NCBI GenBank assembly: GCA_965227435.1
Contig: CBDDGB010000002.1
Location: 678,181-742,180 of the forward strand
DNA: 64,000 bases
Origin: Halioglobus sp.
GTDB taxonomy: Bacteria > Pseudomonadota > Gammaproteobacteria > Pseudomonadales > Halieaceae
Direction of reading: 5' to 3'
In this document: in pieces, positions 1 to 64,000 of the stretch
Position numbering within the stretch: the stretch's first letter is position 1
Layout: each line of letters begins with the position of its first letter
Made by a program: the position numbers and the translations under genes
Notes under the pieces: generated by a model
Told to the model about the DNA's origin: nothing
Database searches by the model: none
What the model saw: the letters and a program-made list of their open reading frames with translations, nothing else

Positions 1-395
1 GCACTTGCGAGACATGCGACCGCATTCGTCGATGTTCTACTCGCGCGCGATAGCAGGACCCGAGCCGCGATAGATCTTCACGGAGCCGTCAGGGACGCGC
101 CGAAGGAATGGCGCGAGACTCCGCAGGAGGCTCGCAACTGACTGAGGGCACCGCGGAGCGGCGCGGACAGCGTAGTGAAGAACTATCGCGGGTCGGGGCC
201 GGAGGGGCTAAAGAAACAAACACTGGCTCTAAACGCCAAAAGCCGCCAGGTCCACGCCAGCGAAGAGAAGACGATGACTCCATGCCGCGGGGCGAGAATC
301 AGGCACTGTACACACCGTCAGGACCGCCGATATTTAATTTGCGGGCGCGACTCTATACACTGACCAACTCTTCACGCAAAGAATAAGGCAAACCC

Positions 396-1502
396 ATGAA
401 GACACGCGCGGCAGTTGCATTCGAGGCGGGCAAGCCTCTGGAAATCGTTGAAGTGGATCTTGAGGGTCCGCGTGCGGGCGAGGTGTTGGTTGAGATCAAG
501 GCCACCGGCATCTGCCACACCGATGCGTTCACGTTGTCGGGCGATGACCCCGAAGGTGCATTCCCCGCTATCCTCGGCCACGAAGGCGCAGGTGTGGTGG
601 TCGAAGTTGGCCCCGGCGTTACCTCTGTAGAGCCCGGCGATCACGTCATCCCGCTGTATACGCCGGAGTGTCGCGAGTGCAATTTCTGCCTCAACCCGAA
701 GACCAACCTGTGCCAGGCGATCCGCACAACCCAGGGCGAAGGCGTGATGCCCGATGGTTCCAGCCGCTTTTCGCTCGACGGTAAGCCGATCCTGCACTAC
801 ATGGGCTGTTCCACGTTCTCCAACTACACGGTGCTGCCGGAAATCGCCGTCGCGAAAGTGCGCAAGGACGCACCCTTTGACAAGATCTGTTACATCGGCT
901 GCGGCGTCACAACGGGCATCGGTGCCGTTACCTTCACCATGGACGTTGAGCCAGGCGCCACAGTCGCAGTATGGGGGCTTGGCGGTATCGGCCTGAACGT
1001 CATCCAGGGCGCCAAACTCGTGGGTGCATCGCGCATCATCGGCGTGGATATCAATCCCGCGAAGGTGGAACTCGCCAAACAGTTCGGCATGACGGATTTC
1101 GTGAATCCAAAAGAGGTCGACGATGTGGTCGGACACCTGGTCGAGATTACCGGCGGCGGCCTCGACTACACCTTCGAGTGCATCGGCAACGTCACCACGA
1201 TGCGCCAGGCGCTGGAGGCCTGTCACAAGGGCTGGGGCGAGAGCTGCATTATTGGCGTGGCGGGCGCCGGCCAGGAAATTTCCACCCGTCCCTTCCAACT
1301 GGTCACCGGCCGCTCCTGGAAAGGTACAGCATTCGGCGGCGCGCGCGGGCGCACCGATGTACCCAAGATCGTCGATTGGTACATGGACGGCCGCATCAAC
1401 ATCGACGACCTCATTACGCACACCATGCCGCTCGATGACATCAACAAGGCGTTTGACCTGATGCATGCAGGCGAAAGCATCCGCTCGGTCGTTCTTTACT
1501 GA
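396..1502 (+). CDS. frmA: S-(hydroxymethyl)glutathione dehydrogenase / class III alcohol dehydrogenase
   Basis: GICHTD, GHEG, structural Zn CRECNFC...C, GCGVTTG, GLGGIG; coupled to the hydrolase by a TGATG overlap. Confidence 0.96.
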
Positions 1503-2335
1503 TGGAGAAGGTCAGCGAAATCGCCTGCTTCGGCGGGCGCCAGTTGCGCTATGCGCATCATTCCGAAGCGCTGTCCTCTGACATGCACTTTGCCGTGTAC
1601 CTGCCGCCGCAGGCCGAGAGCGGTGCAGTGCCGGTACTGTACTGGCTGTCGGGACTGACGTGCACCGATGAGAACTTTACCACCAAGGCCGGTGCGCAGC
1701 GGTACGCCGCCGAATATGGCATCGCCATCGTGGCACCAGACACCAGCCCCCGCGGTGACGATGTACCCGATGATCCGGAGGGCGCCTATGACTTCGGCCT
1801 GGGTGCGGGGTTCTACGTCAACGCTACCGAGGCGCCTTGGTCCAAGCACTACCACATGTACGACTACGTGGCTGAAGAGTTGCCGGCACTGGTGAACGGG
1901 GCCCTACCGCTAGACCCAACGCGCACCGGGATCAGCGGCCACTCCATGGGGGGGCACGGCGCCATTACGCTGGGGCTAAACAATCCCGAGCGCTACAAGA
2001 GCATCTCGGCATTTGCTCCCATCTCCTCACCCATGAATTGCCCATGGGGCGAGAAGGCACTCGGCAACTATCTCGGGTCGGATCGCGAACACTGGAAGAA
2101 GCACGACAGCGCGGAGTGTGTTCGCAGTGCAGCGAAACAGCTACCCTTATTGGTTGACCAGGGTGATGCCGACGGTTTTCTCGAAGAACAGTTGAAGCCG
2201 GAGCTACTGGCCTCGGCCTGCGCCGATGCCGACTATGCCGCAACGCTGCGCAGCCAGCCGGGCTATGACCACAGCTACTACTTTATCGCAAGCTTCATTG
2301 GCGACCACATCGCGTTTCACGCAGCGCACCTGTAG
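1502..2335 (+). CDS. fghA: S-formylglutathione hydrolase
   Basis: LYWLSGLTCTDENF, GHSMGGHG nucleophile elbow, GYDHSYYF; directly follows frmA. Confidence 0.95.
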   Translation: MEKVSEIACFGGRQLRYAHHSEALSSDMHFAVYLPPQAESGAVPVLYWLSGLTCTDENFTTKAGAQRYAAEYGIAIVAPDTSPRGDDVPDDPEGAYDFGLGAGFYVNATEAPWSKHYHMYDYVAEELPALVNGALPLDPTRTGISGHSMGGHGAITLGLNNPERYKSISAFAPISSPMNCPWGEKALGNYLGSDREHWKKHDSAECVRSAAKQLPLLVDQGDADGFLEEQLKPELLASACADADYAATLRSQPGYDHSYYFIASFIGDHIAFHAAHL

Positions 2336-2374
2336 TTCAAAACGTAAATTCAAAACATAAGTTCAGAACATAAG
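2336..2374. repeat. Three imperfect 13-bp AT-rich tandem repeats
   Basis: TTCAAAACGTAAA / TTCAAAACATAAG / TTCAGAACATAAG between convergent genes. Confidence 0.8.
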
Positions 2375-2388
2375 CGCAAAAACACGCG

Positions 2389-2913
2389 TCAGGGCTTCCA
2401 GTCTCGCTGCTCAATATGGCCGGGGCCGGACGCCTGCTTGCGCTTGATCGCCTGGTCACCGAGCCACTCAAACCACTCGCCCCAGGATGGCTGGTTCTGT
2501 TCAACACGCAGGTCCTCGTTCCACTGCCTGAGCTTGCGGCACATCGTCGAGACAATACCGCCCGCAAGGTCAAGCACGAGGTCCATCGGCGCAATCCGCT
2601 TGTAAACCAACAGGCCCATCGTCTCAAAGGACGTACAGAGCGTGATCGCAGCCTTCTCCACCTCCGGCCCGCGTGCCCGAATCTCCTCGAGCGTGATGCC
2701 GTCCGGCAGTGGCTGCAGTATTGCCATCGCCTGCGCGAGTTCATCGCTGTAGAAGGTCTGTGCAAGGTTAATGGCTACCGCGTCACGTTGCTGGCGCCGG
2801 AGGTGCCGAATCTGCACCCACCCCACAATAAGACCGGTAATGATACTGCCCGCACCAATGATCTCGGCGAGGGCTGCCCAGGTTCCCAGGCTGATTTCAC
2901 CCATGTCACGCAC
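2389..2913 (-). CDS. Hypothetical protein with N-terminal TM helix (DUF4760-like)
   Basis: Hydrophobic N-terminus, FETMGLLVYKRI and WFEWL motifs; fills the gap between genes. Confidence 0.6.
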   Translation of the reverse strand: MRDMGEISLGTWAALAEIIGAGSIITGLIVGWVQIRHLRRQQRDAVAINLAQTFYSDELAQAMAILQPLPDGITLEEIRARGPEVEKAAITLCTSFETMGLLVYKRIAPMDLVLDLAGGIVSTMCRKLRQWNEDLRVEQNQPSWGEWFEWLGDQAIKRKQASGPGHIEQRDWKP

Positions 2914-3050
2914 TCCCTGCGCCCGTCATTTTGTTATCGGCGCGGTGTTGTTACAGAGTATCCCACCGTGCGCCAAGCGCTCGCAAGCGCGGCGCTTTAC
3001 ACGCGCGTCCCGCGACACTACGCTCATGGCAGCCCCGTAAGGAGATGCCC

Positions 3051-4073
3051 ATGAACAACCCACTGATGCAGCGCCGCGAAGTGCTGGCGCACCTCACCAC
3101 TCTCGGCGTGTTAAGCGTGCTTCCCGCGCCGGTACTGGCACAGATCATTACGAAGACGCCAGGCGAGAGCCCCTTCGGCGGCAACTCGACGGCCGAGGAG
3201 GTAACGGAGGGTCTCGACCTGACCGGCATGACCATGGCGATTACGGGCTGCAACTCCGGCCTCGGCTTCGAAACAATGCGTGTGCTTGCCATGCGCGGCG
3301 CACACGTGATCGGCATCGCTCGCACCCAGGAGAAAGCTGAAGTCGCCTGCGACAGTGTGGACGGCAGAACCACCCCGGCGTTCTGCGATCTCGCCGACTG
3401 GGCATCCGTTGTCGACTGCGCCGATACGATTCGCGCGATGGACGTACCGCTCGATGCATTGATCACCAACGCCGGCATCATGGCGCTGCAAGAGCTAGAG
3501 TTAGTGAACGGCGTGGAAAAGCAGTTCGCCGTGAATCACCTGGGCCACTTCGTGCTCATTAACCAGCTGCGCGACACGGTACTCGCCGCGCCGCAGGGTC
3601 GCTTCGTCGTGTTGAGTTCCATGGCCCACAACGCCGCGGAAGACGGCATCGAGTTCGACAACCTCGATGGCAGCCAGGGTTATGCGCCATGGCGGGCGTA
3701 CGGTGTATCCAAACTGGCTAACGCGCTTTGCGCGCGTGAACTCGCAGCGCAAATCTCCGACACCAACGCGACGGCAAACAGCCTCCACCCCGGCGTAATA
3801 GAAACCAACCTGGGCCGGCATATGCCGTGGTACGTTCGCTGGGGAGCCGCCCTGTTCGGCTGGACGTTTATGAAGAGCATCCCCGAGGGCGCCGCCACGA
3901 CCTGCTATGTAGCCACTAACCCCGAACTCGAGGGGGTAAGGGGTTTCTATTTCGACGACTGCAACGTGGGCGAAGGAACCGAGTACCTCACTGATGACGC
4001 CATGGCAGCGAAGCTATGGCAGGTGTCGGAAGAACTGACGCGCGACTACCTCCCAGCAACGCAAAACGTCTAG
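3051..4073 (+). CDS. SDR oxidoreductase (retinol dehydrogenase/WWOX-like) with Tat-like leader
   Basis: TGCNSGLG, NAGIM, VNHLGHF, YGVSK, HPGVIETNL; AAGGAG RBS before ATG 3051 (ORF-track start 2931 is too long). Confidence 0.88.
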   Translation: MNNPLMQRREVLAHLTTLGVLSVLPAPVLAQIITKTPGESPFGGNSTAEEVTEGLDLTGMTMAITGCNSGLGFETMRVLAMRGAHVIGIARTQEKAEVACDSVDGRTTPAFCDLADWASVVDCADTIRAMDVPLDALITNAGIMALQELELVNGVEKQFAVNHLGHFVLINQLRDTVLAAPQGRFVVLSSMAHNAAEDGIEFDNLDGSQGYAPWRAYGVSKLANALCARELAAQISDTNATANSLHPGVIETNLGRHMPWYVRWGAALFGWTFMKSIPEGAATTCYVATNPELEGVRGFYFDDCNVGEGTEYLTDDAMAAKLWQVSEELTRDYLPATQNV

Positions 4074-5311
4074 CTGACCCCAAGCTCGCGCAGCTGGTTG
4101 CGCAACCAGGAAGACAGCCAGAAGTTCTCGCTCGAGGCCAGCAGGCGCTCGTGCGCGTTGCGCAGTGCGGCATTGACGCGTGGGTCATCGGAAGGCAGAA
4201 GATCCAGCAGGTGTAGCGCCTCTTCGAGCTTACCCGCGTCAAGCTTTTCCTCCGCCCGCGTCACCACCGCCTCGGCACCGCCCGCCAGTTCCACGAGGTC
4301 TGCGTGCACCGCACTCTGCGGCACTGCGTAGAGCTCGGTGGTCGAGCGATGCTTGAACCAACCCGCGTAGTTTTCCCAGATGGCACGCACACTCCAGGAC
4401 ACCTTGCCGTAGCCCTGACCCACTTCAAACTCAGGTGGTAGTGCGATCTCCGCCATCAGGGTATGCAGGTCCTTGCCCGCGTTCATACCCGCCACCGTCG
4501 CATCGTGAACGTGCAGAATCGCGCCGTGTAAAGCGGCGAGTTCAGACTGGATAAGTTCGGCGCCGTGCACGGGACCATGGTGACCGTAGAGAATCGATTC
4601 CGGCTCGAGCGCGCGCACACACTCAACGGCAGCCGCCACGGTAAGCGCATCGCGATAGCGATCTCCGCGAATCGTAACGAGGTTAGGGAAATGACCGAAG
4701 GGACAACCAAACAGGTTGCCGGTGAGGCAGATGCGATGCTGCGGGAGCCAGACTATAAGTGAGTCATTAGTTTCTGCACCGGGGACCGCGATGAGCTCAA
4801 CCTCGAGCCCGCCCAACGTAAAACGGTATTCGCCCTCAAAAAGTATGTCAGGCGTTGGTACATCCTGGTCGGGATAGTCCGTGTAGCCGGCCGCGCCGTA
4901 CTGCTCGAACGCGGCGCCGAACTTTTCAGTGAAGGCAAACGCGGAACGGCTCGCGCGAAACGGCGCAAGGCGCGCATCGTACTCCTGGTGCGCAGGATTC
5001 TCCGCCGTAGCAATCACCTTGAGGCCCGGGTGCTGCTCACGCAGCCAGGCCGTACCGCCCACGTGATCGACGTGGCCCTGGGTAAACACGAGGTAGCGCA
5101 CGGGCGCGTCGTTGAAGCTGTCAAAGTTCTGCTTGATCACGGGCGCCTCGATACCCATGCCGGCGTTCACCTGTATGTTGCCCTCGGGCGTTTCAATAAG
5201 GTACGCGTTGGAAAAAGCCTCCGACAACACGATGAAGTCGTTGATGCGCTCACCCCCAAATGCGGCGGGTTGCGGCTCGACGGGACGGCTCTTGTACAAA
5301 GGTGTTCTCAT
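4070..5311 (-). CDS. MBL-fold metallo-hydrolase, alkyl/aryl-sulfatase-like
   Basis: TQGHVDHVGG, GAETND, GHHGP, GQGYGKVSWSVRAIWENYAGWF (resembles the alkylsulfatase dimerisation region). Confidence 0.82.
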   Translation of the reverse strand: MRTPLYKSRPVEPQPAAFGGERINDFIVLSEAFSNAYLIETPEGNIQVNAGMGIEAPVIKQNFDSFNDAPVRYLVFTQGHVDHVGGTAWLREQHPGLKVIATAENPAHQEYDARLAPFRASRSAFAFTEKFGAAFEQYGAAGYTDYPDQDVPTPDILFEGEYRFTLGGLEVELIAVPGAETNDSLIVWLPQHRICLTGNLFGCPFGHFPNLVTIRGDRYRDALTVAAAVECVRALEPESILYGHHGPVHGAELIQSELAALHGAILHVHDATVAGMNAGKDLHTLMAEIALPPEFEVGQGYGKVSWSVRAIWENYAGWFKHRSTTELYAVPQSAVHADLVELAGGAEAVVTRAEEKLDAGKLEEALHLLDLLPSDDPRVNAALRNAHERLLASSENFWLSSWLRNQLRELGVS

Positions 5312-5325
5312 GGGAAGTCCCTGGG

Positions 5326-6594
5326 TCAGCGCACTTCCACCTGTACGGGGAAGCGATCGAAATAGAAATTGAAACGTTCACGGAGCGCGTCTGGCTCAAC
5401 GCCAAAGTCACCGCGCAGGTCGTAAACCACCTGGCCATGTTTGCCGCGTGGGTGCGCTGCTACAAAGCCCTCGAGTTCACCGCGGGCCGCTCCCGTAAGC
5501 TCAAGACCTGCCCGCTCGTAGATGCGCTCCACCATCGCCATGTCATCTGCCATAAATTCGTGGAACAACACGTCGATGCTCTGCTCGGGCGCTAGCAGGT
5601 CACGGTCGCGCACACAGGCCTCAAGCAGGCGCACCACGCGATCGCTCCAGTACTCGATCAGTCCTTCAAGGTCGACCCTCTCACGATTCAGCCGCTGGCC
5701 GTAGGCGAGCATCGTGGCGGCGGACTGTATGACGGAAACAGGATCACGATGCGTAATCGCAATAGTGGATTCGGGGAACACGCTGTGCAGCACCGGCAAC
5801 TGCTCAAGATGCTGGGGGCACTTCAGCACCCAACGCGTGTTTTCGCCGGTAAGGTCGCCGTCCTGCCAGGTGAGTATCTTCATCACCGTTTTCATGTAGT
5901 TGTAATGTGGCGTCTGGTCGGTAGACAGGTAGTGGTCGCGCCAGCGCGGTGACATCGACAGCCACTCATAGTTGTAAGACGCAAAATCGGGCCCCATGAG
6001 CTCCAACTCCTCGTGGATATGGTCGGGGTTCATGGGGTGCATTGCGGCGAGCAGGGGCGACATACCCTGCATCATCTGCCAGGTGTCTTCACAGCGCTGC
6101 CAGCGCGGGTCGATACCCTCTGCGGAGACGCCCTCCCCCGGTCGCGGCACAGGCTCGTAAGACTCCCAGAGCGGCAGCGAGCGGAAGCGGGTGTCGGCGC
6201 CCATAAGGTTCAACAGGTGCGTGGTGCCGGAACGCGGCAGCCCCGCGACAATAATGGGCGCGTGGACTTCGATATCGTGAATGGCGGGGTGGCGCTTGAG
6301 CGTGTCCTGTATGAGGAGCCGGCTGCTCGCGTGCTGCAGCAGCTTGTTGCGCAATGTAAGACGACCGATGTTCCGCAGGCCAGCGTCGCCGTTCCATTCA
6401 TCACAGAGCAGGCCAAGGCGCTCGAGGAAATCCTCCGGCCCGAAGTCTTGAAGACCGGTCTGCTGGGCAGCTTCTTCAAGGACACTCTGCACACTGAGGT
6501 CGACATCAAGCGTCTGCGTGAACTCAATCGCGGCGCGCTGCTGCTCTGTCAGTTCGGGCTCGGCGAGGTCTGTTATGCGTATTTTTTCTGCCAT
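5326..6594 (-). CDS. Sulfotransferase family protein
   Basis: 5'-PSB GLPRSGTTHL, WVLKCPQH, 3'-PB THRDPVSVIQS. Confidence 0.9.
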   Translation of the reverse strand: MAEKIRITDLAEPELTEQQRAAIEFTQTLDVDLSVQSVLEEAAQQTGLQDFGPEDFLERLGLLCDEWNGDAGLRNIGRLTLRNKLLQHASSRLLIQDTLKRHPAIHDIEVHAPIIVAGLPRSGTTHLLNLMGADTRFRSLPLWESYEPVPRPGEGVSAEGIDPRWQRCEDTWQMMQGMSPLLAAMHPMNPDHIHEELELMGPDFASYNYEWLSMSPRWRDHYLSTDQTPHYNYMKTVMKILTWQDGDLTGENTRWVLKCPQHLEQLPVLHSVFPESTIAITHRDPVSVIQSAATMLAYGQRLNRERVDLEGLIEYWSDRVVRLLEACVRDRDLLAPEQSIDVLFHEFMADDMAMVERIYERAGLELTGAARGELEGFVAAHPRGKHGQVVYDLRGDFGVEPDALRERFNFYFDRFPVQVEVR

Positions 6595-6636
6595 GATATT
6601 CCGCCGTGTCGGGCACGTGCCCGCGGGAGAAACGCA

Positions 6637-6666
6637 ATATTAATACGTATGTATTAACTTTGTAAA
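6637..6666 (-). promoter_or_regulatory. Sigma70-like promoter containing palindromic operator TTAATAC-N4-GTATTAA
   Basis: Minus strand TTTACA-N18-TAATAT; perfect 7-4-7 inverted repeat at 6640-6657. Confidence 0.7.
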
Positions 6667-6784
6667 GCCCTGCTCGCGCAATGATTGTGAGGCTCCGGGC
6701 ATACTCACCCTTTCCGGTACTAGCCCGCGCACCCAATCGGCTGTTAGCATGACCCGCCCACTTCGAATAACGGTGGCGATCACG

Positions 6785-7294
6785 ATGTTTGAGCGCAACA
6801 AGAACAAACCGGCTCCCGAACCCCCGAAGGCGCCGGCCTCCCCACCCCCCATTCCAGAGACAACCAGTACTGCCAGCGCGAGGAGCACTGCCATGATAGG
6901 ACCGAGTATTACGATCAAGGGCGAAGTTACCGGCGAGGAAGACCTGCTCATACAGGGCACGGTGGAAGGCACGGTCAACCTCGGCAACAATGAGGTGACC
7001 GTGGGCGATTCCGGCAAGGTGCACGCCGACGTCAAGGCGAAGAACATTCGCATCGACGGCGAAGTCACCGGTGATATCGACGGCGGCGAGAAGGTTGTCA
7101 TCTCTCGCTCGGGTAACGTTAAGGGCAACATCGTTGCGCCTCGCGTCACGCTGGAAGACGGTGCGATCTTCAAGGGCAGCATCGACATGGACCCGGGCGG
7201 CGCCTCCGACAAGGTCGGCATCACCGACAAGCAACCGGCCAACTCGCCGTCAGCGGAACCCGATGCGCCGGGACTGGACCTGAAGAGCGGCTGA
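6785..7294 (+). CDS. Bactofilin (polymer-forming cytoskeletal protein)
   Basis: IGPSITIKGEV...LLIQGTVEG...IRIDGEVTGDI...GNVKGNIVAPRVTLEDGAIFKGSIDM; Pro-rich N-terminus; start uncertain (6749 or 6785). Confidence 0.93.
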   Translation: MFERNKNKPAPEPPKAPASPPPIPETTSTASARSTAMIGPSITIKGEVTGEEDLLIQGTVEGTVNLGNNEVTVGDSGKVHADVKAKNIRIDGEVTGDIDGGEKVVISRSGNVKGNIVAPRVTLEDGAIFKGSIDMDPGGASDKVGITDKQPANSPSAEPDAPGLDLKSG

Positions 7295-7304
7295 GTCAGC
7301 ATCT

Positions 7305-7928
7305 ATGGCATCACTCGCGGCGGCCCGTCAGTCTGGCAACCCGATTACCACACAAGACTCCAAGATCCTGCCCGGCCTGGTTGCCGGGCTGGACGAGGAC
7401 AGCCGCCTGTCTGTGCTGCACGTGGGTCCTGCGTGTAGCGATACACTGGACTTCTTCGCCGGCTTTCGCAGCCGACTCTACATCACCGACGCCTTTACAG
7501 AACTACCGCTCAAGTCACCGGAAGACGCGGAGCTGAGTTACTTCGATCAGTGGCGCGAAATCCTGCAGCTGCCTGAGTCGGCCCAGTATGACCTTTGTCT
7601 CTTTTGGGATTTGTTCAACTTTCTCTCGCCTGACGCGCTCGCCGCGTTTTCACAGGTACTGGCACCGCACCTGCACCGCGAAACACGCGGCCACGCTTTC
7701 TCGGTGCACAACCCGCGCCATTCTCTTCAAAACTGCCTCTACGGTATTCGCGACGCCAACACGCTGAGCGCAAGACCACGGCAGCACGTACCTGAAGGCT
7801 ATGCGCCGCTCAGCCAGCGCCAGCTAAGTGAAGCCCTCGGCTGCTTCGCCATCGAACGCAGCGTGCTGCTGGCAGACAGCCGGCTCGAGCTGTCACTGCG
7901 GGCAAAAGGGCCCGCACAGAACTCCTAG
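7305..7928 (+). CDS. Hypothetical protein, possibly degenerate SAM-methyltransferase fold
   Basis: VLHVGP and YDLCLFWDLFNFL segments; 10 bp after bactofilin. Confidence 0.65.
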   Translation: MASLAAARQSGNPITTQDSKILPGLVAGLDEDSRLSVLHVGPACSDTLDFFAGFRSRLYITDAFTELPLKSPEDAELSYFDQWREILQLPESAQYDLCLFWDLFNFLSPDALAAFSQVLAPHLHRETRGHAFSVHNPRHSLQNCLYGIRDANTLSARPRQHVPEGYAPLSQRQLSEALGCFAIERSVLLADSRLELSLRAKGPAQNS

Positions 7929-8050
7929 CTCACCGCGGGGTCGAAACCCCAAGAGACAACAGTCTGCCGCCCTGGACAGCCAAACACAGCCTGGCTTCAC
8001 AATCTCGGCGCAAACCTGAAATATGCAGGCGAGTGAGCTAAAATAGCAGT

Positions 8051-8560
8051 ATGAACACGGCGGCCCGGCAACTGATGACCCTTACACTGGCGACACTTCT
8101 CGCCGGGGAGGCGACTGCCACCACGGTGTACCGCACGGTCGACGAGCACGGCGCGGTAAGCTTTTCCGACACGCCCCCGCTGCAGGCGGACATCCCCGCT
8201 GAAGAACTGCATATCGAAACAACAGGTAGCAGCGATGACAGCGGGACGGCTGAGCGACTGGAGGCAATGCGCGAAACAACCGAGCGCATGATCGCCAGCC
8301 GCATGGCACGCGAGCGGCACCGCGCAGAGCTGCGCAAACTCGATGCCGAGACCCAGCTGTCGCGGGCCGCGGTCGACCGCGACCAGGAATACGACTACTA
8401 CCCGGAGCCCGTCTACGTGGGCCCCTACCGACGTCACTACGTTGACCACAAGCCCGTGCCGCCCATCTATCGCCCCAGGCCCGAGCCACGCCGTTCCAGC
8501 TACCCCGCGTCGCTCATCCGCAAGCACTACAACCCGCAGGTGCGCCGCGTCTTCGAATAG
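8051..8560 (+). CDS. DUF4124-domain secreted protein
   Basis: Signal peptide then VYRTVDEHGAVSFSDTPP. Confidence 0.85.
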   Translation: MNTAARQLMTLTLATLLAGEATATTVYRTVDEHGAVSFSDTPPLQADIPAEELHIETTGSSDDSGTAERLEAMRETTERMIASRMARERHRAELRKLDAETQLSRAAVDRDQEYDYYPEPVYVGPYRRHYVDHKPVPPIYRPRPEPRRSSYPASLIRKHYNPQVRRVFE

Positions 8561-8597
8561 ACGAGCGGCAACCACGTTCTTTTCTTCGACCTGACGC

Positions 8598-9476
8598 ATG
8601 CGCCAGCCACGCGAGTTCACCATTGATGTCGGCGACATCGACCTTGCCATCCACGAGTGGGCTGGCGACGGCGACCCGCTGCTGCTTTTACACGCGACCG
8701 GTTTCCACGCACGCTGCTGGACGGAGGTCGTCGCACGCCTCCCCGGCCGCCACATCTATGCAGTGGACCTTCGCTACCACGGCTCCAGTGGCGCGGCCGG
8801 TGACGTCGACTGGGGCGTCATGAGCCAGGACATCCAGCGCTGCATTGAAACGCTGGACCTCAACCGCATCCTGGGTGTGGGCCATTCCATTGGCGGCTAC
8901 CTCTTGACGCGTACGGCCGCTGCCAACCCTGAACGCTTCACTCACCTGCTGCTACTGGACCCGGTCATCATGTCGCCCGAGCGTTACGCAGCGATCGGTG
9001 AGTTGCGAGAGGGTCTGTCGGCCAGCGATCATCCCGTAAGCCGGCGCCGAAACCAGTGGCGTGATGCTGACGAGATGTTCGAGCGCTTCCGCGACCGCGA
9101 ACCGTTCAACACATGGCGCAGCGAGGTGCTGCGCGACTACTGCGAGTACGCCCTCCGCCCACACAGTGAGGAAGAGTGGCAACAGCTGGCGTGTGACCCC
9201 ATCAATGAGGCCGCGATCTACATGCACCAGCGCGGCAACGACGTGTTGTACGAGCAACTTCCCAACCTGCAGCTGCCTGTCACCCTGCTGAGAGCGCCAC
9301 CCGGCGATGAAAGCGCGGGCCACAATTTCGCCAACTCCCCGACCTGGCCCAAGCTCGGTGCGGTGCTGCCCAACTGCCGCGAAACGCTGCTCGAAAACCA
9401 TAACCACTTCATCCCCATGCAGGACCCGGACCTCGTGGCGCGCCAGATTGAGGAGATCGCCGAGGCTGGCGCTTAA
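8598..9476 (+). CDS. Alpha/beta hydrolase
   Basis: LLHATGFH, DLRYHG, GHSIGG, NHFIPM. Confidence 0.9.
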   Translation: MRQPREFTIDVGDIDLAIHEWAGDGDPLLLLHATGFHARCWTEVVARLPGRHIYAVDLRYHGSSGAAGDVDWGVMSQDIQRCIETLDLNRILGVGHSIGGYLLTRTAAANPERFTHLLLLDPVIMSPERYAAIGELREGLSASDHPVSRRRNQWRDADEMFERFRDREPFNTWRSEVLRDYCEYALRPHSEEEWQQLACDPINEAAIYMHQRGNDVLYEQLPNLQLPVTLLRAPPGDESAGHNFANSPTWPKLGAVLPNCRETLLENHNHFIPMQDPDLVARQIEEIAEAGA

Positions 9477-9522
9477 GCGCTGGCTGGATATACTGGGCCT
9501 CCCGCCGTACCGGAACGCCCCC

Positions 9523-10890
9523 ATGAACTGTCTTCGCCTGACCACGATTACCCTGCTGTCGCTATTCGCGGTCGGCTGTAGTGACAACAACGACAATGGC
9601 CTGGGCGATCCCTCTTCCATCACGGTGATCTCCACAGCATCGCCCGAGGGCGCTGCAGGCAGCATGGGCTCGCTCAGTTTCCAGGTGGTTCTCGACAGAC
9701 CGCAGTCGACGCCAACGCGCATTGACTACCGCACGAAACCCGGGTCCGCGACCGCGGGGGTTGACTACCTGGACACAGAGGGGCGCATGACGATCCCTGC
9801 GGGCGCGCTGGCCGGTGTCATCGAAGTGGAGCTGATCGGCGATGCCGAGGACGAGACGAGCGAGACCTTCACCCTCTCCTATACCGCAAAAGGCAATGTC
9901 ACAGCCACCGCCGAAAGCGCCCTGGGCACCATTGCGAACGATGACAGCACCTGCGATGCGGCGTTTGATAAAGACCCCAATCCCTGGGTAGTCGGCGATG
10001 CAGACCCACTAAACTTTGCCCACCGCGGCGGTGTTATCGACTTCCCTGAAAATACGCTCTACGCGTATGCAGAAGCTGCGAAAGCGGGCGCCGACGTTCT
10101 GGAAATGGACGTTTACCAGACCAGGGACAATGAGCTGGTTATCCTGCACGACCTGACGGTCGACCGCACGACCAACGGCACAGGCCGGGTCGCGGACCTG
10201 ACACTCGCCGAACTGCGCGCACTGGACGCCGCGTACTGGTTTATTACCGGTGAGGGCACGCGGCGCGATCGGGAAGAAGAAGAGTATACGTTTCGCGGAA
10301 TAGCTACCGGAGCGAAGCCCCCACCACCGGGTTATGCGCCCGAAGACTTTCGCATTCCGACACTGGAAGAAGCGCTCGCACGATTTCCCCACGACCTTAT
10401 CAACCTCGAGCTAAAGCCCGACCTCGACGGTGAAGGCAACTACGAACAACAGATGGCCGACCTCTTACAGGCCTACGGGCGGCGCACCGATGTTATTGCC
10501 GCCTCGTTCGTCGACACGGCCGCAAACAACTTCAAGGCCGTTGCGCCATGCGTCTATACGTCAGTGCCGCTTGACCAGGGCACCGCACTCGTACTGGGCG
10601 CACTGGGCGACGGCGTGTTCCCGCCCGTGCCGGAACACATCACCTGGCAGGTACCACCCGACACCAGCAGCATCAGCCAGCTACCCGATGGCTTTTTCCT
10701 CGAGGTTGTCACACCGGACTTCATCGCAGACAGCCGCGCGGTAAATCTCGCCGTGCAGGTGTGGACGATCAACAGCTGCGAAGAAATGCTGCGAATGATC
10801 GATCTTGGTGTTGACGCCATCATGACCGACCGGCCCATACTGCTTGAGAATATCTTGAACACACCGCCCGCAGAGCGCAGTTGCGAGTAA
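9523..10890 (+). CDS. Lipoprotein: Calx-beta-like domain + glycerophosphodiester phosphodiesterase
   Basis: Lipobox AVGC; DYRT..GSATAGVDY...IGDAEDETSETF; AHRGG, PENT, EMDV, ILHD; start moved to ATG 9523. Confidence 0.85.
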   Translation: MNCLRLTTITLLSLFAVGCSDNNDNGLGDPSSITVISTASPEGAAGSMGSLSFQVVLDRPQSTPTRIDYRTKPGSATAGVDYLDTEGRMTIPAGALAGVIEVELIGDAEDETSETFTLSYTAKGNVTATAESALGTIANDDSTCDAAFDKDPNPWVVGDADPLNFAHRGGVIDFPENTLYAYAEAAKAGADVLEMDVYQTRDNELVILHDLTVDRTTNGTGRVADLTLAELRALDAAYWFITGEGTRRDREEEEYTFRGIATGAKPPPPGYAPEDFRIPTLEEALARFPHDLINLELKPDLDGEGNYEQQMADLLQAYGRRTDVIAASFVDTAANNFKAVAPCVYTSVPLDQGTALVLGALGDGVFPPVPEHITWQVPPDTSSISQLPDGFFLEVVTPDFIADSRAVNLAVQVWTINSCEEMLRMIDLGVDAIMTDRPILLENILNTPPAERSCE

Positions 10891-10935
10891 CAGGCGACTG
10901 CGACAAATAAAGAAAGAAGAAGGAGAACATCACCC

Positions 10936-11328
10936 ATGAACGCTGTCATCACCAGCCTGCTAATCCTCTGCATACTGCCCATCGCCTGCGCCTGGATCGC
11001 GGGCTATCACAAGCAGAAACAACTCGGCAACGTGGACAACAAGGAGCCTCGCACACAGGCGCTCGAACTCACGGGCGCCGGTGCTCGCGCCGTTGCGGCC
11101 CAGGGCAACACCTGGGAGGCACTCGCCATTTTCAGCGCCGCCGTATTGGCGCTGTTTGTCGCCGGCGTCGATCTCGCCACCGTCAGTACGCAGGCCATGG
11201 TGTACACCGCCCTACGCGTTGCCTACATCGGGCTGTACCTGGCCAACCTCGACAAGCTGCGCTCGATTGCCTTTCTCGCCGGATTCATTATCTGCATGCA
11301 CTTTTTCTATCTGGCACTGACGCACTGA
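10936..11328 (+). CDS. MAPEG family membrane protein
   Basis: Hydrophobic helices, RAVAAQGNTWE, LRVAYIGLY. Confidence 0.85.
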   Translation: MNAVITSLLILCILPIACAWIAGYHKQKQLGNVDNKEPRTQALELTGAGARAVAAQGNTWEALAIFSAAVLALFVAGVDLATVSTQAMVYTALRVAYIGLYLANLDKLRSIAFLAGFIICMHFFYLALTH

Positions 11329-11337
11329 CGCACTGAA
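11314..11337 (+). repeat. 8-bp tandem repeat x3 spanning the MAPEG stop
   Basis: GCACTGAC GCACTGAC GCACTGAA. Confidence 0.8.
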
Positions 11338-11352
11338 GGGAGACACTCGCGA

Positions 11353-11787
11353 ATGAGCACTGAAGACAACAAGGCCGTGGTAGAAAAAATGTGGCAGGCC
11401 CTGTCCGTCATGGACTGGGAAACGATGAAAGCCTGTATGCACCCGGACATCTTCTACGAAGACATCCCAACCGAAGATGCCGGCGCGCCAGGGCCGGACA
11501 ACACCGTCAAACGCCTGCAGATCGCGTTCAATCACCTGTCAAAACAGGAACAGACTACTCACCACTTCGCAGCCGAAGGCGACACGGTCTTCATTGACCA
11601 TACCGAGAAATGGACTTTCAAGAGCGGAGAGACCGCACAGCACCGCTTCGTGACCATGCACGAGATGAAAGACGGCCTGGTGTACCGCTGGAGTGATTTC
11701 TGGGACATGAACAAGTTCGTCAGTCAGTTTCCTGACTGGTTTCTTGAGGAAATGGCCAAGGCCAGCGCCGAGGATTTCGGCGGCTGA
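11353..11787 (+). CDS. NTF2-like/SnoaL protein (limonene-epoxide-hydrolase-like)
   Basis: NKAVVEKMW, DIFYED, GDTVFIDHTEKW, HEMKDGLVYRWSDFWD. Confidence 0.82.
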   Translation: MSTEDNKAVVEKMWQALSVMDWETMKACMHPDIFYEDIPTEDAGAPGPDNTVKRLQIAFNHLSKQEQTTHHFAAEGDTVFIDHTEKWTFKSGETAQHRFVTMHEMKDGLVYRWSDFWDMNKFVSQFPDWFLEEMAKASAEDFGG

Positions 11788-11793
11788 CATCCC

Positions 11794-12723
11794 GTGCGCA
11801 TCGGCATCATGACAGCGACGGGCTTCGACCCCGACCCGACGCTGGCGGGCATGCTCGCCAATGCCGCCCACATCGAATCACTGGGCTTCGACAGCCTGTG
11901 GATGGCGACGGTGTACAACTACGATGCTCTGACGGCTCTCACTGCAATCGGCGGCGCCACGCAGCGCATCGAGCTTGGCACCTGCGTGGTGGCTACACAC
12001 CCGCGCCACCCCATGGCAATGGCGCAACAGGCGCTCACCGCCTCGGCAGCGTGCGGTGGTCGCTTCACGCTCGGCGTTGGCCTGTCCCATCGCTACGTCA
12101 TCGAACACGAGATGGGGCTTTCCTATGACCGACCCGCGGCACATATGCGAGAGTATCTCGAGGTGCTGGTGCCCCTGCTCAACGCGGGCAACGTCGACTA
12201 CGCGGGAGATCGCTACCGCGTGAAGGCCGCTCTCGAGGTACCCGAGGCTCCCACACCGCCGCTACTCGTTGCGGCACTGGGGCCTGAGATGCTTAAGCTG
12301 GCGGGCAGCAAGGCAGACGGCACGACGCTATGGCTAACCGGCCCAAAGACGATAGCGGAACTCACCGTGCCGGCACTGCGCGAGGCCGCCGCCGCAGCGG
12401 GTCGTGCCGCCCCCCGGGTCGTAGCGGGCATGCCGGTTATGCTCACCGACGACGAGACAGGTGCCCGCGCACTGATCGATGAAAAGTTAGCGCTCTACAG
12501 CAAAATCCCCTCCTACCGGGCGATGCTCAATCGGGAGGGCGCGAACGGGCCCGGTGACGTGGCCATGGTGGGCAGTGCGAACAGCCTGCGCGAGCAGATT
12601 GCGCAGCTTGCGGAAATTGGCGTTACCGACCTCAATGCCGTTCTGGTGCACGAGACCCAGGAGCAATACCAGCGCACACTGGACTTTTTGGCCGGGGAGC
12701 TGACAGGAGTCGCATACCAATGA
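11794..12723 (+). CDS. LLM-class flavin/deazaflavin-dependent oxidoreductase
   Basis: GFDSLW, RIELGTCV, GRFTLGVGLSH, AALGPEMLKLAG; GTG start. Confidence 0.9.
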   Translation: MRIGIMTATGFDPDPTLAGMLANAAHIESLGFDSLWMATVYNYDALTALTAIGGATQRIELGTCVVATHPRHPMAMAQQALTASAACGGRFTLGVGLSHRYVIEHEMGLSYDRPAAHMREYLEVLVPLLNAGNVDYAGDRYRVKAALEVPEAPTPPLLVAALGPEMLKLAGSKADGTTLWLTGPKTIAELTVPALREAAAAAGRAAPRVVAGMPVMLTDDETGARALIDEKLALYSKIPSYRAMLNREGANGPGDVAMVGSANSLREQIAQLAEIGVTDLNAVLVHETQEQYQRTLDFLAGELTGVAYQ

Positions 12724-14039
12724 GCACCGGCAAGTATTTCACTCCACCGATCGATCCAGCAGCGCCACTGCCGGACCTCGGCCAGGGCCGCATCGATAGC
12801 GCACGCTTTTCGTCTCCCGAGGTAATGCAGCGGGAATGGACGCACCTGTGGCGCAAGGTTTGGAACATCGGTCCTCGCGTGGAGGAACTTGAGTCAACGG
12901 GAGACTACGTGACGCATACGCTGGGCAAGGAGTCCTTCCTGTTCACGCGCGCCGAAGACGGCAACATCCGGGGCTTCTACAACGTGTGCCAGCATCGCGG
13001 CAACAGGCTGCTGCCGAACACCTATTGCGGTAGCGAACGCTTCTTCCAGTGTCCATTCCACGCCTGGAGTTACAACCTCGACGGCAGCATCAAGGGCGTG
13101 CCCGGCGCTGCGGACTTTCCGCAGTTCACCGGCGGGCTACCCGAAGAGGGTCTCGGACTCGAGCCGATTGAAGTCGACTTCTGGGCGGGCTTCGTCTGGT
13201 TTCGCCTCGAACAAGGCGGCCCGGGTCTCCTCGATTTTCTCGGCGAACTACCTGAGCACCTCGCACCCTACCGTTTAGAAGACATGCGCCTGTTCGAGTA
13301 CAAGACCTTTCTCTGGGACTCCAACTGGAAAGTCGCCTGCGATGCGTTCAACGAGAGCTACCACTTCCGCGGATTGCACCCGCAGATGCTCAAGTGGGCT
13401 GACGAGAAAGCACGCATCGAGCTGTTGGGCGAACACAGCCGCATGATCAACAAGTACGGCACCACGAGTTCACCGTACACTGGCGGCAGCGAGGTCTACC
13501 CCGAACTGAAAGAGTGGCTGCTCTACAACGGCATGGACCCGGAGGGCTACAAGGGACCGCCGGAGGACACCTGGCGGTCAAAAGTAGACTTCGCGCGCTC
13601 GCTGCAGGACGCCCCCGGCGTGACCACACCCTACGCCGATATGACGGACGAGCAACTGACTGACGTCTATCACTACTTCATCTTTCCGGGCTTTGCGATG
13701 AACGTGTTCCCAGAGGGGATTAACGGCTTCCGCTACCGCCCGCACGAGACTGACCCGGAAAAAATGTACTACGACCTGATCATGCTAGTGCACTACTCCG
13801 AGGGCGAACAGCTACCCTGCGAACGAAAGTTCTTTGACGAGAAGGTGCGGTACGACGAGGTGGCCGACTACCCGCTGTCCTATATCGTGACGGATGTACT
13901 GCAGCAGGACGCCGACAACGTCTCGATCAACCAACACGGCCTGAATTCAGATGGCTTTCGCGGCATGCTGCTGGGTAACCAGGAACTGAGGCTGCGGCAC
14001 TTTCACAACACGCTGGACAGGTACCTCGCTGGCGGCTGA
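12720..14039 (+). CDS. Rieske aromatic ring-hydroxylating oxygenase alpha subunit
   Basis: NVCQHRG...CPFHAW Rieske motif; NESYHFRGLH and QQDADN mononuclear-iron ligands; ATGA overlap. Confidence 0.92.
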   Translation: MSTGKYFTPPIDPAAPLPDLGQGRIDSARFSSPEVMQREWTHLWRKVWNIGPRVEELESTGDYVTHTLGKESFLFTRAEDGNIRGFYNVCQHRGNRLLPNTYCGSERFFQCPFHAWSYNLDGSIKGVPGAADFPQFTGGLPEEGLGLEPIEVDFWAGFVWFRLEQGGPGLLDFLGELPEHLAPYRLEDMRLFEYKTFLWDSNWKVACDAFNESYHFRGLHPQMLKWADEKARIELLGEHSRMINKYGTTSSPYTGGSEVYPELKEWLLYNGMDPEGYKGPPEDTWRSKVDFARSLQDAPGVTTPYADMTDEQLTDVYHYFIFPGFAMNVFPEGINGFRYRPHETDPEKMYYDLIMLVHYSEGEQLPCERKFFDEKVRYDEVADYPLSYIVTDVLQQDADNVSINQHGLNSDGFRGMLLGNQELRLRHFHNTLDRYLAGG

Positions 14040-14075
14040 GCAGACCCGTTTCTCAACCCCGGATAAAGGAAAGAT

Positions 14076-14101
14076 AAACCCGGCCTCGAGAGGCCGGGTT
14101 T
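14076..14101. terminator. Bidirectional intrinsic terminator
   Basis: AAACCCGGCCT-CGAG-AGGCCGGGTTT between convergent genes. Confidence 0.8.
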
Positions 14102-14114
14102 GATCACAGAGGGG

Positions 14115-15458
14115 TTAGGCCACGCCGTACGCCAGCATCGCATCCGCCACCTTGATGAAGCCGGCGATGTTGGCGCCCTTCACATAGTTGGTGAAGTCGC
14201 CATCTTTGCCGTACTTGGCGCAATTGGCGTGAATGTCCGCCATGATGTCCTTGAGCTTCTGCTCAAGCTCTTCGGCGGTCCACGCCATGCGGATGCTGTT
14301 CTGCGTCATCTCAAGGCCAGACACCGCCACACCACCTGCGTTGGCGGCCTTGCCGGGGCCGTAGAGCAGCTTGTTGTCGAGTAAGACGCCGATGCCCTCG
14401 ACGGTTGTCGGCATGTTGGCACCCTCGGAAACGCCTTTGCAGCCGTTGGCCACGAGTGCTTTCGCATCGTCCTCGTCCAGTTCGTTCTGCGTAGCACAGG
14501 GGAACGCCAGGTCACAGGGAACGCCCCAGGGACGCTTGCCCTCGTGGTACTCCGCGCCAAACTTCTCTGCGTACTCCGAGATGCGGCCGCGGCGCACCGT
14601 TTTGAGCTCGATGATCCACTGCAGTTTCTCTTCGTCGATGCCGTCCTTGTCGTAGATGAAGCCGCCGGAGTCGGACAGGGTCACCACCTTGCCTCCGAGG
14701 TGGTTGATCTTCTGGGTGCAGTAAGTCGCCACGTTACCTGAACCGGAAACCGCGCAGGTTTTACCCTTAATTGCATCGCCGTGGTGGTTCAGCATGTTTT
14801 CCATGAAATAGGCGTTGCCGTAGCCCGTTGCCTCGGTACGAATGAGGCTGCCGCCGAACTCCAGCGCCTTACCGGTCAGCACACCGGTAAACTCGTGCGC
14901 CAGTCGCTTATACTGTCCGAACATGTAGCTGATCTCGCGCGCGCCAACGCCGATATCCCCTGCCGGGACGTCGGTATCGGGGCCGATGTGGTGATAGAGC
15001 TCGGTCATAAAGGCCTGGCAGAAGCGCATCACCTCGCGGTCTGACTTACCCTTCGGGTTGAAGTCAGCACCGCCCTTGCCCGCACCCATAGGCAAGGTTG
15101 TGAGGCTGTTCTTGAAGGTTTGCTCAAAGCCCAGGAACTTGAGGATGCTGAGATTCACCGAAGGGTGAAAACGAATACCGCCCTTGTAGGGCCCGATGGA
15201 GTTGTTGAACTGCACCCGGTAGCCGCGGTTGACGCGAATATGACCCTCATCGTCCTCCCAGTTCACGCGGAAGATAATCGTGCGGTCAGGCTCCGTCATA
15301 CGCTGGATGATCCCCGCTTGCTGGTACTTGGGGTTATCCAGGATAAACGGGATGACCGACTCCGCCACCTCGTAGACTGCCTGGTGGAACTCCGTCTCGC
15401 CGGGATTACGTTTCTTCAGTCCGGACATGAAGTGTTCCAGTGACAGATCGTCGTACAT
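14115..15458 (-). CDS. gdhA: NADP-specific glutamate dehydrogenase
   Basis: GPYKGGIRFHPSV, MGAGKGG, DVPAGDIGVG, GSGNVA, GKAANAGGVAVS; AAGGAG RBS before ATG 15458. Confidence 0.95.
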   Translation of the reverse strand: MYDDLSLEHFMSGLKKRNPGETEFHQAVYEVAESVIPFILDNPKYQQAGIIQRMTEPDRTIIFRVNWEDDEGHIRVNRGYRVQFNNSIGPYKGGIRFHPSVNLSILKFLGFEQTFKNSLTTLPMGAGKGGADFNPKGKSDREVMRFCQAFMTELYHHIGPDTDVPAGDIGVGAREISYMFGQYKRLAHEFTGVLTGKALEFGGSLIRTEATGYGNAYFMENMLNHHGDAIKGKTCAVSGSGNVATYCTQKINHLGGKVVTLSDSGGFIYDKDGIDEEKLQWIIELKTVRRGRISEYAEKFGAEYHEGKRPWGVPCDLAFPCATQNELDEDDAKALVANGCKGVSEGANMPTTVEGIGVLLDNKLLYGPGKAANAGGVAVSGLEMTQNSIRMAWTAEELEQKLKDIMADIHANCAKYGKDGDFTNYVKGANIAGFIKVADAMLAYGVA

Positions 15459-15642
15459 AGTTAAGCTCCTTCTTATACTCGTCTTGGTAAGGTTATTCTT
15501 GACGCACCGGTGGGCGATAGCTATGAAGTGTAGACAAGTTTTCAATAGTCACACGAAAATTGCACGGCCCTCGACCGGTGAACACCCACGCCGAGCACAT
15601 GGTAATTGAGGTCTATAACCCTTTGATACGAGTTGGCACGCC

Positions 15643-16377
15643 ATGAATGGCCCGCCGTCACCTCTTCGTCGCTTCGGGCGCGAGCTTAAACGCCGCGGCG
15701 TCACCCGCGCCTGCGTTCTCTATATTATCGCCTGCTGGGTCATCCTGCAGGTCGGCGATATCGTGCTGAACTCCCTCGAGTCGGACATGACTGCGGTTTC
15801 ACAGGGCCTGTTAGTGGCCGCCGTGCTGGGGCTGCCCGTCGTGATCACGATCTCCTGGTTTTACCAGTTCTCAGCCGCCGGCATTCGGCGCACGCCAGCG
15901 TTCACCGAGCGGCGAGTACTCGACAATATCGCCATCATCGACGACCGGCGCAAGGACCCGCCATCGCGGGGCTCACCCTCGCGACAGGAGGCGAGCTACG
16001 ACTGGGTTCTCGAGATCGACTCCGGCCCACTCTCAGGTAAACGCTACGGTGTAGACGCAGATGTCATCGTTGGCCGCTCCTCCAGTTGCGAATTGACGAT
16101 ACCGGTGGCGCATATTTCTCGGCGACACATGCGTTTTCGACTCGACGATGACGGACTGCTGCTCGAAGACCTCGATTCATCCAACGGCACAACGTTGAAC
16201 GGCCGAAAAATCAACGCCCCTACCCTCTTGCACCACCATGACACGATAGAAATTCCGAATGTAAAAATCAGAATCCTCGAAAATCTCGCAAGGTCGCGCG
16301 CGACCGATGCAGCCACTCAACACACACTGCAGATCGCCACAGAACGCGATACCCACAAAGTCTCTCGAGAAACTTGA
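15643..16377 (+). CDS. Membrane-anchored FHA-domain protein
   Basis: Two N-terminal TM helices; FHA motifs VGRS, ISRRH, DSSNGT. Confidence 0.85.
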   Translation: MNGPPSPLRRFGRELKRRGVTRACVLYIIACWVILQVGDIVLNSLESDMTAVSQGLLVAAVLGLPVVITISWFYQFSAAGIRRTPAFTERRVLDNIAIIDDRRKDPPSRGSPSRQEASYDWVLEIDSGPLSGKRYGVDADVIVGRSSSCELTIPVAHISRRHMRFRLDDDGLLLEDLDSSNGTTLNGRKINAPTLLHHHDTIEIPNVKIRILENLARSRATDAATQHTLQIATERDTHKVSRET

Positions 16378-16401
16378 CTTAGCATCCGCACCAGCTATAA
16401 A
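16374..16401 (+). promoter_or_regulatory. Sigma70-like promoter for the redox operon
   Basis: TTGACT-N16-TATAAA overlapping the upstream stop codon; GGGAG RBS before TTG 16486. Confidence 0.55.
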
Positions 16402-16485
16402 TAAGCAGACACGACAGGAACGTCCGCTAAGGCGCCGGAAGAGCGCCCATGCACCCGAAAATTACAAAAACGGGAGTGCACAGAA

Positions 16486-18984
16486 TTGGCTGAGAGCTAC
16501 CACATCGCCATTATTGGCGCTGGTCCGGCTGGCCTTAGTGCAGCTGGTAGAGCTGCCCACCACGACAGGGAGTCAGGTGTAAGTTCACCCACCTATGTTC
16601 TCCTTGAAGGCTTCTCTACCTTCGCGAAAACCATCCAGAAGTACCAGAAAGGCAAGCACGTCATGGACACGCCTGGCTTCCTGGACCTGCGCAGTCCCGT
16701 GCCCTTTGTCGCGGGTAAGCGCGAGGAAATCCTGGGCGGCTGGCAAAACAGTATCGACACCGACAGCATCAACATTCGCTACAACAGCGAAGTCACGGCT
16801 ATCGAGGGCGAGCGCGGCAACTTCTCTATCAAGACATCAAGCGGCGAGACCATCAACGCCGAGCATGTCGTCATGTCAATCGGCACACAGGGCAACCCGC
16901 GGGCACTCGGCGTAGAAGGTGATGCTGAATCTGACTTTGTGATGTATACCCTTGATGATCCTGAAGAATTCCAGGGCGAGAGCATCGTTGTGGTGGGCGC
17001 CGGCGACGCCGCAATCGAGAACGCCATCGCGCTCGCCGAGTACAACAAGGTCTACATAATCAACCGGCGGAACGAATTCAGCCGCGCCAAAGACGGCAAC
17101 CTCAATGCAGTGCTCGCGGCTATCAACGACAAGGGCCGCGACTTCCACTGCTTCTACGAGACCAACGTGGGCGGCCTCGAACTGCCCGGCGAGCCCGGCA
17201 GCGCGGGCGCCATCATCCTCAATACCGCGACCGGTGAGGAGCGCGTCGAGTGCCATCGCATTATCGCCCGCCTCGGCACCCTCCCCCCGCGCAAATTCGT
17301 CGAGTCCTGCGGCATCGAGATCTCCAGCCCCAGCGCTGACGCGGTGCCGGACGTCGACAACGAATACATGAGTAACGTCCCCGGTCTTTACGTAATCGGG
17401 GCGCTGGGTGGCTACCCGCTGATCAAGCAGGCAATGAACCAGGGTTACGACGTGGTGGAATACATCCACGGCAATCACGTCGAACCGGTCGATACGCCGA
17501 TCCTGAAGAAGAAGTTCCAGGGTCTGCCGATCAAGATGCCGACCCCGGAAGACGTGCTGTCGCTGTACCAGTCAAAGATTCCCATGTTCCGCCGCATGAG
17601 CCCGTTGGCCTTCCGCGAACTCATTATCGAGAGCCGGATACTCGTGGGGCTCGAGCCCGCAGAGTACGAGCGCACGAGCAAGGATGAGGACGAGCACGCC
17701 ACCGTCTTCATCAAGGATGGCGAGCCCGTGTACCAGCACGGCGAATACTCCACGTCGTTCTACACGCTGGTCGAGGGCGATGTGCGCATGCAGCTCGACG
17801 AGGACGGCACGTGGCACAACATTTCGCCCGGCCAGTTCTTCGGCGAGATGAGCCTGATTTCGGGGCGCCCCCGCCAGGGCAGCGCCATTGCCGATCGCGA
17901 CTGCATACTGATCGAGACCCCTCGCCGGATCATGGTCAAGCTCATGAACTCGAACGAGGAAGTGCGCGCCGGCATCGACAGGGTCTTCATCATGCGCGCG
18001 CTGCAGGCCGCGTTCCAGCCACAGCTTTCACTCGACGCGCTTGCCGACATTGCAGGGCGTGTCGAGCCCTGCACCTTCAAGGCGGGCGAAACCATCTTCA
18101 GCCAGGGCGAATCCGGCGACCACCTGCACCTCGTCCGAAGTGGCACCGTGACCTTGTCACGTGGCGACCAGGACATGGTTGTCGCACAGCTACAGTCCGG
18201 CGAACTGGTGGGCCAGATGGCGCTCATGGGCGCGCCGGTGCGCCGCGACACCGCCACGGCTGCGGTGCGCACGGAGACACTGAAGGTCTACCGCGACGAA
18301 TTCCTGGCCATGGTGAACAGCCAGCCGGGGCACGTTGAAGAGCTGCAGGAAGAACTCAGCGAGGTGATACGCCAGACCAACGCCATGGGCTCGCAGCCGG
18401 AGTCTGCGCGCGCCATCGGCTTCCTGATGGACCAGGGCCTCGGCGAGGCCACCAATGCGCTGGTGATCGACGAAGCGCTCTGCGTTGGCTGCGACAACTG
18501 TGAGAAAGCCTGCGCGGAAACCCACGGGGGTATCTCCCGACTGCGCCGCGAGGAAGGCGCATCGCTCGCTTCACTGCACGTGCCCGTTGTTTGCCGTCAC
18601 TGCGAGCTGCCGCACTGCATGAAGGATTGCCCACCGGATGCGCTGCGTCGCGCCGCCTCGGGTGAGGTCTTCATCGATGCAGAAACCTGCATAGGCTGCG
18701 GCAACTGCGAAACCAACTGCCCGTACGATGCCATCAAACTCAGCTACCAGCCGGAGCCGAAGCCTTCGCTCTTCTCCTGGCTGTTCTTCGGTCGCGGCTC
18801 AGGCCCGGGCGAACAGGATGACTTCACGGCCACCGAAGCCTCCAAGAACTCAGGCAAGAAAGCCGTGAAATGCGATGCCTGCATGGATCTCGCGGGCGGC
18901 CCCGCCTGCGTTCGCGCGTGCCCCACAGGCGCCGCGGTCAGGCTGGGCCCCGAACAGTTCGTTGAACTGGTGGAGGCCCGCTAG
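16486..18984 (+). CDS. FAD/NAD(P)H oxidoreductase + two cNMP-binding domains + 4x[4Fe-4S] ferredoxin domain
   Basis: GAGPAG, GAGDAA..INRR; FFGEMSLISGRPR and LVGQMALMGAPVRR; 16 Cys in four clusters (CVGCDNCEKAC, CRHCELPHCMKDC, CIGCGNCETNC, CDACMDLAGGPACVRAC). Confidence 0.9.
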   Translation: MAESYHIAIIGAGPAGLSAAGRAAHHDRESGVSSPTYVLLEGFSTFAKTIQKYQKGKHVMDTPGFLDLRSPVPFVAGKREEILGGWQNSIDTDSINIRYNSEVTAIEGERGNFSIKTSSGETINAEHVVMSIGTQGNPRALGVEGDAESDFVMYTLDDPEEFQGESIVVVGAGDAAIENAIALAEYNKVYIINRRNEFSRAKDGNLNAVLAAINDKGRDFHCFYETNVGGLELPGEPGSAGAIILNTATGEERVECHRIIARLGTLPPRKFVESCGIEISSPSADAVPDVDNEYMSNVPGLYVIGALGGYPLIKQAMNQGYDVVEYIHGNHVEPVDTPILKKKFQGLPIKMPTPEDVLSLYQSKIPMFRRMSPLAFRELIIESRILVGLEPAEYERTSKDEDEHATVFIKDGEPVYQHGEYSTSFYTLVEGDVRMQLDEDGTWHNISPGQFFGEMSLISGRPRQGSAIADRDCILIETPRRIMVKLMNSNEEVRAGIDRVFIMRALQAAFQPQLSLDALADIAGRVEPCTFKAGETIFSQGESGDHLHLVRSGTVTLSRGDQDMVVAQLQSGELVGQMALMGAPVRRDTATAAVRTETLKVYRDEFLAMVNSQPGHVEELQEELSEVIRQTNAMGSQPESARAIGFLMDQGLGEATNALVIDEALCVGCDNCEKACAETHGGISRLRREEGASLASLHVPVVCRHCELPHCMKDCPPDALRRAASGEVFIDAETCIGCGNCETNCPYDAIKLSYQPEPKPSLFSWLFFGRGSGPGEQDDFTATEASKNSGKKAVKCDACMDLAGGPACVRACPTGAAVRLGPEQFVELVEAR

Positions 18985-18986
18985 GT

Positions 18987-19859
18987 ATGCACCAGAGTCT
19001 CCTGAGCTGGCAGCGCTTTCGCTATCTCTACGTGGCGCTCACCGTTGCAGTGGTGAGCATCCTCCTGTACGCGACCCAGGGCGGCAACTCGGCACAGCCT
19101 CCCAACGGCGGCACCTGGCAGGGCTACGTGCTCGGCACGGTAGGCGCACTGCTGATTGTCTGGCTCAGCCTGCTGGGCGTGCGCAAGCGCCAATACAGCT
19201 CCAACGTGGGTTCAGTGCAGGGCTGGGCCTCCGCGCATGTCTACCTGGGTATCGCGCTGTTGCTCGTCGCTACGCTGCACTGTGCCGCGCAGTTCGGGTG
19301 GAATGTACACACGCTGGCCTATGTGCTGATGTGCCTCGTGATCGGCACAGGCATCTACGGACTCTACGTTTACCTGCACCTTCCGCGTGCGCTGGCGCGC
19401 AACCACGCGGGGCGCGACGCGCAGAGCTGGATGAAAGAGCTCAGCGAAGTCGACGATGGCATCCGCGACGCAGCGAGCAAGGTCGACGCCGACCTGCAGT
19501 CCATGACGCTGAGCGCACTGGACCACACCCGACTGGGCGGCGGAGTCATGGCGCAGCTGTTTGCCCAGGACCGTTGCCGCGTGCGACAGGGTGGCAGCCT
19601 CGTGTCCAACAGCGGGCAGGACGTCATGATCAACGAGCTCTCGCGGCGCATACCCGATGCCAGCCGGGTCTCGGAAGCCGAAGTGCTGATCGAGCTACTG
19701 TCGATGTTTGGTCGTCGGCAGGTGATCCTGCAGCTGTTGCGCAAGGACGTGCAATACCGTGCACTCCTCAAGGTGTGGCTCTATTTCCACGTGCCCCTGA
19801 CGATGGCCCTACTCGTGGCCCTCACAGTGCACATTATTGTTGTCTTCCTCTACTGGTAG
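18987..19859 (+). CDS. Integral membrane protein, ferric-reductase-like putative di-heme b
   Basis: About 5 TM helices; His pairs HVYLGIALLLVATLH and HVPLTMALLVALTVH. Confidence 0.75.
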   Translation: MHQSLLSWQRFRYLYVALTVAVVSILLYATQGGNSAQPPNGGTWQGYVLGTVGALLIVWLSLLGVRKRQYSSNVGSVQGWASAHVYLGIALLLVATLHCAAQFGWNVHTLAYVLMCLVIGTGIYGLYVYLHLPRALARNHAGRDAQSWMKELSEVDDGIRDAASKVDADLQSMTLSALDHTRLGGGVMAQLFAQDRCRVRQGGSLVSNSGQDVMINELSRRIPDASRVSEAEVLIELLSMFGRRQVILQLLRKDVQYRALLKVWLYFHVPLTMALLVALTVHIIVVFLYW

Positions 19860-19863
19860 CGCC

Positions 19864-21594
19864 GTGCACTATCTGATCAGAACTCTCACGGGACGCGGCG
19901 GCGACACAGCCCTCGACACAGAGTACTCCGCTGACCAGCTGACGCTCGGCAGCGGTGACAAAGACACGGTGCAGCTGCCCGGCCTCTCCGGCCAGCTCAG
20001 GTTCAGCCCCTCGGGTGATGGCAGCGCAAGTTTCTCCGCCAAGGGCATCAAGGCCACCATAGGCAGCGACACCACCGCCAAGGCAAAGGTCGCGATAGGC
20101 GACCAACTCAAGGTACCTGGCTATGCGATCGAGGTCATCGCGGCGCCCACAGGCTTCGACTTTGCACTGCAGATTGCCTCGGAAGGCGTCAGCTACGCCG
20201 ACAGCATGGATATCGGCGAACGCCTGTGGAGCATGCGCCGCTCCAGCTGGCTTCTCGCGTCACTGGTGCTTGTTCTTTGCTTCATTATTCCACTTGGCGT
20301 GCTGCTTTCACCCGACACGGCCAAAACGCTGCGGGATGCACCGCTGCCCGACGACGGCATGTGGTCCAGCGGCCCGCTGATCAGCGCGCACTCAACAGCG
20401 GGCATAGCGGAGGACTGCCAGTCCTGCCATACAACCCCGTTCGTCATGGTGGAAGACCAGGCCTGCCTGGACTGTCACCGCGACATCAAGGAACACGTGG
20501 ACATCGGCATACACGGCGCGGAGGACTTTGCAGACGTACGCTGTGCCACCTGTCACCGCGAGCACAATGAACCCGCTGCCCTGGTGCGCACAGACAACGG
20601 CCTCTGCGTCGACTGCCACGCCGAGCCCGCCCGTTTCCCGAAAGCCGAGGGTATGGCCGAGGCGCACAAGTTCACGGCCGACGATCACCCCGAGTTTCGC
20701 ATCGATCTTCTGGTACCCAAGGGTCGCGGCGGCTCCATGACCTGGGTGCGCGAGGCGCGCCGGCTTAACGAACCGGGTCTCGTGGAGCAGTCCGGGCTCA
20801 AGTTCAATCACGATGTGCACATGAACCCTGCCAAGGTGAAAGACCTTGTCACCGACGAGGCGCTGGTGTGCGACAGCTGTCACCAGCTTGAGGCGGACAA
20901 CGAGCACTTCGCGCCCATCACCATGGACGGCGAGTGTCGCAGCTGTCACGAACTGACCTTCGACAAGTTCGCACCCAAGATGGAGTTGCCGCACGGCAAC
21001 ACCGAAGCCGCCCTCGTGGCTATGGAAGCGCACTATATTCGCCAGTTTACCGACCCGGAACTGCGCGCCAAACGCTCCAGCGTTCGCGGTTCGGACTCCA
21101 GGCGCCGTAAGCCCGGCAGCAAGCGCAATGAAGGTGAAACCTGCGAAGGCACACCCTTCGAGTGCGGCCGCCAGGAAACCGCCCGACAAGCCGGGGTACA
21201 GTTCAGCAAAACAGGCTGTGTAACCTGCCACAACGTGGTTGATTCCGAGAGCGACAACCTTCTCGACCGCTACTACGTGCAGCCGGTGAAAATCACGGGC
21301 GACTGGTACACGGGCAACCGCTTCGACCATCGCGCCCATATGGCCTTCCGGGGCGAGAACCAGGACGAGGTCTGCATGACCTGCCACGAGGTCATGACCT
21401 CTTCGGTGTCGGAGGACATCCTGATACCCGGCCGCGACAACTGCCTTGCGTGTCACGACGACAACCTGGGCGACACCACCGTTTACTGCGTCAGCTGTCA
21501 CGCATTCCACCTGCCCGCGGGCACACTGTCGACCGAGAGCCGCAACATCGGCTCGATGTCCGGGAGTCCACATGGCAGCACTGAGGGAGAATAA
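19864..21594 (+). CDS. Membrane-anchored decaheme c-type cytochrome with FHA-like N-terminus
   Basis: 10 CxxCH motifs; TM WLLASLVLVLCFIIPLGVLL; GTG start at 19864 preferred over TTG 19837. Confidence 0.88.
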   Translation: MHYLIRTLTGRGGDTALDTEYSADQLTLGSGDKDTVQLPGLSGQLRFSPSGDGSASFSAKGIKATIGSDTTAKAKVAIGDQLKVPGYAIEVIAAPTGFDFALQIASEGVSYADSMDIGERLWSMRRSSWLLASLVLVLCFIIPLGVLLSPDTAKTLRDAPLPDDGMWSSGPLISAHSTAGIAEDCQSCHTTPFVMVEDQACLDCHRDIKEHVDIGIHGAEDFADVRCATCHREHNEPAALVRTDNGLCVDCHAEPARFPKAEGMAEAHKFTADDHPEFRIDLLVPKGRGGSMTWVREARRLNEPGLVEQSGLKFNHDVHMNPAKVKDLVTDEALVCDSCHQLEADNEHFAPITMDGECRSCHELTFDKFAPKMELPHGNTEAALVAMEAHYIRQFTDPELRAKRSSVRGSDSRRRKPGSKRNEGETCEGTPFECGRQETARQAGVQFSKTGCVTCHNVVDSESDNLLDRYYVQPVKITGDWYTGNRFDHRAHMAFRGENQDEVCMTCHEVMTSSVSEDILIPGRDNCLACHDDNLGDTTVYCVSCHAFHLPAGTLSTESRNIGSMSGSPHGSTEGE

Positions 21595-21597
21595 AAC

Positions 21598-23793
21598 ATG
21601 AAATGGCGTGCACTATTGCTCAGCGGGGTTCTTGTCCTCGGAGCCTGCGGAGGCGGCGGAGGTAGCGGCGCACCGGGCCAGGGTTCAGCACCCGGCGATG
21701 ACCCTGCCGGTCGTTCATGCGACGGCTTCTGCGCAGATGCGGGCGCACCGATCTTCCTGACCCAGGCAGACGTCAAACGCATTCTCGCGCAGGCCGTGCA
21801 CCAGGCCGATGCGCTCGGCGCAGAGCAGGTCACCGTCGCCGTTGTCGACCGCGTTGGCAACGTGCTCGCCATCCACCAGAAAGGCGGCGGACAGATTCTG
21901 CGGGTCACCACCGACGACCCCAACGAGGTGCGCGCCGCCCTCGACGGCCTGACGATTCCAGCGGAGTTCAGCCCGGACACGCTCGCAGCCCTGGCCAAGG
22001 CGATAACCGGCGCCTATCTGTCGAGTGAAGGCAATGCCTTCACCACGCGCACCGCGAACCAGATTGTGCAGGAGCACTTCAACCCCGGCGAACGCAACCA
22101 GCCCAGCGGGCCGCTGTTTGGCGTGCAGTTCAGCCAGCTCGCCTGCTCCGACTTCATGATGCGCGCCACCGGCAACGGTGTCAGCGTGGGCCCGCACCGC
22201 TCTCCCCTCGGTATGTCTGCTGACCCGGGCGGCCTGCCGCTCTACAAGGACGGCACGGTAGTCGGCGGCATTGGCGTTCTGTCCGATGGGCTCTACAGCG
22301 TCGATAAGAACATCCTCAACAACGACCGCGACAACGACGAAATGATCGCGGTGGCCGGCTCCTTCGGCTTCGCAGCGCCCAAACCGCGCCGCGCCGATCG
22401 CATCACGGTCGAGGGCAAGACATTCCGCTATGCGGACGTAGACTTTGACAACCTGCCCGTGTCGCCCGAAGACGCGCCTGCCTACGAGAACGTTGGCGGC
22501 ATGCTGGTCGGCGTTAACGGCTATTACACTGTGACTGGCGACGACGACGCCGACATACTCGCGGGCACGGCGTTTACAACACCCGCCTCCGGCGTTCGCG
22601 CAGTCCAGGCCGGCGACTACCCCGCACAGGACGTCGCCGACTTCCAGGAACTGCAGGCCTTTACCTTCGTCGACCAGAACAACGCCGTCCGCTTCCCGCC
22701 CATCGATGGCACAGACGCCGCACAGCTTGCCCAGAATGGCGGCGCCGCGCCGATCAGCGCCGAGGAAGTCACGCAGCTGATGAAGAACGCCCTTGGCGTT
22801 GCACTGCGCGGCCGCGCGCAGATCCGCACCCCCCAGGGCACGCCGATTCGGGTAACCATCTCTATCGTCGACTCGCAGGGCACCATTCTCGGCATGATGC
22901 GAACCCGCGACGGCCCGATTTTCGGGTCTGACGTGTCACTGCAGAAAGCGCGCACCGCCGCCTTCTTCTCATCGACAGATGCCGCCGATGTCCTGCGCTC
23001 AATCGACGACCTGACATTCATTCCGCGACTTGAGGTAGAAGGCCTGCCGCCGCTCGGACCCGTTCCCAACCTGCAGTACATCGAGATCGACCCGGAGCTG
23101 GTTCCACCAGGACTCCCGGTACTGCGAACCTATAGCACGCCGGTCTTTTTCGCAGATTACGTGACAGCCGCCAAGGAGTTCATCGGCCCCACTGCACTTG
23201 AGGACGGTGTGGCCTTTGCAGATCGCTCCGGCGGTAACCTCTCGCGGCCCTTTTATCCCGACGGGATTCGCAATACCGCAAACGGTCCGTTCAGCAAGCC
23301 ATTTGAGCTGGCCGACCCGGGCAGCGTCGAGTGGAGCGTCTTCTCTAGCGGACTGCAGCTCGACCTCGTGCTCGGGCGAGTGCTGCAGCACGCGCTGTTC
23401 TCGCTGGGCGACCCCCGAGTCCCTGACGTTGGCGACAACTGCATCGGCGTTGAGGCGGAAGCACCCCGACGCATCAATAACGGCATCCAGATCTTCCCGG
23501 GCTCGGTGCCCATTTTCCGAGGTGACCAGCTGGTTGGCGCCATCGGTATCTCGGGCGACGGTATCGACCAGGACGACATGATTTCATTCCTCGGGCTGCA
23601 CGAGGCTGGCCTCGCGCTGACGGAAGCGCGACAGGCGGAGGTCGACGCCGGCACGTATACGCCGATCGGCAATGCACCAAAGGATATGCGTGCTGACCAG
23701 CTGCAGCCCAAGGGCGAGCGCTTGCGCTATATCCAGTGCCCGCAAACACCATTTATAGGTAGCAGCGAAAACTTCGTCTGCGACGGCAAATAG
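21598..23793 (+). CDS. Lipoprotein with two GlcG/HbpS-like heme-binding domains
   Basis: Lipobox LGAC; repeats VTVAVVD..G / LAKAITGA / GGLPLYKDGTVVGGIGV and VTISIVD..G / LQKARTAA / GSVPIFRGDQLVGAIGISG. Confidence 0.85.
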   Translation: MKWRALLLSGVLVLGACGGGGGSGAPGQGSAPGDDPAGRSCDGFCADAGAPIFLTQADVKRILAQAVHQADALGAEQVTVAVVDRVGNVLAIHQKGGGQILRVTTDDPNEVRAALDGLTIPAEFSPDTLAALAKAITGAYLSSEGNAFTTRTANQIVQEHFNPGERNQPSGPLFGVQFSQLACSDFMMRATGNGVSVGPHRSPLGMSADPGGLPLYKDGTVVGGIGVLSDGLYSVDKNILNNDRDNDEMIAVAGSFGFAAPKPRRADRITVEGKTFRYADVDFDNLPVSPEDAPAYENVGGMLVGVNGYYTVTGDDDADILAGTAFTTPASGVRAVQAGDYPAQDVADFQELQAFTFVDQNNAVRFPPIDGTDAAQLAQNGGAAPISAEEVTQLMKNALGVALRGRAQIRTPQGTPIRVTISIVDSQGTILGMMRTRDGPIFGSDVSLQKARTAAFFSSTDAADVLRSIDDLTFIPRLEVEGLPPLGPVPNLQYIEIDPELVPPGLPVLRTYSTPVFFADYVTAAKEFIGPTALEDGVAFADRSGGNLSRPFYPDGIRNTANGPFSKPFELADPGSVEWSVFSSGLQLDLVLGRVLQHALFSLGDPRVPDVGDNCIGVEAEAPRRINNGIQIFPGSVPIFRGDQLVGAIGISGDGIDQDDMISFLGLHEAGLALTEARQAEVDAGTYTPIGNAPKDMRADQLQPKGERLRYIQCPQTPFIGSSENFVCDGK

Positions 23794-23803
23794 GGACAGG
23801 GGG

Positions 23804-25684
23804 ATGAACGTGAAGAGAAGCCTACTGTACTCCGCTCTGGTCGCCGGCGTTACCGGCCTGACCAGCCTGTCCACTCCCGCGCTGGCGCAGGATGGCCTGG
23901 AGGCGGCCGAGAGCGCTGCCGAGGCCAGTGACGATCGCCGCGACCGGCGCCGTCGCACGGGCCGCAGCAATCGCAACGACGATTACACGCGAGAGATCGT
24001 TGACGAGACCGCACCCGGCGGTATCCGCGAGGAAAAGGTCGAGAAGCGCACCGGCCCCGGGGCCAGTCGCAACGTACTGCCGCGCAAGTACCGCAACATT
24101 CCCAGGCCGCAGCAGGACCAGTTTGTGGACGCCGTCCCGATGCCAGATCGCTGGCGCATCATGGACAACTTTTACCCTGGCAATATGTGGGACCCGTACA
24201 ACAACCAGAACCTGATCAAGGGCGACGTGCCGCTGCACGACGACTGGTTTGTCAACGTTATCGCCATCAGCGACACGGTGCTGGAGTTTCGCCAGGTACC
24301 TACCCCGGTCGGGGTGCAAAGCACGCGGGACCCGGGGTCTCTTGATGTACTCGGCGCCACTGAACAGCTCACGTTCAACCAGAACTTCCCTATCGAGTTC
24401 GTTTACTACCAGGGCAACACCGTCTTTAAGCCACCGGACTGGGAATTCCGCTTCACGCCGGTGTTTAACTACAACTACACCGAGCTTGAAGAAATCACAG
24501 GGGTCAACGCCAACCCCGACGACGAGGCGCGGCGGCACGATGACCATATCGGCATTCAGACGCTGTTCGTCGACAAGCACCTGAGAAACGTATCCAATCG
24601 GTACGATTTCGATAGCCTGCGCGTGGGCATACAGCCCTTCTCCAGTGATTTCCGCGGTTTCTTGTTCCAGGATGTGCCGTTCGGTGTGCGCCTGTTCGGT
24701 ACACGCAACAACAACATCTTCCAGTACAATCTGGCCTGGTTCCGCCGCATGGAGAAGGACACCAACTCCGGCCTGAACGATGTCACGGAAGACCTACGCG
24801 ATGACGATGTGTTTATCGCCAACCTGTTCTGGCAGGACCTCGGGATCAAGGGTTTCTTCTCCCAGGGAACGATCGCCTACAACCGCAACCGTGAAGATTC
24901 TATCTTCTACGACAGCAACAACTTCATCCAGCGACCGGCCTCCATCGGCCAGGAACGCCCGCGTACGTACGATGTGTACTATCTGGGCTACAACGGCGAC
25001 GGGCACATCGGTCGCCTGAACCTGACGGTGTCGGCATACCTCGCGCTGGGTGAGGAGAACAACGGCGTATTCAACGGCGAGAACTCGGACATCGAGGCAT
25101 TCTTCTTCGCTGCCGAACCGGGCATCGACTTCGACTGGATTCGCCTGCGCGGTTCATTCCTGTATGGCTCGGGCGACGACGATCCCTTTGACAACAAGTC
25201 AACGGGCTTCGACGCGATCTTCGAGAACCCGCAGTTCGCGGGTGCCGACACCAGCTACTGGATTCGCCAGGGCGTGCCGCTGATCGGCGGTGGCCGTGTG
25301 GCGTTGCAACAGCGCAACGGCGTGCTGAATTCGCTGGAGTCCTCGAAGGAACACGGTCAGTCCAACTTCACCAACCCCGGTGTGATCCTTGTCGGCGGTG
25401 GTGTCGACCTGGACATCCTGCCGGAGTTCCGACTCAGCTTTAACGCCAATTACCTGGCGTTTGCCGAGACGGAAGTCCTGGAAGTTGCGCGCGCCCAGTC
25501 TAACGTCGATGAGGAAATCGGCTATGACTTGTCAGCGGCGATTATCTGGCGTCCGTTCATGAGCCAGAATATCGTGGTGCGATTGTCCTACGCGCAGCTG
25601 ATCGCCGGCGATGGGTTCCAGGACCTGTACGGCGATGAGGACGACCCCTACTCCATCCTGCTCAACACGACACTGACCTTCTGA
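23804..25684 (+). CDS. Putative outer-membrane beta-barrel protein
   Basis: Signal peptide (..TPALA), alternating amphipathic strands, C-terminal LLNTTLTF. Confidence 0.8.
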   Translation: MNVKRSLLYSALVAGVTGLTSLSTPALAQDGLEAAESAAEASDDRRDRRRRTGRSNRNDDYTREIVDETAPGGIREEKVEKRTGPGASRNVLPRKYRNIPRPQQDQFVDAVPMPDRWRIMDNFYPGNMWDPYNNQNLIKGDVPLHDDWFVNVIAISDTVLEFRQVPTPVGVQSTRDPGSLDVLGATEQLTFNQNFPIEFVYYQGNTVFKPPDWEFRFTPVFNYNYTELEEITGVNANPDDEARRHDDHIGIQTLFVDKHLRNVSNRYDFDSLRVGIQPFSSDFRGFLFQDVPFGVRLFGTRNNNIFQYNLAWFRRMEKDTNSGLNDVTEDLRDDDVFIANLFWQDLGIKGFFSQGTIAYNRNREDSIFYDSNNFIQRPASIGQERPRTYDVYYLGYNGDGHIGRLNLTVSAYLALGEENNGVFNGENSDIEAFFFAAEPGIDFDWIRLRGSFLYGSGDDDPFDNKSTGFDAIFENPQFAGADTSYWIRQGVPLIGGGRVALQQRNGVLNSLESSKEHGQSNFTNPGVILVGGGVDLDILPEFRLSFNANYLAFAETEVLEVARAQSNVDEEIGYDLSAAIIWRPFMSQNIVVRLSYAQLIAGDGFQDLYGDEDDPYSILLNTTLTF

Positions 25685-25693
25685 GTGACTGCC

Positions 25694-28600
25694 ATGAGAA
25701 TCTCGACAATAAAACTCCGTAGCCTCTCTACCATCGGCCGTCTCGCGGCGGTCGCACTGGTGGCAGGTCTCGCATGGGCCGGCCCGGCAAGTGCCGCCTC
25801 AAAGCTCGTTGCCGTGGAGCGGGATTACATCACCGCACCAGATGCACCACCGAGCCAGAAGGCAGCAGCGGTCACGGCAAAGTCGGAAGGGTGCGAAAGC
25901 TGCCACACGGCAACGGACCAGAAGACCATGCACGCCAACCCGGCAGTCAAGCTGGGCTGTACGGACTGCCACGGCGGCAACGCCGAGGTCTTCCGGCCCG
26001 AAGGGTCATCGACGCTGGATGACGCGCCGTACCTCGCTGCCATGGAATCGGCGCACGTTCTGCCCCGCTACCCCGATGCCTGGCATTACCCCTCCAGCGC
26101 CAATCCCAAGCGCACCTATACGCTGCTCAACAAGGAAAGCCCGGAATTTGTGCGCTTTATTAATCCATCAGACTACCGGATTGCCCGGGAAGCCTGTGGC
26201 GCTTGCCACCTGCCGATCATCCAGGCCGCCGAACGCAGCCTGATGGCCACCTCCGCCATGCTCTGGGGTGGTGCCGCGTACAACAACGGTATCCTGCCGT
26301 TCAAACGCTACATCCTTGGTGAGGCCTACAACCGTGAAGGTGTCGGCACGAGCCTACAGAACCCGATCGAGCCGACCGAGGAAATGATTCAGGCGAGCAT
26401 TCTGCCGCAGATCTTCCCACTGCCCGCCTGGGAGACCATCCACCCCGGCGATATCTTCCGTGTTTTCGAACGCGGCGGCCGCAACATCAGCAACCTGTTC
26501 CCGGAAACCGGGCTGCCCAATGCGCTCGGACTACTGCAACGTATTGAGGAACCGGGACGGCCCGACTTCCGCCAATCCAACCGCGGACCGGGTACAGGCG
26601 CACGTATCGCGGTACCCGTGATCAACATTACCAAGACGCGACTCAACGATCCGCACACCTGGTTTATGGGCACCAACGACCAGCCCGGCGACTTCCGCCA
26701 CTCGGGCTGTGCATCGTGTCACGTGGTGTACGCGAACGACCGCGATCCGCGTCACTCCGCAGGCTACAGCCAGTTCGGCCACACCGGGCGCACGCAGACG
26801 GCCGACCCCACCATTTCCAAGGAAGAAAAGGGTCACCCGCTCAAGCATGAGTTCACACGTGCGATTCCGACCAGCCAGTGTATGTCCTGTCACATGCACC
26901 AGCCGAACATGTTCATCAATACGTACCTCGGCTACACGATGTGGGATTACGAATCGGATGCGCCGCGCATGTGGCCCGAAGAGCAGTTCTACCCCACGGA
27001 CGAAGAACGCCACAACACGCTGGAACGCAACCCGGAGGGCGCTGCACCGCGTGGCAAGTGGAAGGACATCGAGTTCGTAGAACAGGTGTCTGAAATGAAT
27101 GACCAGATGCAGGACACCCAGTTCGCCGACTATCACGGTCACGGGTGGAACTTCCGGGCGATCTTCAAGCGCGACCGCGTGGGCAACCTGCTGGACGCTG
27201 AGGGTAATATCGTCAGTGACGATGACCCCGAAAAGTTCGACAAGGCGGTGCACATGTCCTCGATCCACGTGGATGTGGGAATGCACTGTGTCGACTGTCA
27301 CTTCGCGCAGGATAACCACGGTAACGGGCATATTTACGGAGAGGTCGCGGCCGCCGTCGAGATCGACTGTAAAGACTGCCACGGCTCTGCCGACGCCTAC
27401 CCGAACCTCTACACCTCGGGACCGGCCGCACTCGAGGGCGGCACGAACCTGGGTGCTATTCGCAACCCGGACGGCCGCAGACGCTTTGAGTGGATTGGCG
27501 ACAAGCTGATACAGCGCTCGGTGCTGAACCCCGATCTTGAGTGGGAGATGAGCCTCGTCAAGGACACGGTGACACCTGGCCACGCCAGCTACAACAAGAA
27601 GGCGGCCCGCTCCAAGCTCATGAGCGACGACACCGAGAAGCAGAACTGGGGCCTCAGTGTTGCCAACGAAGACCGGGCGCACTCGGATGACGACATCGAG
27701 TGTTACACCTGCCACACGTCCTGGACAACAAGCTGTGGTGGTTGTCACCTGCCCATCGAGGCGAACAACAAGACAGAACGTCATCACTACGAGGGCGGCG
27801 AAACGAGGAACTATGCCACCTACAACCCACAGGTGGCGCGCGACCAGATCTTTATGATCGGACGGCGCGAAACGGCGAAAGGCGGCAAGATCGCGCCGGT
27901 ACGCTCTACCTCGGCGCTGGTGTTGTCTTCCACCAACTCCAACCGCGAGAAGATCTACGTACAGCAGCCGCCGATCGCATCGTCTGGCTACAGCTCGCAG
28001 GCCATGAACCCGCACTTCCCGCACACGGCGCGTAAGACCGAGACTCGCGTGTGTGACGACTGTCACCTCTCGAAAGAGAAAGACAACAACGCGATCATGG
28101 CGCAAACGCTGATGTACGGCACCGACTTCATCGACCTGCTCGGTTACCACGCTTACGTGGGCGGTGAAGAACACATTACGCCTGTACAGGTCACGGAGTG
28201 GCAGGAACCGCAGGCGGTAATCGGCAGCTATCTGCAGCGTTACGCCTACCCCGACTACTTCGGTGAACACCAGGCGAATGGCAAAGTGCTGAAACACGCC
28301 TACCCGCACGGCAGCGGCCGCGCGGCGTGCATCCAGCTACGCGGTGAATACCTCTTCGTAGCCGAGGGTGATCGCGGCATGCAGGTGTACGATGCCGCCA
28401 GCGTCGGCAACAAGGGTATCTCGCAACGCGTGATAACCGCGCCGTTCAGCCCGCTGGGCCACGACACGCGCATCGAGAGCAAGAACGCCACCTGCGTTGC
28501 CCTCTCGACGACCCAGCCTGTCGCACCGGAGCGCAACGAGGGCGACCTGATGCGCGTGACCAACCAGGAGCAGCCGTTCCAGGCGCACTATACGTACGCG

Positions 28601-29434
28601 TTTATCACGGACTCCGAGGAAGGCCTGATCCTGACCAACATGGACACGCTCATGGATGGCGAGCCGCGCAACAACTTCATGGAGCGCCAGCTGACCTGGA
28701 ACGAGGGCGGCATTCTCGACGGCGCGCGGCACATCATCCTTGGCGGCTACTACGCCTACATCGTCGCCGATGCTGGCCTGGTCGTGCTGAACCTCGAGGA
28801 CCCGCTCAACCCGATCCACGAGGCAACGGTGCCGCTGAACGATGGTCACTCGGTCGCACAGCAGTTCCGTTACCTGTTCGTGACCGATGCCGATGGCCTC
28901 AAGGTGATCGACATCACCCACCCACCGAAGCCGCAGCTCGTGGAAGGCAGCATGATTCCACTCGCCGAGGCCGGCAGGTTGCACCTTGCACGCACGTACG
29001 CTTACGTGGCGGCGGGTTCAGAGGGAATGGCTATCGTGGATATCACCAGGCCTGAGAGCATGAAGCTCTACCAGATGTTCAGCGATGGCCTTGTAGACAG
29101 TCAGGATGTTACTGTAGCCACGACCAACGCATCGCTGTTCGCCTACGTGGCAGATGGCCGCGGTGGCCTGAAAGTAATACAGCTGACCTCGCCCGAAAGC
29201 CAGCCCAAGTTCTACGGCTTCAGCCCGGAACCCAAGCCAGTGCTGATTGCGAGCTACCCGACCAAATCGCCGGCGCTGTCGCTGTCGCGAGCCCTTGAGC
29301 GGGACCGCGGTGTTGACGAGACCGGTGGCCAGGTCGCGGTATTCGGACGTGTGGGCTCGCGCCCGCTGAACCTGGAAGAGATGCAACGCCTCTTCCTCGA
29401 TGATCAAGGCAAACCATGGTATGTAGAAAACTAG
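25694..29434 (+). CDS. Exported decaheme c-type cytochrome with C-terminal LVIVD-repeat domain
   Basis: Signal peptide (..GPASA); 10 CxxCH motifs; repeats such as YLFVTDADGLKVIDITHP and YAYVAAGSEGMAIVDITRP; alternative GTG start 25685. Confidence 0.88.
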   Translation: MRISTIKLRSLSTIGRLAAVALVAGLAWAGPASAASKLVAVERDYITAPDAPPSQKAAAVTAKSEGCESCHTATDQKTMHANPAVKLGCTDCHGGNAEVFRPEGSSTLDDAPYLAAMESAHVLPRYPDAWHYPSSANPKRTYTLLNKESPEFVRFINPSDYRIAREACGACHLPIIQAAERSLMATSAMLWGGAAYNNGILPFKRYILGEAYNREGVGTSLQNPIEPTEEMIQASILPQIFPLPAWETIHPGDIFRVFERGGRNISNLFPETGLPNALGLLQRIEEPGRPDFRQSNRGPGTGARIAVPVINITKTRLNDPHTWFMGTNDQPGDFRHSGCASCHVVYANDRDPRHSAGYSQFGHTGRTQTADPTISKEEKGHPLKHEFTRAIPTSQCMSCHMHQPNMFINTYLGYTMWDYESDAPRMWPEEQFYPTDEERHNTLERNPEGAAPRGKWKDIEFVEQVSEMNDQMQDTQFADYHGHGWNFRAIFKRDRVGNLLDAEGNIVSDDDPEKFDKAVHMSSIHVDVGMHCVDCHFAQDNHGNGHIYGEVAAAVEIDCKDCHGSADAYPNLYTSGPAALEGGTNLGAIRNPDGRRRFEWIGDKLIQRSVLNPDLEWEMSLVKDTVTPGHASYNKKAARSKLMSDDTEKQNWGLSVANEDRAHSDDDIECYTCHTSWTTSCGGCHLPIEANNKTERHHYEGGETRNYATYNPQVARDQIFMIGRRETAKGGKIAPVRSTSALVLSSTNSNREKIYVQQPPIASSGYSSQAMNPHFPHTARKTETRVCDDCHLSKEKDNNAIMAQTLMYGTDFIDLLGYHAYVGGEEHITPVQVTEWQEPQAVIGSYLQRYAYPDYFGEHQANGKVLKHAYPHGSGRAACIQLRGEYLFVAEGDRGMQVYDAASVGNKGISQRVITAPFSPLGHDTRIESKNATCVALSTTQPVAPERNEGDLMRVTNQEQPFQAHYTYAFITDSEEGLILTNMDTLMDGEPRNNFMERQLTWNEGGILDGARHIILGGYYAYIVADAGLVVLNLEDPLNPIHEATVPLNDGHSVAQQFRYLFVTDADGLKVIDITHPPKPQLVEGSMIPLAEAGRLHLARTYAYVAAGSEGMAIVDITRPESMKLYQMFSDGLVDSQDVTVATTNASLFAYVADGRGGLKVIQLTSPESQPKFYGFSPEPKPVLIASYPTKSPALSLSRALERDRGVDETGGQVAVFGRVGSRPLNLEEMQRLFLDDQGKPWYVEN

Positions 29435-30720
29435 TCGCCGCCTGTTTTGCGCTAGTCGGCGCCCTTGTTCTGGCCGGTGCCGCCCAGGCGGCGCCGTTGC
29501 CTGACTCAGGGGCGAACGTGCACGAGGGCGTTGCGAGCTGTTCAAACAGCGTCTGCCACGGCAAGAAAGCACCCAGCACCGACTCACCAGTGCTGCTCAA
29601 CGAGTACACCACCTGGATAGATGAAGACCAGCACTCGCAGGCTTACGCCACGCTCCGGTCCGACCAGTCGGTGCGCATCGCTAAAAACATGGGCCTGCCG
29701 AACGCACACACGGCCGATGTCTGCCTCGATTGTCACGCCGACAACGTACCGAAAGAGAAACGCGGACGGCGCTTCCAGATCACCGAGGGTGTCGGGTGCG
29801 AGGCCTGCCACGGCGGTTCGGGTAAGTGGCTGGAGTCACACGCTGAGGAAGGCACATCGCACGCGGACAACCTGGCCAAGGGTATGTACCCCACCGAGGA
29901 GCCCGTAGAACGCGCCCGCCTCTGCCTCTCGTGCCACCTCGGCACCGAGCGCAAGTTTGCGACCCATGAAATCATGGGCGCCGGCCACCCGCGACTGGCC
30001 TTTGAGCTGGAGCTGTACACCGTCTTCCAGCCACGCCACTACGAAACCGACGCGGATTACCGCGCACGCAAACCGTTCATCCCATCGGTCAACATGTGGC
30101 TGGCGGGCCTCCTGGTATCGAGCGAACAGACGCTCGAACTACTCCAGGAGGACTGGTTCACCAAGCGCAGCCTCGTACCGGAACTATCATTCTTCCAGTG
30201 CCATGCGTGCCACCATCCGCTGGATGACCTGCGCTGGCAGCCCGAGGGTGGCGCAGCCGCGCTGCCACCCGGATCAGTACGACTGAACGATGCCTCATTA
30301 CTGGTACTGCAATCGGTGCTCAGCATCCTCGGCAACGACGCCGCGGCGCAGATTCAGCGCGGCATCCACGAGTTGCACCAGTCGACGCTAACTGACCGCA
30401 ACGCGGTCGTTGCCGCGGCAGCGAAGCTGGAGAAAATACTGCCGCCGCTCGAGAAGGCCATCGTAGACAGGGACTACAATGCTGACGATATGAAGCGTTT
30501 GCGCGAGGGCATCATCAAGGCTGCCGCCAACCAGCGCTATCGCCACTTTACAGCGGCAGAGCAGGCTTACATGGCGGTCGAAAATCTCTGCATCGAGCTG
30601 AATGACGACAAGCGACTGCAGGCGAATCTCGACGAGTGGTTTGAGATCGTCGAAAAAGAGAATGAGTTCAACCCGCAAAAGTTCGCTGCCTCCGCCAACC
30701 GTTTCCTGGGTGCTCTGTGA
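29416..30720 (+). CDS. Exported multiheme cytochrome c (c554/c552-like)
   Basis: Signal peptide; CSNSVCH (CX4CH), CLDCH, GVGCEACHG, CLSCH, CHACH. Confidence 0.85.
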   Translation: MVCRKLVAACFALVGALVLAGAAQAAPLPDSGANVHEGVASCSNSVCHGKKAPSTDSPVLLNEYTTWIDEDQHSQAYATLRSDQSVRIAKNMGLPNAHTADVCLDCHADNVPKEKRGRRFQITEGVGCEACHGGSGKWLESHAEEGTSHADNLAKGMYPTEEPVERARLCLSCHLGTERKFATHEIMGAGHPRLAFELELYTVFQPRHYETDADYRARKPFIPSVNMWLAGLLVSSEQTLELLQEDWFTKRSLVPELSFFQCHACHHPLDDLRWQPEGGAAALPPGSVRLNDASLLVLQSVLSILGNDAAAQIQRGIHELHQSTLTDRNAVVAAAAKLEKILPPLEKAIVDRDYNADDMKRLREGIIKAAANQRYRHFTAAEQAYMAVENLCIELNDDKRLQANLDEWFEIVEKENEFNPQKFAASANRFLGAL

Positions 30721-31703
30721 CTGAAACCGGTGGTGTCGCAGGGTTAGAAACGAGCGGTCACACCGACGTTGGTAAGAGAAAGCATAACGAGGACGCTTTC
30801 CTTATTGACCGAGAACTGGGCCTTTATGTCGTCGCAGACGGCGTTGGCGGCCACCATTCCGGTGAAGTGGCGAGCGCGCTTACGATTGAGGTGATACAGC
30901 GCGAAGTCGCTGCGGGTAAAGACCTCGACACCGCCATTCAACTTGCCAACCAGGCAGTGATTGACGGCGTCGAGACCGGCAAAGGCAAAGCCGGCATGGC
31001 GACCACGGTGGTCGCCCTGAAGCTGACAGGTACTCGTTTCGAGGTCGCCTGGATTGGCGACAGCCGTGCCTATCTCTGGGACGGCAAGCTGACCCTGCTG
31101 ACGAGAGACCACTCGTATGTTGAGGCGCAGCTCGCGGCGGGCAAGATCACGCTGGAAGAAGCGCGTGTACACCCGAGGCGCCACGTGATACTGCAGGCGA
31201 TAGGCCTGCAAATGGAAGGCGAGCTGAACGTCGGCCACAACAGCGGCGAACTCGCTGAAGGCAACACCCTGCTGCTCTGCAGTGACGGCGTGACAGACCC
31301 GCTGGACAATGAACAGCTGTCGCACCTGTTGGGTCGCGACACGCCGCTGGAGCAAACCTGCAATGGGCTGGTGCAGACGGCCCTGCAGTGTGGCGGCAAG
31401 GACAACACCACCGCGGTCGCACTCGCCTACCAGCGAGACTCCGGGCGCGATAGCGCGCCGGGTACCGCAGACGATGCGGTCTGGGTCTACAATCCAGAGA
31501 CCGGCGAGTACGAAGGGTTGCCGGATACGACGCCCGAGATCAACCTGGAGGAAACCCAGGTCATGCGTGCGCGTCCCGCCTCGGCTGCGCCCGAAGCGCA
31601 ACAGGCGAGTGGGCACGAGGGCGGCAATGGCTGGCAATACATCTGGGGTGTCGCGATTGTCGGCACCGCAATGGGACTGGCCCTGGTCTACGCCTTGAGT
31701 TAG
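30717..31703 (+). CDS. PP2C-family Ser/Thr phosphatase with C-terminal TM anchor
   Basis: HNEDA, VADGVGGH, IGDSRAY, LLCSDG, GGKDNTT; GTGA overlap with the cytochrome gene. Confidence 0.92.
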   Translation: MTETGGVAGLETSGHTDVGKRKHNEDAFLIDRELGLYVVADGVGGHHSGEVASALTIEVIQREVAAGKDLDTAIQLANQAVIDGVETGKGKAGMATTVVALKLTGTRFEVAWIGDSRAYLWDGKLTLLTRDHSYVEAQLAAGKITLEEARVHPRRHVILQAIGLQMEGELNVGHNSGELAEGNTLLLCSDGVTDPLDNEQLSHLLGRDTPLEQTCNGLVQTALQCGGKDNTTAVALAYQRDSGRDSAPGTADDAVWVYNPETGEYEGLPDTTPEINLEETQVMRARPASAAPEAQQASGHEGGNGWQYIWGVAIVGTAMGLALVYALS

Positions 31704-31727
31704 GGCAGCCAGGCAAGGAGAACCATC

Positions 31728-31826
31728 ATGGCAGAAGAGCATCAACCGATCGGCTGGCAGTACATCTGGGGAGTCGCAATCGTGGGCACCGCCCTCGGAA
31801 TAGCGCTCGTTTACGTACTCCTGTAA
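31728..31826 (+). CDS. 32-aa membrane microprotein paralogous to the PP2C C-terminal helix
   Basis: AAGGAG RBS 31715-31720; MAEEHQPIGWQYIWGVAIVGTALGIALVYVLL*; not in the ORF track. Confidence 0.8.
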   Translation: MAEEHQPIGWQYIWGVAIVGTALGIALVYVLL

Positions 31827-31858
31827 ACGCAGTCGACGGAGAATCTGGGAGAAAGAAC

Positions 31859-32941
31859 ATGGCAGATCAAGGCGTCACCGCCCGTCTGGTCGCGAGCGAC
31901 GGCACGGCCTATGAATTGTCCGGTGAACAGACACTGGGCAGGTCCAAGGACGCAGACATTACTATCAGCGATCCGAAAATCTCGCGCCAACACGCTCGTT
32001 TCACACTCAGCGGCGAAAGCCTCACTGTAGAAGACCTCGGCTCGGCTAATGGCACCCGAATAAACCAGCGCAAGATCGACGGCGCTGCCGCACTTGCCAA
32101 CGGCGATACCGTCAGCTTCGACACCGTGGATCTCAGGGTTGAAGTCATCGGCGCCGATGCGGGTGGTGACGATTCCGACGAAGCCACTATCATCGGTAGT
32201 CTCGATGAAGAGGCCACCATGGTCGGCATGGCCGCGGCAGAACCTGCACCGGATCCGGAACCGGAGCCAGCGCCAGAACCGGAGCCCGCGCCAGAACCGG
32301 AGCCCGCGGCAGCACCGGAGGGCAAGGTAAGCGCTTCCGCGAAATCAGAATCCAAGGAAGCCGATGTGCCGGACTCCTGGACGGACGAGTCTGCGGGCGG
32401 CTCGGAAACCCAGTTCATCACACCCGAGATGGCCAAGCAGATCGCCGAGATGGCAGAGGACGTCAAGGTCGAAGCCGCGTCAGACCTGCCCCACCTGATT
32501 GTGCTCAACGACAACGGCACGCAACAGGTCGTTGAGCTTGAGACCGGCGCCGAAGGCGCTGACGTCTGGGAAATCGGCCGCGATGATTCCTGCCAGATCG
32601 TACTGCCGCAAGTCGGTGTCTCGGGGCGCCACGCGCAACTGGTTCACGAGGACGGACGCTGGCGGATCGTCAATCTCGTCTCAACGAACAGCATCTTCGT
32701 GAATGGCGAGAAGCGCCCCAAGGCCTTCCTCGGCAACGACGACAAGATCGGCCTCGGCGAAGCCAAGCTGGTATTCAAAGTGGGTAAAGGTGGCGCTGCA
32801 GCACCGCGTCCGGCCGACGCGAAGGCAACCTCAGGCGGCGGCGATTCAGCAGGTGGCGGCGGCATGTCTGCCGGCAAGATCGGTGGTATCGTCGGCGCGG
32901 TCGTGGTTCTCGCCGCGGTCGCTTACTTTCTGCTGGGCTGA
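31859..32941 (+). CDS. Double-FHA protein with PEPEPA linker and C-terminal TM anchor
   Basis: FHA1 LGRS..ISRQH..SANGT; FHA2 IGRD..VSGRH..STNS; C-terminal hydrophobic helix. Confidence 0.9.
   Translation: MADQGVTARLVASDGTAYELSGEQTLGRSKDADITISDPKISRQHARFTLSGESLTVEDLGSANGTRINQRKIDGAAALANGDTVSFDTVDLRVEVIGADAGGDDSDEATIIGSLDEEATMVGMAAAEPAPDPEPEPAPEPEPAPEPEPAAAPEGKVSASAKSESKEADVPDSWTDESAGGSETQFITPEMAKQIAEMAEDVKVEAASDLPHLIVLNDNGTQQVVELETGAEGADVWEIGRDDSCQIVLPQVGVSGRHAQLVHEDGRWRIVNLVSTNSIFVNGEKRPKAFLGNDDKIGLGEAKLVFKVGKGGAAAPRPADAKATSGGGDSAGGGGMSAGKIGGIVGAVVVLAAVAYFLLG
32242..32321 (+). repeat. Coding 18-bp repeats (PEPEPA linker)
   Basis: CCAGAACCGGAGCCCGCG-like units encoding EPAPDPEPEPAPEPEPAPEPEPAAAPE; boundaries approximate. 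Confidence 0.75.
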
Positions 32942-33834
32942 GGCCCTCCCGCCTCCGCCAGCGACGACAGCGTCGCTGGCCAACTCTCCAACCAACAACA
33001 GCGATGGTCGTAAACCGGCAGGGTCACGACCTCGCTGCGTGGTGGCTTGAGGCCGGTACGCTTCTGGAAAGACTCGGCGATCGACGCAGGCACCTCGCTG
33101 TCACGCTCACCCACGAGGTGTAACTGAACAAGCTCGTCGCGCCAGTTCGCAAGCGCCGCAGGGTTTGAGTTGGCGGCAAGCTCAGTGTAGCCGTGATGAC
33201 TCGTCCAGGCGGCCGTGTCCAACGGTGCTGCGATGGTAACAACACGCGCCACCCGCGCAACCTCGCGCGCCGCCAGCAACGCGATCACCCCTCCCCCGCT
33301 GTAGCCAACCAGTGTGACATGAGCCTCGGGATATCGCTCGACCACCTGTTGAAGCGCCGCGACAACCGCTGCAACCACTCTGGGGCTGTAGCGGGCGACG
33401 GTCCATAGCGTAGGGTCACAGGGCGAGTTCGACGCCTGGCCGTAGTAGCAGGGCCGGGCGAGGAACAAACTGGGTGCCGGGTCAGCGATCGCAAGCTGTA
33501 GTCCCAGGTGCTCACGACTCGTGGGATCGCGCGCGACACGCTGGCGAGAGAGAAATGCGCGCCCATCGCCGCCGAGGTAGATGTGTAGCTCCGCCGTACC
33601 TGGAGCGATCGATTCACTGAACAGCGGCAGTTGAAAGTCGCGCGCCCCGAGCGTTTCCCGAGCCCAGCCAGCATGCTCGAGTAGGTGTCTTTCAGCGGGG
33701 GCAGGCAGAACCGAACAGCCCTGCACGGCGAGGAACATGCCGACGATGGCCAGCGCACGAAAAAAGGGCACATTCGCTACATCGGCGCACCGCTTAAGCC
33801 ACTGTTTTTCTGAGAATTTATTGGTAGTTTTCAA
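32923..33834 (-). CDS. Putative lipoprotein alpha/beta hydrolase
   Basis: Lipobox VQGC, HIYLGGDG, GYSGGG, YDHRCCW; start uncertain. Confidence 0.75.
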   Translation of the reverse strand: MKTTNKFSEKQWLKRCADVANVPFFRALAIVGMFLAVQGCSVLPAPAERHLLEHAGWARETLGARDFQLPLFSESIAPGTAELHIYLGGDGRAFLSRQRVARDPTSREHLGLQLAIADPAPSLFLARPCYYGQASNSPCDPTLWTVARYSPRVVAAVVAALQQVVERYPEAHVTLVGYSGGGVIALLAAREVARVARVVTIAAPLDTAAWTSHHGYTELAANSNPAALANWRDELVQLHLVGERDSEVPASIAESFQKRTGLKPPRSEVVTLPVYDHRCCWLESWPATLSSLAEAGGPQPSRK

Positions 33835-33914
33835 GGTCCGACCCGGCCGAATTTTTAATGACGATCTGCGGCTCTTGGCCTAGTATATAACTGCTCGCCG
33901 ACAACACTAATTAC

Positions 33915-35408
33915 ATGAACGGAGTCGCTATGAAGTTGCCAATTGCAGGAGTTGTTACCACGGTTGCCCTCGCCTACGCAGGCCCACTGTCCGCGCAGGT
34001 AGACGATGACCTGAACGACCTGGGCCGCGCTGTACAGGCTGCAGCGAACGACACGCCCAACCAGGTCTCGGCGGGGAACTCGATCCAGAACACCTGCGCC
34101 GACCTTGCGAGTGAACGACCCAACGGCATTCCCATGAATGACGACCCGGAAGACAACCTCGCCCTGCGCTGTACGCAGATGGTCGTGACAGCCATCGACC
34201 TGAATACGCCAGGGCCGGGTCGCGGGGGCTTTAACATCGGCCTCAACAACGAGCAGCTGGCGGAAGCCATGCAGCAGCTGTCCGGTGAGGAACAAGTATC
34301 CAAGGGTCGACTGGCGACTGAGAGTTCCAATGGCCAGTTTGCCAACATCGGCATGCGCCTCGACGCAATCCGTGCCGGCGCTCGCGCAACCGCGGGCGGG
34401 CTGAGCGTTGCCATGAACGGCGTGCCGGTGTCGGGTGGCAACGCCGGTGACGAGGGCACGGGCTGGGGCTGGTTCCTGAACGGCGCGGTCGGGAACGGTG
34501 ATCGCGACGCCACCCAGGGCGAAGACGAGTACGAGTACGATTCCTTTGGCGCCACCCTGGGCTTCGACTACATGTACGACTCTGGCTTTGTGGCAGGTAT
34601 CGCTATTGGCTACAGTGACTATGAAGTCGACTTCGAAACCACCCAGTCCTTTGTGGCAGGCACGGATCTCACCAGCACGCAGTCAGGCGGCGGCTTCGAT
34701 ATCGACGGCTACGCCATCAGCCTCTATGGCATTGGCGATATCGGCCCGATATCGGTGGACGGCCTGATCAGCTATGGCCAGAGCGACTACGGCACCGAGC
34801 GCATCATCGATTACCGCAGCGCCCCTGGCGCGCAGGACACCATCATCGTAAATCGTTCGATGACGGGCAGCACAGACAGCGAATCACTCACCATCGGCCT
34901 CAACGCGAGCAAGGTGTTTGATCTCGGCGGAGTAGACCTCGCGCTCAGCGGTGGCTTCAGCTACCTCGACCTGACCGTCGACGGCTATACAGAGAAAGAC
35001 AGGGCGATCGGCATGGACACTGCCGCTGTCAGCGGCCTGGCCCTGCAGTACGACGACCAGGATGTTGACTCACTGCAGTCCGCCATCGGCGCGCAAGTGT
35101 CCAAAGTGTTCAGCACGGGCGCGGGCGTTGTACTGCCCTATGCAAAGGTCGAGTGGCGGCACGAGTTTGAGAACGACGCTGACGCACTGAAAACGCGCTA
35201 TGCGGCCTACGATACCGACACTCCGGCCGACAACAGCGACCTCATCGTGATCTCAGATGACCCTGACGAGGACTACTTCGAGGTAGGTATCGGCGTCTCC
35301 GCCGTATTTGCGCAAAACATCCAGGCGTTCATCGACTACACCACCACGGTTGACCTCGAGGACGTGGATGCCAACCTTTTGACTATCGGCATCAGGGGTT
35401 CGTTTTAA
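33915..35408 (+). CDS. Autotransporter beta-barrel protein with short passenger
   Basis: Signal peptide; WGWFLNG, GATLGFDY, LPYAKVEWRHEF, C-terminal IGIRGSF. Confidence 0.85.
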   Translation: MNGVAMKLPIAGVVTTVALAYAGPLSAQVDDDLNDLGRAVQAAANDTPNQVSAGNSIQNTCADLASERPNGIPMNDDPEDNLALRCTQMVVTAIDLNTPGPGRGGFNIGLNNEQLAEAMQQLSGEEQVSKGRLATESSNGQFANIGMRLDAIRAGARATAGGLSVAMNGVPVSGGNAGDEGTGWGWFLNGAVGNGDRDATQGEDEYEYDSFGATLGFDYMYDSGFVAGIAIGYSDYEVDFETTQSFVAGTDLTSTQSGGGFDIDGYAISLYGIGDIGPISVDGLISYGQSDYGTERIIDYRSAPGAQDTIIVNRSMTGSTDSESLTIGLNASKVFDLGGVDLALSGGFSYLDLTVDGYTEKDRAIGMDTAAVSGLALQYDDQDVDSLQSAIGAQVSKVFSTGAGVVLPYAKVEWRHEFENDADALKTRYAAYDTDTPADNSDLIVISDDPDEDYFEVGIGVSAVFAQNIQAFIDYTTTVDLEDVDANLLTIGIRGSF

Positions 35409-35426
35409 ACCGCCACCGGGCACAGT

Positions 35427-37004
35427 ATGAGTAGTGACCGTCCGCCCGGGAGTTCACCCCCGGGCGATTCTTCCAACAAGCAGGTCAATCCCGCAGACCT
35501 GGAACAGGAAACCGAGGTCCGCGACACGGCGGATGACCCCACCGCGCTGTCTGAAGACGAGACAGCGGCCAGCGCCCAATCCTCCTCTCCCGGCGGCGGA
35601 GACCCCGCGCCGGGTGACCTCGTGTCCGGGCGCTACCGACTCGAGAAAAAACTCGGCGAGGGCGGCATGGGTACCGTCTTCCTCGCACTCGATGAGGTAT
35701 ACGCAGGGGAGTTCGAAGACAAGAACGCCCATGTCGCGCTCAAGTTCTTAAACACCAAGTTCTCCCAGCACAAGATTTCGCGCATCGCGCTGCAACGTGA
35801 AACGCGCAAGTCGCAGCAGCTCGCCCACCCCAACGTGGTGCGTGTCATGCACTTCGACGTGTACGAAGACACGCCCTACATGATCATGGAGTTCATGCGC
35901 GGCCAGCCCATGGACGAGTACCTGGCTGAACGTCGCGGACAGGCAATGACCCTCGAGGAGGCCATGCCGCTGATCAAGGGCATGGCGAACGGGCTCAAGT
36001 ACATTCACGAAGAGGGCCTGGTGCATTCAGATTTCAAGCCGGGCAACGTGTTTGTCACCGAGTCGGGCGTGCCGAAGATCCTCGACCTCGGAATCGCGCG
36101 CATCAGTGAGTCGGTACAGGACGAGGATCACCAGACCAAGTTCGACGTGTCCGCCCTCGGCGCACTGACGCCGACGTACGCCAGCTGCGACATGTTTGAC
36201 GGCATGCCGCCCGACCCCAAGGACGACATCTACGCCCTCGCCCTGGTGATCTACGAGCTGCTGGCCGGGCATCATCCGTTCGAACGCACACCGGCCAACC
36301 GTGCCCGCGGTAACGGCATGCAGCCACCGCGTATCAAGTCGCTTAACCGCACCCGCTGGCGTGCGCTGGAGCAGGGCCTCGCCTTTGAGCGCGACAAGCG
36401 CATCGACAGCGCAGAGGCACTCTACAGCGCCCTGAAAGGCGACAAGCAGCGCCGCAAAATGGTGACGCGCGGTCTCGCCGGCGCCACGTTGCTGGCTATC
36501 CTGACGGCAGTAGCCATCGGCATCTTTGGCGTCAAACCAACAGACCCTGATGAGGCCTACAAAATCGAATTGATGGGCATCTCGCTGGATGCACCGCCGC
36601 CCGAGCCAGATGATATGGCGCGCATTGCACGCTGGCTGGACCAGGGCCAGGCTTATGTGAACATCGCGCGCGATATCTTCGACCAGGGTGACCTCGTCAC
36701 GGCGCACCACGTCCTGCAGGTCGGGGGCGACAATGCGCTTGAGGCCTTTATGTCGATCCTGAAACGCACCTCCCATGACGAAGCCGCGGCAGGCATGCTG
36801 GATATCGTAAACCTGTACGCGAGCTGGTCAGGGGCTAAACTGGAAGAAGGCGATGCTGCGGCCGCGCTGTGGACGGCTTGCCAGGGCCTTGCCCTGCACG
36901 GTGGCCACGAAGAGCTGAACAGCCTGTATGCGCGCGCCGCCAAGACACTGGGCCAGTCACAGCCGGACTGTGAGACCGTGATGCTCACAGAACCGGCAAC
37001 GTAG
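35427..37004 (+). CDS. Membrane-spanning Ser/Thr protein kinase (Hanks type, non-RD)
   Basis: LGEGGMG, VALK, HSDFKPGN, DLG, DIYALA; TM helix then C-terminal extracytoplasmic region. Confidence 0.92.
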   Translation: MSSDRPPGSSPPGDSSNKQVNPADLEQETEVRDTADDPTALSEDETAASAQSSSPGGGDPAPGDLVSGRYRLEKKLGEGGMGTVFLALDEVYAGEFEDKNAHVALKFLNTKFSQHKISRIALQRETRKSQQLAHPNVVRVMHFDVYEDTPYMIMEFMRGQPMDEYLAERRGQAMTLEEAMPLIKGMANGLKYIHEEGLVHSDFKPGNVFVTESGVPKILDLGIARISESVQDEDHQTKFDVSALGALTPTYASCDMFDGMPPDPKDDIYALALVIYELLAGHHPFERTPANRARGNGMQPPRIKSLNRTRWRALEQGLAFERDKRIDSAEALYSALKGDKQRRKMVTRGLAGATLLAILTAVAIGIFGVKPTDPDEAYKIELMGISLDAPPPEPDDMARIARWLDQGQAYVNIARDIFDQGDLVTAHHVLQVGGDNALEAFMSILKRTSHDEAAAGMLDIVNLYASWSGAKLEEGDAAAALWTACQGLALHGGHEELNSLYARAAKTLGQSQPDCETVMLTEPAT

Positions 37005-37045
37005 CTCGTGCTGCATTAAAGGGCCCAACCTAAGAGGACTTGACC

Positions 37046-39748
37046 ATGAAACGCCACATACCCCTCGTTGCCCTCGTGTTTATGGCGCTACCGACACTGG
37101 TGGCGTCCCAGCAGCAAGAGGCACTCAGCAAGGACTATGGCCTCGTGGACGCCAACAAGCCGGTGGTGTGCCTGCTGCCGGGGCGCGTGCGCAAACTCGG
37201 TTCCGTTATGACCTACCTGGAGCGCCGCAAGCCCGCGAAGATGACCGCATCAGAGTGCGAAATTCGCGGCGGTGAATACACACTGTACGATCGCGCGAAC
37301 TACGAGAACGCGCTGGCCGTGTGGATGAAAGCCGCCGAGGAAGGCGATGCCACCGCGCAGGTCTACGTGGGAGAAATCTACGAGAAGGGCTGGGTGGGTG
37401 AAGCCGACTTCGCCACCGCATCCACCTGGTATGCCAAGGCGGCGGAACAGGGTGATCGGCGTGCCCAGCGGCGCCTCGCCTATTTCTACGAAAACGGGCT
37501 GGGCGTCGGCGAGGACCGCGACAAGGCCCTCGGACTCTGGCGTACCGCACTTGGCCTGAAGGAGGATCTCGTACTGGCATCTGAGCTGGAAGCGGCCAAG
37601 TCAGAAGCGCAGCGCAAAATCGACTCGCTGGTGGCGCAACTCGAGGAACAGAACATCCAGACCGGTCGCCTGCAGCGCAATCTCGACGAAGTACGTGCCT
37701 CACTCGCAGAACAGTCCCGATCGCTGCAGACAGCGCAGTCAGAGGCGCGCAGGCTCGAACAACAGGTGGTGACGTCCCGCGCAGCGGGAGACAGCGCGCG
37801 GGTGCGGGAACTGGAGGCACAGCTGGCAGCCAGCGAGTCGCAGGTAGAGGAACAGGAAATCGCCATCGAACTACTTGAAGCTGATGTGGCCGCGCAACAG
37901 GCCCAGGTGAGCGCCAGCATGCGCCGCGCCGATGTCCGCGGCAAGCAGCTTGCCAAAGCGCAGGCTGACTTGCTCGCAGAGTCGAGCCGCGGTGCAGCAC
38001 TCCTCAGGCAGCTGAAGGAGAAAGACCAGGCGGTAGATGCGCTTGAACAGCAGGTCGCGGACGCACAAACACAGCTCGCGCAGTCCAAGAGTAGACAGCA
38101 ACAGCTCTCCAACCAGATCTCCACGGCACAGGGCGCAGGCAAGGCGCAACTGGAACAGGAACTCGCCCAGGCGCTCGCCGATGTCCAGAAGCGCGAGCAG
38201 CAGATGCAGACGCTAAAGAGCCAGGCCGCGCAGCAGCGCGCGGCGTTCGACGCCCAGCTCGCCGAATCCAAAATACGAGAAGCGGATCTCGGCACCGAGC
38301 TGGCAAAAAGCCAGCAGGAAAAAGCGCAGCTGGCGAAGCGCCTCTCCAGCACCAATGGCCGACTGGATGCACTGGAGAAAGAGCTTACCGATGCCCGATA
38401 CCAGCTAGTCGACCGGCAAGCGGCGGCCGAGGGCCTGCGTGACGAGCTTGCAGCACTCGGCAGCAATGACAGCGCCGCACGCGAGAGCCTGAATCTCAAA
38501 ATCGCCGAGCAGGAAAAAGCGATCGCCGCGCTTCAGAAAGAACGTGACGACCTGGTGGCCGGCTGGCAGGAAATGGAACAGGAGCGTGACACAGTCCGCT
38601 CAGAGCTATCAGACGAGGTAGACACCACGAGCTGGCTCAACGTGGAGCTGGAATCCGCGAGCAGCAAAATGGCAGGCCTGCGCGACGAACTGAAGGCCGC
38701 CCAGCTGGCACTTGCCGATGCCAACTTCGCTAAAACACAGTTGACGCAAGACCTGGCGCGGATGCAGGAGGACCTGGATCGCAGCGAGCAGCGCAGTGCG
38801 TCCGATCGACGTCTGATGGAACAACAGATGAGCAAACTGCGCGAGCAGCTGGCCGACGTGGACGCGGGCGTGGCTCAGGCTCGTACCGTGGCACTGCGTA
38901 CCGAGAGTGACTTCCAGCGCTTCGGGCAACGCCAACAGTCGCGTGCGCAGGCGCTGAGCGAGGCGCGCCCGCAGGTCGCTTCTATCACGAAGATTCCCAA
39001 GGGCGCACCCAAGGTTCGCTACCGTGCGGTGATCATCGCCAACTATGACTACGACTACCTGCCTGACCTTTCCTCGCCACCGAATGACGCTAACCAGTTG
39101 AAGAAGGTACTGGAACAGGCGTACAACTTCGACGTGAAGGTGCATATCAACCTCAGCCGCTCCGAGATGTACAAGGTGCTCGCCCAGGTCCGCAAGTTCG
39201 ACGAGAAAGATAGCGTGCTGCTGTACTACGTGGGCCACGGCAAGATGGACGAATTCGGTGACGGTTACTGGTTGCCTACCGACTACAGCGCCTCGCGGCC
39301 GCTCGCCGATGCGGTCTCGAGCGCCGACCTGACGCAGACGATGAGCCAGAGCAAGGCCAGACACCTCATGGTGATGGCCGACAGCTGCTATTCCGGCGCG
39401 CTGGCGCGCAATGGAGACCCCACGCTCGCCAAGAGCATCCCCGCCCTGCTCAACTACTGGATGGCAAACAAGTCGCGCACCGTGCTGACGTCTGGCGGCT
39501 TAAAGCCTGTACTGCGTGAGGGCCCAAACAACCACTCCATTTTTGCGAAGGCACTGATGGATGTGCTGCGCGACAACGGCGGCGCTATCAACGGCGAGAT
39601 GCTGCACGCGCAGCTCTACGACAGAGTGCGGGAATCGGCCGCACAGGCCGGCTTCCTCGACCAGAAACCGCAGTTTGCGGCGGTAGAGGACGCAGGGCAT
39701 GAAAACGGCCAGTTCGTGTTCCTGAAGCCGGATACGGTTAGGCTCTAG
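37046..39748 (+). CDS. Exported Sel1-repeat / long coiled-coil / caspase-like (peptidase C14) protein
   Basis: Signal peptide; Sel1 repeats; heptad-rich middle; YYVGHG and ADSCYSG dyad; alternative TTG start 37040. Confidence 0.85.
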   Translation: MKRHIPLVALVFMALPTLVASQQQEALSKDYGLVDANKPVVCLLPGRVRKLGSVMTYLERRKPAKMTASECEIRGGEYTLYDRANYENALAVWMKAAEEGDATAQVYVGEIYEKGWVGEADFATASTWYAKAAEQGDRRAQRRLAYFYENGLGVGEDRDKALGLWRTALGLKEDLVLASELEAAKSEAQRKIDSLVAQLEEQNIQTGRLQRNLDEVRASLAEQSRSLQTAQSEARRLEQQVVTSRAAGDSARVRELEAQLAASESQVEEQEIAIELLEADVAAQQAQVSASMRRADVRGKQLAKAQADLLAESSRGAALLRQLKEKDQAVDALEQQVADAQTQLAQSKSRQQQLSNQISTAQGAGKAQLEQELAQALADVQKREQQMQTLKSQAAQQRAAFDAQLAESKIREADLGTELAKSQQEKAQLAKRLSSTNGRLDALEKELTDARYQLVDRQAAAEGLRDELAALGSNDSAARESLNLKIAEQEKAIAALQKERDDLVAGWQEMEQERDTVRSELSDEVDTTSWLNVELESASSKMAGLRDELKAAQLALADANFAKTQLTQDLARMQEDLDRSEQRSASDRRLMEQQMSKLREQLADVDAGVAQARTVALRTESDFQRFGQRQQSRAQALSEARPQVASITKIPKGAPKVRYRAVIIANYDYDYLPDLSSPPNDANQLKKVLEQAYNFDVKVHINLSRSEMYKVLAQVRKFDEKDSVLLYYVGHGKMDEFGDGYWLPTDYSASRPLADAVSSADLTQTMSQSKARHLMVMADSCYSGALARNGDPTLAKSIPALLNYWMANKSRTVLTSGGLKPVLREGPNNHSIFAKALMDVLRDNGGAINGEMLHAQLYDRVRESAAQAGFLDQKPQFAAVEDAGHENGQFVFLKPDTVRL

Positions 39749-39787
39749 TTATAGAACTAGATAACGCTAGCGGGCCAAGCGGCCCGC
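39744..39787. terminator. Two hairpins between convergent genes (possible terminator)
   Basis: TCTAGTT-ATAG-AACTAGA and GCGGGCC-AAGC-GGCCCGC; no clear U-tract. Confidence 0.4.
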
Positions 39788-39793
39788 CGATCG

Positions 39794-41227
39794 TCAGCGA
39801 TCCTTGTTGCGAATCACCAGGTTGCGGATCTCCGACATATCTTCGATAGCGAAGATGATGCCCTCGCGACCGAGGCCAGAGTCCTTCACACCGCCGTAGG
39901 GCATGTTGTCAACGCGGAACGACGGCACATCGCCGATCACCACGCCACCCACGTCGAGTTCGTCCCAGGCCTTCTGCGCCTTGTACAGGTCGCGCGTGAA
40001 GATGCCCGCTTGCAGACCGAATTTTGAGTCGTTGACATCAGCGAGCGCCGCATCAAAGTCGTCAAACGTGGAGATGCTTGCAACCGGCCCGAACGCCTCC
40101 TCGGTACCGAGTGTGCAGTCTGCGGGAGTATTCTCTACCAGCGTTGGCTCCATCATCACGCCCTCGCGCTTGCCGCCGCACAGTATCGTGCCGCCCTTCT
40201 CCGCTGCCTCGTTTGCCCAGCTCTCCAGGCGCGCGGCATCCTTTTCAGAGATCACCGGCCCGATGAAGGTGTTCTCCTCCTTCGGATCGCCCATGGGCAG
40301 ACTCTCCACCTTGGCCACCAACTTATCCCGCAGTTCGGGGTATATGGACGAGTGCACCATGATGCGCTGCACACTGATACAGCTCTGGCCCGACTGGTAG
40401 AACGCGCCAAACACGATGCGCTCTACCGCGTCATCGATGTCTGCGTCCTCGTCTACGATACAGGCCGCGTTACCGCCGAGCTCAAGCACCACAGGCTTCT
40501 TGCCCGCGCGCGCCTTCAGCGCCCAGCCGACATCGGGTGAGCCGGTAAAGCTGAGCAGCTTGAGCCGGTCGTCCGTCGTCAGCAGGTCCGCGCCATCACG
40601 CGAGGCGGGTAAGATCGAGAAAGCTCCAGCGGGGAGGTCGGTCTCGCCCATCACCTCACCGATCAACAGCGCGCCGATGGGCGTCAGACTGGCCGGCTTC
40701 ATCACGAAGGGGCAACCAATCGCCAGCGCGGGCGCAATCTTGTGCGCCGCGAGGTTAAGCGGAAAGTTAAACGGCGAGATGAACGAACAGGGCCCAATGG
40801 GCACCCGCTTCCACATTGCGCTGTAGCCGCGAGCACGGGGCGAGATCTCCAGATTCATTACCTCGCCGTTGATACGCACCGACTCCTCCGCGGCGATGCG
40901 GAAGGTGTCGATCAGGCGACTCACCTCACCGCGAGCGTCCTTGATCGGCTTGCCCGCTTCCACACAGAGGGAGTAGGCAAACTCTTCGAAGCGCTCGGTG
41001 AAACGCGCCACACAGTGATTCAGGATGTCCTGGCGCTGGTAGGCAGGCATCGTGCGCATGGCGTCGAAGCTGTCATCTGCTGCCGCGATAGCCTGCTCGA
41101 TGGCAGTCGCGTCCGCGAGTGCGACCTTGGTGGCCACCTCCCCGGAGTACTTATCGATGACATCGAGGTCTTCGTTGGCGTAAACGGCCTTGTTCGCCAG
41201 GTAGTAGGGATAGGCTTCCTTCAGCAT
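39794..41227 (-). CDS. NAD(P)-dependent aldehyde dehydrogenase
   Basis: ISPFNFP, SFTGS, LELGGN, GQSCIS, EEAFGP, FGLQAG, GGVKDSG. Confidence 0.95.
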   Translation of the reverse strand: MLKEAYPYYLANKAVYANEDLDVIDKYSGEVATKVALADATAIEQAIAAADDSFDAMRTMPAYQRQDILNHCVARFTERFEEFAYSLCVEAGKPIKDARGEVSRLIDTFRIAAEESVRINGEVMNLEISPRARGYSAMWKRVPIGPCSFISPFNFPLNLAAHKIAPALAIGCPFVMKPASLTPIGALLIGEVMGETDLPAGAFSILPASRDGADLLTTDDRLKLLSFTGSPDVGWALKARAGKKPVVLELGGNAACIVDEDADIDDAVERIVFGAFYQSGQSCISVQRIMVHSSIYPELRDKLVAKVESLPMGDPKEENTFIGPVISEKDAARLESWANEAAEKGGTILCGGKREGVMMEPTLVENTPADCTLGTEEAFGPVASISTFDDFDAALADVNDSKFGLQAGIFTRDLYKAQKAWDELDVGGVVIGDVPSFRVDNMPYGGVKDSGLGREGIIFAIEDMSEIRNLVIRNKDR

Positions 41228-41239
41228 GACCGCTCTCCC

Positions 41240-42886
41240 CTACAGCTCTGCAGCGCGCTGCTGGATTTCGTTGTTGAGGATGCGGTGGTTGTCACTGTAG
41301 TCCACGGGGCAGTCGATCACGTGCACGCCGGGCGTGGTATGGCAGTGCTCCAGCAGCGGGATCAAGCCATCGGCCGATTCAACGCGGTGGCCGTTGGCAC
41401 CGTAGGCCTCTGCGTACTTGATGAAGTCCGGGTTGCCGTAGTCGAGGGCGAAGTTGGGGAAACCGTAGCCCAGCTGCTTCCACTTGATCATGCCATAGGC
41501 ATCGTCCCTGAGGATCAGCACGACAAGGTTCATGTTGAGACGCACGCAGGTCTCCAGCTCCTGCGAGTTCATCATGAAGCCGCCATCGCCGCAGATCGCC
41601 ATGACGCGGCGGTCGGGATACACGAGGCGCGCCGCCATTGCTGAAGGCAGGCCGGCACCCATTGTGGCGAGCGCATTGTCCAGCAGCACTGTATTGGGCT
41701 CTTGCGCGGGGTAGTTGCGCGCAAACCAGATCTTATACACACCATTGTCGAGCGCGATGATGCCGTCGGAGCTCATCACCTGGCGAACGTCCTTGACGAG
41801 ACGCTGGGGATAGATCGGGCAACGGTCGTCCTCGGTGCCCTCAGCGATCTGGTCGATCAGCTTGTCGCGCACGTGCTCGAAGAAGCTGAAGTCCCAGTGT
41901 TCTTGCTTTTCCATGCCCTGGTTGATGCGCCACACCGCGTTGGCGATGTCACCCACTACCTCCAGCTGCGGGAAGTAAACAGGGTCCACCTCGGCGGTGT
42001 TGAAACTCATATGAATGACCTTTACATCGTGGTCGGTCATGAAGAACGGTGGCTTCTCGATCACATCGTGGCCAACGTTCACAATCACGTCCGCCGCGTT
42101 GATTGCACGGTGCACATAATCGTTTGCAGACAGTGCGCAGTTGCCAATGAACTCGGGACGCGTTTCGTCGACAACGCCCTTGCCCATCTGGGTGGTGCAG
42201 AAGGGAATGCCGAGCTTGTCGACCATCTCGGTGAGCATCTTGCTGGTGATCTTGCGATTGGCGCCCGCACCGATGACCAGCAGCGGGCTCTTTGCCTTGG
42301 AGAGCATGTCGATCGCGGCAGCAATGCTCTTGTCTTCCGCAATGGGACGTCGCACCGCGCTGGCCTTGAATGGCTGAAGGTCGACATCTTCTTCGCAGAT
42401 ATCCTCGGGAAACTCGAGGTGAGTTGCACCGGGGCGCTCCTCCTCGGCAAGACGAAACGCCTCACGCACCTTGTTCGGTACGTTGTCGCCACTCACGAGC
42501 TGGTGTGTGAACTTCGTGATCGGCCTCATCATTCCCACGACATCCAGGATCTGGAAAGCGCCCTGCTTGGACGTCTTCACCGGCTTCTGGCCCGTCACCA
42601 TCACCATGGGCATCGCGCCGAGCGTGGCGTATGCAGCGGCCGTAACAAAGTTGGTTGCACCAGGACCGAGGGTTGCCATGCAGACGCCCGCCTTCCCCGT
42701 CAGCCGGCCGTAGGTCGTGGCCATAAAGCCGGCGGCCTGTTCGTGGCGGGTGAGCACCAGTTTGACGTTGGAATTTCGCATGGACTCCAGCATGTCGAGG
42801 TTTTCCTCCCCCGGCACGCCGTAAATGAACTCGACCCCCTCCTCTTCGAGACATTTCACGAACAGGTCTGATGCTTTCATGGGCAA
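41240..42886 (-). CDS. Thiamine-diphosphate enzyme, acetolactate synthase large-subunit-like
   Basis: GVPGEEN, RHEQAA, GPGATN, GDGGFMM..N TPP motif; no small subunit adjacent. Confidence 0.9.
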   Translation of the reverse strand: MPMKASDLFVKCLEEEGVEFIYGVPGEENLDMLESMRNSNVKLVLTRHEQAAGFMATTYGRLTGKAGVCMATLGPGATNFVTAAAYATLGAMPMVMVTGQKPVKTSKQGAFQILDVVGMMRPITKFTHQLVSGDNVPNKVREAFRLAEEERPGATHLEFPEDICEEDVDLQPFKASAVRRPIAEDKSIAAAIDMLSKAKSPLLVIGAGANRKITSKMLTEMVDKLGIPFCTTQMGKGVVDETRPEFIGNCALSANDYVHRAINAADVIVNVGHDVIEKPPFFMTDHDVKVIHMSFNTAEVDPVYFPQLEVVGDIANAVWRINQGMEKQEHWDFSFFEHVRDKLIDQIAEGTEDDRCPIYPQRLVKDVRQVMSSDGIIALDNGVYKIWFARNYPAQEPNTVLLDNALATMGAGLPSAMAARLVYPDRRVMAICGDGGFMMNSQELETCVRLNMNLVVLILRDDAYGMIKWKQLGYGFPNFALDYGNPDFIKYAEAYGANGHRVESADGLIPLLEHCHTTPGVHVIDCPVDYSDNHRILNNEIQQRAAEL

Positions 42887-43118
42887 TATCCTTATATGGC
42901 TAGAGTTTTTTATTCGTGTTCCGACTGCGTAAGTCTAGACGCTATTTGGGCGTTGTGTGGCGTCTAGGCACATTTATTGTCTGCTAATGAGGCAATGCTG
43001 CCGAGCGGGTGAGAACCTCCCTCCAACCGTATGAAATTTAAGCAATTATGGCGGCCCGCCGGGCGCGGTGTTGTGACTGCTCGTTGCCATGCTTCCAGAC
43101 GGGTGGCAGGATAGTCAT

Positions 43119-44327
43119 ATGCCTGCGTTTGACTACAGCGCATCACTCTATCCCGTCCGCGATGACCTCCCAGCGGCGTACAAAAACTACTGGCAAAAAC
43201 TGGCCCAACCTGGCAACTGGTGGAGCGGCGCCGAGCGGGTCGCCATAGCGGAGGAAGTGCGCAATGCGACGCACTGCGAGTTCTGCAAGCGCCGCAAAGC
43301 TTCGCTCTCTCCCTACCAATTCCCCGGCGAGCACGACCACTCAGGTAAGCTACCTGAGGCGGCCGTCGACGCGGTGCACCGGATTATCACCGACCAGAAT
43401 CGCATTACCGGTAATTGGATCGAAGAGCTTGCAAAAGACGGCATCAGTGACGGCCACTTCGTGGAGCTGCTTGGCGTAACGGTCACGGTGTTCAGCATCG
43501 ACGAGTTTAATCGCGGCCTTGGCCTTCCGCTTGAGCCACTCCCAGAGCCAGTACCCGGCGAACCGGACGGTTACCGCCCCGCGAGCGCAGTGCACGACAC
43601 CGGTCACGTCGCCATGGTTCCCTCCAGGGGTCCTTTCAGCGCGCGTGAATCAGGCATGTGGCCACCGGGAAGAAGCGCTAACGTGTTGCGCGCGCTGAGC
43701 CTCGTGCCCGACGCCGTGCGAGACTGGTCAGCCGTCGCGGGCGCGCAATACCTTTCCCTGCCGCAGATGACGCAGTTCAGTGGCGACCTCGGCCGCAGCA
43801 TCGACCGCATGCAGATGGAGGTCGTTGCGGGTCGCGTGTCGTCACACAACGAGTGCTTTTACTGAACTAACTCACACGCGACCATGCTCAGTTTGAGCGC
43901 GGATATCTCGAAACAGGACGTTGATCTCGCCGTAATCAACGGTGAGGGTCACGGTGGCGTCCCCTTCGGTGCCGAACTAGCAGAGTTCGCCGGCGCACTC
44001 GCCAGCCGCGACGAGACCGCATTGGCAACTGCCAGGGATGCTCTCGCGGATGCGGCGGGGTCGGAGGTATTGGTCGATGCCGCTGCCGTTGCGGCCAACT
44101 TCCAGCGCATGGTGCGCATCGCGGACTCCACGGGCATTCCCGCTGACGACCTGGTTCAGGCCATCAGCGGTGATATCGCTGATCAACTGGATCTGAGGCG
44201 GTTTGAATCTGCCGGCAACACGCCGCCACAGTCCGCGTGGCAACGCATCAAGAACGTACCGTTGCGCCTGCTAGCAGGGCTCATTTTGCGCGCCGGCGAC
44301 CGCCGCGCACGCGCGTCTCGCCACTAG
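43119..44327 (+). CDS. AhpD-like alkylhydroperoxidase-related protein, probable selenoprotein (Sec at UGA 43863-43865)
   Basis: ECFY-TGA-TNSH continues in frame into ORF 43884-44327, giving CxxUxxxH; N-terminal CEFC; alternative reading is two ORFs (43119-43865, 43884-44327). Confidence 0.8.
43866..43902 (+). promoter_or_regulatory. Putative bacterial SECIS element
   Basis: Stem GCTCA/TGAGC extended by CC..T/G..GG; loop GTT starts with G, 25 nt after the UGA. Confidence 0.65.
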
Positions 44328-44341
44328 GCTGTCACCAGGGC

Positions 44342-45112
44342 TTACTCACCCTTTTCGCTGCGACCGCGCGCCATGACGTCCTCTCGCCGCTCAGCCAGCG
44401 TGGCGGCAAACGCATTGCGCGCTGATTCGATCGCCTTGGCTTCCTCCCACTTGAGCGCCTCGGCATAGGGCAGCGAGTACCCCTCATCGATCAGCGGCTT
44501 GTAGGCTGCAAGCACCTGGGGGACGCAAGCGCACATATCCTCTGCCATCTTGATTGCCCTCGGCAGGAGTTCATCAGCGGAAAGCACGTGGTTCACGAGC
44601 CCCCACTCGTAGGCCTGGCGGGCAAACACGGGGGCGCCCGTAAAGGAAATCTCCTTGGCACGCGACAGCCCGATAAGACGCGGCAGTTTTTGAGACAACC
44701 CCCAACCCGGCAAAATGCCAACACGCGCGTGAGTATCGGCGAAGCGTGCCTCCTCGGAAGCCACCAGAATGTCACAGGCCAGCGCCATCTCGAAACCGCC
44801 GGTCACCGCGTGGCCATTGATGGCGCCGATGATAGGGCCGGTGAAGGACTCCATAGCACGCGCTATGACATTGTCAGCCTCCTCCGCCGCCGTGCTGTCG
44901 GTAGACGACAGTTCCTTCAGGTCGAAGCCAGCGCAGAACGCGCGACCATTGCCCGTTAGAATCACTACCCGAATACTCTCGTCGCGCACGCATTCATCGA
45001 AGACGTCGACGAAGTCGGCGCGCAACTCACGCGACAGCGCGTTCATTTCGTCCGGGCGGTTGAGCGTGACGATGGCGAAGCCTTCGCGCTTGTCGAGCAG
45101 TACTTTATTCAT
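44342..45112 (-). CDS. Enoyl-CoA hydratase/isomerase family protein
   Basis: VTLNRPDEMNAL, AFCAGFDL, GGFEMALACD, FADTHARVGILPGWG. Confidence 0.93.
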   Translation of the reverse strand: MNKVLLDKREGFAIVTLNRPDEMNALSRELRADFVDVFDECVRDESIRVVILTGNGRAFCAGFDLKELSSTDSTAAEEADNVIARAMESFTGPIIGAINGHAVTGGFEMALACDILVASEEARFADTHARVGILPGWGLSQKLPRLIGLSRAKEISFTGAPVFARQAYEWGLVNHVLSADELLPRAIKMAEDMCACVPQVLAAYKPLIDEGYSLPYAEALKWEEAKAIESARNAFAATLAERREDVMARGRSEKGE

Positions 45113-45113
45113 A

Positions 45114-45953
45114 TCAGCCTCCGAGGTAAGACGGCACGGTCAACAGGTCGAGTTGTTTGGCGATCGCCGGGGCAGCGAGCACCTCCTCAGGATGCCAATC
45201 ATCGTGCGGTTCGTTGTCGGCAAGCCAGGCGACAACGGCGGCAATCGCCTGAGGTGTGCAGGGCTTGTACCGCGCCATGACCTCCTCCGTGATCCCCGCC
45301 GCCTTCATGACCTCGGTAACCACCGTGCCGGGTTCGAGATTGAAGACACGGAGCCCGCGATCGGCATGCTCTACGCGCAAGGCCCCTGCCATGCGCGCAA
45401 ACGCCGCCTTTGAGGATGGGTATGCAAAACCCCAGCCGCCCCTGGCTGCAGGTGCCGGCGGATTGTTGAACGCCGTGTACGACACCATGTTGAGTACTGT
45501 GCCGTTACCGCGCTCTAGCATGCCCGGCAGGAGCTCTCGCACCAACGCCAACGGAGTAAAGACGTTCCCCTGGTAGATGGCATCGAGTTGCGGCCGTGTA
45601 AGCTCGAGGACCGGCTCGAGGTTACCCGTGCCCTGGTACACCGCGTTGTTAAACAGCAGATCGATGTGACCAAACGCAGAGAGCGCCGCCTGGGCCGCTG
45701 CAACAACGCTAGCCTCGTCGAGGATATCGGCACCCAGGCACAGCGCCTCACCACCGGCCTCCTCGACCGCTTTCGCCGTAGCCTCAAGGCTACCGGGTAG
45801 AGGCGCATCGCTGCCCACGTGGTCGTGCTGTTCACCCTCGGTAACCGTACGCGCGGTGATAGCAACCCGATAGCCCGAACGCGCGAGCGCCACCGCAGCC
45901 TCTGCACCAATACCGCGGCTCGCGCCGGTGATAAATGCGGTCTTGTCACTCAT
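45114..45953 (-). CDS. SDR family oxidoreductase
   Basis: TGASRGIG, NNA, YPSSK. Confidence 0.9.
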   Translation of the reverse strand: MSDKTAFITGASRGIGAEAAVALARSGYRVAITARTVTEGEQHDHVGSDAPLPGSLEATAKAVEEAGGEALCLGADILDEASVVAAAQAALSAFGHIDLLFNNAVYQGTGNLEPVLELTRPQLDAIYQGNVFTPLALVRELLPGMLERGNGTVLNMVSYTAFNNPPAPAARGGWGFAYPSSKAAFARMAGALRVEHADRGLRVFNLEPGTVVTEVMKAAGITEEVMARYKPCTPQAIAAVVAWLADNEPHDDWHPEEVLAAPAIAKQLDLLTVPSYLGG

Positions 45954-46396
45954 AGCGTTTCCTCTGCACTGCGCTGAACCAGGCGCTTCAGCGCCGTCAT
46001 GGTGCGATCGAGTTCTTTCTCGCCAAGCAGCGCGGCGTACTCGGCCCAGACGCGTTCCGTTGCCGCACTGAGCTGCGCGATCAAGCGTCTCCCGGCCGGT
46101 GTGAACTCGACCAGCTTGGCGCGGGAATCCGCCGGGTCCTCCGCGCGACTGACGAGGCCCAGTTCTTCCAGTTCGTGAACGCTTTTCATCATGGACTGGG
46201 GTGTGATGCCCGCGGCGGCGGCCAAATCGACGCTGCGGCTGGCGCCGTGTTGCTCAAGGTGCATGAACACCGCCCGATGCCGGTGCCTCAGCCCTGGAAA
46301 ACCCGCCGTGGCGAGGTCCCTGTCCAGCCGTTGGCGAAAATCCCTGAGCGCCAACATCAGCGTCTGCCCAAGCTCACTTTCCGGGTGGCGAGACAT
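45950..46396 (-). CDS. MarR family transcriptional regulator
   Basis: ITPQSMMKSVHELEELGLVSR..DPADSRAKLVEFTPAG; start at ATG 46396. Confidence 0.92.
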   Translation of the reverse strand: MSRHPESELGQTLMLALRDFRQRLDRDLATAGFPGLRHRHRAVFMHLEQHGASRSVDLAAAAGITPQSMMKSVHELEELGLVSRAEDPADSRAKLVEFTPAGRRLIAQLSAATERVWAEYAALLGEKELDRTMTALKRLVQRSAEETL

Positions 46397-46418
46397 TGCG
46401 CACCCCCACTTAATCATC

Positions 46419-46437
46419 TAAACTTATTATAAGTTTA
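46419..46437. promoter_or_regulatory. Perfect 9-1-9 palindrome, putative MarR operator
   Basis: TAAACTTAT-T-ATAAGTTTA in the short divergent intergenic region. Confidence 0.75.
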
Positions 46438-46453
46438 ACTGACTATTTACAGA

Positions 46454-47488
46454 GTGCAAGCCATGTTCCAGGTTTTTGCTGCCACCCCCGAAGACATGGG
46501 GCCGGGTGAGATCGGGGCCCACGCCGCGCGCGCAGAGGCGATGGGCTTCGACGGTCTTCAGGTGCCTGACGCCATTCACGACGGCCTGCTGCTCTCGGCC
46601 ATGGCACTGAATGCCACGCAGTCGCTGATCGTTGGTACCGGCGTACTGCTTGCCTTCCCGCGCAGCCCGATGATCACCGCAATCGCCGCATGGGATCTCC
46701 AGAAGATGAGCGGTGGTCGCTTCGAATTGGGCCTCGGTACCCAGATCAAACCAAACATCGAACAGCGCTACTCCGCCCGTTGGGATTCACCGGTGCCACA
46801 ACTGCGCGAATACGTGCAGGCGATGAAAGCGGTCTTCCACAGCTTCCAGACCGGGGAAAGACTCAACTTTGTCGGCGAGCACTACAGCCTCACCAAGCTG
46901 CAGCCATTCTTCAACCCGGGGCCGATAGACCATCCCGACATCCCTATTCTCTGCGGCGCGGTGGGACCTGCCATGACGCGAATGGTGGGGCGCATCGCCG
47001 ACGGCATGATCACCCACCCGACCAATACGCCGCCGGAGTACATACGCGAAGTGTGTTTGCCTCGCCTGGAAGCGGGCTTCGAGCGGGCGGGACGTGATGG
47101 CAGTGACTTCAAACTGGTGCTGGGGCCGTTGACCGCTACAGGTAAGGACGAGGCCACCGTCGCGGCGGAATGGGAGAAACAGCGCAACCTGCTGGGCTTC
47201 CTGTACTCCACCCCCGCCTACTGGCCCAGCCTCGAGCTCTTTGGCTGGCAGGACAAGGGGCAGCAGCTGCTGGACCTCACCCGCGCAGGCGATTGGGGCG
47301 CCATGACCGAGGTCGTGACCGATGAGATGCTGGAGAAGTTCGTACCGCGCGGCACCTACGACGACATCGCAGATGTGTATCGCGAGCGCTACGGTGAGCT
47401 CACACGGCGTATCACGTTTCCGCTGCCGGGCGATCCTAGCGACGACCCATTGGCCGCCGAAGCGATCGCGCGTCTGAAGACGGGGTGA
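46454..47488 (+). CDS. LLM-class flavin/deazaflavin-dependent oxidoreductase
   Basis: AFPRSPM..A..AWDLQ..SGGRF.LGLGTQIK; start GTG 46454 or ATG 46463. Confidence 0.9.
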   Translation: MQAMFQVFAATPEDMGPGEIGAHAARAEAMGFDGLQVPDAIHDGLLLSAMALNATQSLIVGTGVLLAFPRSPMITAIAAWDLQKMSGGRFELGLGTQIKPNIEQRYSARWDSPVPQLREYVQAMKAVFHSFQTGERLNFVGEHYSLTKLQPFFNPGPIDHPDIPILCGAVGPAMTRMVGRIADGMITHPTNTPPEYIREVCLPRLEAGFERAGRDGSDFKLVLGPLTATGKDEATVAAEWEKQRNLLGFLYSTPAYWPSLELFGWQDKGQQLLDLTRAGDWGAMTEVVTDEMLEKFVPRGTYDDIADVYRERYGELTRRITFPLPGDPSDDPLAAEAIARLKTG

Positions 47489-47494
47489 TCGGCG

Positions 47495-48259
47495 CTAGAT
47501 GTGATCGGTGCGCGTGTGCGCGTCAAAACCGCCATCGATAAACAGGAGTGAGCCGTGCACATAGCTGGCCTTGTCGCTGAGAAGGAACAGGATGCACTCA
47601 GAAATCTCGCCCGCCTCTGCGGCGCGTTCAATCGGCGTCTGTTCGAGTAGCCCCTGCATGATGGGCGCATACTCTTCGCTCTCGAACAGCGGTTTGGTCA
47701 TGGGCGTCAGTGTGGGGCCAGGCGCAACGCCGTTCATGCGAATACCGTCGCGGCCGTAGGCCATCGCATTGCGGCGCATCCAGTAGTTGAGCGCACGCTT
47801 GGTCTGCATGTAATGCGTTCCTGCGTTAATGGTGGCGGACAGCTCCAGCGCCTTCGGCTCGTCGCCGGTCAGCAACGCCTCCATAAATGCATCGTCAACC
47901 ACATTCATCGGCGCGGAGTTGGAGCAGAGCAACACGATGCTGCCCGATTTTTTCGCGAGCAATGGACGCAAGCCCTCGACAACCTCGACGGTGCCGAAAT
48001 AGTTCAGCTTCGTAATGAGATCATCCGGCGCGCTGCCGCCACCGAGACCCGCCAGCGGCACAAATCCATCGAGGCCTTCAGGGGCTGCTTCTTGGACCGC
48101 GGCGACCGTCGCCTGCCGGCCCTCGGGGGTCGTGAGGTCCGCGATGATGTCGGCGTCCTTGATATCAATGGTGACCACGCGGTGGCCCTCGGCCGCCAGT
48201 GAAGCCGCCAACACGGCGCCAATGCCGGATGCGCTGCCCGTGAGTGCGTATGTGCCCAT
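47495..48259 (-). CDS. SDR oxidoreductase, 3-alpha-hydroxysteroid-dehydrogenase/carbonyl-reductase-like
   Basis: TGSASGIG, LNYFG, YMQTK, NGVAPG..TPM. Confidence 0.88.
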   Translation of the reverse strand: MGTYALTGSASGIGAVLAASLAAEGHRVVTIDIKDADIIADLTTPEGRQATVAAVQEAAPEGLDGFVPLAGLGGGSAPDDLITKLNYFGTVEVVEGLRPLLAKKSGSIVLLCSNSAPMNVVDDAFMEALLTGDEPKALELSATINAGTHYMQTKRALNYWMRRNAMAYGRDGIRMNGVAPGPTLTPMTKPLFESEEYAPIMQGLLEQTPIERAAEAGEISECILFLLSDKASYVHGSLLFIDGGFDAHTRTDHI

Positions 48260-48331
48260 GGTGCTTACTCTCTCAGTATTTCGCTGTACATGTGTATCCC
48301 GGTCGTCCTGCGGCGCCGGGCTGAAGCGCGC

Positions 48332-48361
48332 ATTTTAATACGGTCGTATTATCAAGATCAA
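48332..48361 (-). promoter_or_regulatory. Sigma70-like promoter with second copy of the TAATAC-N4-GTATTA operator
   Basis: Minus strand TTGATC-N18-TAAAAT; palindrome TAATACG-GT-CGTATTA at 48336-48351. Confidence 0.7.
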
Positions 48362-48452
48362 CCGCCTTCGGGGTCGCGGCTTACCCCCATGCAGCTATGG
48401 GTCCCGCGACTCGCCGGTCATCAGTCAGGCGCCACATCAACCCGGCAGCAAA

Positions 48453-48538
48453 TGTCAGGGCGCTTTACATGTGCGGGCCGGCGCAGCGCCTCGTTCAACG
48501 TAACTCATTGATATACCGTGCGTGGAATGTAATTTGCA
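48453..48538 (+). promoter_or_regulatory. Sigma54 -24/-12 promoter with candidate upstream activator site
   Basis: TGGAATG-TAAT-TTGCA (GG-N10-GC) at 48523-48538; TGTCAG-N5-TTTACA at 48453-48469. Confidence 0.6.
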
Positions 48539-48592
48539 TAGTTTTAGGTAGCATAATAAAAACCTGGCTGGTCACCACGGAGAATCCGAATA

Positions 48593-49177
48593 ATGCACCG
48601 CACTGCCCGCCTCGCAACCCCTTTGGTGAAAGCCTGCTTCGCCACCATCATCGTCTTGTTTGCCGTTAACGCCCACGCTGGATTCGTGCGCTATGGCGTA
48701 AGCTACGCAGGAAGCTCGTTCGTACCCGCGTTCGATGGCTACATGCTGTTCGACGACAGCACGCCCGTTGCAGGAGATATCTGGGGCGGCATCGTCGACT
48801 GGTACTTCGTAGCAGGCAGCATGGTTTTCGACCCGGGCAACACCGTGGCGGCCAGCACCGGCTACTTCGAGGTCGATGCCGGGTGGAATCTCGTCAGCGA
48901 CTTTGACCTCGTGGGCGGGCCGCCCGCCGTCGGTCACGCGCCGTGTTTCTCTGATGTGGCACTCTGCGACTCAACGGGCAGCCTGCAGCTTGGCTTTACC
49001 AATGATCCCGTCTTTGGCAGCGTGGTGCTGCTTCATCCGGACAACCCTGGGTTCAACCTCGACTTTGGCGGCAACGTCGTCTATTCAGGTCCACAGTTCA
49101 TCACTGTTCCCCTGCCAGGCGGTCTCGTTCTGTTTGCAACCGGGTTATTCCTGCTGCGCCTCAGAAAATTTGCCTGA
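48593..49177 (+). CDS. VPLPA-CTERM (PEP-CTERM-like) surface protein
   Basis: Signal peptide (..NAHA); C-terminal VPLPGGLVLFATGLFLLRLRK. Confidence 0.85.
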   Translation: MHRTARLATPLVKACFATIIVLFAVNAHAGFVRYGVSYAGSSFVPAFDGYMLFDDSTPVAGDIWGGIVDWYFVAGSMVFDPGNTVAASTGYFEVDAGWNLVSDFDLVGGPPAVGHAPCFSDVALCDSTGSLQLGFTNDPVFGSVVLLHPDNPGFNLDFGGNVVYSGPQFITVPLPGGLVLFATGLFLLRLRKFA

Positions 49178-49219
49178 CGTTGCTTGCCGCCGGCCCGCGG
49201 AGTGGGTCACACTGGCCCC

Positions 49220-49636
49220 ATGATGAAGAAAACTCTATTGCTCGCCTGTGGCGTGGCGCTGGCCGCCTGCGCTTCACCCCCCGAACGCCCTCAAGCGGGC
49301 GACCCGCTACCGGCCTGCGGCAGCTCTCCCAACTGCGTCAGCAGCCAGGAGAGTCGCGAGGACTTCAAGGTGGCGCCAATAGCAGCCACGGAGGAGCAGT
49401 GGCGGCAGCTCGTGCAGTCGCTTGCCGAGTGGGAGAACTGGTCGATCACTGAAGAGGACGATTACTTTGTCCAGGCCGTGGCGATTACACCGCTCATGCG
49501 CTACCGCGATGACATACAGCTCACCTTCGACCCGGACAAAGGCCTTATTCACGTGCGCTCTTCATCGCGTGTGGGCTACGGTGATATGGGCGCGAATCGT
49601 GATCGCGTCGAGAAGCTGAGAGCAGAGCTCGAGTAG
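49220..49636 (+). CDS. DUF1499 family lipoprotein
   Basis: Lipobox LAAC; CGSSPNCVSS; RYRDDI; HVRSSSRVGYGDMGANRDR. Confidence 0.88.
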   Translation: MMKKTLLLACGVALAACASPPERPQAGDPLPACGSSPNCVSSQESREDFKVAPIAATEEQWRQLVQSLAEWENWSITEEDDYFVQAVAITPLMRYRDDIQLTFDPDKGLIHVRSSSRVGYGDMGANRDRVEKLRAELE

Positions 49637-49692
49637 TCACTCGCCCGGCGATTTCACCTATACTTGAGGCGATAACCTATAAGGAACGCCTC

Positions 49693-51582
49693 ATGTCGCG
49701 ACGCAGAGCACTGACCCCGCTTTTCAGCCTTTCTTTCGCCACGCTTTTCCTGAGTACTCCGGCACTCGCCCAATACACCCCCTGGGAAAGCGAAGACTAC
49801 CCGCTCAATCTGTACTGGGGCGACACACACCTGCACACGTCCTACAGCGTCGACGCCAACGCGATGGGGAACGTGTCACTGCCCCCCGCCGACGCCTATC
49901 GCTTCGCACGCGGCGACGCGGTGCGAGCCACCACCGGTATGGTGGCAAAACTCAATCGCCCACTCGACTTCCTGGTGGTATCGGATCATGCGGAGCAGTT
50001 GGGCACCATGTTGAAGCTGCGCGAGGGTGACCCGAGAATCATCGACAAGCCGGCGGCACGCGAGGTTTACGAGGCACTGAAAAACAGCACGACCGGCGAC
50101 GAGTCCGCCATGGCCGTTATGCAGAACTTCCTGGCACAAATGGCCGCGGGCGAGGCGCTGCTGTCCAGTCCCGAGGTGTCGTCGGAGATCTGGCAGGATT
50201 CCATCAAGACCGCAGACGAATTTAACGACCCGGGTAACTTTACCGCGCTGATTGGATTCGAATGGACCTCGATGCCTGACTCCAACAACCTGCATCGCGT
50301 TGTCATCTACGCAGACGATGCAGACAAGGCGAGCACCATGCAGCCCGTATCGTCCAACGATGGCGAAGACCCCGACAGCCTGTGGGATTTTATGGAGGAA
50401 TACATGGCTTCGACGGGTGGGCGAATCCTGGCGATCCCCCATAACGGCAACCTCAGCAACGGCAAGATGTTCGCGACTACCGACTATTCAGGCAGCCCGA
50501 TAGACAAGGCCTACGCAGAGCGGCGCGCTCGACTTGAGCCAATCGTTGAAGTCACCCAGATCAAAGGTGATGGCGAGGCACACCCATTCCTCTCCCCGGA
50601 CGACGAATTCGCCGACTTCGAAACCTGGGACGGCGGCAATTTCGCCGCGATGGCCGAGGTGAACAAGACAGGCGAAATGCTCAGGCACGAGTATGCGCGC
50701 GGCGCACTGAAGCTGGGTCTGGAACTTGAGAAAAGCGTCGGAGTTAATCCCTACCAGTTCGGCATGATCGGCAGCACTGATTCGCACACGTCGTTGGCAA
50801 CGGGGGCTGAGGACAATTTCTGGGGCAAGGCCACGATCACCGAACCGGGCATGGAGCGCACTGTGCCGGGAAGTACCGGCATGCCGGGTGCAGACAGCCC
50901 GGGAACCCAGCTCACCAAGGGTTGGACGTTTACCGCGTCCGGGTACACGGGCGTCTGGGCGCGGGCCAATACCCGGGACGAGATATTCAACGCCATGCAG
51001 CGGCGCGAGGTTTACGCCACCACAGGGTCGCGCATAAGCCTGCGACTCTTCGGTGGCTACAACTACGCCGCCTCAGACGTACACGACCCCCATGCGGCGC
51101 GCATCGGTTACCGTGAGGGTGTACCCATGGGCGGCGAGTTACAGGCGGCAGGCGACGGCAAGGTGCCCGGCTTCATGCTGATGGCGCTGAAAGACCCGGA
51201 AGGTGCGAACCTGGATCGACTCCAGATCATCAAGGGTTGGCTGGACGCCGATGGTAACGTACAGGAGAAGGTGTATACGGTCGCCGCCTCGGATGAACGT
51301 CGCATTCGTCGCAACGGCAAAGTAAAGGCGCTGAAATCAACGGTTGACCTTGAGACGGCAAGCTACAGCAATACCGTAGGGGCCGTTGCGCTGAGCGCGT
51401 TCTGGGAAGACCCCGACTTCGACCCTGCAGAGCGCGCGTTTTACTACGCGCGCGTGATCGAGATCGAGACGCCCCGCTGGTCAGCTTACGATGCAGTTCG
51501 CCTCGGCAAGCCGCTCGATCCGGCAGACCCGAAAGTGGTCCAGGACAGGGCCTACAGTTCGCCGATCTGGTACAACCCCTAG
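49693..51582 (+). CDS. DUF3604 domain protein (putative metal-dependent hydrolase)
   Basis: YWGDTHLHTSYS, LDFLVVSDH, NNLHR, IPHNGN, GSTDSH, FYYARV, RAYSSPIWY. Confidence 0.9.
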   Translation: MSRRRALTPLFSLSFATLFLSTPALAQYTPWESEDYPLNLYWGDTHLHTSYSVDANAMGNVSLPPADAYRFARGDAVRATTGMVAKLNRPLDFLVVSDHAEQLGTMLKLREGDPRIIDKPAAREVYEALKNSTTGDESAMAVMQNFLAQMAAGEALLSSPEVSSEIWQDSIKTADEFNDPGNFTALIGFEWTSMPDSNNLHRVVIYADDADKASTMQPVSSNDGEDPDSLWDFMEEYMASTGGRILAIPHNGNLSNGKMFATTDYSGSPIDKAYAERRARLEPIVEVTQIKGDGEAHPFLSPDDEFADFETWDGGNFAAMAEVNKTGEMLRHEYARGALKLGLELEKSVGVNPYQFGMIGSTDSHTSLATGAEDNFWGKATITEPGMERTVPGSTGMPGADSPGTQLTKGWTFTASGYTGVWARANTRDEIFNAMQRREVYATTGSRISLRLFGGYNYAASDVHDPHAARIGYREGVPMGGELQAAGDGKVPGFMLMALKDPEGANLDRLQIIKGWLDADGNVQEKVYTVAASDERRIRRNGKVKALKSTVDLETASYSNTVGAVALSAFWEDPDFDPAERAFYYARVIEIETPRWSAYDAVRLGKPLDPADPKVVQDRAYSSPIWYNP

Positions 51583-51629
51583 AGGCATCGCGCCGGGTAA
51601 AGCAACGCCGCCCCGAAGATTCGCAACGC

Positions 51630-53432
51630 CTAAGGCCCGTTCTCCGTATCGCGCTGCTTCTGCTGTGCTGCCCAGAGCTGCGCGTAATGGCCGCCGGCAG
51701 CAAGCAACTCATCGTGACCACCCGACTCGGCAATCTCGCCGTCGTGCAATACAACGATGCGATCGGCATCGACTACCGTTGACAGGCGGTGCGCGATCAC
51801 GAGGCTGGTGTGACCCGCCGAAATCTCCTCCAGCGCCGCGAGAATCGCGCGCTCTGACTTGCTGTCGAGTGAGGATGTGGCCTCGTCAAACACAAGGATC
51901 GGGGGGCGCTTTAGGATGGTTCGCGCGATAGACACCCGCTGGCGCTCGCCGCCTGAAAGTTTGAGGCCGCGCTCCCCGACGAGCGTCGCCACCCCCTCTG
52001 GCAGGTTGGCGATGAAGGTGTCGAGGTGTGCAAGGCGGATCGCTTCCATCACTTGTTCATCACTGGCCTGTGGGTCACCGTAACGCACGTTCTCGAGAAT
52101 ACTGTCATTAAACAACACGGTGTCCTGGGGCACGATGCCGATGGCACGCCGAAGGGAATACTGACTGACGTTGCAGATATCCTGGCCGTCAACCGTGATA
52201 CGGCCAACCTGTGGTTCGTAAAACCGAAACAGCAACTTCACCAGCGTTGACTTGCCCGAGCCCGAATCGCCGACAACGGCGACTTTCTCCCCCGCTTCCA
52301 TGGCGAAATTGACACCCTTGAGTATTTTGCGCTGCGGATTGTAGGAGAAGTCGATACTATCGAAGCGCACCTCGCCCTTCGACACCACAAGCTCCGATGC
52401 ATTCTGTGCATCGGTGATACCCGGCCGCAGGGCAAGCAGCTCGTACATTTTCTCGATGTTTGCCATCGAGCCTTTCATTTCACGAAAGACAAAGCCGAGA
52501 AAACCCAGCGGAATAAACAGCTGCAGCATGAACTGGTTGATCAGAATGAAATCACCCAGCGTGATCGTGCCGTCACGCACCTGCCAACCTGCTAGCCCGA
52601 TCATCGTGGTCTGGGCCACCGCAATAATCAGCGCCTGGCCACCGTTTAAGCCGAACAGCGACAGCCGGTTGCGACGTCGCGCGCCTTCGAGGCTCTCCAG
52701 TTCGCTGTCATAGCGCCGAGCCTCGAACTCTTCATTGGTAAAGTACTTCACCGTCTCGAAGTTGAGCAGGCTGTCGACGGCACGGGTGTTCGACATGGAG
52801 TCCGCCTCGGCCACCTCGCGCACGAACTGCGTTCGCCACTCGGTCGCGCGGAAGGAAAACAGGCCGTACAGAAATACCGAGGCGAGTGTGATCAGCGCAA
52901 AGCTGGGGCCGTAGTTGAAGAACAGAATGCCCGCAACCATCAATATCTCGAAAATATTGGGCGCGATATTGAAGACGAAGAAGCGCATCAGGAACCCGAT
53001 GCCCGTCACCCCCCGCTCTATATCACGCGCAAGACCGCCTGTTCGCCGATTGAGGTGGTACTCGAGATCAAGGCTATGCACATGGCGAAACACCTCGAGG
53101 GCGATCTTGCGCATCGCCTGTTCCGTCACGCGGCCGAAAATCGTATCGCGCAATTCGGAGAACAGCACGTTCGAAAAGCGCGCCGCACCGTACGCGATTA
53201 CCAGCCCAAACAACACGCCGCTCGCCAGCGACTCGATGGTTGCGCCCTCAAGCGAGTCGACGAGGTACTTCATGACGAAGGGCACCACGAGAATCGCGCC
53301 CTTGGCCGCAAGCAGCAGCACAAAGGTCAGTGCCACGCGACCGCGGTACTGTCTCAGGTAGGGAATAAAGTGCCAGATGATGCGCCAGTTGACGGGCGCA
53401 TCGGGCTGATGCTCGAAGTTACCGTGTTGCAT
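51630..53432 (-). CDS. ATM1/ABCB-type ABC exporter (TMD+NBD)
   Basis: DSLLNFETVKYF, GDSGSGKS, LSGGERQR, FDEATSSLD. Confidence 0.93.
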   Translation of the reverse strand: MQHGNFEHQPDAPVNWRIIWHFIPYLRQYRGRVALTFVLLLAAKGAILVVPFVMKYLVDSLEGATIESLASGVLFGLVIAYGAARFSNVLFSELRDTIFGRVTEQAMRKIALEVFRHVHSLDLEYHLNRRTGGLARDIERGVTGIGFLMRFFVFNIAPNIFEILMVAGILFFNYGPSFALITLASVFLYGLFSFRATEWRTQFVREVAEADSMSNTRAVDSLLNFETVKYFTNEEFEARRYDSELESLEGARRRNRLSLFGLNGGQALIIAVAQTTMIGLAGWQVRDGTITLGDFILINQFMLQLFIPLGFLGFVFREMKGSMANIEKMYELLALRPGITDAQNASELVVSKGEVRFDSIDFSYNPQRKILKGVNFAMEAGEKVAVVGDSGSGKSTLVKLLFRFYEPQVGRITVDGQDICNVSQYSLRRAIGIVPQDTVLFNDSILENVRYGDPQASDEQVMEAIRLAHLDTFIANLPEGVATLVGERGLKLSGGERQRVSIARTILKRPPILVFDEATSSLDSKSERAILAALEEISAGHTSLVIAHRLSTVVDADRIVVLHDGEIAESGGHDELLAAGGHYAQLWAAQQKQRDTENGP

Positions 53433-53515
53433 TACAGCGAGTGTACACGATCAGGACTGCCCAGCGGCGCTATGGCGGCAAGGATTTCCGCTACGCGCGA
53501 CAATACGTGGACAGC

Positions 53516-54844
53516 TTAACTCGCCGCCGCATCGTACTGCTCGTACAGATAGACGTGCCTGCTGTTGTCATGCTCCCACATGTCCTTGCCCGTCACATCA
53601 GCAAAGTCACTGCGGGTCGCGGGCTCTGCCTGCGGATCGATCACGATTTCCCAGGCCTGTCGTACCCGCTTGTCGCCGACGAATTCCTGCACTTCAGCAG
53701 CCGCGACAGGCCGCACTAGCGCGCGTGGATTGACCTCTTCGGCCAACCGGTGAAAACCCGGCTCATCAGGGTGCTCCATCATCAGGCTGGCGATGCCCCG
53801 TTTGACGGGTTCCCTGCTGCCCGCGCAATCGCCCAGCCAGACAAGGCCGCGGGTTGCGGAGACCTGCGCGTAGCCGAGGTCGAAATACTCGTGGGGCGCA
53901 AAATAGTTGAGCTGCAAGACCTTCAGAATCGCCGCTATGTCGTCGCCCTCGATGCCAAACGCATTGCGCAGTCGATGCACGGTTATGGGGGCCAGGTGGT
54001 GGTATTGCTCCTTGGCTATATCTGATAGATGCTCGACGCCGTGTCGCTCGCCAATCGCGTAATGGCAGGCGTAGTTCAGGAGAAACACGTCGAGCATAAA
54101 TTCACGGCACAACGCTGCAAGGGTGCCGTGGGCAAGGTCTTCCAGGCAGAAGTCGCGTTTGAAGGGCCCGTTATAATCGACGAGGCCGTCACCGCTATCG
54201 GTGGGCGACGAGAATTCGAAACGTGCAGCCAGCGTATTAGAGGTGTGAGAAAGGTAGGGGCAGTCTTCCACCAGCCCTATCTCATCGCTGATAAACACAT
54301 GCCAGCGACAGGGGCCGGTCTCGGGGATCTCCGCTACAGGTGGGCGAAAGACCGCGCGACAGCGCATCTGCGGATGCACCGCCATCACAGTAGCGTCGAA
54401 CGTTGGGTCCTCCATGTGGTGGCAGATCTGCGTTTGCATCGCCTCGTCGCCCCCCGACATGCGATAGACATGGTTGAACGGGCCGCAGGTGCTGGTCCAG
54501 AAATACCCCTCCGTGTCGGAAACCTCCTGGTAGTGAAAGTTGAGGTAGTTGTGCGGCGCGCCAATATCGACCTGCAGACCCTTCAGCGCTACCGCGACAG
54601 TCTCGCCCTCAATATTCAGGAACTGGCGATTGCGCTGGTTGTAGATCGGGCTGGTACTCATCCACTCGTCGCAGGCAATGTCGGTTTGCGCCTCCATGCC
54701 GAACTTCAGCACAACCGGCAACAGGCCGCTGCGGTCGTGAATATGGTTCGCAAGCATCAGGTCGCGGCCGTACTGGGCCAGCAGGTCATGATCGAAGTCT
54801 TCCAGCTTCAGGTCGGGCCGGAACTCGCTACTGTAGTTTTTCAT
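53516..54844 (-). CDS. Hypothetical protein with internal two-domain duplication
   Basis: Halves align (LKLEDFDHDLL.. vs FCLEDLAHGTL..; GAPHNY vs FAPHEY); start 54844 or 54874. Confidence 0.75.
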   Translation of the reverse strand: MKNYSSEFRPDLKLEDFDHDLLAQYGRDLMLANHIHDRSGLLPVVLKFGMEAQTDIACDEWMSTSPIYNQRNRQFLNIEGETVAVALKGLQVDIGAPHNYLNFHYQEVSDTEGYFWTSTCGPFNHVYRMSGGDEAMQTQICHHMEDPTFDATVMAVHPQMRCRAVFRPPVAEIPETGPCRWHVFISDEIGLVEDCPYLSHTSNTLAARFEFSSPTDSGDGLVDYNGPFKRDFCLEDLAHGTLAALCREFMLDVFLLNYACHYAIGERHGVEHLSDIAKEQYHHLAPITVHRLRNAFGIEGDDIAAILKVLQLNYFAPHEYFDLGYAQVSATRGLVWLGDCAGSREPVKRGIASLMMEHPDEPGFHRLAEEVNPRALVRPVAAAEVQEFVGDKRVRQAWEIVIDPQAEPATRSDFADVTGKDMWEHDNSRHVYLYEQYDAAAS

Positions 54845-54967
54845 TCTCGCTTCCATACCGGGTTTGCAGGACAAGTGCAGCCGAAGCCATCATCTCCAGC
54901 GCAAGATTATAGTTCAAGCTATGTTTTGGCAATGCTCGGTTCCGCCAAGATGTGCGAAGCGCACGGG

Positions 54968-56599
54968 CTACGAGAAATCGAGCCCGCTCAGGAGGTCTTT
55001 GATGCTGTGGTGAATGTCACGGGTGACGTTGAGCACCGAGGATGCCCCGGGTTCTGACACCGCCCTCGCGGCTGCGAGAGAGCGAAGCAACGCGTTCGCT
55101 TCCCTGTAATGTTCGTCGTTCGCCTGGATCAACGCCGTCACCACCTCATCGACCACCCCGGCAGATGCGCCCTCGCCCATCAGCTGCAGGTAGTCGCCAT
55201 ACACTTTCCTGGCGAACTTGCGATGGAACTTGTACAGCGCCTCCAATTCGCTGTCCCCTGCATGTCGCAGTGCGGCGATGTTCTCGCGGATATCCATCTG
55301 CGTCTTGCTGCTGTACACGAGCGCTCGGGCCTCGCGTACCTGCCGGTGCAGCTGTTCGGCTTCGGTCGCTGTAAGGGCCTGCTCCTGCAAACTCATCGAG
55401 AAGCGTAACAGGTCGGCCTCCCGATCTTTCAAGGCCGCGTAACGCTCAGTGACCCGCATGCGCTCGTCGTAGCGCTGCAGCAACGGGGAGGCAACACCCG
55501 CGGGCAAGGCGAGCGTCTCAGGGCGCAGGTGAAACTGGTGCAGGGCAAGTACAACGGTGTCCATGCGCATGACATGAAGCGCCGCGGCAGACGCTGCCAG
55601 CGCGGCTTCCGGCACCTGCGTGGTGTGGCCGGGCAACCGCCCCGCCTCGCCGACCGTACTGAACCGCCTCCCCAGCCAGTCGGCATAGGGCCGCAGGACC
55701 GGCAGGAAGACCAGGAGCCCCAACAGGTTGAACAGGCTGTGAAAGGCGACCAGGGAATACAGCGGGTCAGCAAGCCCCAGGACGCCGAGTAACTGCGGCA
55801 GGAACGGGAGTAGCAGCAGCAACGCCGCGACGTCCACCGCCACATTGAACAGGAAATGGCCCAGCGCAAGTTGCCGCTTGATCGCGTGTCCCGTCAGGCT
55901 TCCCAGCGCCGTGGTACTGGTGGTCCCAAGGTCAGCGCCGATCACAACGGCGGCGGCTGACGGCAGGTCGATCAGGCCACCATGGAGCGCCGCGAGTGTC
56001 AGCATCATCGTCGCCGAACTCGACTGGACGACCGCAGCAACCACCGCGCCGAGAAGGAAGAACACCCAGGGACCGAACTCCGTAAAGGCCGAGAGATCCC
56101 AGAGCTCGGGTAGCGCGGCTACCGCGTCCTTCATGATATCGAGCCCAAAGAGAATGAGGCCCAGGCCAAACACCGCGCAGCCCGTGCCGGACAACCAGCG
56201 TCGCCGCTCGGGCAACAGCTGCATCACCGCGCCAATAGCCATGGCTGGCAAAGCGAGTTGCGAGAGCGACAACTTGAAACCGATCGAAGCGACAACCCAG
56301 CCGGTGACCGTGGTGCCGAGATTGGCGCCCAGGATGACGCCTACTGCGTTGTAGAGGGGCAGCACGCCGGCGCTTGCAAACGCGAGCACCAGCAGGCTGA
56401 CCAGGGAACTGCTCTGAAGCAAGGCAGTGATCACAATGCCCAGCCCCGCGCTGCGTACCGGGGACGCCGTGGAGGTGGCTATCCAGCGCTTGAAGGTGTC
56501 GTATCCCAGCGCCCGCACTCCCGCCTCCAGCCGGTCCATACCGAACAGGAACAGCGCGAGGCCAATCACGATGAGAACGGGTGTGCCGAGGAACTCCAT
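54968..56599 (-). CDS. Na/Pi cotransporter family protein
   Basis: Repeated LLQSSS..GANLGTT and VQSSS..GADLGTT; start ATG 56599. Confidence 0.9.
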   Translation of the reverse strand: MEFLGTPVLIVIGLALFLFGMDRLEAGVRALGYDTFKRWIATSTASPVRSAGLGIVITALLQSSSLVSLLVLAFASAGVLPLYNAVGVILGANLGTTVTGWVVASIGFKLSLSQLALPAMAIGAVMQLLPERRRWLSGTGCAVFGLGLILFGLDIMKDAVAALPELWDLSAFTEFGPWVFFLLGAVVAAVVQSSSATMMLTLAALHGGLIDLPSAAAVVIGADLGTTSTTALGSLTGHAIKRQLALGHFLFNVAVDVAALLLLLPFLPQLLGVLGLADPLYSLVAFHSLFNLLGLLVFLPVLRPYADWLGRRFSTVGEAGRLPGHTTQVPEAALAASAAALHVMRMDTVVLALHQFHLRPETLALPAGVASPLLQRYDERMRVTERYAALKDREADLLRFSMSLQEQALTATEAEQLHRQVREARALVYSSKTQMDIRENIAALRHAGDSELEALYKFHRKFARKVYGDYLQLMGEGASAGVVDEVVTALIQANDEHYREANALLRSLAAARAVSEPGASSVLNVTRDIHHSIKDLLSGLDFS

Positions 56600-56707
56600 A
56601 ATCGCTACGATACAGGCGGACCTCACCCCTGGGCTTGCGGCAAATCAATTCGATCAGCGCTCTCGGGGCTAGACTGGCAGCTGCAAGAGGCACGGAACGG
56701 AGAATCT

Positions 56708-58108
56708 ATGGCCACCATCATCTTTCACGGCGCGGCCCAGGAGGTCACAGGCTCCTGCTACGAGCTCGAATCGCCCGCCACAGGAAGGGTCCTGCTGGAC
56801 TGCGGTATGCACCAGGGCGGTGACGCTGTCGATCGCATACGGGAGGAGCGATTCGACTTCGGCCCTACCGCGATCGATTCGGTGATCCTGTCGCACGCGC
56901 ACCTGGATCACAGCGGCCTCCTGCCGAAGCTGTTCAAGGAAGGTTTTCGCGGAGACGTCATCTGCACGCAGGCTAGTGCCGAGCTGCTGGACGTGATGCT
57001 GAACGACTCCGTGGGGCTCTACCTCAGGGACCTGGAACGGACCAACCTGCGCAATGCCCGCCGCGGCAAGCCGCTGCTCGAACCGGACTACAACAAGCAG
57101 GACGTAGAGGGCGTACTGGCGCTGTGCAGGGGCTGTGCCTACGGCGAATCGGTCACGCTGGGCCCAGGCGGGACGCTCACGTTTCACGATGCGGGCCATA
57201 TTCTCGGTTCCGCCATCATTGAGCTGTCGTTCAGCGAAAAAGGCGAAGACAAGACGCTGGTCTTTTCGGGCGACCTCGGTAAACGCGACTCGGTACTGAT
57301 GAACGAACCTGCGCGTCCCGGAAAAGCCGATGTGCTGCTCGTCGAAAGCACCTATGGCGACAGGGAACATCGCGATGAAATCGACTCGATGGCGCAGCTG
57401 CGAGACATACTGCGCGAGACCTGGCGTCGCGGGGGCAACGTCTTGATCCCGGCATTCGCGGTGGGTCGCACACAGGACATCCTGTTTCACCTAGGTTGCC
57501 TGTACCACCAGGGTGAACTGGACCCCTGGGAGGTCTTTCTCGACAGCCCGATGGCGATCGCCATCACCCAGATCTACGACCGCTGGCTCGACACAATGAA
57601 CGGTGATGTACGGGATCTCAGCGAGGCGCATCGCCAGTCGCTCGCCAGCTTTCTTCCCCGCCTGAACCTGGCGCTGGAGACCGAGGCGTCGATGGCGATC
57701 AACCGCATCAGGAGCGGCGCCATCATTATCGCGGGATCGGGCATGTGCACCGGCGGCCGTATCCGACATCACCTCAAGCAGCGCATCTGGGATGACCGCA
57801 ACACCGTGATTTTCACGGGCTACCAGGCGCGGGGAACACTCGGCCGCATTCTTGTCGACGGTGCACAGCGCATCAAACTGTTCGGCGAGGACTATGTGGT
57901 AAAGTCCTCCATTGAAACCTTGGGTGGACTCTCGGCGCACGCGGGCCAGACCGGCCTGGTGAACTGGATTAACTCTTTCCAGCCCCCGCCCAAGACATAC
58001 CTGGTGCACGGGGAGCCGCGGGCGCAGGACGCGCTCGCGCAACGTCTCTGGAGCGAACTGGGTATGAAGACCATCGTACCCGCCACCGGGCAGAGTGCGG
58101 TGTTCTAA
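56708..58108 (+). CDS. MBL-fold beta-CASP nuclease family protein
   Basis: VTGSC, DCG, SHAHLDHSG, GHILGS, FSGDLG, ESTYG, SAHAG, LVHGE; start ATG 56708. Confidence 0.92.
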   Translation: MATIIFHGAAQEVTGSCYELESPATGRVLLDCGMHQGGDAVDRIREERFDFGPTAIDSVILSHAHLDHSGLLPKLFKEGFRGDVICTQASAELLDVMLNDSVGLYLRDLERTNLRNARRGKPLLEPDYNKQDVEGVLALCRGCAYGESVTLGPGGTLTFHDAGHILGSAIIELSFSEKGEDKTLVFSGDLGKRDSVLMNEPARPGKADVLLVESTYGDREHRDEIDSMAQLRDILRETWRRGGNVLIPAFAVGRTQDILFHLGCLYHQGELDPWEVFLDSPMAIAITQIYDRWLDTMNGDVRDLSEAHRQSLASFLPRLNLALETEASMAINRIRSGAIIIAGSGMCTGGRIRHHLKQRIWDDRNTVIFTGYQARGTLGRILVDGAQRIKLFGEDYVVKSSIETLGGLSAHAGQTGLVNWINSFQPPPKTYLVHGEPRAQDALAQRLWSELGMKTIVPATGQSAVF

Positions 58109-58118
58109 GGACAACCCT

Positions 58119-58958
58119 ATGGCGGACTTCCTACAGTTTGTGGACAGCATGCCCGAATGGCAGAAAGTTGGCTGGTTCATCGGCTGCCTCGCGTTCTGCT
58201 GGACGCTCGAGGCACTGACACCGCTGGTTCGCGCCGACTACCACAAGCTCAGGCACGACGCGTTCAACCTCGGGCTGTTTTTCCTCAACGGCATCATCGC
58301 CGCTCCCGTGGTGGTGCTGACAAGCGCCGTGATCGTGTGGAGCGACACGCACCAGTTTGGCCTGCTTTACCACGTCGACCTGCCCGTCTGGGCTGAACTC
58401 TTTATCGCGATCCTGCTCCTGGATTTCGTCGCACAGTACGGCATTCACTACCTGCTGCACCACGTGAAATGGCTGTGGCGCCTGCACCTGGTGCACCACG
58501 CCGATACGCATGTCGACGCCACGACCGGCACCCGCCACCACCCCGGCGACCTGATCATGCGGCTCGTCGCCGCCATGGCAATCATCCTCGTACTTGGCAT
58601 ACCCGCGGTCTACTATCTGGTCTACCGCCTGCTGACGCTGTTCTTCGGCTACTTCACGCACGCCAACATTCGCCTGCCTGCCCAGCTTGACCGGGCACTA
58701 AGTTACGTCATCGTCACACCTGACATGCACAAGTTTCATCATCACCACGAGGCACCCTGGACCGACTCCAACTTCGGCAACGTCTTTTCGGTCTGGGATC
58801 GCCTTTTCGGCACACTGGTTTACGAAAATACAGCAGACATCCGCTACGGCCTCGATGTCATGGATGACAGCCGAGACACCGACTTCCTCTACCAGATAAA
58901 GGCGCCCATCGATCGCGGCATCGATACCAGCAGGCGCCCGGGAGAACCCGCACTGTGA
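58119..58958 (+). CDS. Sterol desaturase / fatty-acid hydroxylase family membrane protein
   Basis: His boxes HYLLH, HLVHH, HAN, HKFHH; NFGN..WDRLFGT. Confidence 0.9.
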   Translation: MADFLQFVDSMPEWQKVGWFIGCLAFCWTLEALTPLVRADYHKLRHDAFNLGLFFLNGIIAAPVVVLTSAVIVWSDTHQFGLLYHVDLPVWAELFIAILLLDFVAQYGIHYLLHHVKWLWRLHLVHHADTHVDATTGTRHHPGDLIMRLVAAMAIILVLGIPAVYYLVYRLLTLFFGYFTHANIRLPAQLDRALSYVIVTPDMHKFHHHHEAPWTDSNFGNVFSVWDRLFGTLVYENTADIRYGLDVMDDSRDTDFLYQIKAPIDRGIDTSRRPGEPAL

Positions 58959-60238
58959 GAAAACTGCCCACAATTGCCCTGTTGGCCTGTTTCAGCCTGG
59001 CGCTGCTCGCCTGCTCCGACAGCAATAATGATGTTCTTCCAACGCCAACCTTTACGGTCACGGTGACCGAACGTACCTTCGTGGACAGCAACCGCGGCAC
59101 GCCGCCAACGGGTGAGTTTCCCGCACTGCCCGGCCGAACGCTGAACACGCTTGTGTTTGTGCCGGACGGCAACCGCCGGTTCCCCCTACTCATCTTCTCT
59201 CACGGCCTGGGTGGCTCTCCGCAGTTCTACCAGTTCCTGCTGGAGGCTATCGCGGCAGCGGGATTTGTAATCGTGGCGCCGGAGTTCCCGCTCACGAATA
59301 CCAACGCACCGGCGGGGCCAGACCCGGTCGACACGCAACAGCAACCTGGCGATGTGAGCTTCCTTATCGATGAAGTAGCAGCAGCGGTCGCCGCACAAGA
59401 GGCGCCCTTCCACAAGCGCGTGGACCTGGAGCGCGTGGGAACGTTTGGCCACTCCAACGGGGGCATCACCACGCTGGGCATACTGGCACACAGCTGCTGT
59501 CGTGACGAACGGATTGATGCGGCAGCTTCACTGGCGGCTACCGCCGCACCCTACAACAACGGCACCTACGACTTCACGACAACAGCACCGCTCCTGCTGA
59601 TTCACGGTACCGCGGATGCACTGATACCGCACGAGGAGTCCATCAGGGTGTTCAACATGGTTGAAGCCGCCAAGGGCATACTCATCATGCAGGACGTCGG
59701 CCATTCCACCTTCCTCGCCCCGTCCGGTCACGGCTACGACAGCACGGCGAATACGCTTATCAACTTTTTCCGCACACACCTACTAGGAGACAGCGCGGCA
59801 GAGGAGAGCCTGCTCGCGGGTGAGGTGCTGGACACGGCAGTGGAGCTGCTCTACACGATCACCGGCGGCACCGATGTCACCCTGCCCTTGCCGCCGCCCA
59901 TCATCAACCGGGTGGCCGGGGTGGATCCAAGCACGAATCTTGTGGGGGGCCAATTCGTCACAGTGACCTGGCGAAACTTCATTGCTGGCAACACAATCAA
60001 CATTCTTCAGTGCTCACAGGGCGGCCTCGGCGGCAACGATGTTTGCGACTTCAGCAAGGGTTTCATCCTCCGGCCCAACCCGGATGGCGAGGGTTCTCTG
60101 CAGCTTGAAATTATCGAGGGCGATGTGGGTTCGGGGCGTTGCGATGCCACCGACAACGATTGCGTGATCGTGGTGAACGATGGCGGATCACTTGCAGAGG
60201 AAGCGACTCTGCGGATCCCGATAAGCTTCGCCGAATAA
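58955..60238 (+). CDS. Lipoprotein alpha/beta hydrolase with C-terminal neocarzinostatin-like domain
   Basis: Lipobox LLAC; SHGLGG, GHSNGG, HGTAD, GH; C-terminus VDPSTNLVGGQFVTVTW..QC..C..C..C. Confidence 0.8.
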   Translation: MRKLPTIALLACFSLALLACSDSNNDVLPTPTFTVTVTERTFVDSNRGTPPTGEFPALPGRTLNTLVFVPDGNRRFPLLIFSHGLGGSPQFYQFLLEAIAAAGFVIVAPEFPLTNTNAPAGPDPVDTQQQPGDVSFLIDEVAAAVAAQEAPFHKRVDLERVGTFGHSNGGITTLGILAHSCCRDERIDAAASLAATAAPYNNGTYDFTTTAPLLLIHGTADALIPHEESIRVFNMVEAAKGILIMQDVGHSTFLAPSGHGYDSTANTLINFFRTHLLGDSAAEESLLAGEVLDTAVELLYTITGGTDVTLPLPPPIINRVAGVDPSTNLVGGQFVTVTWRNFIAGNTINILQCSQGGLGGNDVCDFSKGFILRPNPDGEGSLQLEIIEGDVGSGRCDATDNDCVIVVNDGGSLAEEATLRIPISFAE

Positions 60239-60253
60239 GACAGGCTGGCTAGC

Positions 60254-60574
60254 CTACTGCAGCGTTGGCACGTCGTCCCGGGGGAGCTCCAGGGGTACTT
60301 CCAGCGTATTGTCGCCCTCACGCACCCCTTGCCCAATCATCTCGTCGTAGGCGGATTGTTGGCGAAGCACCAGCGAGGCAACAGGGAATCGTGTGAGCAC
60401 TTCACGCATTTGCTGCAGGCTATGGCTACGTAGTGGCTTTTGGTCGGCGTCAACCAGCAGGCGCTCGGCGCCCTCAACAATCACTGTAACCTGGTACAGC
60501 GCCTGGTCGAGCGAATGGATGACCACCGGCACCTTGCCACTGAGCGCTGCAAATTCTTTCACTGATATCCTCAT
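60254..60574 (-). CDS. Small conserved protein (DUF6482-like)
   Basis: VVIHSLD..LY, LRQQSAYDEMIG. Confidence 0.7.
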   Translation of the reverse strand: MRISVKEFAALSGKVPVVIHSLDQALYQVTVIVEGAERLLVDADQKPLRSHSLQQMREVLTRFPVASLVLRQQSAYDEMIGQGVREGDNTLEVPLELPRDDVPTLQ

Positions 60575-60589
60575 GCGCCCGCGCGGTGC

Positions 60590-61120
60590 CTAGAGCACGT
60601 CCTCGATCGCACCGGTAAGTCGCTTGCTCTTTGGCTCGACGAGACTACCGAAGTGCCGCACCACCTTGCCGGAGTCATCGAGCAGGTACTTGTTGAAGTT
60701 CCAGCCGGGTTCCTCGCTCTGCTCGGCCAGCGCCTTGAAGACGGGATTTGCCGACTCGCCGCGCACCGAACTGGGTGCCAGCATCGTGAACGTTACACCG
60801 TAGTTTACGTAGCAGATTTCAGCGGCCTTCGCTTCGTCCTTGGCCGCCTGCTTAAAGTCGTCACTCGGGAAACCGACAACGACGAGACCCTCATCGACAT
60901 AACGCTCGTGCAGCGCCTCAAGGCCCTCAAACTGGTAGGTGTAGCCACAGTGGCTTGCCGTGTTCACGATCAGCATAGGGCGGCCGTCTCGCAGCGCGCA
61001 CAGATTCACCTCTTCCTTGGAATGCAGCTTGCGCATGGTCTGGTCGAGATAATCAGGACAGCTGGCCAGAGCGCCGCTGGAGGCCATCAACATGGCAAGA
61101 GAAAGCCCAATTCGTTTCAT
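60590..61120 (-). CDS. Glutathione peroxidase family protein (Cys type, signal peptide)
   Basis: NTASHCGYTYQ, GFPSDDF, WNFNKYL; start ATG 61120. Confidence 0.92.
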   Translation of the reverse strand: MKRIGLSLAMLMASSGALASCPDYLDQTMRKLHSKEEVNLCALRDGRPMLIVNTASHCGYTYQFEGLEALHERYVDEGLVVVGFPSDDFKQAAKDEAKAAEICYVNYGVTFTMLAPSSVRGESANPVFKALAEQSEEPGWNFNKYLLDDSGKVVRHFGSLVEPKSKRLTGAIEDVL

Positions 61121-61172
61121 AAAAGATACCCCGCAGGTCATACCTTCGATACGACGAAGACACTGGGTCGGA

Positions 61173-62009
61173 TCAAATGGACAGACTCGACAGCCACCCT
61201 TCGATGTCTAAAAAGACCTGCTCTCGCTCGGGTTCGTTGAACACCTCGTGATAGGCGCCCGGGTAGATATGCAGCCCTTTTTCGTCGGAGCCAACTTGCT
61301 CATAGAGGAGCTTCGACCCCGAGGGCGATGTCATCTGGTCGGCTCCCCCGTGCACCAGTAACACAGGCAGGCGAATCTCACCCGCGTGCCGCTGCACCAG
61401 CTTCATACCCCGAAACAGCTCCGCCACCATGCGCGCAGTGAGCATGCCGGTATAGTTCAGCGGATCGTTGCGATAGCGCTCCACCTCCTCGGGTATTCGG
61501 CTCACGCCGCGTGCGTCCAGTTGCATGGCGCCGCTGTCTGGAGAGAAGAACGACTGAAGTTTTAGCAGAATGACCTGGTGCCACGGCGGCACGAGTTCAG
61601 TCTTTATCGCCGGGCCGGACAGCACGCAGGCTGCGAGTTTATCCTGGTGCTGCAACAGGTAAACACAGGCGATCAGCCCGCCCATACTGTGCCCCAGCAG
61701 AATCTGCGGTAGATCAGGGAAGGACGACGCCACCCGTGCGCGAAAAGTCTCAAGATTCGTGACGTGATCGTCAAGACGCTTGAGACAGCACCGACCACCG
61801 TCTGACTTGCCGTGCCCGAAGTGGTCCAGCGCAGCCACCACATAGCCCTTGCCGACAAAATGCTCGGCGAAGATATCGTAGCGCCCGCCGTGTTCCGCGG
61901 CGCCGTGGGAGATAAGGATAAGGGCACGCGGGTCGACGTCTGGCGCCCAGCTCTGGTAGTAAATGTTGGCCCCGTGCGCCCCGGTAAAGCTCCCTTCGCT
62001 GTGCTGCAT
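61173..62009 (-). CDS. Lysophospholipase / monoacylglycerol lipase
   Basis: HGAAEHGGRY, DHFGHGKS, GHSMGG, HGGAD, YHEVFNE; TGATG coupling to gpsA. Confidence 0.9.
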   Translation of the reverse strand: MQHSEGSFTGAHGANIYYQSWAPDVDPRALILISHGAAEHGGRYDIFAEHFVGKGYVVAALDHFGHGKSDGGRCCLKRLDDHVTNLETFRARVASSFPDLPQILLGHSMGGLIACVYLLQHQDKLAACVLSGPAIKTELVPPWHQVILLKLQSFFSPDSGAMQLDARGVSRIPEEVERYRNDPLNYTGMLTARMVAELFRGMKLVQRHAGEIRLPVLLVHGGADQMTSPSGSKLLYEQVGSDEKGLHIYPGAYHEVFNEPEREQVFLDIEGWLSSLSI

Positions 62010-63010
62010 CAACCGGGCTCCGACTCGGCACCGGGTTGCACGCGGAGCAGGCCGCGAAATGCCTGCCGGGCTGTGCCGCCTTGAGAGATTACTTTATAGA
62101 CGTCGCGGGCAATCGGCATATCGATGTCGTACTGCTCCGCCAGCGCCATCACTGTTGGCGCACTCTTCACGCCCTCGGCGACCATCACCATGTCGTTGAT
62201 GATGTCGTCCAGCTTACGGCCCTGGCCCAGCTCAACACCCACGTGCCGGTTGCGGCTCTGGGGGCTTGTGCAGGTGGCGATCATGTCGCCCATGCCCGCG
62301 AGACCGGCGAAGGTCTGCTCGCGCCCACCCATTGCCGTACCAAGGCGCGTCATCTCTGCGAGGCCGCGCGTAATCAGCGCCGAACGCGTGTTGTCGCCCG
62401 CGCCCTGCCCGTCGCCCATTCCCACAGCGATGGCGATAATGTTCTTCAGAACGCCACCCAACTCGCAACCGATAACATCGTTGTTGGTATAGACGCGAAA
62501 CAGACCACTGCGGAACAAGTTCTGTAGTTCGCGCACGATGATCTCGTCTTCCATCGCGATAACGCTCGCCGCTGCCTGCCCGGCCATAATCTCACGCGCC
62601 AGGTTCGGACCTGTCAGCACGCCTACCGGGTGCCCGGGCAAGACCTCTTCGATCAGCTGGGTCATTCGCTTGCCCGACTCGCGCTCCAGGCCTTTCGTCA
62701 GGCTGATCACCGGCACCCATGCCCGCAGGTGCGGTTTGACCTCTTCCAGTACACCGCGGAACCCCTGCGACGGCACGCCCATTACGAGCACATCGATATC
62801 ACTTACCGCCTCCTCGATGGTGCCGACCGCCTGTAGATTGTCAGGCAACCTCGCGTCGGGCAGGTACTTGCGGTTGGTGTGCTCCGTGTTGATCTCTGTA
62901 ACGGTAGCGGCGTCGCGCGCCCAGATTTTCACATCGGTATTCCGCGCCACCAGGGACGCCACGGTGGTGCCCCAGGACCCGCCACCAAGTAGTGCGACTC
63001 GCAGTGCCAT
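62009..63010 (-). CDS. gpsA: NAD(P)H-dependent glycerol-3-phosphate dehydrogenase
   Basis: GGGSWGT, TKG, GPNLA, KNIIAIAVG, GDNTR, SRNR, EGV. Confidence 0.95.
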   Translation of the reverse strand: MALRVALLGGGSWGTTVASLVARNTDVKIWARDAATVTEINTEHTNRKYLPDARLPDNLQAVGTIEEAVSDIDVLVMGVPSQGFRGVLEEVKPHLRAWVPVISLTKGLERESGKRMTQLIEEVLPGHPVGVLTGPNLAREIMAGQAAASVIAMEDEIIVRELQNLFRSGLFRVYTNNDVIGCELGGVLKNIIAIAVGMGDGQGAGDNTRSALITRGLAEMTRLGTAMGGREQTFAGLAGMGDMIATCTSPQSRNRHVGVELGQGRKLDDIINDMVMVAEGVKSAPTVMALAEQYDIDMPIARDVYKVISQGGTARQAFRGLLRVQPGAESEPG

Positions 63011-63021
63011 AATTGGACCTC

Positions 63022-64000
63022 TTATTGTCTAGGCTTGGGATGTCTCGCCTTCGGCGCTGACTTTTTCCTGGCGCCGGATTTCATCTCTTTTGTCTGCTTC
63101 GCTTTGCCCGCGCCCGTCTTGGCCTTCTTGCGGGCCTTTTTCCGCTTGGCGGGCTCCTGGGCAAGCGCCAACAACTCGTCGTGCGAGGCCCGCAGGCAAT
63201 CCGTGAAGAAATCGATGTCAGGCATCACCTCGCGGGTAGACGTCACAGCGAATGACATCTTGCCGTTGTAACTGGGTGTCGCGATGAACAGCCCCATGCC
63301 GTTGCTAAGCGGCGCCATACCGTAGGTGCCCAGTTGCCGCGCGCCGTTCATATACAGCTGTACCTGCGGCCCCGGCACGTTCGACACGAAGAGATTACAG
63401 ACCCTCGCAGCGGCGCCGGTGCTGAGCACCAGGCGGCTGGCTAGTACCTGCGTGGCGGCCGGTACATGGCGGGTGAGATCCGTCATGATTCGGGCAGACA
63501 GGCCGGACCGCGCTTCCTTGCTGTCCAGCGTCGACTCGTAGATCGCACGCAGTCGCTTCACCGGGTCCTTGATATCGGTGTGTATCGCCGCGGTCATGGC
63601 CGTGATGTTGTTGCCGGGCGCATCGGTATCGCCCGCACCGCCGGGCCTCGCGTTAATCGGCACCCAGGCCACCAGCGGCTCGTCAGGCAACTCACCGTGG
63701 TGCTTCAGGTATTTGCGCAGCGCGCCGCTGCAGATCGCCAGCACCACGTCGTTGACTTTGCACTCGGGCACCAGCGTGCGGATCGCCTTGATGGAATCGA
63801 GCGAAAACTCGAGACCGTCGAACATCTTATGGGGTGAGACCGGCACGTTGAAGCGAGTCTCCGGCACCTCGGTGGCCGGCTCCCCGCGCGACATCAGCGC
63901 CCGTTGCGCCGCCTGGTAGATACCCGGCGTGGCGCGCAGCAACGCATCGGCGATGCGTACGGGGGAACGCAGGTTGTTTTCGGTCGCACGACGCGCCATC
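63022..64000 (-). CDS. Wax ester synthase/diacylglycerol acyltransferase (WS/DGAT), 5' part outside window
   Basis: KVNDVVLAIC.GALR.YL, VPINAR, GNN, VSNVPGP, SYNG; the catalytic HHxxxDG would lie beyond the window edge. Confidence 0.88.
   Translation of the reverse strand, partial: MARRATENNLRSPVRIADALLRATPGIYQAAQRALMSRGEPATEVPETRFNVPVSPHKMFDGLEFSLDSIKAIRTLVPECKVNDVVLAICSGALRKYLKHHGELPDEPLVAWVPINARPGGAGDTDAPGNNITAMTAAIHTDIKDPVKRLRAIYESTLDSKEARSGLSARIMTDLTRHVPAATQVLASRLVLSTGAAARVCNLFVSNVPGPQVQLYMNGARQLGTYGMAPLSNGMGLFIATPSYNGKMSFAVTSTREVMPDIDFFTDCLRASHDELLALAQEPAKRKKARKKAKTGAGKAKQTKEMKSGARKKSAPKARHPKPRQ

Follow-up and report, generated by a model that had tools for sequence, protein, structure and literature searches.

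A conserved palindrome at two predicted promoters of a Halioglobus genome points to a PsrA-like TetR-family regulator

Genes and paired palindromes in the window

The 64-kb stretch of Halioglobus DNA analysed here (the window) has a G+C content of 61%. It carries two transcription units, 42 kb apart, each with the same palindrome at its predicted promoter (Table 1). One unit encodes a sulfotransferase and, as the second gene of the operon, an MBL-fold protein whose gene starts 14 nt past the end of the sulfotransferase gene. The other encodes a short-chain dehydrogenase/reductase (SDR).

Table 1. Positions of the sites, genes and gene groups discussed in the text
Feature	Position in window	Strand	Description
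MBL-fold protein gene	4070..5311	minus	413 aa; alkylsulfatase dimerisation domain; PF00753 + PF14863
Sulfotransferase gene	5326..6594	minus	422 aa; PAPS-type, cytosolic, Stf1/Stf9-like; PF13469 1e-35
Predicted sigma-70 promoter, sulfotransferase-MBL operon	6637..6666	minus	-35 TTTACA (6666-6661), 18-nt spacer, -10 TAATAT (6642-6637)
Predicted operator, site 1	6641..6656		TAATAC-GTAT-GTATTA; 7-bp arms TTAATAC/GTATTAA; 46 nt upstream of sulfotransferase start codon
Redox gene cluster	16486..31703		ends with PP2C phosphatase
Signalling/cell-fate gene row	30717..39748		begins with PP2C phosphatase
MarR gene	45950..46417	minus	in operon with SDR and enoyl-CoA hydratase genes
8-1-8 palindrome	46420..46436		in 36-bp gap
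SDR gene	47495..48259	minus	254 aa; 3α-hydroxysteroid dehydrogenase/carbonyl reductase-like; PF13561/PF00106
Predicted SDR promoter	48332..48361	minus	-35 TTGATC, 18-nt spacer, -10 TAAAAT
Predicted operator, site 2	48336..48351		TAATAC-GGTC-GTATTA; exact match; 76 nt upstream of SDR start codon
PEP-CTERM-like ORF	48593..49177		194 aa; signal peptide
DUF1499-DUF3604 pair	49693..51582		divergent from SDR gene
Lipid metabolism genes	58095..63999		right end of window

Both PAPS-binding motifs of the sulfotransferase (GLPRSGTTH and THRDPVSVIQS) are intact. Its only solved relatives are PDB 2zq5 (2e-36) and 2z6v (1e-34), both deposited as uncharacterised proteins, which we take to be the mycobacterial sulfotransferases Stf1 and Stf9. 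No identical record was found for this protein by exact look-up, and homologues were used. There are 7322 of them (>7000 at E <= 1e-20), mostly from marine samples, and the identity across Halieaceae and relatives is 64-89%. The best PDB matches of the MBL-fold protein are the sec-alkylsulfatase Pisa1 (4av7, 2e-19), PSdsA and SdsA1. It has the MBL and dimerisation domains in common with SdsA1 and Pisa1 but is shorter (413 aa vs ~650 aa), lacking their SCP2-like, substrate-binding C-terminal domain, and its metal motif (residues ~77-82) reads QGHVDH where the family has HxHxDH, the first His being Gln. Of the features of MBL-type (class III) alkylsulfatases, the two domains are thus present and HxHxDH and the SCP2-like domain are not. 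For these reasons we call the protein only alkylsulfatase-like and not a demonstrated sulfatase. The altered motif is a caution against assuming sulfatase activity, and the chemistry of the protein may be different from sulfate-ester hydrolysis.

Among solved structures, the SDR matches the two 3α-hydroxysteroid dehydrogenases 2dkn (2e-44) and 1fjh (7e-42) over residues 2-250, and all others at 1e-16 or weaker. The cofactor motif TGSASGIG, the catalytic Ser and the YMQTK motif (Tyr, Lys) are present. Full-length similarity, cofactor motif and Ser-Tyr-Lys place the protein with the 3α-hydroxysteroid dehydrogenases/carbonyl reductases (3α-HSD/CR), an assignment made from sequence; its score for NCBIfam PRK12428 is below the cut-off of that model. 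The DUF1499-DUF3604 pair lies upstream of the SDR gene, in divergent orientation, in the window and in two relatives (L005, L139). In the window, an ORF with a PEP-CTERM-like C-terminus (VPLPGG, a hydrophobic stretch and RLRK) stands between this pair and the SDR promoter with site 2. This ORF is missing from the same intergenic region in both relatives, which indicates a recent insertion beside site 2.

Other gene groups in the window were also annotated. The redox cluster contains an 832-aa fusion of a pyridine-nucleotide-disulfide oxidoreductase, two cNMP-binding domains and 4Fe-4S domains, several multihaem cytochromes (paired CXXCH, MtrC-like domain matches) and a 1249-aa LVIVD-repeat protein. 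It looks like a module for extracellular electron transfer, controlled by cyclic-nucleotide or phospho-signalling. The adjoining row of signalling and cell-fate genes encodes the PP2C phosphatase, a protein with two FHA domains, an autotransporter, a Ser/Thr kinase and a 902-aa Sel1-repeat/coiled-coil/caspase (Peptidase_C14) protein; a single lipase-like gene, unrelated and on the other strand, breaks the row. The lipid metabolism genes encode a fatty-acid hydroxylase, a PAF-acetylhydrolase/chlorophyllase-like esterase, a glutathione peroxidase, a monoacylglycerol-lipase-like hydrolase, an NAD-dependent glycerol-3-phosphate dehydrogenase and a WS/DGAT wax-ester synthase. In Pfam scans of essentially all ORFs, the MarR gene was the only classical HTH regulator gene found in the window. 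The gap between its operon and a luciferase-like monooxygenase gene on the plus strand contains a perfect 8-1-8 palindrome, AAACTTAT-T-ATAAGTTT, and a similar one is found at the same place in L005 (~11873). It is probably a MarR operator, unrelated to the palindrome at the two promoters.

The original prediction placed one operator at two loci about 42 kb apart, and the scan of the window bears this out. The pattern TAATAC-N4-GTATTA (TAATACNNNNGTATTA) has exactly two matches in the 64 kb, sites 1 and 2. From base composition, 0.00045 matches per window are predicted, which gives a probability of about 1e-7 for two or more, and none of 100 dinucleotide-preserving shuffles of the window produced a match. 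When up to three mismatches were allowed, two extra matches appeared, the number predicted by chance. Scored with a position weight matrix (PWM) of the orthologous sites, sites 1 and 2 reach 32.2 and 30.5 bits and the third-best match in the window 15.3 bits, the maximum of simulated sequence; the same sites went into the matrix, which makes these PWM statistics partly circular, but the exact-pattern counts are free of this circularity. The flanks of the two sites have no similarity beyond the palindrome and promoter pattern, so the pair is not a duplicated segment.

On the minus strand, site 1 reads TTTACA-AAGTTAATACATACGTAT-TAATAT and site 2 TTGATC-TTGATAATACGACCGTAT-TAAAAT, in agreement with the earlier reading letter for letter. 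In a consensus promoter scan, each of these was the sole promoter-like match of its region (6500-6800 and 48200-48650, respectively). At both predicted promoters, the palindrome occupies spacer positions 5-18 and the first 2 nt of the -10 hexamer. The equal offset, the 18-nt spacer and the overlap with the -10 box, all claimed originally, were therefore recovered by the scan. We regard the two palindromes as conserved sites of the kind that a repressor would bind. As an inverted repeat with 6-7 bp arms and a 4-bp centre, the putative operator suits a homodimer.

Conservation of the palindrome and of the gene module

Conservation was assessed in one genome per species, at 80 loci from Halieaceae, Spongiibacteraceae, Litorivivens and Endozoicomonas with sulfotransferases 64-89% identical to that of the window. 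Sites with at most one mismatch are present in 27 of the 80 loci and lie upstream of the sulfotransferase operon in 26; in the 1.4 Mb scanned, only one such site, in L029, stands away from this operon. PWM sites of at least 18 bits occur within 3 kb upstream of the sulfotransferase in 36 of the 80 loci, among them loci of Spongiibacteraceae, Litorivivens and Endozoicomonas. In total, 43 PWM sites were counted in 222 kb upstream of the sulfotransferase vs 8 weak ones in 1.18 Mb elsewhere, i.e. 0.19 vs 0.007 per kb, a 28-fold enrichment. The original prediction depended on the motif being conserved and enriched upstream of orthologues, and both were found. As judged from these counts, the motif is a phylogenetic footprint upstream of the sulfotransferase.

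The motif outlasts the DNA around it. It occurs in exact form 35-50 nt upstream of the sulfotransferase in GCA_030428835.1, the closest genome (sulfotransferase 89% identical), and in a 4.5-Mb Halioglobus genome (76%), and the surrounding DNA is unalignable between these two and the window. The orthologue of site 1 is kept in L001/L007, L003/L012 and ~34 further loci with diverging flanks, and the motif persists down to 64-76% sulfotransferase identity. Endozoicomonas numazuensis (L047) has two sites upstream of the sulfotransferase. In the 76%-identity Halioglobus genome (L003), a MarC gene is inserted beside the motif, and the motif survives. A divergent bactofilin gene was also considered to be co-regulated from site 1. 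This candidate was rejected because MarC splits the pair in L003 and the site stays with the sulfotransferase.

The SDR locus gives a similar picture. By direct BLAST, the true orthologues of the window SDR are in L005, L006, L036, L136, L137, L139 and L140. The orthologue of site 2 lies 79-80 nt from the SDR start codon in L005 (SDR 86% identical) and L139 (91% identical). GCA_030428835.1 likewise has a site at each of the two transcription units known from the window, in L001 and L005, which lie on a single contig. In L138, an SDR orthologue with 80% identity lies in a P450-SDR-OYE cluster where no operator site is present. An operator upstream of the sulfotransferase was likewise not detected in 44 of the 80 loci, including L010, L011, L014, L015, L018-L024, L029-L032, L034 and L041. 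These siteless loci, together with L138, indicate that the regulation is lineage-specific, widespread though not universal. Many of them belong to Halioglobus and Haliea, and most of these have a DUF3313 lipoprotein gene inserted directly upstream on the same strand. This arrangement suggests that operator control was lost or replaced in the DUF3313-carrying subclade.

The promoter geometry has a narrower distribution than the motif. In L007, the closest relative, TTTACA is found at the same position relative to site 1. The geometry of site 2 is TTGATC-18-TAAAAT in L139 and TTGAAA-18-TAAAAT in L005, and the operator thus lies over the spacer and -10 box of a predicted promoter in L005, L007 and L139. 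In several Halioglobus genomes, the site is closely preceded by a better predicted promoter, TTGCCx-17-TATATT; relative to the predicted start site, the operator would there occupy about -3 to +13 and would not lie in the spacer. The exact geometry is therefore confined to the close relatives of the window and is not universal. A predicted operator in the spacer and -10 box, or over the start site, would in either case be consistent with repression.

The arrangement of genes in relatives links the two loci of the window. By ORF clustering, the MBL gene adjoins the sulfotransferase in 45 of 73 loci. The SDR orthologue, 74-85% identical to the window SDR, shares an operon or cluster with the sulfotransferase (ST) in five other loci. 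In L137, a TetR-family gene is divergent from VOC-ST-MBL-LLM-SDR, and L136 has OYE-TetR-SDR211 | VOC-ST-MBL-LLM-SDR, with TetR again divergent from the same five genes. L006 has VOC-ST-MBL-SDR. L036 and L140 have ST...OYE-SDR, with the SDR 3 kb downstream of the sulfotransferase operon. The proposed link between sulfation and hydroxyl-oxidation genes is thus upheld by gene order. OYE/BaiCD-like, P450, BVMO-like and KstD-like genes are further neighbours in related loci. From this gene order, we consider the sulfotransferase, MBL and SDR genes, with their VOC, luciferase-like, OYE-like and P450 neighbours, to be one conserved functional module. The best-supported reading is that, in the lineage of the window, the operon was split into a sulfotransferase-MBL part (~6.6 kb) and an SDR part (~48.3 kb).

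A different motif, AATATAnnCnGTTTTACC, was noted in a divergent region between LysR and ferredoxin-reductase-like (NAD_binding_1) genes, a few kb from the sulfotransferase (L007:17947, L012:20718, L017:16349, L020:17609, L023:20031, L029:20265, L034:16401 and L037:10759). It is probably a LysR site, and its weak score with the TAATAC matrix arises only because it is AT-rich.

A candidate TetR-family repressor and its alternatives

A TetR-family gene adjoins the motif in L042, L045, L050, L052, L072, L081, L086, L116-120, L126, L136 and L137. Its product has 215-225 aa, with PF00440 above and PF17939 just below cut-off. The gene and the operon diverge in L042, L045, L050, L052, L072, L126, L136 and L137, and their common intergenic region contains either a single site or a pair 17 bp apart. 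In Haliea salexigens (L086), L081 and L116-120, it is co-directional, and the site lies between TetR and ZnADH-MBL-ST. An SDR gene that adjoins TetR was considered as the orthologue of the window SDR and rejected, since direct BLAST shows it to be a different SDR.

A metagenome scan centred on the TetR gene, and thus independent of the sulfotransferase, revealed a second TetR subgroup, 40-50% identical. In at least 14 loci, the TetR gene of this subgroup is preceded, at a distance of 47-110 nt, by a site of its own, TTAAG(A/G)C-N4-GTATTAT. The neighbours of this subgroup are DUF3604, a CitMHS/Na-sulfate-symporter-like transporter, SDRs and, once, a KstD-like flavoprotein, and two loci have an additional strong site before a neighbouring SDR gene. 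A third subgroup shares the TTAATAC half-site but has a 3-bp centre. The recognition region AAGQKN(P/R)NA(L/A)QYH(F/Y) is kept in all four TetR subgroups. The occurrence of the half-site beside four divergent subgroups indicates that it follows the protein clade.

Two additional observations concern these neighbourhoods. The most divergent TetR subgroup (L055:2801-2874, L074:8542-8614, L080:8585-8652) has two TTAATAC palindromes per intergenic region, at least one of which in each locus has a 3-bp centre, e.g. AGTTAATAC-CCG-GTATTAACT. Operator spacing looks as though it co-varies with the TetR subgroup in these loci. DUF3604, present near site 2 in the window, recurs beside the class-2 TetR in metagenome loci L097, L103-L105, L108-L112, L114 and L126, and may be part of the same functional neighbourhood.

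The suggestion of a TetR-type operator is therefore strengthened by a TetR-family gene that stands beside the motif in many genomes, usually in divergent orientation. TetR_N genes adjacent or divergent to the targets are found in the relatives and not inside the window. No TetR gene was detected in the 64 kb, either with the TetR clade as tblastn query or in Pfam scans of essentially all ORFs; the original prediction, too, had found no regulator in the window. In sequencing runs X1/X2, the window is contained at 100% identity in a 113-kb contig of depth 66; among public RNA runs, none was found to contain it. The same runs contain a 145-kb contig of depth 61, which is colinear with the TetR(class 2)-DUF3604 locus at ~81% identity. 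The partly reconstructed N-terminus of its TetR, ...SLNEITVAAGQKNRNALQYHFGGRDGLLQAIID, carries the recognition region of the clade. The similar depths (66 vs 61) suggest, short of proof, that the two contigs come from one genome, in which case the organism of the window would encode the predicted TetR on another contig.

On this evidence, we propose that the two operators are bound by one PsrA-like homodimeric TetR repressor encoded outside the window, which would co-regulate the parts of a split operon. We estimate the probability of this reading at about 0.7. One TetR of the PsrA-like clade with AAGQKN(P/R)NALQYHF would bind both palindromes as a homodimer. The ancestral arrangement would be that still seen in related Cellvibrionales, in which the regulator is divergent from an operon of VOC/glyoxalase-like, sulfotransferase, MBL, luciferase-like oxidoreductase and 3α-HSD-like SDR genes. 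After the operon split, each piece would have kept its own copy of the operator on the core promoter, over the spacer and first -10 bases, where the bound TetR dimer would block RNA polymerase. A small hydrophobic ligand, probably the substrate or an intermediate of the pathway, would release the repressor and both loci would be switched on together.

It could be argued that the shared operator is real but bound by a regulator of another family (MarR, LysR or another factor), the adjacency of TetR being coincidental or limited to some lineages. This would fit a window without a TetR gene, the MarR gene 2 kb from site 2, and the LysR gene that L001 and L003 have at 6-9 kb from the sulfotransferase. 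However, the MarR promoter region has its own, different 8-1-8 palindrome, also in L005, and no TAATAC site, and the LysR intergenic region has a different conserved motif. Neither gene travels with the motif across genomes, whereas TetR does so in four divergent subgroups. MarR was rejected as the regulator because of its own palindrome and its lack of co-occurrence with the motif, and LysR because its intergenic motif differs. We consider another family unlikely. A related argument accepts the same regulator and makes it an activator or dual regulator instead of a simple repressor released by a ligand. In some genomes, the site could indeed lie upstream of an alternative -10 box, and tandem sites 17 bp apart would permit more complex control. 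Against this, the site covers the spacer and -10 box of the sole promoter-like match in the window and its closest relatives. In L001, only ~43 nt separate the centre of the site from the start codon, and a Shine-Dalgarno-like GGCGG falls within them, which leaves no room for class II activator geometry. TetR-family proteins are overwhelmingly repressors, and activation by this one seems to us quite improbable.

The two sites might also have no regulator in common and have arisen by chance, by convergence of AT-rich promoter elements, as a copied small repeat or as an RNA hairpin of the 5' leader. Both overlap AT-rich, -10-like sequence, which any promoter needs at 61% GC. Nevertheless, the upstream half-site TAATAC, which has no promoter role, is conserved as well as the downstream one. 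The exact matches far exceed the number predicted by composition, the flanks are dissimilar, and the motif is kept across bacterial families. The consensus of 34 sites is wT-TAATAC-RnnY-GTATTA-Aw, and deviations in the arms leave 44 pairs broken vs 9 compensated. The arms thus degenerate independently, which fits recognition of DNA by a protein and not an RNA stem. The comparative data appear to have effectively refuted this explanation, to which we assign only a very small residual probability. A single TetR repressor acting at both loci remains the reading that we prefer.

Relation to known systems and biological meaning

PsrA is a fatty-acid-responsive TetR-family repressor of Pseudomonas and Vibrio (PA3006, PDB 2fbq) with the operator C/GAAAC-N2-4-GTTTG/C. 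Its family (NF053516) is the best named NCBIfam relative of all three TetR subgroups, and 2fbq is the only solved structure that matches the TetR profile over its whole length. Both operators have short A-rich arms that end in AC, a spacer of ~4 bp and then GT, and some sites beside TetR read TAAAAC-N4-GTTTTA. Like PsrA, the candidate TetR is predicted to act at several loci on catabolic genes of lipid type, and in some genomes also on its own gene. However, the subgroups score 33.9, 49.4 and 63.2 bits vs an equivalog cut-off of 300 for NF053516, and these scores are so far below it that the TetRs are not PsrA orthologues. The half-site is TTAATAC here and CAAAC for PsrA, and the predicted targets are sulfotransferase, MBL and 3α-HSD genes as opposed to fadBA, etf and rpoS.

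Two systems of steroid catabolism are also comparable. KstR and KstR2 are actinobacterial TetR-family repressors of this process that are released by a pathway intermediate, and the KstR operator is TnnAACnnGTTnnA. They resemble the proposed system in their family, in short palindromic operators that overlap promoters at several unlinked loci, and in the coordination of genes acting on the steroid nucleus, a steroid being only presumed here. They differ in operator sequence and phylum, and no specific sequence relationship of the TetR clade to KstR or KstR2 was found beyond the HTH of the family. The hsdA gene of Comamonas testosteroni, which encodes 3α-HSD/CR, has a repressor-controlled, steroid-inducible promoter with RepA/RepB, HsdR and others as regulators. 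The window SDR is closest to 3α-HSD/CR among solved structures (1fjh, 2dkn), and a palindromic operator is found at the promoter before the gene in both. In contrast, the C. testosteroni regulators are not this TetR, their operators differ, and hsdA is not known to be linked to a sulfotransferase or MBL sulfatase. Literature searches found no specific account of the operator or operon described here.

The substrate may be a sulfated secondary alcohol of a steroid-like type. The 3α-HSD-like SDR, the neighbour genes, the inverting action of MBL sulfatases and the presence of steroid degraders in these families point in this direction. Halieaceae and Spongiibacteraceae include confirmed steroid degraders, and marine Cellvibrionales have already been shown to contain such organisms (PMC5790920). 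The MBL-type enzyme Pisa1 inverts the carbon centre when it hydrolyses sec-alkyl sulfates (PMC3920027), and inversion of this kind would make the opposite alcohol epimer available for oxidation by an HSD. A more speculative extension, which we think rather unlikely, is an undescribed pathway for sulfated secondary alcohols, e.g. the 3β-sterol sulfates that occur in marine algae and invertebrates, under the control of a PsrA-like TetR with the sulfated lipid as its signal. If so, an inverting, MBL sulfatase-like enzyme would turn a 3β-sulfate into a 3α-alcohol, from which the 3α-HSD would then give the 3-ketone. In reverse, the sulfotransferase and the inverting sulfatase would together change one epimer of an alcohol into the other, with the sulfate ester as intermediate.

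The system proposed here, a TetR operator with a small regulon, is of an ordinary kind and is found in an unstudied clade. With this analysis, what were two anonymous palindromes become a regulon that can be tested and for which a candidate regulator is named. The regulon would link an Stf-like sulfotransferase, an alkylsulfatase-like MBL protein and a 3α-HSD-like SDR, a module that is widespread in marine Cellvibrionales. It also suggests that an operon can split and its parts stay co-regulated through a copied operator. The pair of operator and TetR provides an experimental handle on the inducer and thereby, by ligand screening, on the substrate.

Follow-up and report, generated by a model that had tools for sequence, protein, structure and literature searches.

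The locus described here raises the question of whether Ser/Thr phosphorylation controls a redox machine of the cell envelope. The window (the whole 64-kb stretch of DNA that was analysed) contains an island made up of two separable modules, a redox operon (g2-g8) and an adjoining signalling set (Table 1). Outside this island, Pfam searches of the large open reading frames in the window pointed to nothing beyond common genes of metabolism and transport. A preliminary description had reported a TM-FHA protein, a PP2C, a double-FHA protein, a TM kinase, an autotransporter and a Sel1-caspase at this locus, and all six are located where it placed them, with Pfam matches. Phosphorylation probably switches an envelope-spanning multihaem-cytochrome machine here, because a kinase, a phosphatase and FHA readers are found around the operon and an FHA domain is found inside its inner-membrane cytochrome. 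The clustering of these genes is not due to chance, as they are found grouped in many other genomes as well.

Table 1. Genes of the island, with their positions in the window
Gene	Position	Strand	Features	Support
g1	15643..16377	+	Two N-terminal TM helices and C-terminal cytoplasmic FHA domain	Pfam FHA, 63 bits
g2	16486..18984	+	FAD/NAD(P)H oxidoreductase (TrxR/FNR-like) with two cNMP-binding domains and a 4Fe-4S region	Pfam
g3	18987..19859	+	5-TM protein (5-6 hydrophobic segments)	Weak Ni_hydr_CYTB match
g4	19837..21594	+	Cytoplasmic FHA-fold domain, one TM helix, periplasmic decahaem cytochrome c	10 CXXCH
g5	21598..23793	+	Lipoprotein with three HbpS/GlcG-like (haem- or cofactor-binding) stretches	Pfam HbpS-like; lipobox LGAC
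g6	23804..25684	+	Secreted protein of 626 residues	Signal peptide
g7	25685..29434	+	Secreted decahaem cytochrome fused to LVIVD beta-propeller	Pfam LVIVD and cytochrome; 10 CXXCH
g8	29416..30720	+	Periplasmic cytochrome c554-like protein	Pfam Cytochrome_C554; 4 CXXCH and one CX4CH
g9	30717..31703	+	PP2C Ser/Thr phosphatase	Pfam PP2C_2 (PF13672), 49 bits
g10	31859..32941	+	Two FHA domains, Pro/Glu-rich linker	Pfam, 122 bits, 2 stretches
g11	32923..33834	-	Alpha/beta-hydrolase lipoprotein	Pfam
g12	33915..35408	+	Small autotransporter, ~160-residue passenger and outer-membrane beta-domain	Pfam Autotransporter, 151 bits
g13	35427..37004	+	Hanks-type non-RD Ser/Thr kinase	Pfam Pkinase, 129 bits
g14	37040..39748	+	Secreted Sel1-repeat protein with C-terminal caspase-like Peptidase_C14 domain	Pfam; signal peptide

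The redox operon

The g2 protein is soluble and cytoplasmic, and is proposed to be the electron entry point. It contains four 4Fe-4S-type Cys motifs and two GxGxxG/A motifs, its sequence matches in the PDB are to TrxR/FNR, the regulatory subunits of PKA, and HycB/NrfC, and its identity across related loci is 43-72%. The Ni_hydr_CYTB score of g3 is 20 bits, compared to the Pfam cut-off of 30. Two His pairs in this protein (H84/H98 and H268/H282, each pair on one helix), together with H108, are 97-100% conserved among 43 orthologues. Two such pairs on two TM helices, with the His residues of a pair ~14 residues apart, are the hallmark of a dihaem cytochrome b. Judged from its sequence, g3 is probably a dihaem b-type cytochrome, a predicted electron carrier of the inner membrane. 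The true start of g4 is probably the GTG at 19864, and the lengths of its homologues are 576-577 residues.

The remaining proteins are located outside the cytoplasm. For g5, the only matches in the PDB are GlcG/EfgA-like proteins. Neither a Pfam match nor a PDB relative was found for g6, and its match to a porin is weak (E value of 1e-4, under the cut-off). This protein has a C-terminal beta-signal (...LNTTLTF) and a composition rich in D, N, G and F, and it is a probable outer-membrane beta-barrel. Conservation within the operon is highest for g7, whose matches at 62-92% identity comprise more than 7,600 proteins and at least 598 species genomes; conduit cytochromes are usually far less conserved than this. 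The g7 protein has no relatives in the PDB, and is likely the terminal redox enzyme. The C-terminal half of g8 is a non-haem region.

The operon is widespread, uncharacterised and envelope-spanning. At least 598 species genomes encode it, distributed over Gamma-, Beta- and Alphaproteobacteria and Acidobacteriota, with 62-80% identity in its largest protein. All 80 related loci contain the g2-g8 core over the part that their contigs cover. Besides ccm genes, no extra gene clusters recur in these 80 loci.

The signalling genes and their linkage to the operon

The catalytic residues of the kinase, PP2C and caspase and the binding residues of the FHA domains in g1 and g10 are intact. Both g1 and g10 match the FHA profile (PF00498) and retain its Gly-Arg, Ser-x-x-His and Asn residues for pThr binding, in g1 (GR144, S159xxH162, N181) and in both domains of g10 (GR28/S42xxH/N64 and GR241/S255xxH/N277). 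The g10 protein is proposed to be a pThr-reading adaptor, and has a TM segment at its C-terminus (residues 341-359), with such a tail anchor in 17 of 19 double-FHA orthologues. The metal-binding motifs of the PP2C/PPM family are found in g9 (R21KHNED, D41GVGG, D190G and D229N), and its score for the NCBIfam Stp1/IreP model, 197.7 bits, is just under the cut-off of 230. It also has a C-terminal TM segment (residues 309-327), and 12 of 19 orthologues have this tail anchor. All four signalling proteins said to be membrane-anchored (g1, PP2C, double-FHA and kinase) are so by hydropathy.

The kinase (g13) consists of a disordered, Thr-rich N-terminal tail, the kinase domain, one TM segment (residues 346-364 by hydropathy, helix 339-367 in the AF2 model with pLDDT of 79) and a periplasmic all-alpha domain. 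Its active site has the features of Hanks-type kinases (PF00069), with the GEGGMG77 G-loop, K106, E125, HSD202FKPGN207 and D220LG, and the G-loop, K106, D202/K204/N207 and D220 are invariant in the family alignment. A TxF[DN] motif, a candidate docking site, is present in the activation segment of 105 of the 120 family members. The caspase-like domain of g14 (Peptidase_C14, 80.6 bits) has the dyad H732 (GHG) and C783 (DSC), and this protein also contains a coiled coil of ~450 residues.

The reported overlap between PP2C and the last cytochrome gene amounts to four bases, GTGA, formed by the stop codon of g8 (TGA, 30718-30720) and the start codon of PP2C (GTG, 30717-30719). The same overlap is found in a complete genome (L170), and by this gene arrangement PP2C is translationally coupled to g8 in both. 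There are 45 related loci that could be assessed downstream of g8. A PP2C gene lies no more than 2.5 kb away in 16 of them and a double-FHA gene no more than 3.5 kb away in 17; 15 have both, and all of these loci belong to the gammaproteobacterial members of the sample. Neither gene follows g8 in 27 of the 45 operons, which indicates that most lineages run the machine without the two genes. By g7 identity (66-80%), the loci with PP2C are those most closely related to the window, and part of the synteny may therefore reflect shared ancestry. The two genes still adjoin g8 where their order is swapped (L019), g8, PP2C and the kinase have been relocated together in another locus (L039), and the cassette is inverted in two more (L024 and L026). 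These observations support PP2C and double-FHA as members of the redox operon in their behavior.

The g1 gene is an accessory one. It is missing upstream of g2 in two loci (L002 and L003), a similar TM-FHA protein is found in L082, and in two loci of Acidobacteriota (L054 and L070) a TM-FHA gene is located divergently upstream of the operon. As g1 is not conserved in this position, the picture of a circuit wrapped around the operon is partly accidental.

The hydrolase, autotransporter, kinase and caspase genes (g11-g14) form a cassette that is a portable, independent unit. The hydrolase accompanies the other three in L001, L002, L081, L165, L166 and L167, and the autotransporter is immediately 5′ of the kinase in L081, L082, L166, L167 and L170. 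The caspase follows the kinase in L082, L083, L166 and L170, follows it after intervening genes in L167 and L081, and is upstream of it, before the autotransporter, in L165. Besides the window, the cassette adjoins the operon in L001, L002, L081, L082 and L170, and in L083 it is inserted inside the operon, between g4 and g5. Kinases with only 37-41% identity are still beside the operon (L081, L082 and L083). The cassette also stands apart from the operon, with no redox gene within 10 kb in L165 and L166, and on the available side in L167. An FHA-EAL protein accompanies it in L165, and a PP2C with 47% identity to g9 in L166. Kinases further removed in sequence are found with a caspase and CsgG (L164 and L169). 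The earlier view that phospho-logic serves the redox machine is thus supported in part. PP2C and double-FHA behave as members of the operon, g4 has an FHA domain, and the cassette adjoins the operon in several lineages and is inside it in L083, but this cassette is an independent unit that is also found elsewhere.

Comparison with known systems

The threonine phosphorylation pathway of T6SS comprises PpkA, PppA and Fha1-TagH, and PpkA, TssL and Fha in Agrobacterium (PMC5995506). The signalling set resembles it in combining a Hanks kinase of the membrane, which has its sensor domain in the periplasm, with an antagonistic PP2C and FHA readers next to an envelope-spanning machine, with presumed post-translational gating at the cytoplasmic face. 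However, PP2C and double-FHA are tail-anchored in the window, and the machine under control would be a cytochrome chain. As described earlier, there are no tss genes, nor any other T6SS family, by Pfam on essentially all large open reading frames of the 64-kb window, and none of the proteins scored matches a T6SS-specific family model. The scores of g10 (77.4 bits) and g1 (33.6 bits) are below the cut-off of the TagH/Fha1 family (TIGR03354, 120.25 bits). The kinase has no VWA match, as would be found in a PpkA-type vWA kinase, and its periplasmic domain (residues 374-518) is all-helical in the AF2 model.

The actinobacterial PknB/PstP/FhaA/FhaB(FipA) cluster, which acts on the cell-wall and division machinery, also brings together a membrane-anchored PP2C, a TM-FHA protein and further FHA adaptors. 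The best NCBIfam match of both g1 and g10 is FhaB_Rv0019c, under the cut-off in both cases. In comparison, the kinase in the window has no PASTA domains, and the scores are under the equivalog cut-offs.

As in the MtrCAB/Pcc conduits and the CymA/CbcL entry modules, multihaem cytochromes on either side of the periplasm are combined with an outer-membrane barrel, which by analogy suggests trans-envelope electron transfer. The entry of electrons seems to be different from that in MtrCAB, CymA and CbcL, through a cytoplasmic NAD(P)H/FeS protein and dihaem b rather than the quinol pool. With the model for periplasmic decahaems of the DmsE/MtrA family (TIGR03508, cut-off 192 bits), g4 scores 34.6 and g8 22 bits. 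Matches to domains of MtrC-type surface cytochromes are at 16-24 bits, compared to the cut-off of 30, and g6, the candidate counterpart of the MtrB barrel, has no Pfam match.

A close parallel to g2, g3 and g4 is found in Ferrigenium straubiae, where an FHA-nonahaem cytochrome (NHC), a 5-TM protein and a [4Fe-4S] protein have been described (bioRxiv 10.64898/2026.01.22.701106). The two share the same three-gene inner-membrane architecture, as compared by description, with nine haems in NHC instead of the ten in g4. According to the authors, FHA and multihaem had never been reported in combination, and its function is left open. Neither g5-g8 genes nor a kinase/PP2C/FHA set is described in their preprint, and conserved His in the TM protein and cNMP domains are likewise not mentioned (bioRxiv 10.64898/2026.01.22.701106).

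Coupling of the two modules

The g4 protein, the inner-membrane decahaem cytochrome of the operon, has a cytoplasmic FHA domain at its N-terminus across all lineages, which had been overlooked in the preliminary description. Nine of nine orthologues tested have Pfam FHA scores of 22-36 bits in their N-termini (cut-off 20.7). The copy in the window has no Pfam FHA match by sequence, yet its AF2 model (pLDDT of 86) has the FHA fold. The top Foldseek matches in the PDB are all FHA domains (EssC, OdhI, GarA and FhaA), the best of them the N-terminal FHA domain of EssC, with FHA-2 of Rv1747 also near the top. The arrangement of g4, in which a TM helix joins an FHA domain in the cytoplasm to a working domain outside it, is also that of YscD/SctD (T3SS), EssC (T7SS) and the ABC transporter Rv1747, except that the working domain in g4 is a decahaem cytochrome c. 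The FHA domain has a phospho-dependent role in Rv1747 and a structural one in YscD and EssC.

By the latter precedent, the FHA domains could be phospho-independent scaffolds that dock g2 on the membrane complex, with no direct role for kinase and phosphatase. The canonical phosphate-contacting Ser is absent from g4 in all lineages, and the Arg of Gly-Arg is also absent in the window, so that this domain may not bind pThr. The Pfam scores of the g4 N-termini for the YscD cytoplasmic domain are similar to those for FHA, the best structural match is to EssC, and neither a kinase nor a phosphatase adjoins most of the operons. On the other hand, among g4 sequences from PP2C-lacking loci, 30 of the 32 aligned retain the Arg residue, which argues for a conserved ligand-binding function there. 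Moreover, g1 and both domains of g10 retain the full set of canonical residues, and translational coupling links the operon to an intact PP2C, which together make a purely structural role improbable.

It is also unlikely, if somewhat less so, that g11-g14 (with PP2C in some genomes) are an autonomous module for envelope stress, cell death or conflict, a frequent neighbor of the operon that regulates its own caspase or other targets and not the cytochromes. The occurrence of the conserved unit away from redox genes, the pairing of distant kinases with caspase and CsgG, and the resemblance of the caspase domain to the EACC1-associated type of conflict systems (88 bits, cut-off 140) are consistent with this explanation. 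Against it are the repeated location of the cassette next to, or even inside, the operon, and its pairing in either setting with an output that bears an FHA tag (FHA-decahaem or FHA-EAL), which fits a sensor with exchangeable FHA effectors. In addition, g14 and g12 carry signal peptides and would be envelope proteins, unlike cytoplasmic defence effectors, and PADLOC returns only generic kinase-domain matches. Finally, the confinement of PP2C to the nearest relatives of the window could mean that the juxtaposition has no function and the gene order was simply inherited within one gammaproteobacterial clade. This is very improbable, as the linkage has outlasted swaps, inversions, relocation and insertion, PP2C shares four bases with g8, an FHA domain is fused to a core cytochrome, and TM-FHA is separately associated with the operon in Acidobacteriota.

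We therefore favor, with a probability of roughly 0.6, functional coupling of the two modules, in which phosphorylation read by FHA domains gates the electron-transfer machine. We infer that such phosphorylation acts on assembly or activation. In the redox module, electrons would pass from g2 (an NAD(P)H dehydrogenase with four FeS clusters and two cNMP domains) to dihaem b in g3, then to the inner-membrane decahaem of g4, and on to periplasmic g8 and the decahaem/LVIVD propeller of g7, with the g6 barrel and the triple-HbpS lipoprotein g5 completing the module. This outward direction from NAD(P)H, like the terminal acceptor, is a candidate only. The cassette (lipoprotein hydrolase, autotransporter, kinase and periplasmic Sel1-caspase) would sense a periplasmic or surface cue, and the kinase would autophosphorylate, with Thr-x-Phe-Asp in the activation loop as a candidate site. 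Its substrate and the ligands of the FHA domains can likewise be named only as candidates. Phosphothreonine would be read at the cytoplasmic face of the machine by g10, g1 and, where its FHA domain is intact, g4, and this reading would gate machine assembly or electron flow. The phospho-state would be reset by PP2C, a tail-anchored protein that is co-translated with the last cytochrome, and cyclic nucleotide binding to g2 would be a second input.

A broader proposal can be made only tentatively and is itself doubtful, namely that aerobic marine and soil Proteobacteria and Acidobacteriota have a dedicated machine, independent of quinones, for exporting electrons from NAD(P)H through the inner and outer membranes to an acceptor outside the cell or in the periplasm, which would be a functional bacterial counterpart of NADPH oxidases or ferric reductases, and that in one gammaproteobacterial clade this export is gated jointly by FHA-read Ser/Thr phosphorylation, cyclic nucleotides and a periplasmic caspase/autotransporter sensor. 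Such electron export, if true, could serve for example in extracellular superoxide production or in the reduction of metals or humic substances.

Organization of the island

The preliminary description had placed a kinase/phosphatase/FHA circuit around a redox operon at 15643-39748. This observation is confirmed here, as the named elements (g1, g9, g10, g12, g13 and g14) are all borne out by Pfam, hydropathy agrees with membrane anchoring of all four signalling proteins, the GTG start of g9 at 30717 overlaps the TGA stop of the last cytochrome gene (g8, 30718-30720), and no type VI secretion system (T6SS) gene is present across the whole 64 kb window. An alpha/beta-hydrolase lipoprotein (g11) is also found by Pfam on the minus strand, and seven redox genes (g2 to g8) lie between g1 and g9. 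The genes from g2 to g9 are tightly packed, either overlapping or no more than 10 bases apart, and 155 bases separate g9 from g10. The g11 gene is convergent with g10, and g12-g14 form a second tight unit.

Genes of the island and its immediate neighbors (window positions; strand where noted)
Gene	Position	Strand	Product or features
glutamate dehydrogenase gene	14115-15545	-	left neighbor of the island
g1	15643-16377		TM-FHA protein
g2	16486-18984		soluble FAD/NAD(P)H oxidoreductase, two cyclic-nucleotide-binding domains, four FeS-type Cys motifs
g3	18987-19859		5-TM protein
g4			cytoplasmic N-terminus, one TM helix, 10 CXXCH motifs
g5			lipoprotein, three HbpS-like stretches
g6			secreted, outer-membrane beta-signal at the end (...LNTTLTF)
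g7	25685-29434		secreted, 1,249 aa, 10 CXXCH motifs and LVIVD propeller
g8			c554-like cytochrome
g9	30717-31703		PP2C
g10	31859-32941		tail-anchored double-FHA protein
g11	32923-33834	-	hydrolase lipoprotein
g12	33915-35408		autotransporter
g13	35427-37004		Hanks-type kinase
g14	37040-39748		Sel1-caspase
aldehyde dehydrogenase gene	39794-41227	-	right neighbor of the island

Neither Rfam nor tRNA scans gave a match in the window, and promoter and terminator scans gave a signal no higher than background. A search of sequencing runs found no RNA run containing the locus. The flanks of the window (2931-14039 and 41240-63999) hold ordinary catabolic and lipid genes, among them SDRs, an alkyl-sulfatase-like gene, a sulfotransferase, a Rieske oxygenase, luciferase-like monooxygenases, DUF3604 and a wax-ester synthase. 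Such genes fit a heterotroph of the sea resembling Halieaceae.

Judged by their motifs, the signalling proteins look functional. The g13 kinase keeps the G-loop, Lys106, Glu125, Asp202/Lys204/Asn207 and Asp220, and is a non-RD kinase (HSD), as is its family uniformly. The metal-binding motif set of the g9 PP2C is complete, the Gly-Arg, Ser-x-x-His and Asn elements are retained in all three FHA domains of g1 and g10, and the g14 caspase retains its His/Cys dyad. In the AF2 model of g13 (pLDDT 79), the Thr-rich N-terminal tail is disordered and is followed by the kinase domain; a single TM helix then leads to a periplasmic domain that is all-helical and confidently predicted. A Thr-x-Phe-Asp/Asn motif in the activation segment, found in 105 of 120 members of the kinase family, is a plausible candidate site for autophosphorylation and FHA docking; in g13 itself it reads Thr238-Lys-Phe-Asp. 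The tail anchor is retained by 12 of 19 PP2C orthologues and by 17 of 19 double-FHA orthologues. In the exported g14, the Sel1 repeats and the caspase domain are set apart by some 450 residues of coiled coil, and the caspase domain resembles the 'EACC1-associated' type below the cut-off (88 bits vs 140).

A widespread redox operon with a conserved core

More than 7,600 proteins are homologous to g7 (E <= 1e-5), the best 120 each at least 68% identical. The closest among the matches listed, from a Halioglobus MAG, has 92% identity, and an exact look-up found no identical protein on record. A scan of species-representative genomes with g7 as the query gives at least 598 loci with the operon. In the best 80 of these, from Gamma-, Beta- and Alphaproteobacteria and Acidobacteriota, g7 is 62-80% identical. 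The order g2-g3-g4-g5-g6-g7, usually followed by g8, is kept wherever the contigs reach (tblastn and ORF clustering), with g2 relocated to after g8 in Betaproteobacteria and Acidobacteriota. Six Burkholderiales loci with g2 after g8 (L049, L062, L065, L068, L073, L076) have cytochrome-c maturation genes (ccmA/B/C- and ccmI-type) preceding the operon, upstream of g3. Three operon-bearing contigs of 65-80% identity (L001, L034, L051) are labelled as Bacteroidia, Streptomyces and Bordetella parapertussis MAGs, and are probably mis-binned. In another locus (L081, 17866-21440) g7 is seen solely as several shifted fragments with broken gene calls, due either to assembly frameshift errors or to a decaying copy.

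Compared to this level of conservation in g7, the operon partners g4 (25-54%) and g8 (34-66%) are much more variable. From this difference, g7 looks to be a strongly constrained enzyme and not just a wire for electrons. Sequence searches of the PDB found no relative of solved structure for g6 and g7, and marginal domain matches only for g5 and g8.

In g2, a TrxR/FNR-like flavoprotein domain is separated from a four-cluster ferredoxin domain by two inserted cyclic-nucleotide-binding domains similar to the PKA regulatory subunit, which imply a second-messenger input to the redox machine. Five histidines of g3 (His84, His98, His108, His268 and His282) are 97-100% conserved among 43 orthologues. 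They include two pairs, each with a spacing of 14 residues, on two helices. The pairs match the signature of a transmembrane dihaem b protein and suggest that g3 is one. In the most economical reading, electrons would pass from NAD(P)H through FAD and the FeS centers of g2 to two haem b in g3, ten haem c in g4, then g8 and finally g7/g6, with the direction and the acceptor inferred. An MtrCAB-type conduit was rejected, as the Mtr/DmsE-type family-specific models do not match.

Phosphatase and FHA domains at the operon

The linkage of the signalling genes to the operon was assessed at 45 loci that have g7 next to g8 and 2.2 kb or more of sequence beyond. Of these, 16 have a PP2C gene within 2.5 kb after g8, and 17 have a double-FHA gene within 3.5 kb. 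The two occur together in 15 loci, and 27 loci have neither. The positive loci carry the labels Halieaceae, Spongiibacteraceae, Steroidobacteraceae, Granulosicoccaceae, Spectribacter/Salinisphaeraceae, Pseudoteredinibacter and Agarilytica. Three others are labelled only at the level of order or above, and one, labelled Bacteroidia, is probably mis-binned. In shorter contigs of Alcanivoracaceae, which are outside this count, g8 is likewise followed by PP2C. The linkage of g8 to PP2C/FHA survives rearrangement: g8, PP2C and kinase have moved jointly away from g7 in Fontimonas (L039), the gene order is swapped in L019, and there is an insertion in L028. The 4-base overlap between g8 and PP2C recurs in a complete genome (L170, CP019046.1). 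Isolates that share the window's layout are L170, Parahaliea maris HSLHS9 (L002) and Spectribacter. The g1 gene is not conserved upstream of g2, being absent in L002 and L003; a g1-like TM-FHA gene is present in L082, and in Acidobacteriota an unrelated, small TM-FHA gene is found upstream of the operon in divergent orientation.

The core cytochrome g4 itself has a predicted FHA domain at its N-terminus, which the preliminary description had overlooked. The listed reading frame starts at TTG 19837 and overlaps g3, while orthologue alignments and homologue lengths (576-577 aa) favor the GTG at 19864, 4 bases past the g3 stop. The FHA pattern is visible in the aligned g4 N-termini, and Pfam FHA is above the cut-off in all nine orthologue N-termini tested (22-36 bits); the degenerate N-terminus of the window's own g4 is not recognized by this Pfam model. 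The AF2 model of its residues 1-140 is confident (pLDDT 86), and its top matches in the PDB are without exception FHA domains (EssC, OdhI, GarA, FhaA and Rv1747).

This FHA domain is non-canonical, with the phosphate-contacting Ser replaced by Ala, Pro or Gly in all lineages. Among 34 loci without PP2C (two without an aligned N-terminus), the arginine of the Gly-Arg element (near 19950 in the window; loci L002-L080) is kept in 30 of 32 aligned sequences. Of the 16 loci that have PP2C or FHA genes, 10 have lost it, the window among them. From this pattern, which is confounded by phylogeny, g10 may have taken over the reading of pThr from the g4 FHA domain in the PP2C-bearing clade.

In Ferrigenium, an FHA-nonahaem cytochrome adjoins a 5-TM protein and a 4Fe-4S protein, a combination of FHA and multihaem stated as previously unreported, and no redox motif was found in the counterpart of g3 (bioRxiv 10.64898/2026.01.22.701106, dated May 2026). 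The architecture described there matches that of the g2-g4 sub-module.

A portable kinase cassette

A metagenome scan with the kinase alignment returned mostly generic kinase-domain matches of 30-35% identity, unfit as a reverse co-occurrence test, so the genomic contexts of ten g13 homologues were looked up individually.

Contexts of ten homologues of the g13 kinase
Locus	Identity to g13	Neighboring genes	Redox genes
L170	49%	window-like layout	beside operon
L082	37%	window-like layout	beside operon
L081	41%	cassette, two double-FHA genes, PP2C	g8, g7
L083	38%	autotransporter, kinase, caspase	between g4 and g5
L166	45%	hydrolase, autotransporter, kinase, caspase, PP2C (47% identical to g9)	none within reach
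L167	38%	cassette only, on the contig side present	none within reach
L165	37%	cassette, FHA-EAL protein	none within reach
L164	37%	caspase, kinase, CsgG	none within reach
L169	38%	CsgG, caspase, kinase	none within reach
L168	40%	kinase alone	none within reach

The genes for the hydrolase, autotransporter, kinase and Sel1-caspase are found both beside or inside the operon and away from redox genes, and hence constitute a portable cassette, whose attachment to the operon is repeated and not obligatory. With the operon and without it, the cassette is paired with FHA-tagged outputs. The insertion in L083 spans 8312-13913, with a second kinase and an SH3_3 protein upstream of g2. In L165 (5080-12701) the Sel1-caspase, autotransporter, kinase and hydrolase genes are beside FHA-EAL, a c-di-GMP phosphodiesterase with an FHA domain, in place of the redox operon. 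A role of the cassette in anti-phage defence is rated unlikely, as the PADLOC matches reflect a generic likeness among kinase domains, and both the caspase and the autotransporter are exported.

The interpretation in the preliminary description is partly supported: PP2C/FHA genes follow g8 in some of the loci and four of the ten kinases are at the operon, but 27 of the 45 loci have neither gene and six kinases have no redox gene within reach.

Triads of Hanks kinase, PP2C and FHA proteins gate secretion systems and cell-wall synthesis. The logic of the g1/g9/g10/g13 set is similar to that of the T6SS threonine phosphorylation pathway, the actinobacterial PknB/PstP/FhaA/FhaB cluster, and the FHA domains fused to membrane machines in YscD, EssC and Rv1747. 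However, every specific feature of the T6SS pathway fails, as the FHA proteins of the window do not match the TagH model, the kinase has no vWA domain, and tss genes are absent. The set is therefore described as working like this pathway, not as a member of it.

The proposal that phosphorylation controls the redox machine gains from the conserved PP2C/double-FHA linkage and the FHA domain of g4, and is weakened by the non-obligatory attachment of the cassette. The best-supported claim is that a conserved redox machine with a predicted FHA domain of its own is functionally coupled to PP2C and to the double-FHA protein, with the kinase cassette joining them in some lineages. The literature searched has no description of a kinase/PP2C/FHA triad coupled to a multihaem-cytochrome electron-transfer machine. 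Searches on caspase/FHA/Sel1/kinase and cNMP/multihaem combinations found nothing relevant, and those on LVIVD with multihaem only an unrelated Tenderiales paper.

The redox operon is very widespread, and its largest protein (g7) is unusually conserved. If phosphorylation gates this machine, kinase and phosphatase mutants would provide a switch for redox activity in culturable aerobes, and a route to its function. A portable cassette whose FHA-tagged outputs can be exchanged (cytochrome, EAL) would, if true, represent a new type of envelope sensor.

Follow-up and report, generated by a model that had tools for sequence, protein, structure and literature searches.

A conserved gene cluster of Halioglobus and other mostly aerobic bacteria with a predicted path for electrons from NAD(P)H to multiheme cytochromes beside an outer-membrane barrel

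The gene cluster described here is a real and tightly conserved functional unit, which recurs across bacterial classes and phyla in hundreds of mostly aerobic bacteria. Our literature search turned up no published description of it, just as the original prediction had known of no characterisation. Tentatively, and with slightly less than even confidence, we read it as a self-contained, post-translationally gated electron-export system built from two modules.

The window, i.e. the whole 64,000-nt stretch of DNA analysed (Halioglobus sp., GCA_965227435.1 CBDDGB010000002.1:678181-742180; positions count from its first letter), stems from a Halieaceae gammaproteobacterium. Ten tightly packed ORFs (O1-O10) occupy positions 16486-32941 of its plus strand (Table 1), with junctions of +2, -23, +3, +10, 0, -19, -4, +24 and +32 nt. 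If O3 begins at GTG 19864, the gene caller's choice in the near-identical contig L165 and probably the true start, the O2/O3 junction is +4 instead of -23 nt; for O6 the gene caller selects ATG 25694. The original prediction of ten co-oriented genes with gaps of at most 32 bp or overlaps thus holds, and their order and domain content were recovered in Pfam, NCBIfam and PDB comparisons; the predicted 24-25 c-type hemes compare with 25 c-heme motifs summed over O3, O6 and O7. The TTGACT-N16-TATAAA sequence taken for a promoter is literally present, but a promoter scan of the cluster region yielded a site number not above shuffles and did not list this motif, which is therefore compatible with a promoter and not evidence for one. 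Directly upstream of O1, a further FHA protein is encoded (O0; TM segments at aa 19-37 and 49-67), which holds the same position in contig L165. It was not found as a recurrent neighbour of the cluster in other loci and probably serves this lineage as an accessory regulator. A membrane Ser/Thr kinase encoded downstream is a possible partner of the PP2C and FHA proteins, albeit with weak linkage, a homolog lying close to the cluster in only two loci (L006 and L165). Kinase, caspase-like and FHA-EAL proteins recur near the cluster.

Table 1. Features of the cluster region; positions count from the first letter of the window.
Feature	Position	Strand	Description	Basis
Promoter-like motif	TTGACT 16374-16379, TATAAA 16396-16401	+	TTGACT-N16-TATAAA	read directly
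O0	15643..16377	+	2-TM membrane-anchored FHA protein, directly upstream of O1	Pfam FHA 3.4e-17
O1	16486..18984	+	cytoplasmic flavoprotein, 2 cNMP-binding domains, four-cluster ferredoxin	Pfam, NCBIfam, PDB relatives
O2	18987..19859	+	5-TM membrane protein, putative di-heme b relay	invariant His, weak Ni_hydr_CYTB match
O3	19837..21594	+	degenerate cytoplasmic FHA, one TM, periplasmic decaheme c	10 CxxCH; TM aa 133-151
O4	21598..23793	+	lipoprotein, GlcG/DUF336 (HbpS-like) domains	Pfam HbpS-like 1e-16; lipobox
O5	23804..25684	+	outer-membrane 18-strand beta-barrel, AlgE-like (predicted)	AF2 model, Foldseek
O6	25685..29434	+	secreted decaheme c with C-terminal LVIVD beta-propeller, hallmark component	10 CxxCH, LVIVD
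O7	29416..30720	+	periplasmic c554-like pentaheme, helical C-terminal domain	Pfam Cytochrome_C554 2.1e-11
O8	30717..31703	+	tail-anchored PP2C Ser/Thr phosphatase, accessory	NCBIfam Stp1-type 1.9e-58
Micro-ORF	31728..31826	+	32-aa single-TM micro-ORF	64-nt direct repeat, 80% identity, with PP2C tail
O10	31859..32941	+	tail-anchored double-FHA protein, accessory	Pfam FHA 1e-35, two stretches; TM aa 336-354
Kinase	35427..37004	+	membrane Ser/Thr kinase	Pkinase 2.7e-37; TM aa 346-364

In line with the predicted co-occurrence across phyla, every one of the 47 complete loci from other species shows O1-O6 in colinear order; these loci comprise gamma- and alphaproteobacteria as well as Myxococcales and Verrucomicrobiia MAGs. 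As the flanks of these loci are unrelated, O1-O6 represent one functional unit, whose clustering goes far beyond chance. Among 39 evaluable loci, the O7 pentaheme gene is present in 35 (5' or 3' of the core, depending on the locus), the PP2C gene in 13 and the double-FHA gene in 16. The heme counts of O3, O6 and O7 (10, 10 and 5) are near-constant across orthologs. The hosts are mainly aerobic organoheterotrophs.

O1 shows Pfam matches to Pyr_redox_2/3 and two cNMP_binding domains along with four Cys4 motifs, and its PDB relatives are a TrxR-like FNR, the tandem CNB of PKA-R and HycB, with the ferredoxin part matching HycB3 and HycB at 6e-17 to 9e-17. Across 49 orthologs, conservation reaches 95% or more for the GxGxxG, GAGDxA and NRRxEFxR motifs, for all 16 Fe-S cysteines and for FGE..R in the first of the two cNMP-binding domains. 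To judge from these motifs, O1 is a TrxR-like flavoprotein with FAD and an NAD(P)H site, joined to a ferredoxin of the HycB/DmsB/NrfC type with four [4Fe-4S] motifs. Neither a signal peptide nor CxxC is present in O1, which, along with the conservation of the FAD and NAD(P)H motifs and the 16 cysteines, points to cytoplasmic entry of NAD(P)H electrons. cNMP-binding domains are able to bind other ligands.

For the membrane protein O2 no relative was detected in the PDB, and its single-sequence structure model is poor. Four of its histidines (H84, H98, H268, H282) do not vary among 58 orthologs or the acidobacterial fusions and form two H-x13-H pairs, H84/H98 on TM3 and H268/H282 on TM5, on parallel helices; this topology follows from a conserved cytoplasmic RKR loop preceding the His pairs and from the acidobacterial fusion. 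FRD/NOX-type proteins likewise form two bis-His heme sites from His pairs spaced by 12-13 residues, on two TM helices that run parallel. Membership in the NOX/FRD family by sequence does not apply, with no Ferric_reduct match (Pfam, E up to 10) and no FNR-type FAD/NADPH domain, the TrxR-like flavoprotein being located on O1. In acidobacterial loci, two cNMP-binding domains, the Fe-S part and the O2 domain are fused in one protein of 810-815 aa, and an FHA + Fer4 + Pyr_redox fusion protein is encoded as well. Because of the invariant ligands, the topology and these gene fusions, a cytoplasm-to-periplasm path via flavin, four Fe-S clusters, two b hemes and c hemes is strongly indicated, in agreement with the path originally proposed. 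Hereby, we infer cofactor occupancy from the motifs, and likewise the direction of flow and the protein contacts.

Of the 27 selected O3 orthologs listed, 26 carry ten CxxCH motifs and one has nine CxxCH plus one CxxxxCH. The cytoplasmic FHA domain of O3 is new here, beyond the first description. Hereby, the N-termini of five out of six non-Halieaceae orthologs match Pfam FHA with 22.7-53.5 bits and the sixth reaches 17.2 (cut-off 20.7); in the window copy, the domain was undetected by the Pfam profile. The FHA arginine (GR motif) is missing in 19/19 PP2C loci, window included, and GR..H..N is kept in 31 loci without PP2C, i.e. by sequence the key Arg is lost in exactly those lineages that gained PP2C. 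Since the Ser of SxxH is Ala or Pro even in these otherwise intact orthologs, pThr binding by the O3 FHA domain is only putative. Of the components behind the predicted control by cyclic nucleotides and pThr signalling, the cNMP and FHA domains are both old and integral to the system, whereas PP2C, the microprotein and the double-FHA protein are lineage-specific add-ons and not universal. Most O8 orthologs possess a C-terminal TM helix. The micro-ORF, found only in this lineage, differs from the PP2C tail anchor by 13 nt and 2 aa and, on this comparison, is a lineage-specific duplicate of it.

The barrel protein O5 has no Pfam match (E up to 10). Its AF2 model (pLDDT 81, pTM 0.82) shows 18 strands and a charged, disordered N-terminal part of ~100 aa, and Foldseek returned AlgE as best match (3rbh, E 5.6e-17, TM-score 0.54-0.70), followed by OprD/Occ porins, with MtrB absent from the top 50. 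The likeness to AlgE thus concerns the predicted 18-strand fold and not the alginate-gene context or PF13372, which is absent in the window O5 and matched by only 2/30 O5 family members at E about 0.01; some homologs are named 'alginate export' in UniRef. According to a crude estimate from strand periodicity, not coordinates, the residues facing the lumen and an inner loop of high conservation have a net excess of acidic charge. The O5 family comprises 1464 representative clusters. The window O5 contains no CxxCH, and its relatives P0294, P0311 and P0385 as well as an acidobacterial family contain four each, with a large acidobacterial barrel subfamily carrying a fused N-terminal tetraheme c3. 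As the N-terminus of outer-membrane barrels faces the periplasm, the fused c3 should sit there. By analogy with the 26-strand MtrB, O5 would seem too narrow a sheath for a decaheme. The original prediction of a complete path to the cell surface is therefore not supported as stated, the barrel being AlgE-like and not MtrB-like.

The O6 gene follows the barrel gene in 59/62 diverse metagenome loci, and its product shows 62-76% identity across classes. Ten CxxCH motifs are present in 27/27 selected genome orthologs; more distant orthologs, from metagenomes and Acidobacteriota, show 9-10 heme motifs, in Acidobacteriota with a CxxxxCH. The heme domain contains exactly ten invariant non-motif histidines, matching the ten hemes, which all appear to be bis-His coordinated; together with a propeller in which no Cys/His cluster or metal-site signature was found, this points to an electron-transfer protein. 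O6 has no relative in the PDB, and carries a plain Sec signal, with a lipobox in only 1/58 orthologs. LVIVD propellers have been described as cell-surface repeats (Pfam; PMC2447325), and O6 would be located at the outer membrane. O7 has four CxxCH and one CxxxxCH in nearly all orthologs. For O4, the best PDB match is EfgA/GlcG, and 58/72 orthologs show a lipobox followed by a Gly-rich linker; heme binding by O4 is doubtful, because no His or Met is invariant across its orthologs.

In the tentative electron-export reading, the FAD of O1 would accept electrons from NAD(P)H and pass them via the four [4Fe-4S] clusters to O2, whose invariant histidines would hold two stacked b hemes for transfer across the inner membrane, and the anchored decaheme O3 would conduct them onward into the periplasm. 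Flow may be gated by the tandem cNMP-binding domains of O1 and the cytoplasmic FHA domain of O3, as suggested by the FHA matches among O3 orthologs and by an Arg loss that tracks PP2C; in this lineage, the FHA role might have passed to the separate double-FHA protein together with PP2C. O7 would relay to O6, working at the outer membrane with O5 and O4, whereby gene adjacency and the acidobacterial c3-barrel fusions argue for an O5-O6 outer module. O5 would be a dedicated channel, admitting a soluble oxidant or a redox shuttle to hemes that dock where the barrel opens into the periplasm. The AlgE/OprD-type fold, the acidic lumen and the Sec signal of O6 without lipobox speak for such a channel, which we favour, if only slightly, over a true through-barrel conduit. 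NAD(P)H as donor and aerobic hosts suggest a reductive, non-respiratory purpose, which could lie in acquisition, in detoxification or in one-electron chemistry under control. An acidic lumen, as roughly estimated, would suit a cationic substrate, e.g. an iron or manganese species; against this reading stands that neither a Fur box (site search) nor metal-transport genes (recurrent neighbours) were found with the cluster. From these indications we infer terminal acceptor or substrate and overall function.

A true trans-outer-membrane conduit is somewhat less likely. Here, surface-exposed O6 would reduce extracellular acceptors (minerals, particles, O2, neighbouring cells), and the barrel would be threaded by a heme-bearing part of O6 or O7 or by the O4 linker. 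Outer-surface reductases carry bis-His hemes only, as O6 apparently does, and O3, O7 and O6 combined are long enough to cross the periplasm. The almost universal adjacency of the barrel and O6 genes, which a conduit would lead one to expect just as a dedicated channel would, the cytochrome-barrel fusions in Acidobacteriota and the LVIVD repeats typical of surface proteins (PMC2447325), which favour O6 outside, also count for it. Yet the fold is 18-stranded and AlgE-like with MtrB outside the top 50 matches, O6 is no lipoprotein, heme motifs are absent from the window barrel, and the fused c3 lies on the periplasm-facing side of the barrel.

We consider it improbable that the heme chain serves as a redox sensor, reporting the envelope or extracellular redox state via FHA, cNMP, PP2C and kinase instead of carrying metabolic flux. 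HbpS-like proteins act in redox sensing in Streptomyces, signalling domains are built into the system, and kinase, caspase-like and FHA-EAL proteins recur nearby; however, equipping a sensor with a flavin, four Fe-S clusters, two b hemes and 25 c hemes would be costly, the neighbours yielded no output domain conserved across the family, and kinase and PP2C are missing from most loci. About as improbable is inward flow, with the outer module oxidising Fe(II), reduced sulfur or humics for NAD(P)+ or the quinone pool. TrxR-like FNRs are reversible, and Cyc2-type fused cytochrome-porins are iron oxidases. A similar FHA-TM-nonaheme has moreover been proposed to pass electrons from Fe(II) oxidases to the inner membrane (bioRxiv 10.64898/2026.01.22.701106). 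Against this, NADP+ reduction via low-potential Fe-S clusters from such donors would run uphill and oppose the membrane potential, aerobic organoheterotrophs predominate among the hosts, and no quinone-reducing module was identified among the cluster proteins (Pfam, NCBIfam). That a polysaccharide-export barrel lies by chance beside unrelated cytochromes, as the closest fold of O5 and the UniRef names might suggest, is contradicted by the colinearity of 47/47 loci, the cytochrome-barrel fusions and the absence of alginate/exopolysaccharide genes from the recurrent neighbours, and has next to no probability.

Compared to known systems, the cluster resembles the porin-cytochrome systems of MtrCAB and Geobacter in that multiheme c genes, including two decahemes, adjoin an outer-membrane barrel gene and that the terminal hemes are apparently all bis-His. 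However, its barrel is not of the MtrB/PioB family, whose about 26 strands enclose a decaheme, O3 is membrane-anchored with a cytoplasmic domain, and O6 bears a beta-propeller and no lipid anchor. As predicted, the protein families differ from those of MtrAB: with TIGR03508 (MtrA/DmsE family; cut-off 192.2), O3 reaches 34.6 bits, and PF22113 (MtrC/OmcA-type surface decahemes; cut-off 30) gives 16.5 bits for O6 and 24.4 for O3. Entry would proceed from NAD(P)H via flavin, Fe-S and b hemes and not from quinol via CymA/NapC, no cluster protein matching CymA/NapC/NirT-type quinol dehydrogenases (Pfam, NCBIfam); predicted cNMP and FHA gating and aerobic hosts are further differences. Lacking counterparts of MtrB, MtrA, MtrC and quinol entry, the cluster was rejected as a MtrCAB-type conduit.

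Cyc2, like the acidobacterial relatives with their homologous barrel, fuses an N-terminal c-type cytochrome domain to the barrel, and in both Cyc2 and our reading a soluble species would meet heme at or in a narrow barrel. The acidobacterial fusion partner has four hemes (c3-type) instead of one and the barrel 18 instead of about 16 strands, and the cluster adds an NAD(P)H-linked inner module; as the barrel polypeptide of the window is free of heme motifs, a Cyc2-type fused cytochrome-porin was rejected. With NOX, Fre1 and MsrQ-Fre the cluster shares the logic of NAD(P)H, flavin and two b hemes held by His pairs 13 apart on two parallel helices, electron delivery outside the cytoplasm and tight post-translational regulation. 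It differs in the five instead of six TM helices of O2, the separate TrxR-like flavoprotein, the four interposed Fe-S clusters and the predicted acceptor, a heme c wire and not directly O2, Fe(III) or MsrP. FdnGHI/HycB-type complexes likewise pair a subunit carrying four [4Fe-4S] clusters with a membrane b cytochrome, to which the weak Ni_hydr_CYTB similarity corresponds, whereas the ferredoxin of the cluster is cytoplasmic, lacks a Tat signal and is fused to flavoprotein and cNMP domains, and a catalytic Mo or Ni-Fe subunit is missing. In AlgE-AlgK, an 18-strand barrel gene adjoins a lipoprotein gene as in O5-O4, but the cluster is devoid of alginate genes, the lumen is apparently acidic (crude estimate) instead of electropositive, and O4 is GlcG-like and not TPR. 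In the Ferrigenium straubiae cluster (bioRxiv 10.64898/2026.01.22.701106), which its authors call novel and of unknown function, the flavin/cNMP part, barrel, GlcG lipoprotein and propeller cytochrome are unreported and the multiheme protein has nine instead of ten hemes. Compared by architecture, not sequence, its FHA-TM-nonaheme corresponds to O3, its 5-TM protein to O2 and its [4Fe-4S] protein to the Fe-S part of O1. A multiheme cytochrome with a cytoplasmic FHA domain, an unusual feature, is thereby common to both; this domain is degenerate in the window, and the match is with the O3 orthologs.

The ten open reading frames originally predicted to form a signal-gated trans-envelope electron conduit are compiled in the table, numbered O1 to O10 in their order, with a 32-aa micro-ORF in ninth place. 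The predicted layout was confirmed, as all ten lie on the plus strand and every junction is either an overlap or a gap of at most 32 nt. Likewise, domain searches recovered the domains listed for them, together with a total of 25 c-heme motifs (24-25 had been proposed). The proposed promoter, TTGACT-N16-TATAAA, does occur at 16374-16401, but it fails the rule of the scanner used and promoter-like sites near the cluster are no more frequent than in shuffled sequences, so that it carries no weight as a promoter. Inspection by eye revealed no Fur-box-like sequence upstream of O1. The microprotein did not hold up as a conserved component, since it is missing from most loci: it is intact in L165, a contig near-identical to the window, an apparently decayed remnant is found in a second related locus (L022), and the other loci lack it. 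The micro-ORF is a 64-nt duplicate (31752-31815), 80% identical, of the sequence coding for the PP2C tail anchor (31629-31692), and the 13 nucleotide differences result in only two amino acid changes, both conservative, which suggests that the peptide is under selection.

Genes of the candidate electron-transfer cluster (window coordinates)
Gene	Position	Strand	Features
O1	16486-18984	+	Pyr_redox_2/3, two cNMP_binding and 4Fe-4S dicluster domains
O2	18987-19859	+	weak cytochrome-b561/Ni_hydr_CYTB signal
O3	19837-21594	+	10 CxxCH; start probably GTG 19864, as called in near-identical L165
O4	21598-23793	+	lipobox, then HbpS-like/GlcG
O5	23804-25684	+	without Pfam family
O6	25685-29434	+	10 CxxCH and LVIVD
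O7	29416-30720	+	Cytochrome_C554-like; 4 CxxCH and one CxxxxCH
O8	30717-31703	+	Stp1-type PP2C
32-aa micro-ORF	31728-31826	+	
O10	31859-32941	+	two FHA domains

Homologs of the barrel O5 assign the window to Halieaceae (OM60/NOR5 gammaproteobacteria). With other genes on its flanks, the cluster is also found in Kineobactrum salinum and one Halieaceae MAG. Scanning one genome per species, we found relatives of the barrel O5 in at least 580 genomes, a value that, like the count of at least 573 relatives, is a lower bound for the barrel alone and not for the whole cluster. The best 80 loci were compared. They stem from Halieaceae, Alcanivoracaceae, Salinisphaeraceae, Lysobacterales, Steroidobacteraceae, Colwellia, Thalassotalea, Aestuariibacter, Granulosicoccus, Arenicella, Methylococcales and alphaproteobacteria (Thalassobaculaceae, Rhodospirillaceae, SAR116), as well as from MAGs labelled Myxococcales and Verrucomicrobiia, whereby MAG taxon labels may be wrong. 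In line with the synteny across phyla by which the prediction was to be checked, O1 to O6 keep both order and strand in 47 of 47 loci with a complete span. Of 39 evaluable loci, 35 contain O7, which lies behind O6 or else upstream, there on either strand, while PP2C (13/39) and the double-FHA protein (16/39) are less frequent; no further recurrent neighbours were detected among the loci compared. Heme counts are constant across orthologs (ten each in O3 and O6, 4+1 in O7), and identity across classes amounts to 62-76% for O6 and 54-74% for the barrel. Public annotations are generic ("LVIVD repeat-containing protein", "cyclic nucleotide-binding domain-containing protein", "heme-binding protein"), and no model in NCBIfam or Pfam is dedicated to one of the seven core proteins.

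Several genes beside the cluster deserve mention in their own right. An autotransporter beta-domain protein (window 33915-35408) recurs there in several Halieaceae (L002, L003, L006, L022, L165) and is followed, in the window and in L165, by a membrane Ser/Thr kinase (35427-37004; TM at aa 346-364), which could be a partner of the PP2C and FHA proteins. Caspase-like (Peptidase_C14) proteins adjoin the cluster in Halieaceae, namely in the window (37040-39748, here with Sel1 repeats and a long coiled coil), in L003, L004 and L007 (directly upstream of O1) and in L023, and also in one acidobacterial locus with a rearranged version of the system (L083, 6853-9444). In one Halieaceae MAG, an FHA-EAL (c-di-GMP phosphodiesterase) gene (L002, 18837-19931, minus strand) is convergent to the double-FHA gene.

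The first three proteins provide the elements of an inner-membrane module. O1 is devoid of a signal peptide. At the N-terminus it is similar to ferredoxin-NADP reductases of the thioredoxin-reductase-like type, without the CxxC that characterises true thioredoxin reductases; the middle part is similar to the tandem cNMP-binding domains found in PKA regulatory subunits, and the C-terminus to HycB-type four-cluster ferredoxins. Across 49 orthologs the motifs GxGxxG, GAGDxA and NRRxEFxR, FGE..R of the first cNMP-binding domain and all 16 cluster cysteines are at least 95% conserved, with NRRxEFxR resembling the HRRxxFR NADPH motif of the thioredoxin-reductase-like family. O2 possesses five hydrophobic segments and four histidines that are invariant among 58 orthologs (H84, H98, H268, H282), forming two H-x13-H pairs on TM3 and TM5. 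Given a conserved RKR loop after TM2, both helices should run from the cytoplasm outward, so that each predicted heme would be ligated by one histidine per helix at matching depth. The same heme-ligand geometry is known from ferric-reductase-domain proteins, of which O2 is not a member by sequence. Neither sequence nor profile searches identified relatives of O2, O5 or O6 in the PDB, and an AF2 model of O2 from its sequence alone was not usable (pLDDT 55). O3 contributes a periplasmic part of about 420 residues with ten hemes, preceded by a single TM helix. In Acidobacteriota, a single protein of 810-815 aa unites two cNMP domains with the Fe-S domain and with an O2 domain in which the four histidines are complete, and the next gene joins FHA, Fer4 and Pyr_redox; both fusions are also present in several metagenome loci. 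They indicate that the parts act as one complex with the Fe-S domain facing the cytoplasm. Further variants, in L112 (2709, an 839-aa ORF) and in the last gene of L083 and L084, combine an 8-heme cytochrome with a flavoprotein domain or FHA with Fer4 and Pyr_redox (about 1056-1066 aa), showing that the domains of the inner module are shuffled between polypeptides.

That signalling domains are part of the system, as proposed, is substantiated by the conserved cNMP motif of O1 and by FHA domains built into O3 orthologs. The N-terminus of O3 is a cytoplasmic domain that had been overlooked. In orthologs from Colwellia, alphaproteobacteria, Alcanivoracaceae and Steroidobacter it matches Pfam FHA with 22.7-53.5 bits (cut-off 20.7); it has degenerated beyond detection in the window, where this N-terminus gives no Pfam match at E up to 10, and in Kineobactrum. 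Among 62 orthologs, the arginine of the FHA Gly-Arg is lost in 19 of 19 loci that encode PP2C, while GR..H is kept in 31 loci without PP2C; in the remaining 12, several of which are cut contigs, the arginine is absent and no PP2C was seen. As the lineages are not independent, this is to be read as a pattern and not as a statistic. PP2C orthologs mostly end in a C-terminal TM helix, and the sequence pattern suggests that a tail-anchored PP2C and a tail-anchored double-FHA protein took over from the built-in reader of O3. Even in "intact" O3 FHA domains the SxxH serine is replaced by Ala or Pro, and phosphothreonine binding is thus putative. The second cNMP-binding domain of O1 (aa 512-644) matches cNMP regions of Pycsar proteins in PADLOC (PycTIR, TIR effectors, PycC; up to 5e-16), which raises the question of the nucleotide sensed. 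A known defence system was rejected, the PADLOC matches being confined to the domain level (Pycsar cNMP domains, generic kinases).

O5 belongs to a family of 1464 representative clusters (E up to 0.001) and has no Pfam family at E up to 10. Modelling residues 97-626 with AlphaFold2 from 59 sequences of two clades gave a confident structure (pLDDT 81, pTM 0.82) of 18 strands; it is structurally most similar to the alginate exporter AlgE (E 5.6e-17, TM-score 0.54-0.70), then to OprD/Occ channels and MOMP, with MtrB absent from the top 50. Model and matches together confirm the predicted outer-membrane barrel. By strand periodicity, a crude and approximate measure, its lumen-facing residues comprise 17 acidic versus 10 basic ones, and a highly conserved inner loop (aa 456-526) is acidic, too. 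Three independent results tie the barrel to cytochromes. Members of a subfamily that is abundant among Blastocatellia have a tetraheme c3 fused to the N-terminus of the barrel; in these fused-barrel loci an O6 ortholog (E = 0; 9 CxxCH and 1 CxxxxCH) comes next and an O4 homolog flanks; and when a third, distant subfamily served as the seed of a metagenome scan, the barrel was followed by O6 in 59 of the 62 loci that could be evaluated, about two-thirds had O4 close by, and the inner module often adjoined with its genes in shuffled order. In one metagenome locus (L150, 12013-15780) the barrel is followed by a 1255-aa ORF without CxxCH or O6 similarity, which may be a heme-less stand-in for the terminal protein.

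At least 97% of O6 orthologs, with identities down to 44%, retain the heme motifs and exactly ten additional heme-domain histidines, and the conserved propeller positions are charged residues and one histidine. This fits better with electron transfer via bis-His hemes, and with a propeller that has a binding or structural role, than with an open-heme or metal-site enzyme. O6 and O7 bear ordinary Sec signals, and no sorting tags or lipoboxes marking O6 as a surface protein were found. For O4, a lipoprotein with a Gly-rich linker is found consistently, and just past the linker the ortholog N-termini listed carry CxxxC (C-T/D-G-Q/F-C, aa 41-45); at other positions, C183, C615, C714 and C728 are at least 95% conserved. 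As invariant His or Met residues are absent, O4 is unlikely to act as a His-ligated heme relay. The sole "multiheme + LVIVD" paper found (Tenderiales) concerns an unrelated LVIVD protein and was dropped.

In the mechanism that we propose, NAD(P)H would reduce FAD on O1, from where electrons would pass via four Fe-S clusters to the two b hemes of O2 and on to the ten hemes of O3, and O7 would relay them to O6 at the outer membrane; flux would be gated by cNMP binding on O1 and FHA-mediated interactions. We commit to these predicted steps, which are backed by ligand invariance, topology and fusions. Of the proposed path from NAD(P)H to the surface, the inner part is strongly indicated, and a last step through the barrel is slightly less favoured. 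We slightly prefer O5 as a dedicated channel that would bring a soluble oxidant or shuttle into contact with hemes docked at its periplasmic mouth, based on the solute-channel fold with 18 strands, the periplasmic fused c3 and the missing lipobox of O6. A barrel with 18 strands is much narrower than MtrB, which encloses MtrA with 26 strands in the MtrCAB structure. Alternatively, a cytochrome portion could thread O5 with O6 outside; in favour of this are LVIVD repeats of the surface type and the fact that barrel and O6 are universally paired. Next to the preferred channel, inward electron flow is less likely, the outward direction being inferred from the NAD(P)H-type entry module, thermodynamics and the aerobic lifestyle of the hosts. 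Also less likely are a pure sensor, in which the heme chain would report redox state instead of carrying metabolic flux, and a coincidental cluster, set against the colinear loci and fusions.

With the likelihood rated as rather low, the cluster might be a signal-gated bacterial counterpart of eukaryotic NADPH oxidases and ferric reductases made from unrelated parts, by which aerobic bacteria of sea and soil would spend cytoplasmic NADPH on one-electron chemistry at their outer membrane or beyond it, with extracellular superoxide production or reductive mobilisation of Fe(III) or Mn(III/IV) as possible outcomes. If true, this would account in molecular terms for the extracellular reductase and superoxide activity of heterotrophic bacteria, which has been measured widely but lacks an enzymatic explanation. 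The cluster offers testable candidates for the production of extracellular superoxide or for the acquisition of metals by reduction. To date, studies of envelope electron transfer have dealt mostly with anaerobic metal respirers and iron oxidisers. If the path is right, it would extend to oxic oceans and soils, with many aerobic heterotrophs (Halieaceae, Colwelliaceae, Alcanivoracaceae, SAR116, Steroidobacteraceae, Lysobacterales, soil Blastocatellia) moving cytoplasmic reducing power to the outer membrane in a regulated manner that bypasses the quinone pool. Since the cluster occurs in cultured strains (e.g. Kineobactrum salinum, Parahaliea spp., Steroidobacter flavus, Colwellia sp. BRX10-3, Thalassotalea sp. 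ND16A), these questions are directly testable.

In conclusion, the cluster would belong to envelope multiheme electron transfer, and several components appear to be new families, including a predicted transmembrane b-heme protein family and a cytochrome-associated AlgE-like barrel family with fused tetraheme-barrel proteins. It also provides the first comparative evidence for FHA/pThr and cNMP modules built into a multiheme electron chain. Consistent with the prediction of an uncharacterised system, full-text searches found no characterisation of the cluster. The closest published description found is that of an FHA-TM-nonaheme cytochrome adjoining 5-TM and 4Fe-4S proteins in Ferrigenium straubiae, termed unprecedented and of unknown function by its authors (2026 preprint, bioRxiv 10.64898/2026.01.22.701106). 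As predicted, the families are unlike MtrAB: the cluster proteins fail every sequence and fold membership test for MtrA, MtrB, MtrC, Cyc2 and Ferric_reduct, and O5 resembles AlgE in fold only. In its workings, the cluster would be akin to a hybrid of the transmembrane chain of NOX and ferric reductases and a porin-cytochrome system.
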